Assembly (NCBI GenBank): GCA_012295275.1 | Contig: CM022677.1 | Coordinates: forward strand, 4,712,001-4,776,000 | Origin: Chrysomallon squamiferum | Lineage: Eukaryota; Animalia; Mollusca | DNA: 64,000 bases | Direction: 5' to 3' | Part shown: one piece after another, positions 1 through 64,000 of the stretch | Layout: the number at the start of each line of letters is the position of its first letter | Numbering within the stretch: position 1 is the first letter of the stretch | Notes under the pieces: generated by a model | Database searches by the model: none | What the model was told of the DNA's origin: nothing | Seen by the model: only the letters and a program-made list of their open reading frames with translations | Position numbers and translations under genes: made by a program

Positions 1-581
1 CATTGAGACACATACACACATAGAGAGAAAGAGAGGTGTACATATATCTATATTTATCTATCTAGATACATACATACAGACAGACAGACAATGATACACA
101 AATTACACATCACTCACAGATAAAAACGCGCTCACTAATATACTGGCTCGCACTCATGGACCTATAAGAACTAATCAAGTGAAAATGTCAAATGTATTAC
201 GTATTTTGACAGAGTTGCTGTTTCTCAAAGTATTAAAGTCGTTCACTGTGCATTAAAGACACAAGAAACAAAGTTATTTTTTATTAGCGCCAAATCCGAC
301 TTAGCACATTGTTTAAATTCATTCACGACAGATTTAGTTTTAATAAAGAATCAACAGATTCCTGTCTCTACCGAGTTCAACTCGAGGCTCAAAGTCATAA
401 ATTTTGTGAAATGAGGAAAACGAAAAAAATGTAAAAACAAAGAAGCTAAATTAATTAATTAAAAATGACAAAAACAACAAAAAATAATAAATAAATAAAT
501 AAATGTATGAATGAATGAATGAATGAATAATAATAATAATGATAATAAATCACATTTCTCTTTAATACACGATTTATTTCG

Positions 582-635
<54 letters not shown>

Positions 636-931
636 TTATACACAGGTGTTAATTTCATTTAAAATTTAACTTTACAAACAATGAATATTCAAAGTAAAAA
701 TATTACAAAATACTAAACAGATAATCCTAATTTGTATTTAGATTTTATAAAATTTTGTATACTGTTTCTTAAAAGGAAAGTATTAAACAATTTGCGGAAA
801 TTAATTGTGGTTTGAGACCAAAACACGGTTTACTCTCTATTATTCCAGACGCCGTGTAACAAGAGATGTTAGTTTCATGACGTCAAATTACCTCAAATAT
901 GTTGTTACGCTGAACATAGATTTTATTAATA

Positions 932-1095
932 CAGTGGTACCTTGACTTACGAGTTTAATTTGTTCCATGGCCCAGCTCGTAACTCAATTTGCTCGTATAT
1001 CAAATCAATTTTCCCAACTGAAATTAATTGAAATATCATTAATCCGTTCCAGCCCATCCAAAACCACCCAATTTTTTTGTAACGTGTTTTTAAAT
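932..1095 (+). mobile_element. 5' end fragment of a pogo/Tigger-like (Tc1/mariner superfamily) DNA transposon
   Basis: TA followed by CAGTGGTACCTTGACTTACGAGTTTAATT...CTCGTAACTCAA...TTAATCCGTTCCAGCCC resembles the terminal sequence of TIGD-type elements as I recall it. No matching second TIR is seen. Confidence 0.6.
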
Positions 1096-1137
1096 AAGCA
1101 AAAAGTATGTATAAAGTTAATAGTTCCCTTAAGAAGA

Positions 1138-1198
<61 letters not shown>

Positions 1199-1404
1199 TA
1201 ATTAATTAATAGAAACAAAAAATTCTGTAAAACAATAGATAGTTCATTTATACAGATACAAAATTATTCATGGTATGTATGTAATATGTATATTGCAATC
1301 GGACATTTTATTCAGATCATTTTGTACAGAAATTAATTATTAATCTAATTAGTAAGTTAAAAGCCTTGTTTAACTTGTGGTACATATAAAAATAATGTGT
1401 TATG

Positions 1405-1510
1405 TAATAAAACAGCTGACGAAATCCCCACGAACGTGTCAACTGCGCATGTGCGAAAAAGTTTCATGGCGATACTGGAGCGCAAATAACTGCATCGATC
1501 GAAGGTAGGA
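1405..1510 (+). promoter_or_regulatory. Candidate promoter / first exon, possibly of the left A1CF-like copy
   Basis: Local CpG cluster in a CpG-poor background, NRF1-like TGCGCATGTGCG (~1444-1455), YY1-like CATGGCG (~1466), and a splice-donor-like GAAG|GTAGGA at 1504/1505. Confidence 0.4.
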
Positions 1511-1734
1511 TGAAAAACTACTTTTTGAGCTGAAATCTCGCTGATGATTTTCCAAAACATGTTCAGTTTTAACTTTTGTATCCGTGGTAAATCAATGAAT
1601 GTCTCTTTTGGGGTCTTTTAATAGATGAATTAATAAAAAACTGGCGAGGAAAATTTCAGTAAAACAAAATTAGTCACCAACAACTTTAAAAGTGCTAATT
1701 ATAATTATTACATTAATATAGTTGGGTTTTTTTC

Positions 1735-1774
<40 letters not shown>

Positions 1775-3228
1775 AAGTTATTTCAGATTTTACAGTTTGA
1801 GATGGATAAATAATAAAAGTGTCTTCGAAATAATATTTTAACCTTAAACCTGTTATCGTACACTATTTATTTTCGACATACATTTAATAAAGGATAATAA
1901 ATTATAATACATTTTTGTTACCATGTCCCATGCTTTGAGCTTTTGTTATAATGAACGTTTGTTAATGTATTTTTGATGTTAAATTATTTCAGTTAAAACG
2001 GAATCAACCTAAAGTGTTATAACCTGAAATAAGAGTCATGTCGTAAGTATTAAATTTTTATTTTTTTCTAAATTTTTAATTTTTATTTTCCATTATTTTA
2101 GTCGTCAGAAAATAAAAATATTTGGAAAATTAATATAAAGCGTTTTAGAATAAGTTGAGTGAAATACAAATTAAAGGGAAGCAATCTGACAGGTGGTGAA
2201 AAGGAAGTTATATCTAAGTACTGAGGCCCATAAAAGGCTAACTTTCTGATTCTAATTAAGGAAAGAAATTTTAGCTTCATATTTTTAGGCTAGTTTATTG
2301 CTAAAACTATCTGACAGAACTGATTTGGTTATAAAACACAAATGTTCACTGACAGATGTAGTGTTGTGCATAAGTTTGATGATGCACACAGCTAACTCCC
2401 TAGTTTTATGTCCCCTCCTCTCCCCCACCCCAACCAAAAAAAAACCAAATCTAGGAAATGTGAAAAAGAATCATGTTTTAAATATTTAAAAAATAAATTA
2501 AAACTGACAAATAAATCTTTTATTCAAATTAAATATAAATTAACTACATTGATTATTTGTAATTTCAGTGTTTGAAATGAACTCTCTTGTAAGAAATGTT
2601 TTTTAAAACTTTTTCTTTTTTTCACCTAAAATGAGAGGATTTCTTTCTCTGTACTAATTAAACCAAAGTGAGTTAATCTCTCTTGTGACTTAGACGTGTT
2701 TTTATTAATTTAAGCTTTGCAAATGCAATGATAAGTTGTATGCAGTGTAAACTGTAGAGAAGACATCCTTTCTGACCATCAGCAAAGCCTAGATTGTTTT
2801 CAGACAGAAATGTAGTTTCTGCAGCTGTAACAAGTATGACGAGGTCAATAATTTCATGTTTAATTTTGATATCCTTTTGGTTTATGTTGTATTATTTTCA
2901 TCATCAAGCTGTTTAACACTGGATTCATCAAATATCAAAACTTTTTTTGTAAGAATGCTAAAAAAATCTTTAAATACAGGTTTGTGCTTGCGGTTTAAAT
3001 GAAACAGAATCAGTATATAGCATAATTTAACCTGATAATACAGTTTTTAAAAGAGAATCACAAATTTTCCAACAGTTTAGTTAGTGAAAGATTTGTTAGT
3101 GTCACGTGATCACTTACTGCTGCTTTTTTGTTTTGTCTTCACAGTTTTCATTTAACACTCTCTCTTGTTTGTTTTGTCTTCATACACACAGTTTTAAAAG
3201 TATTTTTATTTTTTATTCTTTTTACAAG

Positions 3229-3313
3229 TGGTAGAATTCAAGGTCAACGTCAGTGGTCTCGAACTGTGGGTCGCCCAACAGCACAAACATCTGAGAGATA
3301 TAGAAATATTCAG
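3229..3313 (+). other. Candidate upstream exon of the left A1CF-like copy (SGRIQGQRQWSRTVGRPTAQTSERYRNIQ)
   Basis: Polypyrimidine tract + aag acceptor and a strong CAG|GTCAGT donor. It joins in frame to ATG ACG AG| at 2836-2843. Its phase does not match exon 4442 directly, so the model is incomplete. Confidence 0.3.
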
Positions 3314-3804
3314 GTCAGTGTGAGACATGTCACTTATTTACTTCTTTTTTAAACACAGGACATGCTAAATGTTAAATATTTTCACTAGTGAAATAATCTG
3401 AATGTATTTGTTTATCCTGCAATAACACAAAACTAAATAACACAAAATGAAATAACACAAAACAAAATAATTCATAAATAACAACAATTTATTTGTTATT
3501 TTCAAAATGGTCTTTAATGTCTAAACCAGAAATTAAACACTAAGAAGTAAGTTTAAAAGAGTAAAGATGTGTATTGAAGTAAATATAATTCTCTTCCAAA
3601 AAGCTCCATTTGTGGTCAGTGGTCAAACATACAGAAATTAATCTAGTCACATCTTGGCAAAATGTACACTGATTGCAGGATATATATATACAGATATATA
3701 TATCTTCCCATTGGTCTGTTTCCTTAATGAATAATTTTTAAACTATAAATCTAATTTGCTTTTGATGTCACAGTATCCTACTCTAAAAAAAGTGTCATTC
3801 ATCG

Positions 3805-4310
3805 ATTAATGTGTGTTTGATTCATTAATTAATGTATATTTTGTTTATTAATTAATGTATATTTTGTTTATTAATTAAAGTATATTTTGTTCATTAATTA
3901 ATGTATATTTGATTCATTAATTAATATATATTTTGTTTATTAATTAATGTATATTTTGTTCATTAATTAATGTATATATTTTGTTTATTAATTAATGTAT
4001 ATTTTGTTTATTAATTAATGTATATTTTGTTTATTAATTAATGTATATTTTGTTTATTAATTAATTTATATTTTATTCATTTATTAATATATATTTTGTT
4101 TATTTATTAATATATATTTGGTTCATTTTTTTATTGTATATTTGATTCATTAATTAATATATTTTTGTTTATTAATTAATTTATATTTTGTTCATTTATT
4201 AATATATATTTTGTTTATTTATTAATATATATTTGGTTCATTTTTTTAATGTGTATTTGATTCATTAATTAATGTATATTTCATTCATTAACTAATATAT
4301 ATTTGAATAT
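3805..4310. repeat. AT-rich ~24-bp minisatellite (attaattaatgtatattttgttt)
   Basis: Directly visible tandem units. Confidence 0.9.
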
Positions 4311-4441
4311 ATATTAAGTAAAACGATTTGTGCAAATGCAAGATTACTTCACAACTATTATCTTTTCTCATGTAAATTATGCTCAGAATAATGGGATAAA
4401 ACTGATTTCAAGATGTTTGTGAGAAAGTCTTTCTAATGTAG

Positions 4442-4530
4442 GGTGGCTTTATGACATCTTGCCGGGCACAGAGTTGTCTCCCATTAATCCTGTTACTCTC
4501 GAACCACAAACTTTGAAATCTGCAATGCAG
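4442..4530 (+). CDS. A1CF: A1CF-like exon preceding the dsRBD (WLYDILPGTELSPINPVTLEPQTLKSAMQ)
   Basis: tag|GG...CAG|gtacag boundaries; near-identical to the conserved A1CF pre-dsRBD linker. Confidence 0.85.
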
Positions 4531-5062
4531 GTACAGTCAAATATATAGTCAGCACTATTCTGTGACTTGCTTGCTTTTAGTGAAATGTGACTAGCACTTA
4601 CCTGCAATTTCTTCACCTGTTCTTAATAGTGCACTATGAACCCTTTTTATTTGTTTATTTTCTTAATTTTTAAAAATAAAGTTATAATTGTAATATGCAT
4701 CTATAAATAAGTTATTCTGTTTAATCTAAGTCTAATTCTTTTAACATAAATTAAAAAATCACTCATTTTCATCAGTAGTATGCCTCTCATTAGATAATAG
4801 CTATCTTTCATTACCATTTATATGAAATAGCTGAAATATATATATTATTTTATTATTAATATCATTATTATCAGTCTGTGCAGATGCAGAACTGTAACAT
4901 TTGAATCTGTATCATATTGAAAAATAAATATAAATAAATGAAATAGGACTTAGGAATGTCATTTTAAAAGGTGTTTACAGCAGTTATCAAGATGATACCA
5001 AATGCAGATGATTGTTAATAAGTTCAGTTTAAATATAACTACCAAGTTAGCCTGGCTTAGTC

Positions 5063-6140
5063 CAGTGTTTCCGCCCCCTTGGACTCTAGAGTTTTTCATA
5101 TCATTCAGAAGTTACAACACACAGTGTTTTAAAACACATGATGTCCTGAGTAATGTTTGACAAACTTGCATTTAATCTTCTAAAAGTCTACAGCACAAAG
5201 GAGAAAAATATATAAAAAAAAATGTTGATGTAAATATTGTATTTAATGCAAAAAGAAAACATTCAAGTAACGTCCTTTTCAAAAAATGTTTCTCAATAAA
5301 AAATAGTGGTACAGGATGCAGCAAAAGAGTTTTTAACAATTTATGTTTTGCAGTCTGCTTTAAGGCTAATATTTTTATGAATTTGGTGCTTACAGGCTAA
5401 TTCCTTCACCCTTGGGTGACTTAGAAGTAATCTTAAATCTCCTCTTAATTATTTGCAGGTGATTTCTTAGTTTTGTGTCTGGTATTTCCATATTTGTAAG
5501 ATCTTGGTATCTACCGCTCATGTCTGTTATGTTTTAACATTAAAACATAAAGTTCATTTCAGTTTCCAAACAATTTATTTCATTTCAAAATGGCTACAAA
5601 CAAAAACTGACGCACACTAGGGTGACGTCATATAATACTCTCTCCCTTATTCCAGTTCCCCTAAACATTGTAAACTGTAACAGTGTTAACTATAACACCA
5701 TTTAGATACAACAGTGTCCTTGTGCAATGTCTGACAAATAAATCAAGAGGTCGTCTTGCAGTTTGCAGTTATCAGACTCATCATTTTCTAGTTCATTATG
5801 TTTTCAAAACTGAGACAGATTCCGAAGGCCAATATTATTGTTGAAGAAGGTCAGCTTGTCCAAGAATGTACAAATCTTAGATTTTGCTTGATAAGATTTA
5901 GTTCACTGCCTTGCAATTGCAAATTGAGATCGTTGAATATGGTGAATAGATCTGTTAAATAAGCAATGTCTGTTTTGTTTGCTAAAAGATAATCACTCAA
6001 ATGATTACATTTATTTTCCTGGAGAAATTGCACTATGCTGTTGAAAAGAGAATAAAATCATTTTAAACAGTTTTAACCACCTCACTTTGGTATGTAACAG
6101 AATGTGATCAAATTCTTCATTGTTGTTGTTACAGCATTCT
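5063..6140 (-). mobile_element. Decayed, internally deleted hAT (Buster/SCAND3/ZBED8-like) transposon inside the A1CF-like intron
   Basis: Minus-strand remnants ILLHTKVRW, IAYLTDLFTIFNDLNLQLQG and a C-terminal DLRLLLS...HQIH. CAGTGTTTCC at ~5063 resembles a Buster/Charlie terminus. Confidence 0.7.
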
Positions 6141-6205
6141 TGTTACAGAGTTGTTATGCCCACATTTACAGCAGTGCTGCCTTTTACACCTTTTCCTTTC
6201 ACTAA

Positions 6206-7528
6206 CATGGGCTGGATTTAAGAATAAACGATGCCAGTGGGCCAGACTCACATTTCTAGCCTTTCGTTTTTTAATACAACTACTTGAAATGGTTTGAAAA
6301 AGTATACTTCTTCACTGCTATCAAAAAATTATAGTCTCCAGATATTACATGAATACAAAATGACCATTAAAAATTTTGATTTAGAACCTTACATTCTATA
6401 AAACAAATTTAACAATCGATCAAGATTAAAAAAACATTTGTTCAAATAAATGGCTTTGTATTTCAATAATAAAACAATTTTATTTACATGTATACCGGTA
6501 ATGAACGAAAATATCAGTGAGAAACTTGAAATTGTTCGAGTCATCAAGAAGCTTTTCAATGTCTGTGGGAATATTTGTTAAGGCAAGTCAGAGTTCATCT
6601 TCGAGGTGAGCATCACTCAAAGAATTTCTTTTGTTCAGTTTTACAGACTGAAGAGGTATTCACACATCCATGTCGAACCGAACAAAACGAGAAAGCGTTT
6701 TGAGTAGCAAGTAAGATTTGGATATTGAGTGTGAGGCAGACCGTATTTGTAGAAGTCCATCAGATTCCTTTTTGAAAACTGACTCTTCACAGTCACTTTG
6801 TAACTCATTCAATTCCATTTGAAGCTCAACGGGGGCATCAGCAGGATCAAAAGGCATTGAAAGAATTTTCAGCTGGACTTCACAAGCACGGAAATCCTTA
6901 AATCTCCTGGCAAATTCTTCCTGCGAAGACAGTCCTCCACTTTAATTCATCTTTCACTCTGAAATAAGGTAATCCTCAGGGTTTAAAGACTCTTTTGGCC
7001 TTCACAAAATAATTACCCTGAGATTTTTGTCAACTTCAGTTGCAAAATATTTTTTTTAACAGTGATAGGTAATCCATTGACATTCGCTCACAAAGAATTC
7101 CCGGTTTATGTTGAAATGTGCGACTGTTCCTGAAGGCAAGGAAAGTGAGCATGATTGCTGTCAGCAATTTGAGTAATCCACAAATCCAGTTTCTTTTGTA
7201 AAGCTGTCACCTCCCCAAACAAATCATGGATGAGTTTTTCTTTTCCTTGTAACTGCACATTCAACTCATTCAGCTTGTGTGAAATGTCCACCAGAAAGGA
7301 AAAATCATTCATCCATTTGTCATCGTCAAAATTGATGCATAAATTTCCTTTTGCTTCAAGAAATGCTGCCACATGTTCTCGAATATCGTGAAAGCGTTTC
7401 AAAGTAAGTCCATGGCTGAGCCACCTGATCTCAGTAAAGTAAGGAATGCCGGAAAATTCGGCGTTTATCTCATCGAGAAACTTTCAAAACTATCAATGAT
7501 TTAATGCAGTCAGCAACATCACGCGTTA
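6206..7528 (-). mobile_element. Decayed hAT transposase of the GTF2IRD2/SPIN type, 3' half
   Basis: FTEIRWLSHGLTLKRFHDIREHVAAFLE...FLVDISHKLNELNVQLQGK...HFPCL; RRFKDF...PFDPADAPVELQMELNELQ; FGSTWMCE; ends QVSH* near 6517. It has frameshifts and is truncated at the N at 7529. Confidence 0.85.
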
Positions 7529-7529
7529 N

Positions 7530-7885
7530 CATACAGCGAGATTGTTGTGTTCACACATCTTCATGTGTTCATACAGTGAGATTGTTGTGTTCACACAACA
7601 ACTTCATGTGTTCATACAGCGAGATTGTTGTGTTCACACAACAACTTCATGTGTTCATACAGCGAGATTGTTGTGTTCACACAACTTCATGTGTTCATAC
7701 AGCGAGATTGTTGTGTTCATACAACAACTTCATGTGTTCATACAGTAAATGTTACTTGTTGTGTTCATACAACAACTTCATGTGTGTGTTCATAGAACTG
7801 TAGCTTATTTTACACAGTAATATTTAAATTTGTCATACAGATTGTTTTGATAACACCCCTTATACAACAACTTCATGTGTTCATG
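7530..7885. repeat. 40-43-bp minisatellite (catacagcgagattgttgtgttcacacaacaacttcatgtgtt)
   Basis: About 6 visible units starting right after the single N at 7529. Confidence 0.9.
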
Positions 7886-8059
7886 AGAAAAGACTCACAG
7901 CGCCCCCTTGTTTACTCACAATGCCCACCAGGGGCTTGTTGTGTTCAAGACACATCTACATTGTGAGTTTAGGAAAAACTGTGGAAGGTGCTGTCCTGTC
8001 TGTGAGATGGCACCAAGATTTTATCTCTGTAGCAGTAAAATCTTCAGCCAAAAAGAATT

Positions 8060-8400
8060 GTATTCAGTGTAGATTAAAATACATTCAGTGTGTTGTTAAA
8101 CAAAAAATAAAATAAATAAAATTATAATATAAAAAATAAAATAAATCAAATTATAATCAGTGTAGATTAAAATATATTCGGTGTGTTGTTAAACAAAAAA
8201 TAAAATAAATAAAATTATAATCAGTGTAGATTAAAATACATTCAGTGTGTTGTTAAATAAAATATAAAATAAATAAAATTATAATCAGTGTAGATTAAAA
8301 TACATTCAGTGTGTTGTTAAATAAAAAATAAAATAAATAAAATTATAATCAGTGTAGATTAAAATACATTCAGTGTGTTGTTAAATAAAAAATAAAATAA
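8060..8400. repeat. 64-bp tandem repeat, ~5 copies
   Basis: tcagtgtagattaaaatacattcagtgtgttgttaaa... recurs with a 64-bp period. Confidence 0.9.
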
Positions 8401-9552
8401 AGTTTCTGTTTTTCCTTTATCTAGGAAACACTTAATCACAAATTCCAAGAACAGCAACTGTAGATTATGTCTTTAAATGTATTTCAGTGACTACTATTTA
8501 TTTATTTATTTATGTTGATTATATCTTTAAATGTATTTCAGTGACTACTATTTATTTATTTATTTATTTATTTATGTTACTTCATCAGGCACAGACAAAA
8601 GTGATTTGTTAAAACACATTTTAAAATATCTGCCTCTAAAGCAGTTTGTCAGCTATTTAATTATTACTATTATTACTATTACTATTACTATTACTCTTAC
8701 TATTATTATTATTATTATTACTATTACTATTACTATTATTACTATTACTATTACTATTACTATTAAAACTATTATTATTAAAATTATTTTAAAATATCTA
8801 TTACTATTATTTACAGTTTATTACTATTTAATTATTATTATTATTATTATTACTATTACTATTATTACTATTACTATTACTATTGGTATAACAGATTTTC
8901 TCATTCAAAAGGATGAATATTTGTTTAGAGGAAAACAATATGTTCTTTTCTTATCAGTGACAGTTGAAACTATATATATCTTTTTCATTTTACCATCCTG
9001 AAACTTCATTAAACTTAAATATTTTATTTATTATTTATTTTCTTTTTTGTTTATTTTTTCTTTCAAAAGCTACTAATAATTAATTTATATTCATTTACCT
9101 TTTGCTTCTTTACTGCTTTGTTTCACTGTGTTTCATTTTGCCATATTTAATGTGAAACACAAGAATTTATTTGTTAGAAACATGAGCAAGTACAGTCAAA
9201 TTTATAAGTGGTAACTAACTTTCTTCCAATACATTTTGTATTAGTAATGGCTCCTGTTTTTAAAGTTAAAAGAACTAAGTAATACTGGAATACTGGTGAT
9301 TTGGAAGAATCCACTGAAATAAAACTCTGAGCAATGGAGTAGATATTTGTTAATGTTTTAAGCAAAGACTAGTATTAACTAAAGCAGTTCAGTAGTTTAA
9401 TGAACTAAGATGTAGTAAAAACTTTTAATTTAGTCATTAATTACATATTCACCACTTGTGGTGCTTTGGGCTTTTTGGGTTATAGAAATAACTAATACCA
9501 GTCAAACTGAAAGTCTCAAATGAGCTGATTTTTAACTGTCACTTTTTTACAG

Positions 9553-9660
9553 ATCTTGGATGAAGTGTGTGAGAAACATTGGTGGGGAAAGCCAGTCTAC
9601 GAGCTTGATTCTGTGAACCACAAAACAGCTGCTGGTGAAAGAAAAATGTTCTTTTTCCAG
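9553..9660 (+). CDS. A1CF: A1CF-like dsRBD exon 1, left copy
   Basis: ttttacag|ATC...CAG|gttggt; 36 open codons containing the WGKPVY dsRBD motif. Confidence 0.85.
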
Positions 9661-9818
9661 GTTGGTGCTACTTGAGGATGGCTGTATGTTCTCTGATAAT
9701 GTACACATCCTTGATTTCTTACTTTCTAAACAAACAGTAAAAACAGTATTTTTTAAACTAAAAAGCAAATAAAAGAAGCACTGTGTGTGTACAAAGAAAT
9801 AACCTTCTTCTCTTTCAG

Positions 9819-9933
9819 GTGACAATTCCAGGTCTGAGAAAAATGTTTTGTCCGGATAAACTGAGTGACACAATTGAGGAGGCAGAAATCTACGCAGCAT
9901 AGTACGTCCTTTCACGTCTGAGAGTGAGCAGTA
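9819..9933 (+). pseudogene. A1CF: A1CF-like dsRBD exon 2, left copy, with nonsense TAG (9900-9902)
   Basis: tctttcag|GTG...AGTA|gtgagt. The right copy has GAG (Glu) at the same codon. Confidence 0.85.
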
Positions 9934-10130
9934 GTGAGTACTCACTTCTTTGATGTATGTAACACTTGCATGTCTCAGACTCAACAGTAAGTACTCACTT
10001 CTTTGATGTATGTAACACTTGCATGTCTCAGACTCAACAGTAAGTACTCACTTTTTTGATGTATGTAACACTTGCATGTCTCAGACTCAACAGTAAGTAC
10101 TCACTTCTTTGATGTATGTAACACTTGCAC
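9934..10130. repeat. 53-bp intronic tandem repeat, ~3.7 copies (partner 63250-63495, ~4.7 copies)
   Basis: gtactcacttctttgatgtatgtaacacttgcatgtctcagactcaacagtaa units. Confidence 0.95.
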
Positions 10131-10499
10131 ACTGATCATTTATTTATTTATGCTTCTTTTAAAGACATACTTCACTATTGCCCTGACACTGGGTTTTGTA
10201 CATCTCAGTTTGTTTATTCCTTTGCTTTCCAGATTTATCAAAATTTATTAATATGAACATAGTTACTAATCTATGGTTTCAGCATTAATTACTAATCAGT
10301 ACTTGAGATTAAAACATCTTCGAATCCAGTTAATAAAGACCTTTTTTTTTTCTTTTTTTATTTTAAAATAATTAAAATTAATGTTCTGTAATTTCAGATG
10401 CATGTGGTTATCCTAGCCTGCAGTTAATGTATTTCTAATCTGTGTATTTTATTTTAGGGCTCTGTCTAATTTGATATATAACAGTGATGTGATTTAATT

Positions 10500-11175
10500 T
10501 TAATTGTATGACTGTACCAGCAGTAATCAGTGAAGTGTAGATTTATTTTTTAATTGTATGACTGTACAAACTAATCATTGAAGTGTAGATTTATTTTTTA
10601 ATTGTATGACTGTACAAACTAATCATTGAAGTGTAGATTTATTTTTTGATTGTATGACTGTACAAACTAATCATTGAAGTGTAGATTTATTTTTTGATTG
10701 TATGACTGTACAAACTAATCATTGAAGTGTAGATTTATTTTTTAATTGTATGACTGTACAAACTAATCATTGAAGTGTAGATTTATTTTTTAATTGTATG
10801 ACTGTACAAACTAATCATTGAAGTGTAGATTTATTTTTTAATTGTATGACTGTACAAACTAATCATTGAAGTGTAGATTTATTTTTTAATTGTATGACTG
10901 TACAAACTAATCATTGAAGTGTAGATTTATTTTTTTAATTGTATGACTGTACAAACTAATCATTGAAGTGTAGATTTATTTTTTTAATTGTATGACTGTA
11001 CAAACTAATCATTGAAGTGTAGATTTATTTTTTAATTGTATGACTGTACAAACTAATCATTGAAGTGTAGATTTATTTTTTAATTGTATGACTGTACAAA
11101 CTAATCATTGAAGTGTAGATTTATTTTTTAATTGTATGACTGTACAAACAGTAATCAGTGAAGTGTAGATTTACT
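10500..11175. repeat. 48-bp minisatellite, ~14 copies, occupying the position of a lost exon
   Basis: aattgtatgactgtacaaactaatcattgaagtgtagatttatttttt units. Only ~1 unit exists in the right copy (62820-62878). Confidence 0.95.
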
Positions 11176-12660
11176 GGTCTAAATTTAACTTGAAATAAGT
11201 TCTAAAAGTATTTTTCAATTCAACTCTTCCCTGAAAACTGGTTTTAATATATTTTTTCATAGTTCTGATTGCTCAGATATATGTTTAGTTAATAAGTAAA
11301 ATGAATAAACATCATCTAAGCAGAAATTTATTGTTGATAAAATACTTAAAACTATATGAATTACTAATTACATTAACCTGACAAAGACATATACAAATTA
11401 GTATTAAAAGCATACAGACATTTAATCAGCTGAAAGGACATTGTTTAGATTTTACATTGTGTTTATGTTTCAGATCCTCAGTATCCTGGAGCACATGGAT
11501 ACCACACTTATCATTCCATCCCTCAACAACCTTCTCTGTATGAATACGAAACTTATCATCGCATCCCTCAGCAGTGAATGTGTTTCATCTATACACACAG
11601 TTTTGGCTGATACCCATGTATCAGAGGAGTTTTAATTTTTATTCTTCTTTGTAGATGTTTGATACAAATCTGGATTTGTTCTGAACAACATAGGTTCTGC
11701 ATGTTTGTGAACTATTTACTTTTTTTTTTAAAGTCGACCTATGAAGATGCTAGTTACACTGTATTTTATATTTATAGTATTTTTATTTGTTTTGTTCAAA
11801 GACTTTAGTATATATTTGTACAATCAGAATCAAAATTTTGGTGATTGTTCACCAGTGAAAGAAGATTTGTTCAAGTATGAGTGAATGTGTTTCATCTATA
11901 CACACAGTTTTGACTAATACATGTATCAGAGGAGTTTTTATTTTTATTCATCTTTGTAGATACAAATCTGGATTTGTTTTGTTTACTGAACAACATAGGT
12001 TCTGAATGTTTGTGAACTGTTTGCTTTTTTTATTTTTAAAAGCTACATTTGAAGATGCTAGTGAATTTTATTTGTATTTTATTTTTATAGTATTTTTTAT
12101 AAAAGTTGATTCCTTAAAATTCCATACAATACAAGACTTTTAAACAGAAAAACTTTCTATTTTACTTCATTCTCACTTAAAAATTTGTATTCCTATCTGT
12201 CCGTGTTTATAACCACCACGACCACTGTTACAATTTGTACTACTACTACTACTACTTCTACATCTACAACTACTAATAATATTACCGCTACCATGACTAC
12301 AATTTATATTCTGTAATCCTCCCTCCCTCCCTCTCTCTGCCTCTGTCTCTCTCTCTCTTATTATTATTTTTATTACTATTACTGTTGTTGTTGTTATTAT
12401 ATTCTTATTATTATTTTTATTACTATTACTGTTGTTGTTATTATTATATTCTTCAAATTATTTTATTACTAAGACTGTTGTTGTTATTATTACATCATTA
12501 TTATTATTAGAATGTGAAGAGGATTCTTTGTGTTACAGTGATAAGTACATTCGGTATGCTGGTGAGTTAATAACATTTAGAGGACATAAAATGACAGGAG
12601 AGTTTAGATAATATTAATATTCATTAGATGAAAAACAGATTAGTTTGGATAGAAGATTAG

Positions 12661-13131
12661 CAGGTCAGTGAGTGTGAAATATCTGATGACTGTTCCAGTG
12701 ACAGCTCAGACAGAGAGGACACGAAACTGAAATCTGTCAGACGATGTACAGCGCAGATTAGAAACTATTTACATTAACTGAACAAAAACAGTCTGAGTGA
12801 ATCAGAAAAAGAACTAAAGTTGGAAATAGACAGCAAGGAAAAACATTCTGATGAATCAAAGCTTCAGGAAAATAGTTGAGAAAAGGAAGATTCTGCGTAC
12901 CTAAATATACAAGAGATACACGAGAATTTAACTCACAGAGAAGACAAAGAGAACGTGTTAAACAATGACATGTCTGGGAAAAGTGAAAACTTAAAATCAG
13001 AGACTGTTGATGAAGCAAGAGATGATAATACACACAATGTTGTAAATTATCAAACACAAGATGAAACTGCGTATTTTAACCCACAGATATACAATGAAAG
13101 ACTCATCGGATTAATGATAACATTTAAGTAA
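12661..13131 (+). pseudogene. Decayed charged/acidic coding segment, unidentified
   Basis: About 155 codons in one frame with only 2 internal stops (QVSECEISDDCSSDSSDRED...SESEKELKLEIDSKEKHSDESK...), unusual in DNA this AT-rich. Confidence 0.45.
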
Positions 13132-13397
13132 GTTAAAGCACTTACTTTAAACCAGAAGTCTTAGTGTGAAAGAGGGAAATTTGGAGTAAACCCAGTGAAA
13201 TGCCTCATGAGTTATCTCCTTTTACACAATATTCACATCGTATAATCTCAGCTAGCAATTCAGAAAGTACAAACGTTTTAGTTACATTTTCCTCCTCAAT
13301 ATCTGTACATATAATTATATTAAGCCTTTTATACAAATTGTTAAATCTGAATATTTTGCAGTTAAATAAAATATTAATATTTTTGTTCTGTTTATTT

Positions 13398-13545
<148 letters not shown>

Positions 13546-14031
13546 CAATATGAATGCAGTGAATTATTCAGAGTTAGTCCAGCCGGAGCAAGATACTTAT
13601 CTCCCTTATGTCGTTGTATATGTGTGTATTCATATATGTAAGTATGTATATTTATGTGTTTGTAGTATCTATACATGAGGTTATATGTGTATATATATAT
13701 ACAATCAATCGCATACACATACGCACATACATATATGTATACATGCATGTATCTGTAAATGTGTGTCTGTATCTCTGTGCGTGTGAATGTGTATATGTTA
13801 TGTTTACGTATAATCATATGTAAACTTGTATGTAGATGTTTTAATACTACATAAACAAAGATATCAGTGTAGCAGGGTACTTCCATGTTTAGTTTTTTGT
13901 GAAATCCCTTTCCACAGTACGTGCGTATGAAAGGCTTGTAATTGGTGTGAGTGCGATGTGTGTGTGTGTAGATTCGAGGCTCGGTTGAAGGCTTTGGAGC
14001 ACGTGACACGTATGGCTTGATAGTTGTGTGC

Positions 14032-14280
<249 letters not shown>

Positions 14281-15008
14281 TTCCTGTAATACATTTTGAA
14301 ACTCATTTTCTTTGTTTTCCCCGACTGTTAGTTGTATGGGTTGTGGTGTATATCAGAAAGAATTTCATGTAACAAAAATAATTAAAATCTACGTAATAAA
14401 TAAATAAATAAATTTAAAAACAGTGTTGCGTTTTTCTTCCCCATTACATGATATTCTGTAAATCTTAACCAAGCGAAATTTGTTGTAAAGTGCTTTATGC
14501 ACGTCTCTAAGGAGAAAAGGTTACTCAGCAAGTCATTTTTTTTATATATATAACCTTCACTACCACTAAGATTGTACCTCGATATTAAAGATAAACACAA
14601 CTTGCTAAAAGAAAAAAAGGTGAACCCTAAACATATTAACGTTTTAGATTTCCTAATTTATCCGTACTAAAAGTATTTAATCGTCTATATCTTAATTAAT
14701 CTTCATATACAACCTGTCACAGAAAACGTCTTTTCGCTTACACAGCCAGTGATTTCCAAAAAAAAAAAAAAAAATTAAAAACAAAATTTAAAAAAATAAA
14801 AGGAATCGTAAGAGGCCCTAACAGGGACTATTACAATTGGAAATGAAAACATTACAAAAATGCTTGTACATCGATTATGATACGAGACTGAAACAAGGCA
14901 AACAATATCCAGAAAGATTCCATTATTTATTTATTTTTGTAATTATTATATCACTTACAGACTGAAGTTTATTATTATTATTATTACTGTTTTTATTATT
15001 ATTATTAC

Positions 15009-15069
<61 letters not shown>

Positions 15070-15159
15070 TGTATGTGTGTATATATAACCAAAACATCAT
15101 CTACTAAAATAAATTTTATTTTATCACTTTTTGTAACTATGTAAGTTTGTTCTGCAGTA

Positions 15160-15329
15160 TGAGTGTGTGTGTGTGTGCTGTATTGTTTGTGTGTAGAGCT
15201 GTTTATCAATTAATATTTATTTGTTGTAGTGTGATGGGAAGATCTGTGTTTTCAAATGATAAAACAGAGTTTTGAAGATGACCAGGAGTCACTGAGTAAA
15301 GACAAAGTTATTTAGTGCATCTCTGTGTC

Positions 15330-15423
<94 letters not shown>

Positions 15424-15653
15424 TGTGTGTGTGTGTGTGTGTGTCTGAGTGTGTATGTGTGTGCTGTGTTGTTTGTGTGTAGAGCTGTTTATCAATTAAT
15501 ATTTATTTGTTGTAGTGTGATGGGAAGAACTGTTTTTCAAATGATAAAACAGAGTTTTGAAGATGACCAGGAGCCACTGAGTAAAGACAAAGTTATTTAG
15601 TGCATCTCTGTGTGTGTGTGTGTGTTTATGTGTGTGTGTATGTGTGTCTGTGT

Positions 15654-15687
<34 letters not shown>

Positions 15688-15930
15688 CTGTGTGTGTTGT
15701 GTGTGTTTGTATTGTTTGTGTGTAGAGCTGTTTATCAATTAATATTTATTTGTTGTAGTGTGATGGGAAGAACTGTTTTCAAATGATAAAACAGAGTTTT
15801 GAAGATGACCAGGAGCCACTGAGTAAAGACAAAGTTATTTAGTGCATCTCTGTGTGTGTGTGTGTGTGTATGTGTGTGTGTGTGTGTATATGTGTGTGTG
15901 TCTATATGTGTGTGTGTGTATGTGGTGTGT
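15160..15930 (+). repeat. Triplicated ~135-bp exon-like unit separated by (GT)n tracts
   Basis: agagctgtttatcaattaatatttatttgttgtag|tgtgatgggaagaactg...gacaaagttatttagtgcatctc occurs at ~15195, ~15481 and ~15724. Confidence 0.9.
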
Positions 15931-16737
15931 GAATGTGTATTTGTGTGGTGCATGTGTCTTATTTTATAAAGTATGTATTTGTATGGTATGCATTTTTGTC
16001 TGTTTTATATATATATATATATATATCTGTGATGTTTTTGTAATTGGGTCTGTTTATACTGTGTGTGTGTATATGTGTGTCTGTGTGTGTGTGTATCATG
16101 TCTGATAATGTGTGTGTGTGTGTATGTGGTGTGTGAATGTATATATATATATATATATTTTTGTATATATACTGTGTGTGTGTATTTTGTATTTGAGTCT
16201 GTTTATACTGTGTGTGTGTGTATATGTGTTGTATATGTTTTACATGTATTGTGTGTATGTGTGGTGTGTATTGACTTATTTTTGTTTATATGTTAAAGTG
16301 AACCTTTTTTTAAGAAATACCAAGTTTACATACTGTATGTTTCCTTATTAGCTTTAAGACTAACATTTAACAACAGATAAATAAATGTCTATGCTTTTCA
16401 GACAGGAAACACACACATACACTATGTATGTACAGTATACAGGCCATGTATTTTCCAGTTGAGTGTACTGTTAAGCAATAAACATATGTGCTCAAAATAA
16501 GGTAACCAATTTTATCATTGTCATTGTTAACACATTATCATTCTGATAATTATCATCATCATCATTATTATAGTTATTAGTATCATTTTATTGTATTAAC
16601 ATCATTATTTTTGTTACGATTTATGTTTTATTATTTATCATACCATTATTATAAATTATTATTATTGCTGCTGTTGTTGTTGTTGATGGTGTTTTATGGG
16701 TTTGGTTTTGTGTTAACATTAAATTATCAAATGATTG

Positions 16738-17797
16738 TTCTGTTTTATGATTTATTAACAAAAAGAAAACAAAATAAAAACTCTAAATGTAAGAATTATT
16801 ACTGTTTTATGATTTATTATACTGTTAACAAAAAGAAAAGAAAAACTCTAAATGTAAGAATTGTTACTGTTTTATGATTTATTATACTGTTAACAAAAAG
16901 AAAATAAAAACTCTAAATGTAAGAATTGTTACTGTTTTATGATTTATTATACTGTTAACAAAAAGAAAACAAAACAAAAACTCTAAATGCAAGAATTATT
17001 ACTGTTTTATGATTTATTATACTGTTAACAAAAAGAAAAGAAAAACTCTAAATGCAAGAATTATTACTGTTTTATGATTTATTATACTGTTAACAAAAAG
17101 AAAAGAAAAAACTCTAAATGTAAGAATTGTTACTGTTTTATGATTTATTATACTGTTAACAAAAAGAAAAGAAAAACTCTAAATGTAAGAATTGTTACTG
17201 TTTTATGATTTATTATACTGTTAACAAAAAGAAAAGAAAAACTCTAAATGTAAGAATTATTACTGTTTTATGATTTATTATACTGTTAACAAAAAAACTC
17301 TAAGAAAAACTCTAAATGTAAGAATTGTTACTGTTTTATGATTTATTATACTGTTAACAAAAAGAAAAGAAAAACTCTAAATGTAAGAATTGTTACTGTT
17401 TTATGATTTATTATACTGTTAACAAAAAGAAAAGAAAAACTCTAAATGTAAGAATTGTTACTGTTTTATGATTTATTATACTGTTAACAAAAAGAAAATA
17501 AAAACTCTAAATGTAAGAATTATTACTGTTTTATGATTTATTATACTGTTAACAAAAAGAAAAGAAAAACTCTAAATGTAAGAATTGTTACTGTTTTATG
17601 ATTTATTATACTGTTAACAAAAAAAAAGAAAAAAAACTCTAAATGTAAGAATTGTTACTGTTTTATGATTTATTATACTGTTAACAAAAAGAAAAGAAAA
17701 ACTCTAAATGTAAGAATTGTTACTGTTTTATGATTTATTATACTGTTAACAAAAAGAAAAGAAAAACTCTAAATGTAAGAATTATTACTGTTTTATG
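16738..17797. repeat. 65-bp minisatellite, ~16 copies
   Basis: ctgttttatgatttattatactgttaacaaaaagaaaagaaaaactctaaatgtaagaattgtta units. Confidence 0.95.
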
Positions 17798-19724
17798 GCA
17801 GTGATTTTGTTTATGTCTCTTTGATCCACTTAGTTTCTGTTTTTACATGATTTATATTTGATTATTTTTCCCCACTGATTAAAATAATTACTGATATTGA
17901 CAGATACAATAATTTTTAAAATGTAACTTTCTGTTTATGGTAATTTAAAAAAGAAATCTGTCTCTGTTCTCTAACTGAAATACAAACTGGTGCATTGTGG
18001 GTAAATGCATAGTCTTTCTAAAATATTTACTGAATTTAATTTTTTTTTTATTTCAGTTATCTGCTTATTTACTTATTTCATTCATTGCTATGCATTTACT
18101 TATTTAGCTGGTTACATATCTGATTTGTTTATTTATTTGTTTGTTTGTTTGTTTGTTTGTTTGATGGGAACACTGCTCTACACATCACAGCACAACAAAT
18201 GTTTTCACGTTGAAGACTTCATGGCTGCTGTCATCAACACTTTTATTAGAAACAAGGTTTTACTATTATTTTTATTTTCTTGTTAATTTTGTTATTGTCA
18301 TTGTTATTGTCATTGTTATTATTATTTTATTTTCTTGTTAATTGTGTTATTGTCATTGTTATTGTCATTGTTATTGTCATTGTTATTATTATTTTATTTT
18401 CAGGATTTGATTTATGGTGTTCTAGAGATCAGTGATCAGAAAGTGCAGGAGGCCCTATTGAGGTCAACATGTAATATCATCAACAAGGTCATATAAAGTT
18501 ATATTGGTTTAATAATCAAAATTACATAAAATAAAACAAATAATTTCTTTATAAATAATTGTTTAAAACTGAAATACTAATTATAATTATTTTGATCTCT
18601 GATTTTTTTCATTATTAAACAATGCTATTTTAACTTTATAATTTTAATATTTCAGTTTGAGTGTAGCAAGTTTTTAAATACAAATATGTTATAGAGTTGT
18701 TCAACTGAGTTTTTTTCCATGTTTAATTTTGTTCAGGTTTAATAATTAATATGTTAACTACATTAGGGTTCATATTGTATATATATATATATTATATATT
18801 TTAGAAACTGACTGCTTGTTGCTGAAAGTGGAAATCTTCCTTCAACATTTTTATTTGTGTTTGTTGCTGGTGATATGATGCCACCTCTATTTGAACTGGA
18901 CAATCATTCAGAGGTAGACAACATTTTTTTAAAAATTTTATTATTATTAATTTATGAAAATTACACTCCTTCATTATCATATATATATGGTTTATTTATT
19001 GTTGTAAATGTTGTTTTAAAATAAAGCTTCAAAGACTCAGCAGGTATAATTTTATTTTTCTCTTTGTTGTTTTTATCAGAAAAGAAACCACTGAGATTTG
19101 CTTGAAAGAGCTGAAAGCAAATTCCTCTAGTTAAAAGTTTTATAATATTAGTAAGAAATTAAATATATTTATACATTAAGTAATTAATCTAAAATATTCA
19201 AAGCATGATAAAAATAATTACAAATAAATAGGTAAAATTGTGGAAACCCTTTATTTGGCTCATGTTTTATTATGACTGTTATTTTTTAGTTTAGTTCTTA
19301 GTATTATTTACTTATTTATTTTTATTGTGATCATGATCATTATTATTTTAATTTAACATCTTCTGGGTGATGTTTTGTATTCACAAGTAATTAACTTTGA
19401 TAAGTTAGATATAATTTTTTTATAAATTTCAGTATATCACACATTTTAGTTATTTCACACAGTTCTCTGGTGTGAGACACTATGAGTCTACCTGACTGTG
19501 AAGATTTCTGGTGAAACATCAGCTGACTACAGTCTGAACAAACTGGAGGAAGAATCCCAGCTTTGTTATAAAATCTTCACTTACATCCAGCTACTCACAC
19601 TGTCAGCAGGTACTGGATTTTTAAAATCATACTTTGCTATTTTTGTAATGAAATGAAATACAATAAATACAATAAATTAAATAAAATAGAGTGAATGAAA
19701 TGGCATTAACTGCATATTAAATAT

Positions 19725-20752
19725 TTATACATATATGAATATACAAAATAAACAAATAATCAATGTCTGAGGTAAGTATATCTCATATATATATATGAAT
19801 ATATGAAATAAAGAAATAATGTGTGAAGTAAGTATATCTCATATATATATATATGAATATATGAAATAAAGAAATAATGTGTGAAGTAAGTATATCTCAT
19901 ATATATATATATGTGTGAATATATGAAATAAAGAAATAATGTGTGAAGTAAGTATATCTCATATATATATATATAGGAATATATGAAATAAAGAAATAAT
20001 GTGTGAAGTAAGTATATCTCATATATATATATGAAATATATATGAAATAAAGAAATAATGTGTGAAGTAAGTATATCTCATATATATATATATATGAATA
20101 TAAGAAATAAAGAAATAATGTGTGAAGTAAGTATATCTCATATATATATATGTGAATATATGAAATAAACAAGTAATCAGTGTGTGAAGTAAGTATATCT
20201 CATATATATATATATATATGAATATATGAAATAAACAAGTAATCAGTGTGTGAAGTAAGTATATCTCATATATATATATATATATGAATATATGAAATAA
20301 ACAAGTAATCATATGAAATAAATATATATATGAATATATGAAATAAACAAGTGTGTATGAAGTAAGTATATCTCATATATATATATATATGAATATATGA
20401 AATAAACAAGTAATCAGTGTGTGAAATAAGTATATCTGTCTATATATATATATATGAATATATGAAATAAACAAGTAATCAGTGTATGAAAGTATATCTC
20501 ATATATATATATATATATGAATATATGAAATAAACAAAATCATAAATATCTGATATATATATATATATATATGAATATAAAAATAAATAAGTGTGTGAAA
20601 TAAACAAGTAATCAGTGTATGAAGTAATATATCTCATATATATATATATATGAATATATGAAATAAACAAGTAATCAGTGTGTGAAGTAAGTATATCATA
20701 TATATATATATATATGAATATAAGAAATAAACAAGTAATCAGTGTATGAAGC
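19725..20752. repeat. ~58-65-bp minisatellite with an embedded variable (AT)n, ~17 copies
   Basis: gaagtaagtatatctc(at)n gaatatatgaaataaa... units. Confidence 0.95.
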
Positions 20753-23700
20753 TAACTAATGGTGTATTGTGTGTAATTTGTTTATTCACTCTTGTTACAC
20801 TGAGACTGTGCTGGGTTGGGCTGGTCTGACATGTACCTGTCAGTACTGCAGTTCTTACAATTAATACACTTCACAACACCCAAACACATGTAGACTAAAA
20901 TAAATATCTTATTGCAGATCTAGTGGATCATGTTCCCGTGTAGTTGCATTTATCTTGGCTCTAAATGGCTGATGAAAGGTTTTATGGAAGTTTCCAGACA
21001 ACTTTCTTCAGTGTTACTTCCAGAGCAGTGCAATGTGCCAAGAGGTCTGAAGATCCCAGCTACAGATGTGCCCATATAACATTTGTCAACCCAAAGCCAT
21101 ACTGAAAGAAAAAACCAATGCAGAATACACTGACAGACTGCAGGCATAGTACATTTGTTTGTGTGCTTTTCACAACAGACATTTTGTAGTATTAATGACA
21201 GTTTTTGTGTGTAACTAAAAAAATCTACTTTGTTGTCTTGTGATGAGTTCTGTAAACCAGCAAGAAAGAAATACAAAAACAGATACAAATAAATACATAA
21301 AACAAATGGAATAAATATCCAAATGACATGGCAAACTGATGAAATTGTATACAAATATAGTAAAACAATAAAAGTTAAATTCAAACAATTCATTATTACA
21401 ATACCGTTTACACTGTATAACAAGTTCACAGCAGTAAAATACCAATTCAGATATAATTTATCATAATATGATATGTGATTCATTATGATTTACCAAAAAT
21501 ATTTTGTTGTCTTTTATTCACTTCAATTTTTATAATGATTATCATAAGTAAACTGGCTTTTTTTGCAGGAAAGTCAAAATTAAAAGTGAAGATCTTGACC
21601 CTCTCAGAAGTGTGCATACGTCTCACAGTGTGTGTCTGGCAGACAGCTGTGAAAACACAGTGGACACACATGTTGGGAATGTTCCTACAGGCAGTGGACT
21701 TTCAACACATGTAAGGCTTTCATGTTGTAGTAAATTTACTTTTTTTAAATACATGGTGACATAAAATGAGTTGAAAATGAACACACATACAATATTTGAT
21801 CAACAGAAGACATCATACACAAATAAAATTTACCACTTAATATTTAAATACTTTTATGAGTCTGATAACTCTTTGAACATGTATACAATGTCTTCTCTCT
21901 CATTTCTGATCCTCATCTTGCAAATGGTGGAATATTTAATCTAAATTCTGTTTTTTCAACTTGCTTTTTAATGTCAAAAGCTTTATCACCCAAGAGCCTA
22001 TAACCTTTATTAAGATAACCATATTCTGATTTAATATTGCATGGATTATGTTAAGTTGTCATATATTGTTACTTTACTTCCCAGTTTAAAAGGAATACAA
22101 AGCAAATTTGAGAGAAATGTTCTGTCATAGACACAGCTCACGAATGCCATGTAACTAAATATTTATAAACCTCAATCAGTCACATTCTTCATGTATAGAG
22201 GTTTTATTACATTATAAATTGTTTATAAATGTATATGTGATACAAATAAAATATTATATAAAAATGGTTAATTTTTCCATATTTTAATTGTTTTGTTTGT
22301 ACCCTAGTATTTGTAACTGACAAAAGTAATAGTATTTATATTCATCCTGTAACAATGGGTAAATATTAGTGAAGTCCAAATTTACCATATTCCACTTTAT
22401 ATTTATGTTAATTTTCAAATGCTAGTATTGTTTTAGGATATTTCTTCTTCATTTCTATGATCCCAGGATTAGAAAGATGGAGTCGTGTCTGTGAGGGAAT
22501 CTTCTAGATGTTACTGTGTTTCTATGAGTGTCAACAGAAGCCCTGACACAAAACAACTCAACTTAAGAAGAAACTGCCAAATTGAAGTTAATTGCTTTTG
22601 TTTAAATATTACTCTCCACACTTATGTAATTAGAACTGAAGAATCTCTTAAATGATTTATGGTTCTGCTGTTTTATATACAGAACCATCCCTAACAAGTG
22701 GGGTATTTTATAAGGCAACAATACTGAAATGTCCTTGATGTTACTGTCCCAGGTCAAGTATGTGTTAGTCAGTGTAAAAATATTACAAAAGTGTTTATCT
22801 GATGCACTGCATTACTTTATTTATTAGTTGTTGTTTTCTCATTTTCAGTTGTGGAAGTATTTTATAATAGTCATAATGAGTTTATTTTTGTTCATTCTCA
22901 AAACCTTGTCACACAGTTTTGTGTCACTGGTGTTACCAGAGGTGAAGTCTGTGAGTTGAGAAATAACAGCCACTCCTAGTTGATCTTCCAACATGTAGAT
23001 GTCAGCAAAGAAGTAGTAAATGCACAAGAATGATTCTGTTTTTCTCAAATATATCAGTAAAATGAACTGATGGTTTATTCAGTGTCATTAGTGTTGTTGT
23101 CATAAACCTGGGTCACTTTGTCCTGTTTGGAGATGTCAGTCTTACGGTAGTTTTTATATTTAATCTTTCTGTGTCACTGCATCTGTTATTAAATTTCTTT
23201 GATTTCAAACCCATCTTGTTTCTTTCTTCCTTACTTATGGTTATTATTTTTATTCCTTACCCTCCTCTACCCTCTATACCCACCAATACATTGTATTTTT
23301 GCAATACAGAAATTGAGCTTCTATAAATATTAAAAACAAATTTTAAATCTTCATTTTAAAAAAATTATTAAACTATTTGTGCAGTACATTAAAATATTAG
23401 CTTTTCTTTTATTTATTTAAATATTTATTTACTTATTTATTATATTGAATATTTTAATTTACACTTACTTTTCATTACATTTATACAAAAAGTGAAAGTT
23501 AAATAGTTAACTGGTATGTGTGTGTGTTCTTGTTTTGTAATTAAAGCTACATTATTTTGGTATTTTCTTTATTTAATATTCAGTGCTAATTAATACCCTT
23601 CCTTGAAATTAAAATTGAACAGTAAATTGCAGATATATAATCATTTTCTAACTTAAGTTAGCATCATAAAGTTACAAAGGGAAAAAAAGACACTACAACC

Positions 23701-24639
23701 TAGAAACCTTTCCAGCTTAACAAAATACTTTAATCCAATAATATAAATTATTTCATGTTAGAGAAACAAATCCATTTGCCTATAAAAATATTTCCATATT
23801 ATTACTAATTTGTTATTATACTTAATATTTTAATTCTCTGCATCATCTGTAGGAACTCAGAAGTCAGGCAAATGAAATTCTTGATGATATGGACATACCT
23901 GGAAACCCTCTTGGTCTTTTCAAAGATGTCAGGGAAAGATCTCTGGCCTTGTTAATGGAAATGTGAGTGGATTTCCTAGAAATGTTGTCATGTGGTTCTA
24001 ATTCTGCAGCAAAGTTAGTTGTGGCAGTTCCCTGTATTACCTCTCTTTGAGGGAATGGTATTTTATTTAATCAGAAATAAAACTTTTAATTTTTAACTAG
24101 AAACCTTTTTATTCAAATTCAGTTTACTCTAAATTTACAACAATGTAAATAAAATGATATAAAAGCTTATGGTTTTAAATCATGCTTAGGAAATTATATT
24201 ACAAAATTACTGAATACTTTTCTTGTTTTAATAACCGTACAAATGCAAGCTTGCCTTCAGTGAATGAACTGTTTTATATTGTTAAAGAAAGAAACATTTC
24301 TTTAAGTATTTTGTTAATTTGTTGTGGTAATTGATGCAGTATTTCTCTAGAGAAGCAAAAATCAAAGAAATTATCATATATTAATATTGTTATTAGCATA
24401 ATATTTTTTGTTTTTACTATTATTGCTCTTTTTTCTTCTTTGTTTATTTATTGTTGTTTTTTTTTCTTTCCTTTTATTTTCTCTCTTTTTATGAAATTAA
24501 TAAATTGTAGATTATTTCAAGATTATGAACATCTTGTACAGGTAGCAGTTCTGTATTTGACAGGTACAATCTCCATGGAGACCAGTACACTCAGACTGGT
24601 GAACTAAGAAAAAGGGAGGTAATTCATCATTTCACATTA

Positions 24640-24935
24640 CAGCAGGTGTTAAGAGTCTGTGATATGAAACACTGGTTTTACACTCTTCATGCAGAATTCC
24701 AGGACATCACATACCCTCTTCTTTACATGTTCCTTCCAAACAAGACTCAAGCTACTTATGTCTCAGTTTTTCAACTCTTGAAGATTGAAGCAGAAAAAAA
24801 CTTCAATTTGAATCCACAGATTATCTAGACCGACTTTGAGAAAGACGTCTCCAGTGCAGCAGTGAAAGAGTTCAAGGAGATGTTTTTTCAGCAGTGCCCA
24901 ATCACTGTGGAGGAAGATTCAGCATATTGGTCATA
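24640..24935 (+). mobile_element. Mutator/MULE transposase fragment
   Basis: FYTLHAEFQDITYPLLYMFLPNKTQATYVSVFQLL...NPQII*TDFEK...SLWRKIQHIG matches the MULE DDE-domain pattern YTIH..PLVY.LLP.K...Y...DFE...WRKIQ..G. Confidence 0.85.
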
Positions 24936-25956
24936 CAAAGAAGATTCTGGTAACAGTAGTGTAAGGTTTAGAATCATCTAGTTAAAGTTCTTAGTGATTA
25001 GGTAAAAGAAAATGTGTAGTAATATACTGACAGATTAGTCTTGAAGTTTGTTTTCATTAATATATATTCTATAAAATGTTTAATCTTTTCAGTTATTTAA
25101 CACCTAATATCAAACTACATTACAATACAAATTAAAAAAAAACTAAAATAAAATAATTATTTATTTATTTATATTTACTGTTTTATTTCTTTTATATTTA
25201 TTTAATTATTCTTTAACTTACATGTCAGTTCTTACTTCAGCACAGAAAAGTTTAATAATAAGAAAAGTAACTTCCTTTAAAATGTTTATATTCAGACTGA
25301 TTTTTAACCCTTTCAGACATACATTTTTGGGATAAAAACTGTGTAATATTCCATACAGAAGTTGTGACAGTATTTCAGATACATTCAGATTGTTCTGGAT
25401 TGAAATCCATTGTTTAATTTTAGAATATGTGAATTATGAAAACAGCAAGTTTTCAAAAAGTCGACGTGTAAGTGTGTTTGAAAACAGGCTCAGTCTGATT
25501 CTTGAATTCTCCTCTTTGTCATCATAAGGAAGATGTTAATATTTTTTATTTTTCTAATTTCATGTTTTTAACACAGTTTGAAAGCAGGCTCAGTCTGATA
25601 CTTGAATTCTCCTCTTTGTCATCATAAGGAAGATGTTAATATTTTCTGTTTTTCTAATTTCATGTTTTTAACACAGAGTTGATCTTCCTTACAGCATCAT
25701 TCAGAAGATGAAGCTGACAACTGGAGATGACAAATTAGTAAACCTCATAAACCAAGAACTCAGAACATAAACTGACAACATAGAAGAGGCAAAGTAAATC
25801 GAAAAAAAAGATTTTGTTTTACTTTGGTTCTTAATTTTTATTATTTGAGGGTTTGTTAGATGTTTCTTATTTGAAATGAAATGTGTCTGTTTTCCCATCT
25901 GTCTTTCTCTTTCTGTCTGAATCTCATTATCAATATGATTTTTTATTTGATTTATC

Positions 25957-25987
<31 letters not shown>

Positions 25988-26709
25988 GATCTCTTTACTT
26001 CTACATCATTTTCTCTGTTTACCAATCTCTATAGTTTTATTTATTTACATGTCTGTGTCCCTCAGTCTGTTTATACGTGTATTCCTCCATTAAAGGTAGA
26101 ACTAAGATTTACATCTTGAAAAATGTTTTGTCACAGGAATATAGCTCAGCATGGATGTTTAATATACATACAATATAATTTTAACTACACTTGTGTACAT
26201 TTGGACATGTTTAAAGACATCTAATTATGACATTTATTCATCTTCAGGATTTGAGATTCCATTAAACCTGAATATATGAAGACTCAGTTTCTGCTTTCAA
26301 ATACACTGTGGGTTCTGGTGAACTGAACAGATGAGGAGAGGTATGTAAAGACTTTTACAGTATTTTTATCAAATGTTTTGTGTAGAATCTATTTTGTTAA
26401 GCATTGCAGGAGATGAAAACTTAGCTAATATAAAGGTCTTGTCTGTGTGTATGTTTGTGTCAATGATAGAGACTTTGTGTGTGTATCTGATAATTTTTTA
26501 AATGTTATTTCTGTCTCAACAATTTTAACTTTCCCTGCATTTACTTCACTGTACCATACTTTATTTATATTTATATTTACTTTTATTTTATTTTGTCTAT
26601 TTATTTTATTTTTTAATTCATTTCAAATATTTATTTACTCATTTATTTTACTGTTTTTACTTAACTAGTTTCCTAATATTTGTCTCTATACAAGAAAACA
26701 TCATTTCTC

Positions 26710-27318
26710 TCACTAATGTGAAATAGTTAACAGTGAAAGAGTAAACAGTACTTCTATCACTAATGTGAAAGAGTTAATTCAGAAGACACTATTTCAGTCA
26801 CTGATATAAAATAGTTAACAGTGAAAGAGTAAACAGTACTTCTATCATTAATGTGAAACAGTTAATTCAGAAAACACTATTTCAGTCACTGATATAAAAT
26901 AGCTAACAATGAAAGTTAAACTATTTCTGTAACTGATATGAACTTGTTAGTTAACAGTGAAAGTTAACTCAGAAAACATTATTTCAGTTACTAATATGAA
27001 ATTGTTAGTTAACAGTGAAAGTTAACTCAGAAAACATTATTTCTATTACTGATATTAACTTGTTAGTTAACAGTGAAAGTTAACTCAGAAAACATTATTT
27101 CAGTTACTGATATGAAATTGTTAGTTAACAGTGAAAGTTAACTCAGAAAACATTATTTCTATTACTGATATGAAATTGTTAGTTAACAGTGAAAGTTAAC
27201 TCAGAAAACATTATTTCTATTACTGATATGAAATTGTTAGTTAACAGTGAAAGTTAACTCAGAAAACATTATTTCTATTACTGATATGAAATTGTTAGTT
27301 AACAGTGAAAGAGTTAAT
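26710..27318. repeat. 58-bp minisatellite with a related ~106-bp dimeric portion (partner 54090-54810)
   Basis: gttaacagtgaaagttaactcagaaaacattatttctattactgatatgaaattgtta units. Confidence 0.9.
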
Positions 27319-28479
27319 TAGCTCTGTTTTAGGATCTGTATTTTAGCAAGGAAGACTTTTTTAAAAATAACTGAGCAGCTGAACAAACTTGGAAACTTTG
27401 TCAAAAGGTAAATATAAAATAAAATCTAGAGAGATTAGGATAGAGACAGAGAGAAACAGAGAGTGGTTAGAGTGACAGAAAATGAGTCAGTTCAGTTTCA
27501 TGCCTCAGTTCTCATTTTCACCATGATACGGCCATACCAATGTCCATAAAGATGATGTAATTGTTATTATTATTATTGGTGTTGTTGTTGTTTCAGGTTT
27601 TTTAACAAAGCTTTTGCCCTTTTTTGCAAAACTTTGACAGGGTCATTCAAAAGATGAAGGTGACAACTGAAAATGAAAACTTACTAGTCTTCTAAAGGAA
27701 GAACTGAAAACATACGTCGACAATACAGAAAGTGAAATCCATGCGGTAAATATTCAGTTTTTGATTTGGTTATTGTTCTCTCTCTGACTTTTTTTTTAGT
27801 CTTTCTTATTTTTTTCTGTCTGTTGATCTGTATTTTTGTATGGCTGTCTGATTTTATTTCTCTGTCTTTCTCTGTTAATTTATATATACATTCTTCTGTT
27901 ACAGGTACAATTTAGATTTTGTTCTTAATGTTTTGTTACATTTCACTAACTTGAATACAGTTTAATATGGATGTTTTTATTACTACAACAACATTTTAAC
28001 ATACTACACTTTTATATATTTTCACATATTTAAAAAGATCTAATTAATATTCATTGACTTTGATTCAACTTCAGGATTTGAGATTCCACTTGTAATATTC
28101 TGAATATATAAAGGCTTTATGCAGTCAAATTGGTGAAAGAACAGATGACAGAGAGAGAGCTGGTAAATAAGATTTAAAGATGTTCATGTTTTAAACCTGT
28201 ATTTCAAACTAAAATTTAGAAAATTGATTTGGAGAGCTAAATTTGGATTCCTTAACATAAGAAGAGGTTAAAAGTGATATTGAGATTAAAACTGTAATTT
28301 GGACATAGGATCTCAGTACCTCTAATTTTGGGATTAGAAACCAAAAAAGTAAATAAATAAATAATAATATTTTTGTTTCCAGTTCAGCAGCAATAACATC
28401 TATTGATATATTTGATGACAACTCATTTCTCTATTTCAGATCTCGAGCTGGCAACCTGGTCAGTGTTGCAGTAAACATC

Positions 28480-29057
28480 TCACAGCTGTTGTCTGTTCTG
28501 CTACAGATGTACACGTCAGCAACCAGTGAAATGATTTAAATACAACTTACACAGCTGTTGTCTACAGAATTACATGTCAGCAACCAGTGAAATGATTTAA
28601 ACACAACTTACACAGCTGTTGTCTACAGAAACCAGTGAAATGATTTAAATACAACTTACACAGCTGTTGTCTACAGAATTACATGTCAGCAACCAGTGAA
28701 ATGATTTAAACACAACTTACACAGCTGTTGTCTACAGAATTACATGTCAGCAACCAGTGAAATGATTTAAATACAACTTAACTTACACAATTACATTGTC
28801 AACCAGTGAAATACAAATGTCACAGCAACCATGTCAGCAACCAGTGAAATGATTTAAATACAACTTACACAGCTGTTGTCTACAGAATTACATGTCAGCA
28901 ACCAGTGAAATGATTTAAATACAACTTACACAGCTGTTGTCTACAGAATTACATGTCAGCAACCAGTGAAATGATTTAAATACAACTTACACAGCTGTTG
29001 TCTACAGAATTACATGTCAGCAACCAGTGAAATGATTCAAACACAACTTACACAGCT
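28480..29057. repeat. 61-bp minisatellite (partner 52319-52880)
   Basis: cagcaaccagtgaaatgatttaaatacaacttacacagctgttgtctacagaattacatgt units. Confidence 0.95.
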
Positions 29058-29608
29058 AGTTTAATGTCACTCACAACCAGTTTATCTCTATTTTCAAACC
29101 TGGACTCAAATTTGAAAGGTATTGGTTTGTGTGCTAACAACATATAAATCAGAGTAAACTGTTATGAACAAGGCAGTGGGCATGTTGCTGGTTCTCAAGC
29201 GACAGTTAGCCATTGATCAAAGGGAAGATCTCAGTACTATCGACAAAAGTGGAGAAAAGAACGGAAGTTATAGAGAACGCTTAAATAAATCAGATGTGAC
29301 ATTTTGAATACCAATGAAAGCAGTAAATCCTGAATAAAGACGTTTTTGGCAATGTTAAGGATATTTATTAAGTATTAAATATAGATTATGGTATGAGTGT
29401 TGGATGTAAAAACAGATAAAAATGGTTGTTTTATTATTTTTCTTTAAGATGTTTTAAGAATTTTTGATACATAAAAACAATATTAGAAGAAATAATAGTT
29501 TTCACATAAACTTAACCTGAGTCAATACAAATATTTTACTTCAACTGTTTTTGCTTTGTTTGTTTATTTTGTAGAAATTTTGTAAAATAAACTTCAAATA
29601 TATATATA

Positions 29609-30317
29609 CAGGGTGGCCCAGATGTAACCGAACCCGAAAGCTCAATCGATGATCACTGATTTCAAGTCTGCTTCACGAAGTACCGAAGCGATCGATATCA
29701 GGGAGAACTGGTAAAGAGACTTCACGTGCATGGCTGTGTTAACCGGTTTCGTCATCACCACTGAAAGTGTTGCAAAGCCTATTTAAGAGAGGACGGAAAC
29801 CTTCTTCTTTGATAGTCTTCGTTTTATCATTTTTGTCGCCCTCTTTCATTTAACAGACATGGCCAACACACGACACACTTTAAAATTGGAAAAACGTATT
29901 CATGCTGTTAAAAGTTATTATTTGGCAGAGAGGAGTTATAAAAATGTTATTGATCATTGGAATGAATCGTTTGATACACCACCTCCATCAAAATCGTCAA
30001 TCTACGAATTGGTACAAAAATTCAAACGAACTGGCAACGTCGCCGACGCGTATAAACCTGGTGCACCAAGAACAATGAGGACAACTGCCAACCAGGAATT
30101 AGTAGCATCATCATACGTCAACAGTCTTGCAAATCCCAGAGACGTGCTTCTGCAGAGCTGCGCATATCACGATCTTCTTTACAACGCATCACGTCAGATA
30201 TTGGCTTGCACCCATATCGTCCGCGGGAACTATGGGCTCAAAAAAAAAGTAACTGAATCAACCATTGAACGATGTCATCACTGTATTACAAATAATGGTT
30301 ACATCTGGGCCACCCTG
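29609..30317 (+). mobile_element. Non-autonomous (internally deleted) Tc1/mariner element, 709 bp, with perfect 21-bp TIRs and TA target duplication
   Basis: TA-CAGGGTGGCCCAGATGTAACC (29609-29629) ... GGTTACATCTGGGCCACCCTG-TA (30297-30317). ORF 29859 encodes a DUF4817-like HTH N-terminus (PPSKSSIYELVQKFKRTGNV.D...GAPRT); the catalytic domain is deleted. Confidence 0.93.
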
Positions 30318-30664
30318 TATATTGTAAAACAATGACAAAAAAACAACAACAAACAAACAAGTACAATATAGTTTTTAAAATCAATTTTAAGGTTTGAAAT
30401 ATTTCTTACTCTTACTACTCTGTTAATGTTAAATATACACTTTAGAGATATGCAGAATTAAATTGTTTCATGACAAGATCAGAAAAAATCAGTAAATTTT
30501 TTATTGAATGTAAAAATATTAGGTGTTCTTCACAAGGATGGAGTATGCACAAAGACTTAATCACTGAACAGTAACTCGAATCATTGAGCTACAAATGATG
30601 AGGTATGAATGAAGTTATATGTACAAACACAAATGTACACATCCATGCAGATAAGAACATACAG

Positions 30665-30740
30665 ATTATTCAGTTAGCAGCTAAAGATCATTGATATGTA
30701 CCATCCCACATACAGGAGAGTACATACCATAGTCATTATT
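30665..30740 (+). mobile_element. Fragment of an interspersed SINE-like repeat (partner ~51205-51275)
   Basis: ttagcagc...ccatcccaca(g/t)acaggagagtacatacca resembles an abundant repeat I recall from deep-sea peltospirid snail genomes. This is from memory only. Confidence 0.3.
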
Positions 30741-30999
30741 ATATCAGTGCAAAGAATGCCAAATCCAGCTCTCTTGAAAACAGAAAACTAATTTATTGAA
30801 CATATATATTTTCACAACAGCTAACTTATGCCCTTCATAATAAATATATATAGGAATTATCCCCCTTGATGCTAGATTCTTCATTCATTCATTCATTCAT
30901 TTCATTGCTATTAACTAATAGAAAATTTATATTTACGATGCTATCTTATGAATTAAACTTTTCATTCAAATGGTTACATTTTGTTGGGTTTTTCTAAAT

Positions 31000-31700
31000 A
31001 ACACATTCACTCTGGTTTGAAAGATTGTTTTTAATGCACTACTTTGACCACACCCCTTTCAAAGATGGATCACTTTTCTGTGCTTCTCGCAGATTCTTTC
31101 TGATCCAGTTAATTTGTGCAATATAATCAGCAGATGTATTTAACTCGGCAGAACTAAGTGTTTGATCAACAGTAACCACTGCTTGAATAAATTCTCATTC
31201 TGCTCTTTCAGATATCCTTGACAAACATGAACCAGTTTTCCTTCAAACAGATCTAGTAGAAATGCAGGTTTATGAGATCAAGCCACACCTCTCAGAAACT
31301 AGAGGTGAACTGATGTCACAGTAATGGTAGCACACATTCCCCCAAATGTCTGAATGATTATATTTTTGCTTTTTGCAGAGTTATTATTTTTTTTTTTTTA
31401 GCTCTTATACAATAAGTTATAGCATCTTTTACATTTAGGCTCTGCCAAGCTCCTGTGTCTCAAACACTCGAACATCCTAGGAGGATAACTATTTGGTTGA
31501 ATATCACAAATAGTATCCTCGGACGTATATTTAACTCTTTTCTGTGTGTACATCTCTGGTAATTCTGAAATTTTATCATTACATTTAGTCTTAATAAAAC
31601 CTACAGTTTTCTGATTATTTTTTTCTCGTATAACAGTTTGAAACAACATGATCATTCATTTTGCAATAGGAACAACTGATGATTGTGTAACATTCTATTT
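31000..31700 (-). mobile_element. Decayed Gypsy LTR-retrotransposon internal fragment
   Basis: Gag zinc knuckle CSYCKMNDHVVSNC (CX2CX4HX4C, 31633-31674). The pre-integrase segment AELNTSADYIAQINW..LREAQKSDPSLK is homologous to 46470-46570. Confidence 0.75.
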
Positions 31701-31869
31701 GATTTATTTATATTTCATAATCAGTTGATAATTTATGTATTTAGTTACTGTTGTTTCATTTTATTTATATTATTATTTTTAAACTTCATTATTATTATTT
31801 TTTGTTTGAATAGTTTTATTTTTATTTATTATTATTATTTTTAAAAACATTATAAATTGTTACTCAGTT

Positions 31870-32082
31870 TCAATTTTTACGTCAGTTTAGTCAAATCTCT
31901 CTTCTGAACAGTTAATATTATCTAATTCTGTCTCTAAGCAATAATTAAAAACCATCTGAGTTGTCCTTTAAAATTTCATTATTTCAGATAAATGCAATAA
32001 TGATTTTGGTTATCAAGATAACTTATAGTAGAAAGACTTAAAGAAACATCAGAAAGTGAGTTATTTCTGTACATATGTATGT

Positions 32083-32119
<37 letters not shown>

Positions 32120-32830
32120 CACACACACACACACGTTTAACAGAATGGATTTCTTCCTGATAGTTTCCTGCTTTCTTTTCATATAAATGTTTTTGATGTT
32201 TTATACAACACTTGTTTCATTTACAACATTAAAAGGTGTAAAAGTGAATGGAAAGCAGATAACAAAACAGTGGACAAACAAGTAATTTTTATAATTGCAT
32301 CGTGTATTTAATCTGATGTTATAATTATGTTTATTAAAACTAATAAATGTTTCTGGTATTATTCAGAATAAATGAAGAAAATGGCTTGTAAGAAACAAGA
32401 AGATGGATAAAATAAAGTTCAGGAAACAGTTCAAGTGATGAAGAAATTAAACAACTGGAGTGTGTACTTAGTTGACTGGAGAACATGTTACCTCTTTTTC
32501 ACAGAATGGTTATACTGGAATTAATGATGGAACAGAAATGAATGAAGATGAATTAATTGCCTTGAGAATACATTTTTATATAAGCAAAGGGACACAACTT
32601 TGACTAAAGCTTATAATTATTATGACTAAGAATAGTTGCATTCAGTATTAATTAATGAAACTTCAGTTCCTGACACAAATGAAGTCCAGTTTTAAAATCT
32701 CATTTTATGCTGATTTTAAATCAGTGTTAATGACATCTATATTTTCTGACAGAAATAGGTTCTGTGTTAAAATCTCTCTTTGTGGTTTCAAAACTCAGCA
32801 CTAATAATTAATGACAAGAATAAGTCAAGT
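31870..32830 (+). repeat. Older (~75-80% identity) inverted-duplicated block (partner ~43285-43865)
   Basis: For example, ttgactggagaacatgttacctct...tatactggaattaatga and gtccagttttaaaat...ttcaaaactca...aattaatgacaa are found reverse-complemented at 43.3-43.9 kb. Confidence 0.85.
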
Positions 32831-33858
32831 CTTAACAGCTCATTTTGTACTGACAAAGGATTAACTTGATTCTGTTTCCTAGAGCAAGGAATGAATTTGT
32901 ATTTGGGTTTCATATATTACTATGAAACATTACCAACTTCTTTATTGCTTATACAAAACATTAAATGCATTGTCTTAGTGACAGACATTTATTTTATATT
33001 TCAACTGTGTTTTAATTTTTCTCAGTTCATAACAGAAAACATATCAAAATGTTGTTTTTGATTTTTCAATCAAATGTACAAATTTAACCTTTTCCTCTAG
33101 ATTTTTTCATTAATTTTTACAGTTATAAAGACAACTATAATTTAGAAATATAAAACAAATCTCTACATAATTAAGTATTTAATGCTCTAGAAACTATTTT
33201 ATTTTTATGTTTTATTACATTATTGTATGATTACTTATAAATACAGCATTAATCAGATGTAACAAATTAAAAACAAATTACTCCATATAACTGATAGTCT
33301 TTGTGTTTCAGTTGAATTGGTTCTGAATGAGACTGTTGCAGTTACCAACAAATTTAAAACTGCTTTTGGATCCCCCAATTAGTAATTTTTGTTAGGATTA
33401 AGTTTAAACTTAAATTAATCTCAGTATAAGAGAAATGGTTAGTGTTAGGGATATTTTAAATATAAACTGATCTCAAGAAATTCTAAAATTGTAAAACTCA
33501 GTGGAAGTTAAGAAATATATATATAAATAATAAGAAGAAGAAGAAAAAAAATTACCTTAATTTAATATATTTTTCATCGGAAGAGATGTTTATTGCATTC
33601 GTAACAGTTCATTCAATTTTATCTTAAAACAGCATTAATAACGAAAAACAAGACAATAACAGAAAATGAAAAAATAATATTTATTTTAAAAGATATCAAC
33701 ATTAGTAATTATAACTTAAACAACAAGTGTAAGTTAAATAGATATTTCTCTGTACAGAAGACACAGCAGGTACAGATCTAGGGTGTGGTGTGTTAACATA
33801 TTTGTGTGATGAGAAAATACTCCAAATGTTCTCTTACTCCTCTACCATATAAAACTTT

Positions 33859-33940
<82 letters not shown>

Positions 33941-34317
33941 TGATAACACACACACATACATAAACACAGACACTCACAAATGTTTACTATCAAAAGTGTA
34001 CTGAGATTGCCAGCATCCTATTTCATGTATAAAATCCAGAATTTTCACCTGCTTAATAAAATAAATGTTTTACTGTATATAAATAAGACTTTTGAACATA
34101 AATTTCATGTAATAATTAAATGTAGATCAATAAATATCAGAATAAACTGATGTATAACCAAATTCACTGATACTGTGTAATATTATTTCTTGCCAAAGAA
34201 AAAGAAACGGAGATATACGAGAAAGAGAAAAAGAAATAATAATAATAATATGAAAATAATAGTAATAATAACTTTAATAACCCTTATAAAAATAAAATAA
34301 CAGCAACAATAAAAACA

Positions 34318-34378
<61 letters not shown>

Positions 34379-34754
34379 TAATAATAATAATAAATAAAAA
34401 CAACAACAACAACAATAATAATAATAGTATTAATAATAATAATAATAAATAAAAACAATAATAATAATAATAATAATTATAATGATAAAAACAATAGTAA
34501 TACAATTCTACTACTACTACTACTAATAATAATAATAGTAATAACAGTGGTAAAACAAAAAACATCTCTTATACCACATTTTTAAAGAAAGGTTCAATTT
34601 TTTTGTTTTTGACCTGCCATTTGACATCCAAAGTATTACTTTTTTTTCTAGTCAGAGTATGAAGATGTTCACTAAAAAATAAAAATAATAAAAATTAATA
34701 TTAAGAAATTAAAATGAAATATGAATGAAATGTTGAATAAAAGAAGACACAGAC

Positions 34755-35112
34755 ACACACTCACATTTTTAACAATGCTGTTATGGTTAATCTATAAACT
34801 AACAGGCTCAGAGATCACACACACACACACACACACACCCACACACTCACATTTTTAACAATGCTGTTATGGTTAATCTATAAACTAACAGGCTCAGAGA
34901 TCACACACACACATTTTTAACAATGCTGTTATGGTTAATCTATAAACTAACAGGCTCAGAGATCACACACACACACACACACACATTTTTAACAATGCTG
35001 TTATGGTTAATCTATAAACTAACAGGCTCAGAGATCACACACACACACACACACACACACACATTTTTAACAATGCTGTTATGGTTAATCTATAAACTAA
35101 CAGGCTCAGAGA

Positions 35113-35144
<32 letters not shown>

Positions 35145-35192
35145 TTTTAACAATGCTGTTATGGTTAATCTATAAACTAACAGGCTCAGAGA

Positions 35193-35232
<40 letters not shown>

Positions 35233-35471
35233 TTTTAACAATGCTGTTATGGTTAATCTATAAACTAACAGGCTCAGAGATCACACACACACATTTTTAT
35301 TTTACAACAGGCTCAGAGATCACACACACACACACACACACACACACATTTTAACAATGCTGTTATGGTTAATCTATAAACTAACAGGCTCAGAGATCAC
35401 ACATCACACACACACACACACACACACATAAAATGCTGTTATGGTTAATCTATAAACAACAGGCTCAGAGA

Positions 35472-35519
<48 letters not shown>

Positions 35520-35571
35520 TTTTAACAATGCTGTTATGGTTAATCTATAAACTAACAGGCTCAGAGATCAC
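34755..35571. repeat. Compound minisatellite: constant ~52-bp unit + variable (CA)n, ~11 copies
   Basis: atttttaacaatgctgttatggttaatctataaactaacaggctcagagatc(ac)n. Confidence 0.95.
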
Positions 35572-35724
35572 GTCCTGGCCTCAGCTTATAATCAGAATTA
35601 ATTGTAGTAATGTAAAATTACTAAGCTGTCTGTTGAATATACTAACACTAGTTTGAGAAAATATCTAAAATGTGCTTAGACTATTTTTACAGAGTATCAC
35701 CTAAAAAAAATTGTTAGCAAAGAT

Positions 35725-35768
<44 letters not shown>

Positions 35769-35889
35769 GTATCTCTTTAGAAAATCAAATTTAATTTATA
35801 CTGTTTTTAGTAATTAATAAATTAATAATTTAATAATTTAATAAATAAATAAATAAAAACATCCACATTGTTTACATAAACATTAGTTT

Positions 35890-36095
35890 AACCAATCAAA
35901 TGCTGAGATTCCGGGCACCTGCCATCGTATTTGGCTCGAGTTTTGTGACGTCAATCATGCGCTGTGACGACAGTGTTATGGGGTCCTTACACAAAGTTGG
36001 TGGAAGTTGCGTAAACAAACTTTCGTAAAGGGAGCTCACTTAAAATCTTTTACAGTCACTTCATCTGCTGAAACTGGTAATTTAATAAGGTAACC
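35890..36095 (+). promoter_or_regulatory. Candidate promoter / first exon
   Basis: CpG cluster, CCAAT box (~35892), perfect CRE TGACGTCA (35946-35953) and donor AAG|GTAACC (~36089). Confidence 0.45.
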
Positions 36096-36822
36096 ATTTT
36101 TTTTCACCATTTAACTTACATAGGATCTTTGTTGCCCTATTCCCGGAGTATCTGCTATTTTCATATAATTTTTGAGAATCCAACGCAAAAAGAACGTCCA
36201 AATATTTTGACCCTACAGTATTATGAGTATATGATCTCAGTATTTTCTAATGTAATCTATCGTCCTACAGTAGATGTTGATCACAAGTTTCTCTGTAAAA
36301 CATAACAACAAAATTATTAATATTTATCATGAGAAATAATATTTTAAAAACATCGCAATTCGAAATTCATAAACTTAAATCATTTCAAATAGACTTACTA
36401 AAAGTAATTTCACCAGTATTAACTGCACTTACTTTCCCAACGATTTTATAATCTCGTATACATCCAGTAATATTAAATAATTTTAACTATCCTTCTTTCA
36501 TTTAGATATTTGGCTATCACTGTTATACTGTTACTAATTTATTACTTTATATATTAAAATGTATTATAATATTACTGGTTAAGAAATTATATGTATACTG
36601 ATTTGGCACTTAGATGTTGTTATTTCCACCTGACTTAAAGCAGTATTTTTAGGATGTAAATTTTCTTTACTAATAATAACTGATCAGGTTTGCATGCATT
36701 GTGCAAATCAGAGTTCTTTAGTTAAATTAAACATCAGTTTTTCTTTCAAACATTTGACATTCTAGTTTTTATTGATTAAAAGCAAAACCATTATAAGAAA
36801 TATTAAATTATGATCCTTTCAG

Positions 36823-37880
36823 TGTGGTCCCCCTTGGATAAGAATATCTGATTTGTCAGGGTGTGGTCAAGGTGGTGCATGCACAACCACAGAAGCCTGT
36901 ACTGGAGGATCATGTAACAGAGGTGATTATTTTAATTTATATAGCAGGAAGAATTTTAAAATGACCAAGAATTAATTCCTGTGTCTGCTTTCATCAAAAT
37001 TATAAATCTAGTCATATCAATAAAGAGCTTCTTAAATTATTTTTATAATTAGGTGAATTGAATATGTGTTAAATTTGATGAAACTGTCTGCATTTTCTGT
37101 CTAACGTCTGAAATACAAAATTATGTGTTTAGCATTTATCTATGACATTGTTAAAAACTATTTAATTCTCAATTTTATTTTATTTATTTATTTATTCTTT
37201 AATTTTACTCTTACAGCTGACCGTGCCTGGACTGCATGGTCACTTCAGAGACTGGGTAGTTGTGGTGAAACATGTGGTAGAGGCACTAGAAGAAGATTTG
37301 AGATAAGAACATCAACAAATTCTGCACACCTAAGAATGGAGGCAAAGATTGAGGAACAGATGACAGGAGGAATCTTCACGAAGCATGTGAAACAAATGTC
37401 TTATGTCCAGGTAACAAGCAATAATTAAATCAAATATATTCATACTGTAATTTTCTTTTAAACAAATTATAAACAGACAGGTGGCATGTTGTTTCCTGTG
37501 AGGCATCTGTTCTAAGATGACAATAAATAACAATCTCTAGATTGTGAGGAAAGGTGTTGTCACTAAATAATCTGAGGAATAAAATTACTTCTCTGCCTAC
37601 AAAAGTGAAATGTGATTCAAATAATAAAATATTTATTTAATGATTTCTCTAAAATTCAGTTGTTAATGATTTGGTGGAACTTTAAGGCCAATGAATTACA
37701 TTAGGTTTATTGAAATCCATTAAAACCATTACATTTCTAAAGTTATAATGTATATTTTTATTCCATTTATTCAAAACTATTTTTGTTAGTGCTTATGTTT
37801 ATGGTGCCTGATCTGCAACATGTGGATCTGCTACACTGACTGGTAGAAGGTTATTTAACAATCTAGCTGATGATCCATGC
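36823..37880 (+). pseudogene. Thrombospondin type-1 (TSP1) repeat gene remnant; exons ~36823-36922, 37217-37410, ~37790-37879
   Basis: DRAWTAWS...SCGETCGRGTRRR..RTSTNSA/PKNGGKD*G...EACETNVLCP follows the hemicentin-type TSP1 consensus (W..WS..CS.TCG.G.R.R.C..P.P.NGG..C). It has a frameshift and a TGA at a conserved Cys. Splice sites are canonical. Confidence 0.8.
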
Positions 37881-40800
37881 TGATATATCTAAGATTATGG
37901 TATATGTTTTGTTTTTGGGGTTATTTCTGTGGGTTATATACACACTTATTATTATATTATAAAATAATATATCTTTGTGTAAAATTAAACAATAAACAGA
38001 TATTTTGAATTTATTTCACTGTTTCATTTACAGAATTTACAGCTATTTGAATAATGTAGAATGTTTGTCTATTATCAATGTTTTTATTGAAATTGTTTTC
38101 CCATTATTTCTCATTCTTGTTATTAATTTTCAGTGGAAATCACAGGGATGATAACCTGATCCTGTCAGAGAATATGGATCATGATATTCAGTTAGTTTCA
38201 GAAGACCACTCTGAGTATTTACAATATTTCTAAAATAATTTTTTGATTTATCTTCATAAAATAATAATAATAATAAAAAAATATTTTTTGTTTAATTAAA
38301 AACATCAAATTTTAGTAATATTAATATTGATTTTTGATTGTGTTTAAAACTTTAAATGATACACATATCTAATGTCATTACATTTTATTTATTGAATTTT
38401 TTTTTACTCCACTAAGTAACAGGCAATCAGACAAAATTGAGATATCAAGTTTCAAGGAAAAGTATATAATATTACATTACATATTAGAATTAAAATTATT
38501 TTGGTCATTCTTATAATTGTTTCATTTTTTCTATTTGGCTTTTCTTTCTTTTCTTTTTACCATTGATGGTTTCAGTTCCATAATTACTAGTTTTATTTTT
38601 ATTTTATTTTTATTTTATTTTTATTTTATTTTATTTTATTTTTTCTACTTTACTTAATTAGGTTTAAAATTAGTAAAAATTACAAACAAATGCATTTTTT
38701 GGAATTGCAGTAATATTTTTCTTTGTCTTCTTGCTATGTGATGTTTACCTCAAATAAACTAATTTCAGTCAAACGTTTCTTCACAAAACACTCGCCGCTG
38801 TATAGGATGAGCAAGCACCACATTTATTAAAATATACTGATTAAATATTAATTACCAGAAAACTAATTGAGAACACAATCTGTGGTGTAGTTAATGAAAA
38901 TCACCTTCATTCTCCTGCTTAGAAAAAGTATATTTCTGAAATATATACAACACTTTGCCTGGAATTATAAAAATGATATTTTCTTCTATTACTGCCAAGT
39001 ATCAACTCTTCAGCTACTGCTGAAAAACGGATACCTAACTCTCTATTTCCCGGCAGCATATTTGGGTTTTTTTAAATTCACAGTTTAGAGATTTAGTTTT
39101 AACTGTAATAATAATGTGACATTTTATTTTTTATTTTATATTCACTAATATAGTCAATAAACAAATGACGTTAATCATTAGGCACGACCTATATTTCTCA
39201 TTATCCAATGATCTTCTATAAAACAAAATGGATTAATACTTAATTAACTGTAGAAACTGATATTCTATTATCTCCCCTAAAAATTAAATTCATAATTATG
39301 ATTAACATCATTTCTTTATAGCTGCTGTACAAGAACAACAGTAGCAGTAGTAGTTGCTATACAGATGGACGCACAAGAGCAACAGAAGAAGTAGTAGTAA
39401 TACAAATGGATGTACAAAAGCAACAGCACCAGTAGTAGTAGCAGTACAAGATGATGTATAATAGCAACAAAAGCAGTAGTAGTAGCAATACAAACTAATG
39501 AACAGTAACTACAGCAACAGTCCCAGTAGCAGTACAATTGGATGTATAATATAGACAGAAGCAGTAGTAGTTGCTGTACAAGTGGATGGTTAATCAGTAA
39601 TTGAGTTGGACTGCAGCAGAACTTATAATAATGCTGATTGGATGGATATGTTTATTACAGATGAAATCATTGGTCACTGTTTTATAATTCAGCCAATTAT
39701 GTTTGGTGTTGGATTTGTGAATGGAACTCTCTCGGAAGGAGTGCTTGTTATTCATGTTTTTTGGAGTAATGTATTGTTGTAAGTGTGGGCTTGACGATGG
39801 ATTTTATCTTGGTACAGAGAGTTGTTGTTAATTTCTTTTTCATTTGAAGACGCCAACCGAAAGTTACAAAATGTACAGCAGATGGATGGATGGATGAAAT
39901 TAAAGTGTTAGTAGAATATTATAGATTTGGAAAAATAAACAGTGATAGCATTATCATTGCAGGAAAGTTAAGGGTCCATCCTGATAAAGTGTTCAGTGAA
40001 CTCGGCGTTGATGAAAGATGATAGAATAGCGACTTTGCTAACGAAAATATATAAAAGACGAACTTGCAGCCGTATAATGTTAGTGTTTAAGTTACCAGAC
40101 GGAGCTGATTTGTGTCACAGAGATGTGACATATTTGTTAAACAAGTAAATGATAACGATTCAAGAGTTGGCATTAATTTATGTAGTGGAGGAAAATAAAG
40201 TGATTTATATACAAAAGCGAAATAATCAGCGTGTTTGTGGTACATTTCGAGGTTTATTTAAAAAAAATAATAGTTAATTCAGCTGTTCTTGACAGTGCAT
40301 ATAGTTCAACGGTTGCCAGTGAAAGGTATAGTGAAAACTGTTTTAAGACAAAGCTTAACTGAGTTTGTAGTAATAGGAGAAAGAAACTAAAGTAAATGAA
40401 ACAAAGGAAAGACAAAAGACAAATGTTTTTATTTACTGGCTGCTGCAGCTCTAGCTAATTTTTAATCTAGAAACTAAATATAATTGCAAGTTTAGTCATT
40501 TATATCCTTTTCTTTGTAGATTTTTAAATTTCCAGTTCATTCTTACTGAACAGTCATCAATAATGTCTAGTTTCATTTGAGTGACAAAAAAGACATTAAC
40601 ATAACAAGTTCATTTCACACCTAATTGCTTTCTTGTTTGGTATTAATCAACCCAGAACATTTATCTCTAGGTGTTTCTCCGTGTCTTTTATTTATATAAC
40701 TTTTCTGTTTAAACTTTCCTGACTTTACTTTTCTATATATTTACTAGTCAGTCTTTCTTTTTTATCCGTCATAAATCCAGTTTTTTAATTATTTGTGGTC

Positions 40801-41070
40801 ATTCTCACTTAATTGCTAATATTTGTTTGTGAAAATAATGTTAATCTGCTTACAGAAATAAAAATATTTCTTTAGTAATAAAATATGATATTATAACTGC
40901 ACCTGTCTGTAATTACTGATATAATTTCTGGTGTATCAAATAGAAAATTACTTCTCATCTTGTATTAAATCATAACAGCTGAGACAGAGATACTCAACAG
41001 ATAATGAGGAATGATGCAGTAAGCCTTTCAGCCATGTGATTGCAGGTATTGGTAGATAAACTTTATGACA

Positions 41071-41270
41071 NNNNNNNNNNNNNNNNNNNNNNNNNNNNNN
41101 NNNNNNNNNNNNNNNNNNNNNNNNNNNNNNNNNNNNNNNNNNNNNNNNNNNNNNNNNNNNNNNNNNNNNNNNNNNNNNNNNNNNNNNNNNNNNNNNNNNN
41201 NNNNNNNNNNNNNNNNNNNNNNNNNNNNNNNNNNNNNNNNNNNNNNNNNNNNNNNNNNNNNNNNNNNNNN
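41071..41270. other. Assembly/scaffold gap (200 N)
   Basis: Run of exactly 200 N. Confidence 1.
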
Positions 41271-42619
41271 CATAAAATTTGTTGTTGTCCTTGTTGCAGT
41301 AAACAACGTTAAAAGAAGTGTCAAACGTTGAACAAGAATGTGGCTAAAAAGTGTAAATTTTGTTTTCATTTCTTAGGTCCGTCTTTCCGAGGCTAGCTTT
41401 ACATACAACGATGTTCTGAACATGTTGACAGATGTCTTGATGAATGTCAGCAGTCTACAATAGGTTATATTAACAATGAGTCCTACACTGTTTTCAGCAG
41501 TGTCGTTTATTAAAGGTATGTCGTAACCAAGCACTGAGCATTCTCCTGGCTTCCAAGAGACATTTTTCAAGGCGGTACAAGACGCATTTCTGTCCCCGAG
41601 ACAGGCAAACATTTTTCTCAAAACTGAGGATTTGATGTCCAGTAAATCTACAGGTGAACTCTGGTAAATGTTTTATTTCCATGATCAGATATAACATGTA
41701 ACAAACATAGGCCCAACATTAAAAACATATGCTAATGATCACTAATATCATCCGCTAATGTTTATAATTCCTATGAAATTTTGGTGGTCGTTTTGGACCA
41801 TCTTCTTGGGTTTCTGAGCCATATTTAATTGGTAAATGACTGTTAGTCCAATTTTAGTATCAAACTGATGAACTGATTTGGTGATGATATCGGTAAAATA
41901 GTATAACTTTCGACCAAATTTCAAATTTAAGCACAGCACGAAACGAACATCACATGAGTAGTAAACAAAATAACGACACAGTGATTCGCTTTATTACGAC
42001 AGACTTCAAAAGATACTTTTGGTTAACTGAGTCGTTTTGGGGACATCTTCGGGAGCGTGACCCCTGAATTACTGTAAACCTTTCTCTCAGTTACTGGTTC
42101 CAGGTGAATTCACTAGATTGGCAGCGGACACTGAGAACTGGGTGGGGTAATGTAGATTGGGAGGTGATCTAGTTTTTTATTATAGTTTGAGCGCTGCAGG
42201 CAAAATTGAAGTCGATTGATAAACGATAAAGAAATATGTCGATGATGAATCTGTGTGTGTGTGTGTGTTCACAACGAGGCCATCCATGGTGCAACAACAG
42301 CGCAGTGTTCCTGTGTAAGGGAAGATGTTAGTTACAGAAAGTGAGATTATTTCACCGGATGCAACCGAACAAGTCATATGACAACGTACTTATTTTCTTC
42401 TTCCTTTCCTGTTCGTCCTTTTTTTTTACTTTACAAACGGATTTATCAAACATATATTCACATATAAAATAAAACATTTAAAAAAATGTTTCGAAGCTTT
42501 CGTTAAAACTATGTTCTGTTTCAAAACTCTTTTAATTTCACCAAAAAAGCTATAAACTGTCAGTCTGTACTGAATGAAAATCTCTTCAGGTAAACTAACA
42601 TTTAAGTCTGTACCTAAGT

Positions 42620-43160
42620 TAGACTAACCTGAGACCTAACCCTAACCAAAATGCTATCCTGACTTGTGAACTCATCATATGATTTTCCAGGTCTTGCAGA
42701 TTGTTCAGTTATTTAAACCTAACGTTAATTAACTCTAACGCTAACCCTGGGCATAAACCTCACTCATAACAGTATGGTAAAATAAAGGATGTATTTGTAT
42801 CTTAAAACTCATCATATGATTGTTCAAGTCTTATATTAAATGTCTCTTGAGAGAAATAGATATTTGAATCTGAACCTAGAATTAGTTCTAACCCTATCTC
42901 TAATTCTAAATTTAAATCTAACCTAACCCTGTCTATAACTTGTATACACTAACCCTAAACCTAACACTAACCCCTAATAATAAGCTTAACACCTACACTA
43001 ATCTCCAATATTAAACTTAACACCTACACAAACCCATATACTAAATTTGCAAATACACTAACACCTTATACTAAACATTACACCTTCACTAACCCCCACT
43101 AATAAACTTAACACCAACACTAACCCCTAATCCTAAACTTCTCTCCTATACTAACCCACA
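42620..43160. repeat. Degenerate CTAACC-rich, telomere-like simple repeat
   Basis: Recurrent ctaaccct/actaaccc motifs with a ~30-bp periodicity in the later part. Confidence 0.6.
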
Positions 43161-43284
43161 GTCCTATTTAATGTTTTGCATAAGCAGTGAAGAAGTTGGC
43201 AGTGTTTCATAGCAATATATGAGACCCAAATACTCATTCATTCCTTGCACTTTGAAACAAAATCAAATTAGTCCTTTAACAGTA

Positions 43285-43865
43285 CAAAATGACTGGATTT
43301 ATTTTTGTCATTAATTATCAATGTTGAGTTTTGAAAGCAGAAAGAGAAATTTTAACACTGGACGTATTTCTGTCAGACAGTGAAGTTGTCATTAACACCT
43401 ATTTATAGTCAGTGTAAAATGAAATTTTAAAACTGGATTTAATTTCTGCCAGTAACTGAAGTTTTCATTAATTAAGGTTAAAACTGTATTTAGTCATAAC
43501 AGTTATAAGCTATAATCAGAATTATGGGCCTTTGTTTGTATAAAAATGTGTTCTCAAGTCAGATCAGACAATAATTTCATGTTTACTCATTAATTCCAGT
43601 ATAATGATTCTGTCAACAAGAGGTAGCATGTTCTCCAGTCAAACAAGTACAGACTCCAGCTGTTTCATTTCTTTACCACATGAACTGTTTTCTCAACTGT
43701 TCTGGCTACTGTAAGAATTATCTCAACACACAAAATCATTATTGCATTCATCTGAAATAATCAAATTTTAAAACACAACTCAGATAGTTTAGTTTTTAAT
43801 TATTGCTTAATTAGAGACAGAAATAGATAATCCTAACTGTTCAGAAGAGATTTCACTAAACTGAA
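43285..43865 (-). repeat. Older inverted-duplicated block, right copy (partner 31870-32830)
   Basis: Reverse-complement similarity seen by eye. Confidence 0.85.
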
Positions 43866-46139
43866 ACACACACACCAAAAAATATAATTCAAGAACAAAA
43901 ATTAAAATATTAAAATAAAATGAGTAATAAATAGAAAGAATAAGAAAAATTCTAATTTAATAAACAACAACAACAACAACGTTTCTCTCCTATCAAAAAA
44001 TATAAAAATACCTAATAAATAAATCAAAAATCTATAGATCTGCAAGAAAACCCAGCTAACAATTATTGTCAAACTATCATCAGCTGCAGCATCAGGCTTC
44101 TGTCATGTTTGCTTGCAGTTTCAAGGGCAGCTCACTCTGTTCTCACATGATACCTGACTGAGGTTCAGTTGATGTGGGGCTGTCCCGCTGTTTGCTCATT
44201 GCTCTAAGTGCCGCACTGATTATTTAAATTAATATTGTGTATTATGACATTTAGAGTCACCAAGCATCAGAAAAATTACATTTTGTTATATTAGTTTTTA
44301 AAGTAGTCTAGCCATTATTTGTACTTTACAACTACCAGTTACCTACTTAAAGGTGTTAGACATTTTTGTTTTTGTTTTTTCCTTTTTCTTTTTTAATATA
44401 CAATGATAGGAAGTATTTATCGAATGCAGTAAAAAAAAAAAAAAAAAAAAAAAACATTAATATTATCAATATTTTTACTGTCAAACAATTTTTATTTCGT
44501 TTCCTGGCACTAGACAATGTCAGTGAAATGAAAACAGAAGATCCCATAATTAACTATTACTTATTATAAATGTATTTGCAGTATTTGCAGTACACAGTAG
44601 ATGCTTTTCCTCCCCTCTGAAAAATAATCATGAAGCTAACAAAGTTCATGCAAAACATTTAACTATAGTCAGAAAGAGTACAAATATCTAGAAGTAATAT
44701 GACAAATAATGGTTTTAGGGAATGTTTTGTATTAAGTACATTTGAGGGATTCAACTAAAGCATCCATTGTAATCTTTGGTTTCACTGAAAACACGTAGAG
44801 TCTATTTCTGTTTGTTTAAAGTACTTGGGTGCTGGAAGACACTTGGGACATCTACAAACACTGCCACTGAGATTGTCTTAACAAAAGCAAGACAGTAATG
44901 GTCTGTCAGTATTGTTCAGGTGTGTGAGATGTTGTCAGTGTGACTGGGGTGAAAGGTAGGTCAGCAGAAAAGACAGAATATCTGGCAAGAGAGAAAGATG
45001 TCTGAGTCAATTCTGTACATTATATTATCAATTGTCTAAAATATTATACTATCATCATGAATTAAAGAATGTAATGAACAAAGACACTGTGTGGATTTTA
45101 TGAGAGACAATCCTAACTTATTACAAATGATGACAGTACTAAAAGTTATCATCAAGCAATGAATAAGAGGAGAAATATTCACAAAAAATAAGAAGATAAA
45201 TCCTACAACTTGCAGTCTATCACATGAAAAATTTAGTATAACAAATACAAACAAAAAACCCAGGAATTGAAACAGAAACCGTATTTATTCAAGTAATACA
45301 AAATAGGAATCAATTAAATATCAAAATAAAAATATTCATGCCTACTGAAGCATAGGTCTGGAAATATGTCATGTTTCTCAAAAAGAACACCTCTTGCAAG
45401 TTATAGCCAGAGCTTAGAGGCACCTTTCCTTCTAGAGGTTGCATGTATGTACACAATCACATCAGTTTATTACTTACTAAATATCAGTCAAACAATTCCA
45501 AATGTTTAAATTACAGGAAAATGTTGCCACAGTTCAATTTTCCACTGGAAGTCAGAACAGTCAATTTTCCTCAGATATAGAGCCTTAATAGACAGATTAC
45601 AAATACAATTTACAATCAGCAGAAAGTGAATATAAGTGATAACTGTGGATAATGCTAGAGATCAGAAATAGAACACTGCATGTTTTTAAACCTCAACAGT
45701 TTGACAAAAGAACAGTGAGAAGTCTTGAATATTGAATATTTTCATAATTTGATGACAGCTAATTTATATATATATTTACTAGAGAAAACACAACAAAACA
45801 AAATAATAACAATAAAGAAAATTATAAAATTATAAAATCAAAACTGAGAAATAATTGTAGATCAAGATATAGTGCACAATATATCCTACTGTATTTTCTA
45901 CTAAAAGAGCGAAGAGGGCTGAGCTAACAGAATTGACAAATATTCAGAATATTTCAAGTTCCAGTAAAGATAGAGCAAATCAGAGAAGAATTAACAGAGG
46001 CTTTATTTTGAGATTATTTAGATAATGAGAGTGGCGGACGTAATGACATAGGTGTAACTCAGAGTATGGCAGAATCACTGCTATTAGAGGATTAACCTTC
46101 GAACAAAAATTAAATTTTAAGAAGGTAGAACATAAAAGT

Positions 46140-47180
46140 GATAGAGTGAAAAGAGAGTATGAAAGAAAAGAAAATGGAGAGAGAAAAGACAGAGACAAGG
46201 AAAGAGAATTTCAGATAATTAAACAGAAAATGGAGCACAAACTTAAAATGAGAGGAGAGTTCAGAGAGAATTCAAGTGAGAATCCATCGAATGGTTTTAG
46301 AATCAATAATTGTTACAGGTCAGTTCCTAATTTTGATGAGAATGATGTTGAAATTTTCTTTCTCGAAAGAGTGTCATTTGAATCTAAATGGCCAAAACTT
46401 TTTGGGCATTTATTAGTTCAGAGTAAATTAACAGGAAAGGCTGTTCAGTATATAATTCACTGGATAATAGCTTAGCGGAGTTAAATATGTCTGTTGATAA
46501 TATCCCACAGATTAACTGCAACATGAAGAGTCTGTGTGAAACATTCAAAAGTGATCCATCTTTGAAAGCGGTGTGTTCAAAAATAGTGGACAAAAACAGA
46601 GTGAATGTTTTCATGTGCATAATATGTTGATGAAGAAAACATTAAATAAAATCATGTCGAATGAAAAGGAGAAGTATGAATGTTTTCAAATTGAAGTACC
46701 TATAATATTCAGAAAAGAAATATTTAGTTTAAGTCATGAAAATGTGTATTCACGTCATTTGGGGTGAAGATATGTGTGCAGTGCATCAGACTTTTACTGG
46801 CTAGGAATGTATCACAACATAAAGAAATTTGTCAAAACTTGTGAGGTGCCATAAAAATGGGAAACCAAATCAGGTTATTACCCTGACACCCCAAAAATGG
46901 GTGCCAATCAGTGGACCTGCTTTTTCAAAAGTGTTAGCTGATATTGTGGGACCACTGCCCAGAACAAGCCAGGGGAACAAAAATCTGTAGACAATAATGT
47001 GTGTGAATACTAGGTTCCAGAGGCAATCCCATTATGTAAGATGACAACTAGTGTGGTAACAAAAGCTCTGATGAAATATTTCATGATGACTGGTTTACCA
47101 GATGAAATTCAGTCTGATCAAGGCTCAAATTTCATGTCAAAATTATTTTAGCAAGTCATGGTTATGTTACAAATGCATCA
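46140..47180 (+). mobile_element. Decayed Gypsy LTR-retrotransposon: gag N-terminus joined to integrase (PR/RT/RH deleted)
   Basis: Gag VPNFDENDVEIFF..ERV...WPK....LVQSKLTGKA; integrase zinc finger SHE....HLG...FYW.GM...IKKFVKTC; core FSKVLADIVGPLPRT..GN...EAIPL...GLPDEIQSDQGSNFMSKLF. Multiple stops and frameshifts. Confidence 0.9.
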
Positions 47181-47874
47181 GGAGACACAAAAGTGAGTTG
47201 GTAACAATGGAAAATTTGGATAATAGATGATTGGACAAGTCTGGTGTATTATATTAATCAGACAATGGGACAGTAAAATAAAGGACTCCATAGTGTGAAG
47301 TATCATGATTAATACTCTGCAACACAACCAGAAGAAAGTTAGAAAAAACTAACTAAATAATAACAATAAAAAATTATATCCCTGACCATGAATCACATTT
47401 ATTGCAGTCGGTTTTAATGGAGCGGAACCTTTTTCTTATCTGTAATCAAAGCTGCTCTGTGAAAACATAATGTCACAATGGACAACACAGTTTTTTTCCA
47501 GTATTTGTTAATTTGATGAAAACATTCTAATCTGCACATTGAAATAACACTTACCTTGCACAAGTTTAGTATTTATTCCCAAATCTAATTCCATCAAACT
47601 GAATGAAATTATCATTTCACATGACATGCTTTTTACTAGGAAATGAGAAACTGTAAGAAAAACAAAAACAATTGTAAAACTGCTACACACAGTAAAATGC
47701 CACTCAGAAAGATATAAATAAATGAATAGCACTGATGAAAATAAACTTTTTCATGTATATCTGTGTCAGTCTAAACTTATGTATACAGTGAGATGATGAG
47801 AAGCAAATGGATGGATGATAAAAGAATAAAATGAGATAGAAAAAGAGAAACACACACACGTATAAATAAATAAA

Positions 47875-47905
<31 letters not shown>

Positions 47906-49008
47906 TGTGAGAATGAACTTGTAAAATATGATGCTATACTGACAAGAAGTGTTTTATTTTGAATTATTAGAAACATAATAAATATTTTAACATTAGTACA
48001 TTGCATTAGTGGCTCAGGTTTTGTTATTTCACTGAAATAGTAAATGTTATTAAAGCTTGTTGTAAACTATTGTTAGGATGAATTTTTGCAACAGAAAATC
48101 TAAAACAATGGCTATATAAATGATCATTATAAGCATTAACTTTTAAATAAAAACAAAATAAATAAAAGTGCCACTTAAGCCTGTACTTTTCACAAAGTGT
48201 ATATGAATCATAAGATAATCACATATTTGTCTAATTATATTTATTCTAACATTAGATGGAAACAGTCTTTAGAATAAAAACAAAAATTACACAATAATAA
48301 CAAGATTAATATACTTCTAAACTATAAATTATTACTGTCATAATTTATTATTAATTTTGATTTCCAGGCAGAAAATAAAAAAATAAAAATAAAGAAAAAG
48401 TAAATAAAGGAAAACAAAACACAACATAAACTTTAACTTGTAAGAATGTAAAATATATATAAATATTGTGTTCACTTTTAAGTATAAATGAATTCTTTAG
48501 CTGAACTTTATCAGTTTTGTGTTGTAAATATGAACTCTATCATTTTGCATGTCTTTATAAAACACTTATTTATTTACTGTGATCATAACTACATAAAAAG
48601 CAACACTACAGCACAAGTAGAGTGACATCATAGAACTTAACTAGCTGATATGTGAAACATTTACCATCAGATTTTCATTATTAACTCTGGTTTAACTGTA
48701 AGAAACATAAATAAACGTAAGTAAAGGGAAATAACTGAAAATGTATAACAATAAATGAATCAATGTAACAAGGTTTTTTCTTAATGATTTTATTACCCTT
48801 TTTGAAGCATCACATTTTTCATTACTGGTTTCTGTCAACAGACAAATGTTTATCTCAGTAAAAGACCTGACAGCAGAAATGGTTGTGAAAAACATATCTT
48901 TCAAATTATATATGACTGGTAAAAGTAACAAAGAGTTTGTAGTAGCGTTTGACTGAATGTAATAGCATATGTGTGTGAATGATTGGTAAAAATATCAATA
49001 CATCTTAC

Positions 49009-49729
49009 TTGAAATTTTGTCTTCTTCACTTTCCCTGTAATGAGAAATTATTACTATAATCATCACAGCTATCATCTTGTGATGTAACTACATCACAAAC
49101 ACTGTCCTCGTATAATGAGAAATTATTACTATAATCATCACAGCTATCATCTTGTGATGTAACTGCATCACAAACACTGTCCTCGTATAATGAGAAATTA
49201 TTACTATAATCATCACAGCTATCATCTTGTGATGTAACTACATCACAAACACTGTCCTCGTATAATGAGAAATTATTACTATAATCATCACAGCTATCAT
49301 CTTGTGATGTAACTACATCACAAACACTGTCCTCGTATAATGAGAAATGATTACTATAATCATCAGAGCTATCATCTTGTGATGTAACTACATAACAAAC
49401 ACTGTCCTCGTATAATGAGAAATTATTACTATAATCATCACAGCTATCATCTTGTGATGTAACTACATCACAAACACTGTCCTTGTATAATGAGAAATTA
49501 TTATTATAATCATCACAGCTATCATCTTGTGATGTAACTACATCACAAACACTGTCCTCGTATAATGAGAAATTATTACTATAATCATCATCATCTTGTG
49601 ATGTAACTATCACAAACATCTTGTGATGTAATCATCACAGCTATCATCTTGTGATGTAACTACATCACAAACACTGTCCTCGTATGCTTGCTCCTCCTCA
49701 AAAGGCTGATCTTCATCTGACCTATCAGT
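49009..49729 (-). pseudogene. Acidic exon containing ~8 copies of a 75-bp / 25-aa repeat (VVTSQDDSCDDYSNNFSLYEDSVCD); part of a decayed or mis-assembled minus-strand gene
   Basis: tttcag acceptor, unique lead-in TDRSDEDQPFEEEQAYEDSVCD read in the repeat's peptide frame, open 197-aa ORF across the array, AA|gtaaga donor. Frame breaks at ~49620 and ~49030. Other exon-like blocks at ~47385, 47555, 48777, 49925 and 50270. Confidence 0.5.
49038..49685. repeat. 75-bp tandem repeat, ~8 copies
   Basis: tataatgaga recurs at 49111, 49186, 49261, ..., 49561. Confidence 0.97.
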
Positions 49730-49839
49730 CTGAAATGTTTTGTTATAGTATTGTTAAAAACAAAACAGTATCTGACAAAACATATCTTCCATCACAGCAA
49801 ATTATATGAACACTGATCTTACATAAAAGCAACAAATAC

Positions 49840-49906
<67 letters not shown>

Positions 49907-51746
49907 ATGTTAAATATAAATACCTGAAGTGTGTCATAAATTCCAACAGTCCAGCTGTGGAAAAGGCATTTCATGAAATGATTGATACTTTCCACTTTTC
50001 ATGCACTGCAAAAAATAAAATGAAAAAACATCAGAACTGCTACAACTTATTATAATATTGAAAAAAATAAAATAAACATTAGTGAGAACATATGCACACA
50101 AAGTTTAATTAATTACTGACACATGTAACTACATAAATAAAAATAACATTAACTATAAAAATTAATCTGTCAAACAATTTCAAGATTCTAACTTAAAATT
50201 AATTAGAAAATAATAATAATAATAATAATAATAACAATAATAATAATAATAATAATAACAACAACAGACATATCCCTTGTGAAAAACTGCCTTATGAGAT
50301 ACTTCATCTACAACAGATTTCATGTGCAGTAGCTGTTATCACTTTCAACATACCTAAATAGAAGACAGATTTGGATACTGCAATATCAAACTAATGTTAT
50401 GTAACAATTATTTCTTTTGTAATCCTTCACTTAGTAAATAATAATCTACTCTTTACTGTGGACTATACCACACCTATTGATTTATATGAAAGCATTTAGT
50501 TCTATAAAATAAATATGAATGTTGTCTATGACGACTTACAGTAATACCCTAGTAAAACCCCTCCTGCACTTAAACTGTCTTCAAAACGAAGGTTAATGTT
50601 TCCAACAACAATTTATAATAATGTTCTTTTTTTTTTTTTTTTTTTTTTTAAAGTTCTCTGTATTTCCCTACCACAATTTAAGTTTTCAAAAGGCTTTGAA
50701 CACTCGGATATAATGCTTATTGTGCATGAGCGTTATTTCCCCTTGTCATTTATTTACATTGATTTCGTCCCTAGAGCAAGAGCATCTGAGCCAAAGATAG
50801 TGATTCTGAAATATTATCCATGGTAAACAAATAACGATATATGCGATTATTTTAAAGAATTTATGGACGAAACAAAATCTTCATAGTTTGTTTCAAATCC
50901 TTTCTTCTCAGAAGAAAATAAAATCTAGGTTTCACTGTTCTAATATAATGATTATTTCGTAGAATAAAATGTGTGTGTGCGTCTGTGTGTGTACAGTTAA
51001 TTCATAAGATAGCATCATAAATATAAATTTCCTATTAGTTAATAGCAATGAAATGAATGAATGAATGAATGAATGAAGGATCTAGTATCAAGGGTGATAA
51101 TTCTTATATATATTTATTATGAAGTGCATAAGTTAGCTATTATGAAAATATATATTAGTTTTCTGTTTTCAAGAGAGCTGCATTTGATAGTCTTTGCGCT
51201 GTATAATAATGACTATGGTATGTACTCTCCTGTCTGTGGGATGGTACATATCAATGATCTTTAGCTGCTAACTGGATAGCCCATGAAGTGATGACAGTTG
51301 TTCTTATTTAGATTTTTGTATGTATATACATATGTTTGTGTATGTTCTTATCTGCATGCATTTGTACATTTGTGTTTGTGCATATAACTTCATTCATATG
51401 ACCAGACAGCAATTATATATATATATATATATAGGTTAGGACACTGGCTTGAAAAATAACAGACAGCTGGTTCAAGCCTCATCATTTGTAGCTCAATGAT
51501 TTGAGTTAATGTTCAGTGATTAAGTCTTTGTGCATACTCCAACCTTGTCAAGAATACCTAATGTTTTACATTCAATACAAAATTAACTGATTTTTTCTGA
51601 TCTTGTCATGAAACAATTTAATTCTGCATATCTCTAAAGTGTATATGTAACATTAACAGAGTAGTAAGAGTAAGAAATATTTGAAATCTCAAAATGGATT
51701 TTAAAAACTGTATTTGTTTGTTGTTTTGCTTTTTGTAATTGTTTTA

Positions 51747-51781
<35 letters not shown>

Positions 51782-52318
51782 GTTTATTAAAAATATTTTT
51801 CTACAAAATAAACAAATAAAACCAAAACAGTTGCAGTAAAATATTTGTATTGGCTCAGGTTAAGTTTATGTGAAAACTATTATTTCTTCTAATATTGTCT
51901 TTATGTATCAAACATTCTTAAAACATCTTAAAGAAAAATAATAAAACAACCATTTTTATCTGTTTTGTACATCCAACACTCATACCATAATCTATATTTA
52001 ATACTTAATAAATATCCTTAACATTGCCAAAAACTTCTTTATTCAGGATTTACTGCTTTCATTGGTATTCGAAATGTCACATCTGATTTATTTAAGTGTT
52101 CTCTATAATTTCCTTTCTTTTTCCACTTTTGTTGAGAGTTCTGAGATCTTCCCTCTGATCAATGGCTAACTGTCGCTTGAGAACCAGCAACATGCCCACT
52201 GCCTTGTTTATAACAGTTTACTCTGATTTATATGTTGTTAGCACACAAACCAATACCTTTCAAATTTGAGTCCAGGTTTGAAAATAGAGATAAACTGGTT
52301 GTGAGTGACATTAAAGTA

Positions 52319-52880
52319 GCTGTGTAAGTTGTGTTTGAATCATTTCACTGGTTGCTGACATGTAATTCTGTAGACAACAGCTGTGTAAGTTGTATTTAAA
52401 TCATTTCACTGGTTGCTGACATGTAATTCTGTAGACAACAGCTGTGTAAGTTGTATTTAAATCATTTCACTGGTTGCTGACATGTAATTCTGTAGACAAC
52501 AGCTGTGTAAGTTGTATTTAAATCATTTCACTGGTTGCTGACATGTAATTCTGTAGACAACAGCTGTGTAAGTTGTGTTTAAATCATTTCACTGGTTGCT
52601 GACATGTAATTCTGTAGACAACAGCTGTGTAAGTTGTATTTAAATCATTTCACTGGTTGCTGACATGTAATTCTGTAGACAACAGCTGTGTAAGTTGTGT
52701 TTGAATCATTTCACTGGTTGCTGACATGTAATTCTGTAGACAACAGCTGTGTAAGTTGTATTTAAATCATTTCACTGGTTGCTGACATGTAATTCTGTAG
52801 ACAACAGCTGTGTAAGTTGTATTTAAATCATTTCACTGGTTGCTGACGTGTACATCTGTAGCAGAACAGACAACAGCTGT
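52319..52880. repeat. 61-bp minisatellite, ~9 clean copies
   Basis: Direct observation. Confidence 0.95.
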
Positions 52881-54089
52881 GATATGTTTACTGCAACACT
52901 GACCAGGTTGCCAGCTCGAGATCTGAAATAGAGAAATGAGCTGTCATAGAATATATCAATAGATGTTATTGCTGCTGAACTGGAAACAAAAATATTATTA
53001 TTTATTTATTTACTTTTTGGTTTCAAATCCCAAAATTACTACAAATACTGTGCTATCAGTTTTTACTCTGAAAATTAGAGGTACTGAGATCCTATGTCCA
53101 AATTACAGTTTTAATCTCAATATCACTTTTAACCTCTTCTTATGTTAAGGAATCCAAATTTAGCTCTCCAACTCAATTTTCTAAATTTTAGTTTGAAATA
53201 CATGTTTAAAACATGAACATCTTTAAATCTTATTTACCAGCTCTCTCTCTGTCATCTGTTCTTTCACCAATTTGACTGCATAAAGCCTTTATATATTCAG
53301 AATATTACAAGTGGAATCTAAAATCCTGAAGTTGAATCAAAGTCAATGAATATTAATTAGATCTTTTTAAATATGTGAAAATATATAAAAGTGTAGTACG
53401 TTAAAATGTTGTTGTAGTAATAAAAACATCCATATTAAACTGTATTCAAGTTAGTGAAATGTAACAAAACATTAAGAACTTAAATCTAAATTGTACCTGT
53501 AACAGAAGAATGTATATATAAATTAACAGAGAAAGACAGAGAAATAAAATCAGACAGCCATACAAAAATACAGATCAACAGACAGAAACAAATAAGAAAG
53601 ACTAAAAAAAAAGTCAGATAGAGAGAGAACAATAACCAAATTAAAAACTGAATATTTACCGCAAGGATTTCACTTTCTGTATTGTCGACGTATGTTTTCA
53701 GTTCTTCCTTTAGGAGACTAGTAAGTTTTCATTTTGAGTTGTCACCTTCATCTTTTGAATGACCTTGTCAAAGTTTTATCAAAAAAGGCAAAAGCTTTGT
53801 TAAAAAACCTGAAACAACAACAACAACACCAATAATAATAATAACAATTACATCATCTTTATGGACATTGGTATGGCCGTATCATGGTGAAAATGAGAAC
53901 TGAGGCATGAAACTCAACTGACTCACTTTCTGTCACTCTAACCACTCTCTGTTTCTCTCTGTCTCTATCCTAATCTCTCTAGATTTTATTTTATATTTAC
54001 CTTTTGACAAAGTTTCCAAGTTTGTTCAGCTGCTCAGTTATTTTTTAAAAAGTCTTCCTTTAAAAATACAGATCCTAAAACAGAGCTAA

Positions 54090-54810
54090 TTAACTCTTTC
54101 ACTGTTAACTAACAAGTTCATATCAGTAATAGAAATAATGATTTCTGAGTTAACTTTCACTGTTAACTAACAATTTCATATTAGTAATAGAAATAATGTT
54201 TTCTGAGTTAACTTTCACTGTTAACTAACAATTTCATATCGGTAATAGAAATAATGTTTTCTGAGTTAACTTTCACTGTTAACTAACAATTTCATATCAG
54301 TAATAGAAATAATGATTTCTGAGTTAACTTTCACTGTTAACTAACAAGTTCATATCAGTTACAGAAATAGTTTCCTGATTTAACTTTCATTGTTAGCTAT
54401 TTTATATCAGTGACTGAAATAGTGTTTTCTGAATTAACTCTTTCACATTAGTGATAGAAGTACTGTTTACTCTTTCATTGTTAACTATTTTATATCAGTG
54501 ACTGAAATAGTGTCTTCTGAATTAACTCTATTTTATATCAGTGACTGAAATAGTGTTTTCTGAATTAACTCTTTCACATTAGTGATAGAAGTACTGTTTA
54601 CTCTTTCACTGTTAACTATTTTATATCAGTGACTGAAATAGTGTCTTCTGAATTAACTCTTTCACATTAGTGATAGAAGTACTGTTTACTGTTTCACTGT
54701 TAACTATTTTATATCAGTGACTGAAATAGTGTCTTCTGAATTAACTCTTTCACATTAGTGATAGAAGTACTGTTTACTGTTTCACTGTTAACTATTTCAT
54801 ATTAGTGAGA
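54090..54810. repeat. 58-bp / ~106-bp minisatellite
   Basis: Direct observation; reverse complement of 26710-27318 with different copy numbers. Confidence 0.9.
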
Positions 54811-55524
54811 GAAATGATGTTTTCTTGTATGCAGGAAACTAGTTAAGAAAAAACAGTAAAATAAATGAGTAAATAAATATTTGAAATGAATTAAAAAATA
54901 AAATAAATAGCAGACAAAATAAAATAAAAGTAAATATAAATATAAATAAAGTATGGTACAGTGAAGTAAATGCAGGGAAAGTTAAAATTGTTGAGACAGA
55001 AATAATATTTAAAAAATTATCAGATACACACACAAACTCTCTATCATTGACACAAACATACACACAGACAAGACCTTTATATTAGCTAAGTTTTCATCTC
55101 CTGCAATGCTTAACAAAATAGATTCTACACAAAACATTTGATAAAAATACTGTAAAAGTCTTTACATACCTCTCCTCATCTGTTCAGTTCACCAGAACCC
55201 ACAGTGTATTTGAAAGCAGAAACTGAGTCTTCATATATTCAGGTTACTAATGGAATCTCCAATCCTGAAGATGAATAAATGTCATAATTAGATGTCTTTA
55301 AACATGTCCAAATGTACACAAGTGTAGTTAAAATTATATTGTATGTATATTAAACATCCATGCTGAGCTATATTCCTGTGACAAAACATTTTTCAAGATG
55401 TAAATCTTAGTTCTACCTTTAATGGAGGAATACACGTATAAACAGACTGAGGGACACAGACATGTAAATAAATAAAACTATAGAGATTGGTAAACAGAGA
55501 AAATGATGTAGAAGTAAAGAGATC

Positions 55525-55582
<58 letters not shown>

Positions 55583-56599
55583 ATAAAAAATCATATTGAT
55601 AATGAGATTCAGACAGAAAGAGAAAGACAGATGGGAAAACAGACACATTTCATTTCAAATAAGAAACATCTAACAAACCCTGAAATAATAAAAATTAAGA
55701 ATGAAAGTAAAACAAAATATTTTTTTTCGATTTACTTTGCCTCTTCTATGTTGTCAGTTTATGTTCTGAGTTCTTGGTTTATGAGGTTTACTAATTTGTC
55801 ATCTCCAGTTGTCAGCTTCATCTTCTGAATGATGCTGTAAGGAAGATCAACACTGTGTTAAAAACATGAAATTAGAAAAACAAAAAATATTAACATCTTC
55901 CTTATGATGACAAAGAGGAGAATTCAAGTATCAGACTGAGCCTGTTTTCAAACTGTGTTAAAAACATGAAATTAGAAAAACAAAAAATATTAACATCTTC
56001 CTTATGATGACAAAGAGGAGAATTCAAGTATCAGACTGAGCCTGTTTTCAAACACACTTACACGTCGACTTTTTGAAAACTTGCTGTTTTCATAATTCAG
56101 ATATTCTAAAATTAAACAATGGATTTCAAGCCAGAACAATCTGAATGTATCTGAAATACTGTCACAACTTCTGTATGGAATATTACACAGTTTTTATCCC
56201 AAAAATGTATGTCTGAAAGGGTTAAAAATCAGTCTGAATATAAACATTTTAAAGGAAGTTACTTTTCTTATTATTAAACTTTTCTGTGCTGAAGTAAGAA
56301 CTGGCATGTAAGTTAAAGAATAATTAAATAAATATAAAAGAAATAAAACAGTAAATATAAATAAATAAATAATTATTTTATTTTAGTTTTTTTTTAATTT
56401 GTATTGTAATGTAGTTTGATATTAGGTGTTAAATAACTGAAAAGATTAAACATTTTATAGAATATATATTAATGAAAACAAACTTCAAGACTAATCTGTC
56501 AGTATATTACTACACATTTTCTTTTACCTAATCACTAAGAACTTTAACTAGATGATTCTAAATCTTACACTACTGTTACCAGAATCTTCTTTGTATGAC

Positions 56600-56890
56600 C
56601 AATATGCTGAATCTTCCTCCACAGTGATTGGGCACTGCTGAAAAAACATCTCCTTGAACTCTTTCACTGCTGCACTGGAGACAGCTTTCTCAAAGTCAGT
56701 TTAGATAATCTGTGGCTTCAAATTGAAGTTTTTTTCTGCTTCAATCTTCAAGAGTTGAAAAACTGAGACATACGTAGCTTGAGTCTTGTTTGGAAGGAAC
56801 ATGTAAACAAGAGGGTATGTGATGTCCTGGAATTCTGCATGAAGAGTGTAAAACCAGTGTTTCATATCACAGACTCTTAACACCTGCTTC
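56600..56890 (-). mobile_element. Mutator/MULE transposase fragment (duplicate of 24640-24935)
   Basis: FYTLHAEFQDITYPLVYMFLPNKTQATYVSVFQLL... Confidence 0.85.
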
Positions 56891-59882
56891 AATGTGATAT
56901 GATGAATTACCTCCCTTTTTCTTAGTTCACCAGTCTGAGTGTACTGGTCTCCATGGAGATTGTACCTGTCAAATACAGAACTGCTACCTGTACAAGATGT
57001 TCATAATCTTGAAATAATTTACAATTTATTAATTTCATCAAACAAACAAAAAATATAAATAAAGAAATAAAGAAAGAAAGAAATATTATTATTTCGTTGA
57101 TTTTGTTTCTAGTAAGAAATAGTGCATCCATTACCATTACAAGTTAATAAAATACTTAAATAAATGTGTGGATTTTTTTTTGTTGTTTAAGAATATAAAA
57201 CAGTTCATTCACAGAAGTAAAGTTTGCATTTGTATGGTTATCAAAACAACATAATGAAAGTATTCAGTAAGGTTGCTAGTAATTTTCTAGTCACAACCTT
57301 TTATATCATTTTATTTACATTGTTGCAAAAGACAGAAAGAATTAAAAAAATATATTTTTAATTAAAACATTAAACCTTTTATTTCTGATGAAATGAAATA
57401 TCATTCCCTGAAAGAGATGTAATACGGGGAACTATCACAACTAAATTTGCTGCAGAATTAGAAACACATAACAACATTTCTAGGAAATCCACATTTCCAT
57501 TAACAAGGCCAGAGATCTTTCTGTGACATCTTTGAAAAGACCAAGAGTTTCCAGGTATGTCCATATAATCAAGAATTATCACTGAACATTAAATAAAGAA
57601 AATACAAAAATAATGTAGCTTTAATTATAAAACAAGAGCACACACACATACAAGTTAACTATTTGACTTTCACTTTTCTTATAAATGTAATAAAAAGTTA
57701 GTGTAAATTAAAATATTCAAAATATTCAAAATTATAAAATTATTTTGTAAAATAAATATTTATTTTTAATCATCTGTTTTTCATTGTGGACATATTGTTT
57801 CTGTGTTTCCTTTCCTGAATGTCTGTAAAGTTGGCTTTGATGATGTACATTAAGAAATTCATATAAGTTCGTTTTGTCATTTGTTCTTAGATTTTTCAAA
57901 ATACTTTCTTTCAATTCAGGTTTAATCTGCATTTTTAAAGCTAGTTTAAACATCATAGTTTATAAGAAAATTTAAACTTTATAATATAAATATGCCAATG
58001 GGAAATGTTAATTTAAATATGCCAGTTAAAAGATGCCTGTTTAAATATGCTAATTTAAAAATATTTTTTATTCATTTAAATTCTTGTATATATCTAGAAA
58101 TGATGAGCTTAAAATAATCATTTTTAGAAATTTATGGATTAAAACAGGAAGTTTAAGGTTAGGAACATCAACAAACTAACATACTAAGTCTGATACTAAA
58201 CTTGAAATTACTCTGTGTTTTCTACATTTCTCTTCACAGTTGTGTCTACATTTTATCTTTTACATGAAGCAGTGAATGAATGAGGCAGGTAGAGTGAATG
58301 GATGAGTGAATTAATAAATATCTGTATAATTGTCAAACCTGATTTCTATTTATTTATTTTGATTTAATGTTGTTAAAAATTAATTATAATGAAAATAAAT
58401 TTGCTGGTACAGGGCTTGTTTTGTTTCTTTTTTGTTTTTTTAACAATTTCAGTTTGTTACTCACTGATTTTCAATGTTAAACATTCTCTTAAGTACTGAA
58501 TACAAAATTATTAACTAGTATAAAATGATATTATAATGCCTAGTAAATACTAAATTTGGGTTATTGTACCAAAACTATATAAATAAATATTCCTCACCCT
58601 GTAATTTAATAAAGCTTGCTAAAAAAAATAGGTGATAAAAACAAAAAACAAAATAATTTGAAATATTTATTTCAACAAGAAAACAACAAAGTTTATCACA
58701 TAATTTTAGAAAATTTAGAAAAGCATGATATAAAATGTTTCAAATTAAAAAGTATTTAAAATATATCTTAAGGTTCTAAAGATTTGTGCTATAAACACAA
58801 AAATGCCAAGATTTCTGATTTATCAATAAAAGTTTATGATAAAATATACAACATAAAATGAAAAACAAGACATTTGTTTACAAAAACTATAAAACTTAAT
58901 AAATAACTTGACAGATAATGTAACCTGAAATTAGTAATTAAGAACATTTGTAATTTCTGATTTTAATCTTCCAAACAAATATATGGCATATATAGGTTTA
59001 CACAACTGATTCCATTTTATGATTTAACAAACTTTTATAGGGTAAATCTTTACCAGAACTCTTGGTATTCTGTTATTTTATGCTTCAGTTACATGATTAA
59101 GTACATTATTTTTTTTTTTTAAATTAAAAATTAAAAATTAAAAAAAATTAAATTATCTCCCTTGAACCATTCATTTTTAATCCGAAGTGTGTAGTTTTTT
59201 TTAAAGCAGTAATCAAGGATTTCTAACATTAAATGATTTTTACAAAATAATTTCTTTTTTTCACAGACTTGACTGTACTTGGTGCTGTGTCTGGTACAAA
59301 CATTCTGTGTACATCTGATTTCATCAACAACACTGTGACTGAGTCTAAAACCATGTCACATTACACATTCTTCAGTAAGAACAGTCCATGATTCACACTA
59401 GTAATGTTTTTAAAATGTTAGTTTGGTGTGGAACTTTCTAAACTCAGTTTTCTCCAGTTATTCAGTTTTTCGTGTTTACTGTGGAGATGTTTCATCTTGT
59501 GTTTACTTAGTTCAGTACAGAAAACTTGACAAGTCATTTAGACTCAGTGGACATCAGTTCTTGTAAATAGCTTTCTATGGTGTCTGAAAAGTAAAATATT
59601 ACATTTTTTTAACAACAACTGCTACAATTTTATATTTTTTCATTTGAATCTGAAGTAATATATGCAACCAATAACAAGTACAGTTAATTTAACTGAAATA
59701 AAATAAAGTTTAAGTTTATTTATTTAAACATTTCTTGTTGCACCTCTATTTTTAACAGTCTGTGGAAATGTTCTGCTAGTCTGTTATTTTGTAAAAAATA
59801 CAGAAGTTTACAATTTTTGGGGTTCATAATAATCAACAAAAATGCCAAGCTGCGTGTTTTTCAGTTTTGTGGTTAACTTGTC

Positions 59883-60050
59883 TTACCCTCACCCCAAACT
59901 CTGACCCCTAACCCTAATCCTCAAACCCTTTGACCTTAATCCTTAACCCCGAACACTAAACTATAACCCCTATCCTTACCTTTAACAGACCCCTAATCCT
60001 AACCCAAGCCTAACCCTAAACCTTACCCTTACCCCTAACTCTGACCTCAA
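59883..60050. repeat. Degenerate (CCCTAA)n interstitial telomere-like tract
   Basis: acccctaaccctaatcc...cctaaccctaaaccttacccttacccctaa. Confidence 0.7.
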
Positions 60051-61874
60051 ACTTGCTATAATTTTACTCAGGAAAGTAAATAAATTGAATTTAAACTTAC
60101 TAACTTTCCTTAGAGAGATGGATAGATAGATATATATAATATTTACTATCTTATTTCCATTGTTATACATTCTTTCTTACTTTTAATTTTTTTTAGGACT
60201 CTTTAGATATATTGGTATTACATTTCAACAACTGAAGCTTAAAACATTGTAACTTGGCCAGAAATAGGAGGACTACGTTCACCTAAAACATTGTGTTATT
60301 ACTACTAGTATATACAACTCATATCTGTCTCCTATCTTGTAGATCTGATGTTACACTGGATTTCTCCTGAATGTCAGATGAAGTAAGCAACACTGACAGT
60401 TACTGTGTTCACTCGTTACCTCTTTGTACTGGAACAAACAAGTTGAAGATAATTATTTAAATAGTGGTAACTATGAGATAACAAAAGCCAGTGATAACAC
60501 TGTTTACCTGTAGCACTTTCCATTCATTAACAGCAGTTAACAGAGTATGTTCTTCAGACTGGTAAATGAAGCTTTATCAAACAGTTTTTTACTATAAATG
60601 TTGAAAAATTAAGACAAGAGTTGGATAGAGAAAAATGCCTTTATTCTTAATTTCACTAAACTATATGAACAAAGAAAAGAACAAAAAATTATTTTCTTTG
60701 TAATTTAAAAAAAAAAAAAAAAAAACATTATCATTTTGAATTTCTGAAAAAAAGGAAACATCTACTGGAATAAAAAAATGAGAAAAAAGACCTGAACTTA
60801 TTAAATAAAATGAAATTAGTCTGGAATACGGAGTTAAACAGTGAATAGATTGCTTCATGTTTATCAGCAGCATTACTCTTTAATATGTTTTGAAAGTATA
60901 ATTTAATATTTCAACATGAATTATGTGAAAATTAATGCATATTACTGCTCAGTATTTCTTTGAAAGGTTTATTTAATATTTCACTTCATTTCTGTGAATT
61001 TAAATGTTCGTGTTGTCATCTCAGTTCAGGTGTCACCACAAGAACATGGGCAGGAAACGTTTTTTATTGATAATTTCAAGTTAAAATGCCTCAAAGAAAG
61101 TAATGTGTACCAATTATGAGAATTTTCTCTATTTATATGCAAATCAGTTTTTTTAATGTTTCCAGTAGACAGCTGGTTTTTTTTGTTTTTTTTTTTTTTT
61201 GTTTTTTTTTAACTTAAAAATGTGTATGTGCACATGTGAAAGAGCACTAAAATTTTGCTTCTGATTGTATAAAAATATACTGGTGACCTCAAGAACACCA
61301 ACCTTGTACTTTGAACAAAACAAATAAAAATACTATAAATATAAAATACAGTGTAACTAGCATCTTCAAATGCCAACTTTTAAAAAAAAAGCAAACAGTT
61401 CACAAACATGCAGAACCTATGTTGTTCAGTAAACAAAGATTTGTATCTACAAAGATGAATAAAAATAAAAACTCCTCTGATACATGTATTAGTCAAAACT
61501 GTGTGTATAGATGAAACACATTCACTCATACTTGAACAAATCTTCTTTCACTGGTGAACAATCACCAAAATTTTGATTCTGATTGTACAAATATATACTA
61601 AAGTCTTTGAAAAAAACAAATAAAAATACTGTAAATATTAAATACAAATAGCATAACTAAAAAAAAAATACTGTAAATATTAAATACAAATAGCATAACT
61701 ATTTATATAGTAAATATTTCAAAAATTTGCATCAAACATCTACCAAGAATAAAAAAAAAAAAAATGATTGAAAACTACTGATGCAAAATAAAACTGTATG
61801 TCTAAATATAACTATAGATGAAACACTAATATGAGTTTTCACTTATACTTTAACAAATGTTCTAACTTTCACTG

Positions 61875-62326
61875 TCAATTGTTGTAATATTGGTATCCAC
61901 ACAGAGGAAGTTTTTGAGGGTTGAGATAATAAATTTGGTATCCACACACAGGAGGTTGTAGAGGGATGAGACGATAAGGTTTGTATCCACTCACAGGAGG
62001 TTGTTGATGGATGGAATGATAAGTTTGGTATCCACTCACAGGAGGTTGTTGAGGGATGGAATGATAAGTTGGGTATCCACTCACAGGAGGTTGTTGAGGG
62101 ATGAGACGATAAGTTGGGTATCCACTCACAGGAGGTTGTTGAGGGATGGAATGATAAGTTTGGTATCCAGTCACAGGAGGTTGTTGATGGATGGAATGAT
62201 AAGTTTGGTATCCACTCACAGGAGGTAGGTGTGGGATGGAATGATAAGTTTGGTATCCACTCACAGGAGGTAGCTGTGGGATGGAATGATAAGTTTGGTA
62301 TCCATGTGCTCCAGGATACTGAGGAT
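61875..62326 (-). CDS. Terminal exon: 45-bp / 15-aa repeat low-complexity tail
   Basis: tttcag|AT CCT CAG TAT...; 150 open codons to the stop at 61875; coincides with ORF 61875..62264. Confidence 0.8.
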
Positions 62327-63876
62327 CTGAAACATAAACACAATGTAAAATCTAAACAATGTTCTTTCAGCTGATTAAATGTCTGTATGCTTTTAATACT
62401 AATTTGTATATGTCTTTGTCAGGTTAATGTAATTAGTAATTCATATTGTTTTAAGTATTTTATCAACAATAAATTTCTGCTTAGATGATGTTTATTCATT
62501 TTACTTATTAACTAAAGATATATCTGAGCAATCAGAACTATGAAAAAATATATTAAAACCAGTTTTCAGGGAAGAGTTGAATTGAAAAATACTTTTAGAA
62601 CTTATTTCAAGTTAAATTTAGACCAATTGTTCTAATATAAAGTTTACAGAAAGAAAACTAATTGTTACTTTGAAGGATATTCCAAGGAGAGAACATCCCA
62701 GCTGGTATTGGGTAGCGAAGTGAACTGGAAGCACTCGGATCTTCAAGTGAACTGGAAGCACTCGGGTCTTCAGGTCGACCTGGATACACGTAGTTCTCAG
62801 CACCTGGGCACAAATCATATAATTAAAAAATAAATCTACACTTTACTGATTACTGCTTGTACAGTCATACAATTAAAATTAAATCACATCACTGTTATAT
62901 ATCAAATCAGACAGAGCCCTAAAATAAAGTACACAGATTAGAAATACATTAACTGCAGGCTAGGATAACCACATGCATCTGAAATTACAGAACATTAATT
63001 TTAATTATTTTAAAATAAAAAAATAAAAGATAACGGTCTTTATTAACTGGATTCGAAGATGTTTTAATCTCAAGTACTGATTAGTACTTAATGCTGAAAC
63101 CATAGATTAGTAACTATGTTCATATTAATAAATTTTGATAAACCTGGAAAGCAAAGGAATAAACAAACTGAGATGTACAAAACCCAGTTTCAGGGCAATA
63201 GTGAAGTATGTCTTTAAAAGAAGCATAAATAAATAAATGATCAGTGTGCAAGTCTTACATACATCAAAGAAGTGAGTACTCACTGTTGAGTCTGAGACAT
63301 GCAAGTGTTACATACATCAAAGAAGTGAGTACTTACTGTTGAGTCTGAGACATGCAAGTGTTACATACATCAAAGAAGTGAGTACTTACTGTTGAGTCTG
63401 AGACATGCAAGTGTTACATACATCAAAGAAGTTAGTACTTACTGTTGAGTCTGAGACATGCAAGTGTTACATACATCAAAGAAGTGAGTACTCACTACTG
63501 CTCACTCCCAGAGATGCAAGGACGTGCTCTGCTGCACAGATTTCTGCCTCCTCAATTGTGTCACTCGGTTTATCCGGACAAAATGTTTTTCTCAGACCTG
63601 GAATTGTCACCTGAAAGAGAAGAACGTTATTTCTTTGTACACAGACAGTGCTTCTTTTATTTGCTTTTTAGTTTAAAAAATACTGTTTTTACTGTTTGTT
63701 TAGAAAGTAAGAAATCAAGGATGTGTACATTATCAGAGAACATACAGCCATCCTCAAGTAGCACAAACCTGGAAAATGAACGACTGTTTTAAATCAGCAG
63801 CTGTCCCAAGGTTTACAGAAAAAAGCTGGTAGACTGGCTTTCCCCACAGATTTTTCTCACACACTTCATCCAAGAG
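61875..63876 (-). CDS. A1CF: A1CF/RBM46/DND1-family dsRBD protein with a Tyr/Gln/Pro-rich repeat tail, right copy (5'-partial); exons 63876-63769, 63610-63496, 62803-62669, 62326-61875
   Basis: Four GT-AG exons (108, 115, 135, 452 nt) splice into one open frame: LLDEVCEKNLWGKPVYQLFSVNLGTAADLKQSFIFQ|VTIPGLRKTFCPDKPSDTIEEAEICAAEHVLASLGVSS|SAENYVYPGRPEDPSASSSLEDPSASSSLRYPIPAGMFSPWNILQ|NPQYPGAH(GYQTYHSIPQQPPVS)x~9.5*. Confidence 0.85.
62669..62803 (-). CDS. 135-nt phase 1-1 linker exon, present only in the right copy
   Basis: tgcccag|GTG...CAAA|gtaaca; open frame; internal 27-bp duplication (EDPSASSSL x2). Confidence 0.7.
63496..63610 (-). CDS. A1CF: A1CF-like dsRBD exon 2, right copy
   Basis: Open frame with the EEAE..AAE..L..LG C-terminal helix motif; canonical splice sites. 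Confidence 0.88.
63769..63876 (-). CDS. A1CF: A1CF-like dsRBD exon 1, right copy
   Basis: Open frame LLDEVCEKNLWGKPVYQL; canonical splice sites. Confidence 0.88.
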
Positions 63877-64000
63877 CTGTAAAAAAGTGACAGTTAAAAA
63901 TCAGCTCATTTGAGACTTTCAGTTTGACTGGTAATAGTTATTTTTATAATCCAAAGAGCAAAAGCACCACAAGTGGTGAATATGTAATCATTTGAGACTT

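Follow-up and report, generated by a model that had tools for sequence, protein, structure and literature searches.

Exon-limited, replacement-dominated variation, in exons that are spliced, free of internal indels and separated by a shared intron, was found in two inverted gene copies of Chrysomallon squamiferum and in seven public sequencing runs. Both copies lie in the window, the whole 64,000-nt stretch of DNA analysed, and their features are listed in Table 1. The best reading was a multi-copy family of DND1_DSRM (A1CF/RBM46/DND1-type) genes that recombine and evolve under diversifying selection. We consider it reasonably probable that the genes form a transcribed multi-copy set in which diversifying selection acts on the variants, copies exchange sequence and the product is a hypervariable adaptor or decoy in a genetic conflict.

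Table 1. Features of the left and right gene copies in the window.
Feature	Position	Strand	Remarks
CpG-rich patch, candidate promoter and first exon of left gene	1300–1504	+	GT donor at 1505
Predicted upstream exon, left gene	4442–4530	+	AG/GT and phase fit; in-frame ATG at 4525, two codons upstream of domain
Left dsRBD exon 1	9553–9660	+	Pfam DND1_DSRM; spliced in RNA run X9
158-nt intron, near-invariant among copies	9661–9818	+	3/158 versus right; one spanning contig in 5/5 DNA runs
Left dsRBD exon 2	9819–9933	+	Premature TAG at 9900–9902
48-bp tandem array, in place of the right copy's exon 3	10491–11173	+	
Left last coding exon	11474–11577	+	About two units of 15-residue repeat
200-N scaffold gap separating the two inverted arms	41071–41270		
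Right last coding exon	61875–62326	-	Nine 15-residue P/Y/Q/S/G/H-rich repeats
Predicted in-frame exon 3, right copy only	62669–62803	-	45 codons, S/P-rich; open frame bounded by AG/GT, phase 1-1
Right dsRBD exon 2, open	63496–63610	-	Pfam DND1_DSRM E = 0.0055, profile 50–79; exact in X1, X3, X4
Right copy of 158-nt intron	63611–63768	-	
Right dsRBD exon 1	63769–63876	-	Pfam DND1_DSRM E = 9 × 10−5, profile 7–36

Both dsRBD exons are bounded by AG/GT. The CpG-rich patch of the left gene contains 11 CpG in 1401–1600, against a window mean of 1.2 per 200 nt. The predicted upstream exon had no Pfam or homologue match, and its open frame presumably resembles the A1CF linker preceding the dsRBD. An RNA contig splices exon 2 straight to a last coding exon of the left type; the right last coding exon consists of 19% P, 15% Y and 14% Q. 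The predicted right exon 3 had no RNA support and no counterpart in the left arm. The premature stop codon of the left copy was seen in none of the seven runs, and this copy is probably a private null.

Alignment of the two copies showed 22 differences over the 108 nt of exon 1, 11 over the 115 nt of exon 2 and 3 over the 158-nt intron between them, bearing out the exon-over-intron excess claimed in the first-pass annotation. The roughly tenfold excess given there holds for exon 1 only; both exons pooled diverged by 14.8% against 1.9% for the intron, a 7.8-fold excess (Fisher P value = 5 × 10−6). Other introns had been put at about 1–2%, a figure that fits one further stretch (3/299) and not the whole range of 1–4.5%, which includes stretches with 9/361 and 5/112 differences. 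The start of the third exon differed at 13 of 97 positions, a figure inflated by repeat-unit register. A recount gave the same 22 differing codons as reported earlier, 21 with a replacement (including one to TAG) and one purely synonymous. Multiple hits clustered in 10 of these codons (P = 0.0004), and doublet changes were in excess among the exon differences.

The earlier claim that dN greatly exceeds dS held against introns or unreplaced codons and not in the classical ratio, which came to 1.2–2.1 and mostly lacked significance. The dN of 0.170 exceeded the divergence of the gene's introns (20/930) by a ratio of 7.8 (P = 6 × 10−11), whereas pairwise Nei–Gojobori counting gave a dS of 0.138 and a dN/dS of 1.23 (P = 0.42). 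Transition weighting yielded 1.3–2.3, and pooling of window and runs 1.2–2.3, which was significant only if the fewest silent steps or a high kappa were assumed. The counting ratio is low because five third-position changes fall within replaced codons. Third positions differed in 1 of 53 codons whose first two bases were equal, which is the intron rate, and in 5 of the 21 others (P = 0.006). One purely silent codon was observed against 5.5–7 expected under independent neutral hits (P = 0.004–0.019), a shortage that was not significant (P = 0.08–0.18) once the observed multi-hit clustering was built into the null. The exons carry 15 non-synonymous and no synonymous transversions, and their rate (15/223) exceeded the background (53/4457; P = 4 × 10−7), indicating that CpG decay is insufficient as an explanation.

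This last point bears on a neutral origin, in which exon-only tracts would stem from old paralogs or processed pseudogenes and methylated exons would undergo CpG hypermutation. Such an origin would be consistent with a classical dN/dS near 1, the one nonsense change, an exon divergence like that of the oldest arm blocks, the window CpG o/e of 0.29 and the share of CpG-type transitions (9/33 exon differences). However, old tracts predict 5.4–6.2 silent differences in unreplaced codons, against one seen (P = 0.015–0.03, or 0.12 if donors were just 10% diverged), and neither the uniform replacement effect of the transversions nor the lack of internal indels fits. The intronless exon 1–exon 2 form, joined over the 158-nt skip, was found in none of the five DNA runs at ≥80% likeness, a search in which rare or more diverged forms may be missed by contigs. 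A neutral origin is disfavoured and very improbable. Diversifying selection on the exon variants, proposed earlier for the paralog set, is strongly indicated, and the population data of the seven runs strengthened it.

These runs comprised five of DNA and two of RNA. Both window versions of exon 1 were present together with additional variants. The right exons showed no differences in X1, X3 and X4, the exact match at exon 1 spanning 63747–63858 in X1 and X3 and 63735–63867 in X4, and right-type exon 2 was also present in X2 and X5. Left exon 1 showed no difference over 9526–9622 in X2 and one over 9550–9657 in RNA run X9. Spliced forms were detected in both RNA runs, with the GT..AG 158-nt skip in two RNA contigs. 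The exon differences were confirmed as real for the two versions of exon 1 and for right exon 2. Three bases of left exon 2 had no direct support from outside: 9921, the stop at 9900, and 9892, which was supported only through depth subtraction in X2. An assembly or consensus error is refuted for all but these three bases and, overall, extremely improbable: the left-copy stop and base 9921 had no sighting outside the window, but independent runs of three studies recovered the two versions of exon 1 as well as right exon 2.

The following were excluded before variants were counted: the left stop codon; a codon-74 variant found in a single RNA contig; in X4, two insertions of 2 nt each that lie at the first exon-1 base and make up about 1% of depth; and an X2 gap pair that merely redraws right-type substitutions. 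In the pooled window and runs, the residue changed at 31 of 74 codons (42%), 3–4 residues occurred at seven codons, and all four first bases were found at codon 49. Within one species, so large a share of variable codons next to an unvarying intron is the level associated with immune, toxin and gamete-recognition genes. No internal exon indel occurred over 54 steps, against a background of 19 gap openings per 96 substitutions, an expectation inflated by slippage. In each of the five DNA runs the intron was spanned by a single contig, from whose ends several exon contigs branch; run contigs lose rare variants, and the observed intron uniformity therefore gives a lower bound on variation. Most RNA-only variants came without DNA of the same animal. 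As a source of the variants, adenine-directed (DGR-like) or editing-type change was set aside: about half of the variable sites involve A (hand count), and the variants occur in DNA runs.

X2 and X5 each contained four or more exon-1 contigs with similar depths, and 2–3 exon-2 types were present per run; in X5, a lone right-type exon 2 stood alongside at least four exon-1 contigs, one of them near-left. If the runs are single diploid animals, these numbers need several loci and do not fit the balanced allele pair suggested earlier. The runs may, however, be pools or contain close relatives, which would suit one hyper-polymorphic locus whose haplotypes were misjoined head-to-head at the scaffold gap to give the arms, the run variants being alleles of pooled animals under balancing selection of an allorecognition- or gamete-recognition-like kind. 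A background of 2% is a plausible heterozygosity in some invertebrates, and the 200-N gap does lie between inverted, collinear arms. Large non-alignable segments nevertheless separate the arms, and we regard a single locus as quite unlikely. An estimate of about 6–12 copies, from depth ratios against a chance-matching 36-nt contig, was dropped, as contig depth does not equal copy number.

The arms form a mosaic of blocks diverging by 1.5–2% and by 10–19%, with long blocks of 24.5–29.2 kb at 1.5–2.1%. For each of the codon pairs 45 × 53 and 45 × 68, the left copy, the right copy and two run variants together displayed all four combinations, a pattern that hinges on the window's left exon 2. Because the arms are mosaic and exon variants recombine, the introns are probably kept alike by conversion between copies, and the data argue with moderate strength for short-tract conversion or recombination. 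Calling the family young, as was done earlier, accords with the 1.5–2% blocks and not with the 10–19% blocks or the recombining variants. The same evidence weighs on young duplicates under rapid directional selection without important conversion, in which introns would record a recent duplication of about 2% and exons would have outrun them, with multinucleotide and CpG changes contributing part of the difference. Such a history accords with the divergence of introns (2.2%), with that of third positions in unreplaced codons (1/53), with the long blocks and with the doublet excess. It is nonetheless unlikely: the within-run intron is more uniform than 2% predicts, the same codon states appear on different backgrounds, exon 1/exon 2 pairings are shuffled, and the collinear 10–19% blocks suggest older arms.

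The ORF containing left exon 1 matched Pfam DND1_DSRM (PF14709) at 25.9 bits, against a gathering cut-off of 25.7, on half of the profile, and exon 2 covered profile positions 36–79 at E = 3 × 10−4. A canonical (type A) dsRBD has a GPxH loop and, ahead of its last helix, a basic KKxAK motif. Neither motif was present here: both copies have an acidic stretch (TIEEAE) at the matching place, and GPxH is missing from the loop, which makes RNA binding by the predicted domain doubtful as judged from its sequence. In single-exon structure models (pTM 0.36), strands 13–21 and 31–35 and the last helix fit a dsRBD, with the first helix modelled as a strand; a search with the half-domain model found no matching fold at E ≤ 0.001. 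The variable residues appear, in hindsight, to occupy exposed positions; a buried/exposed split of variable codons (1/21 versus 30/53) was rejected as a circular test, the split having been chosen after the data were seen.

Among 217 ORFs in 1–9560, upstream of the left dsRBD exons, no RRM-like ORF was recognised by eye and the RNP1/RNP2 pattern was absent; short exons could hide RRMs, RRMs could precede position 1, and the 5′ part of the right copy lies outside the window. The product is probably an RRM-less protein with a P/Y/Q-rich tail. No homologue was retrieved from the protein database, 50% representatives and PDB sequences, weak blanks for queries of 28–48 residues, and metagenome contigs searched by intron pattern and by protein gave no match, likewise a weak blank for short queries.

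We propose that the window genes belong to a transcribed multi-copy set whose products combine a DND1_DSRM-type domain with a P/Y/Q-rich tail. In this set, diversifying selection likely keeps the amino acid variants, and exchange between copies likely accounts for the uniformity of introns and silent sites. As predicted here, the domain would serve as a hypervariable adaptor or decoy that binds proteins and probably lacks RRMs, acting in a conflict whose putative antagonist is a virus or a selfish genetic element. Selection for varied binding surfaces in that conflict is the likely cause of the exon diversity. There is weak to moderate support for the loss of RRMs and for a partner that is a protein and not an RNA. 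A more tentative possibility is that, in an animal lineage, the A1CF-type dsRBD has become an RRM-less, MHC-like family of hypervariable intracellular receptors or decoys. Conversion over very short tracts would shuffle their surface codons among copies, and their predicted targets would be fast-evolving proteins of viruses, symbionts or transposons. Such variation in a domain known from conserved regulators of mRNA would reveal a new setting for genetic conflict or for intracellular recognition in invertebrates, and the variable residues could point to the unsolved binding surface of the A1CF/DND1-type dsRBD. The evolutionary pattern is already known from opsins and toxins; for a DND1_DSRM-type domain, no report of such a hypervariable family was found in the open-access literature, and a motif search of papers gave no match.

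A1CF, RBM46 and DND1 are single-copy, whereas many variants under one species label, a repeat tail and no RRM exon in 9.5 kb upstream were seen here. Their C-terminal dsRBD (PF14709; hnRNPR-like family) resembles the present domain in that both exons match successive parts of PF14709. According to the available part of PMC9537309, these proteins are regulators that contain RRMs, their dsRBDs are poorly conserved among paralogs, this type of dsRBD was not obtained soluble for structure work, and DND1 partly lacks the canonical dsRNA-contact residues, which are missing here too. Aedes loqs2 (PMC10809485) and the Drosophila r2d2/AGO2/Dicer-2 expansions (PMC12697358) are likewise fast-evolving dsRBD-bearing duplicates linked to virus or germline conflict; in the available text of both sources, they originate from proteins of the RNAi pathway and the comparisons were made between species, with no within-species hypervariability beside uniform introns reported.

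The red/green opsin “peak of divergence” shares homogenised duplicate introns and divergence limited to selected exons, as far as the accessible part of PMC3924837 describes it, and introns uniform among copies with divergent exons were likewise found here. The opsins, however, form two fixed classes around few sites, whereas 31 of 74 codons vary here with up to four residues; opsin-type protected exons would also be expected to carry old silent divergence throughout, whereas silent change here is confined to replaced codons (1/53 unreplaced third positions). Snake three-finger toxin genes, in the portion of PMC2474615 available, are a multigene set with conserved introns, switched exon segments, exons diverging more than introns and retained scaffold positions. 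Those toxins are secreted and change at segment scale, whereas the present family changes codon by codon in a predicted intracellular, RNA-binding-type fold.

The left copy of the DND1_DSRM domain (A1CF/RBM46/DND1-type) differs from the right copy at 22/108 positions in exon 1, 3/158 in the intron and 11/115 in exon 2, and 21 of the 22 differing codons change the residue, one of them to a stop; these counts are identical to those of the first-pass annotation. Exon 1 and exon 2 match successive parts of the Pfam domain, each with AG/GT borders. The proposed tenfold excess of exon over intron differences holds approximately for exon 1 alone, and falls to 7.8-fold (P value, 5 × 10−6) when both exons are taken together. 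The pooled intron stretches of the gene differ at 20/930 positions.

The dN was 7.8 times the intron rate (P value, 6 × 10−11), and replacements accounted for 15/15 transversions between the copies. The dN>>dS claimed earlier thus stands against the intron rate but not in the pairwise classical test (dN 0.170, dS 0.138, ratio 1.23, P = 0.42; 1.3–2.3 with transition weighting), and classical dN/dS support for selection is weak. The silent changes fall within replaced codons, third-position differences being found in 5/21 of these and in 1/53 of the others, the latter being the intron rate. Since exon tracts converted from an older paralog with proportional synonymous change would be expected to carry 5–6 third-position differences outside the replaced codons, the single one observed argues against such an origin (P = 0.015–0.03). 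When the 74 codons were pooled over the window and the sequencing runs, 33 varied, 31 with residue changes and 7 showing three or four residues, five pooled codon states depending on single RNA contigs with a depth of about 5. The 54 minimal steps included 8–11 silent ones versus 13–15 expected, and no internal exon indels were found in the window or the runs. Three results count against selection: multi-hit codons exceeded expectation (10 versus 4.3), a null preserving their clustering was not rejected (P = 0.08–0.18), and 9/33 differences were CpG-type. According to the available text of bioRxiv 10.1101/165969, codon tests can mistake multinucleotide changes for selection; as a source of the codon signal, such changes would not spare introns.

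Seven of the nine public sequencing runs containing the stretch, among 11 listed, were compared as contigs (5 DNA or presumed DNA and 2 RNA, from 3 studies). Run variants are those among the pieces listed (117 and 68 pieces, 12 difference rows outside the listing), contigs omit rare variants, and a run may pool several animals. The right exons were recovered with 0 differences in runs X1, X3 and X4, and left exon 1 was exact in X2 over 9526–9622 and carried 1 difference within a spliced contig of the RNA run X9; the left copy's stop was found in 0/7 runs. In 5/5 DNA runs, one contig with left-type bases bridged the intron, and several exon contigs branched off its ends, with at least 4 exon-1 contigs in each of X2 and X5. 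RNA contigs contained extra exon-2 variants 14–18 bases away from either window copy, another upstream exon without counterpart in the window, and exon 2 spliced directly onto the repeat exon. The intron stretch before exon 1 (9414–9552; 63877–64000) showed several haplotypes with higher summed depth and, in some contigs, RNA runs included, a 55–66 nt duplication; some copies may be partial.

Codons 45 and 53 lie 24 nt from each other, and both differ by two bases. Left, right, one DNA variant and one RNA variant together show every one of their four possible pairings, and the same holds for codons 45 and 68; one pairing comes from the window alone. In RNA, left-type exon 1 runs into the start of an exon 2 that is not of left type; among the pieces listed for X5, it stood alongside exon 2 of right type alone. 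Taken together with the uniform intron, these pairings fit an exchange of short tracts after which nothing but amino-acid variants, with the bases sharing their codon, would persist.

The window contains a collinear inverted duplication (9.4–33 kb versus 64–43 kb) with a 200-N gap between arms, in DNA of 29% GC that is CpG-poor. Arm divergence is mosaic: two blocks, of 2190 and 1853 aligned bases, differ by 1.5% and 2.1%, but five others, which may in part be dispersed repeats, differ by 10–19%. Within one collinear block (23976–24460 versus 57483–57054), divergence drops abruptly from about 16% to 1.5%, a possible conversion-tract boundary. From the domain onward, the right copy forms an open model of 269 codons; the left copy has the stop, no third exon and a short tail. 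No RRM-like exon was seen within 1–9552, upstream of the left copy, and the gene is therefore likely to lack RRMs. The nine tail units of the right copy differ mutually, largely through amino-acid changes, and unit number varies between copies, the left one having about two.

Features of the window and of the right-copy model
Feature	Position	Strand	Remark
CpG-rich patch	near 1500		upstream of left copy; donor site present
Predicted exon, 89 nt	upstream of left domain		its ATG two codons before domain
Right-copy model			two domain exons; predicted 45-codon exon; nine 15-residue P/Y/Q-rich repeats
Right-copy tail repeats	61890–62304	−	nine units
Broken ORF	6600–7480	−	
E/N/K/D-rich open stretches	12620–13130	+	missing from right arm; no Pfam match
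Broken ORFs, one pair	24529–24828; 56701–57000	+; −	
DUF4817 helix-turn-helix ORF, transposase-like	29787–30335	+	CpG-rich; E 7e-9; left arm only
Thrombospondin type-1-like short stretch	37105–37428	+	weak Pfam match, E 0.03; between arms, probably exon of another gene
Broken ORF	46047–46475	+	
Open frame, 201 codons	49026–49631	−	75-bp tandem repeats, D/S/Y/C-rich; Pfam match probably a repeat artefact

The broken ORFs resemble hAT, MULE and gag-type transposon relics, with no convincing Pfam match.

Along the predicted strands, variable codons occupy alternate positions (15, 17, 19; 32, 34, 36; 45, 47, 49), and in the last helix they return at intervals of three to four residues; W11, G12, P14, Y16, F35, V37 and I39 do not vary. 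Strand and helix limits in low-confidence single-exon structure models agree with this pattern, which points to a conserved fold whose surface changes, the faces being assigned post hoc with the data already seen. Canonical dsRBDs carry a basic motif, the position of which is acidic here. Because of this acidic position and the effector recruitment proposed for the DND1 domain (PMC9537309, in the part available), the domain would most likely act as a protein-binding adaptor or decoy bearing a low-complexity tail, its diversification driven by a putative viral or selfish antagonist.

The evolutionary signal is real, well supported and of a known kind; no report of it in this domain was found in a literature search at the level of paper listings. 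Some form of diversifying or balancing selection is highly probable, and the combined explanation, which joins diversified exons and inter-copy exchange to a predicted adaptor or decoy facing such an antagonist, is moderately favoured. Antagonist-driven change has precedents in loqs2 and expanded fly RNAi factors, as far as the accessible accounts go. The same exchange model is described for opsins in the available portion of PMC3924837, the exchange here being at a finer scale, and a related mosaic for copepod GOT1 paralogs in that of PMC3728101.
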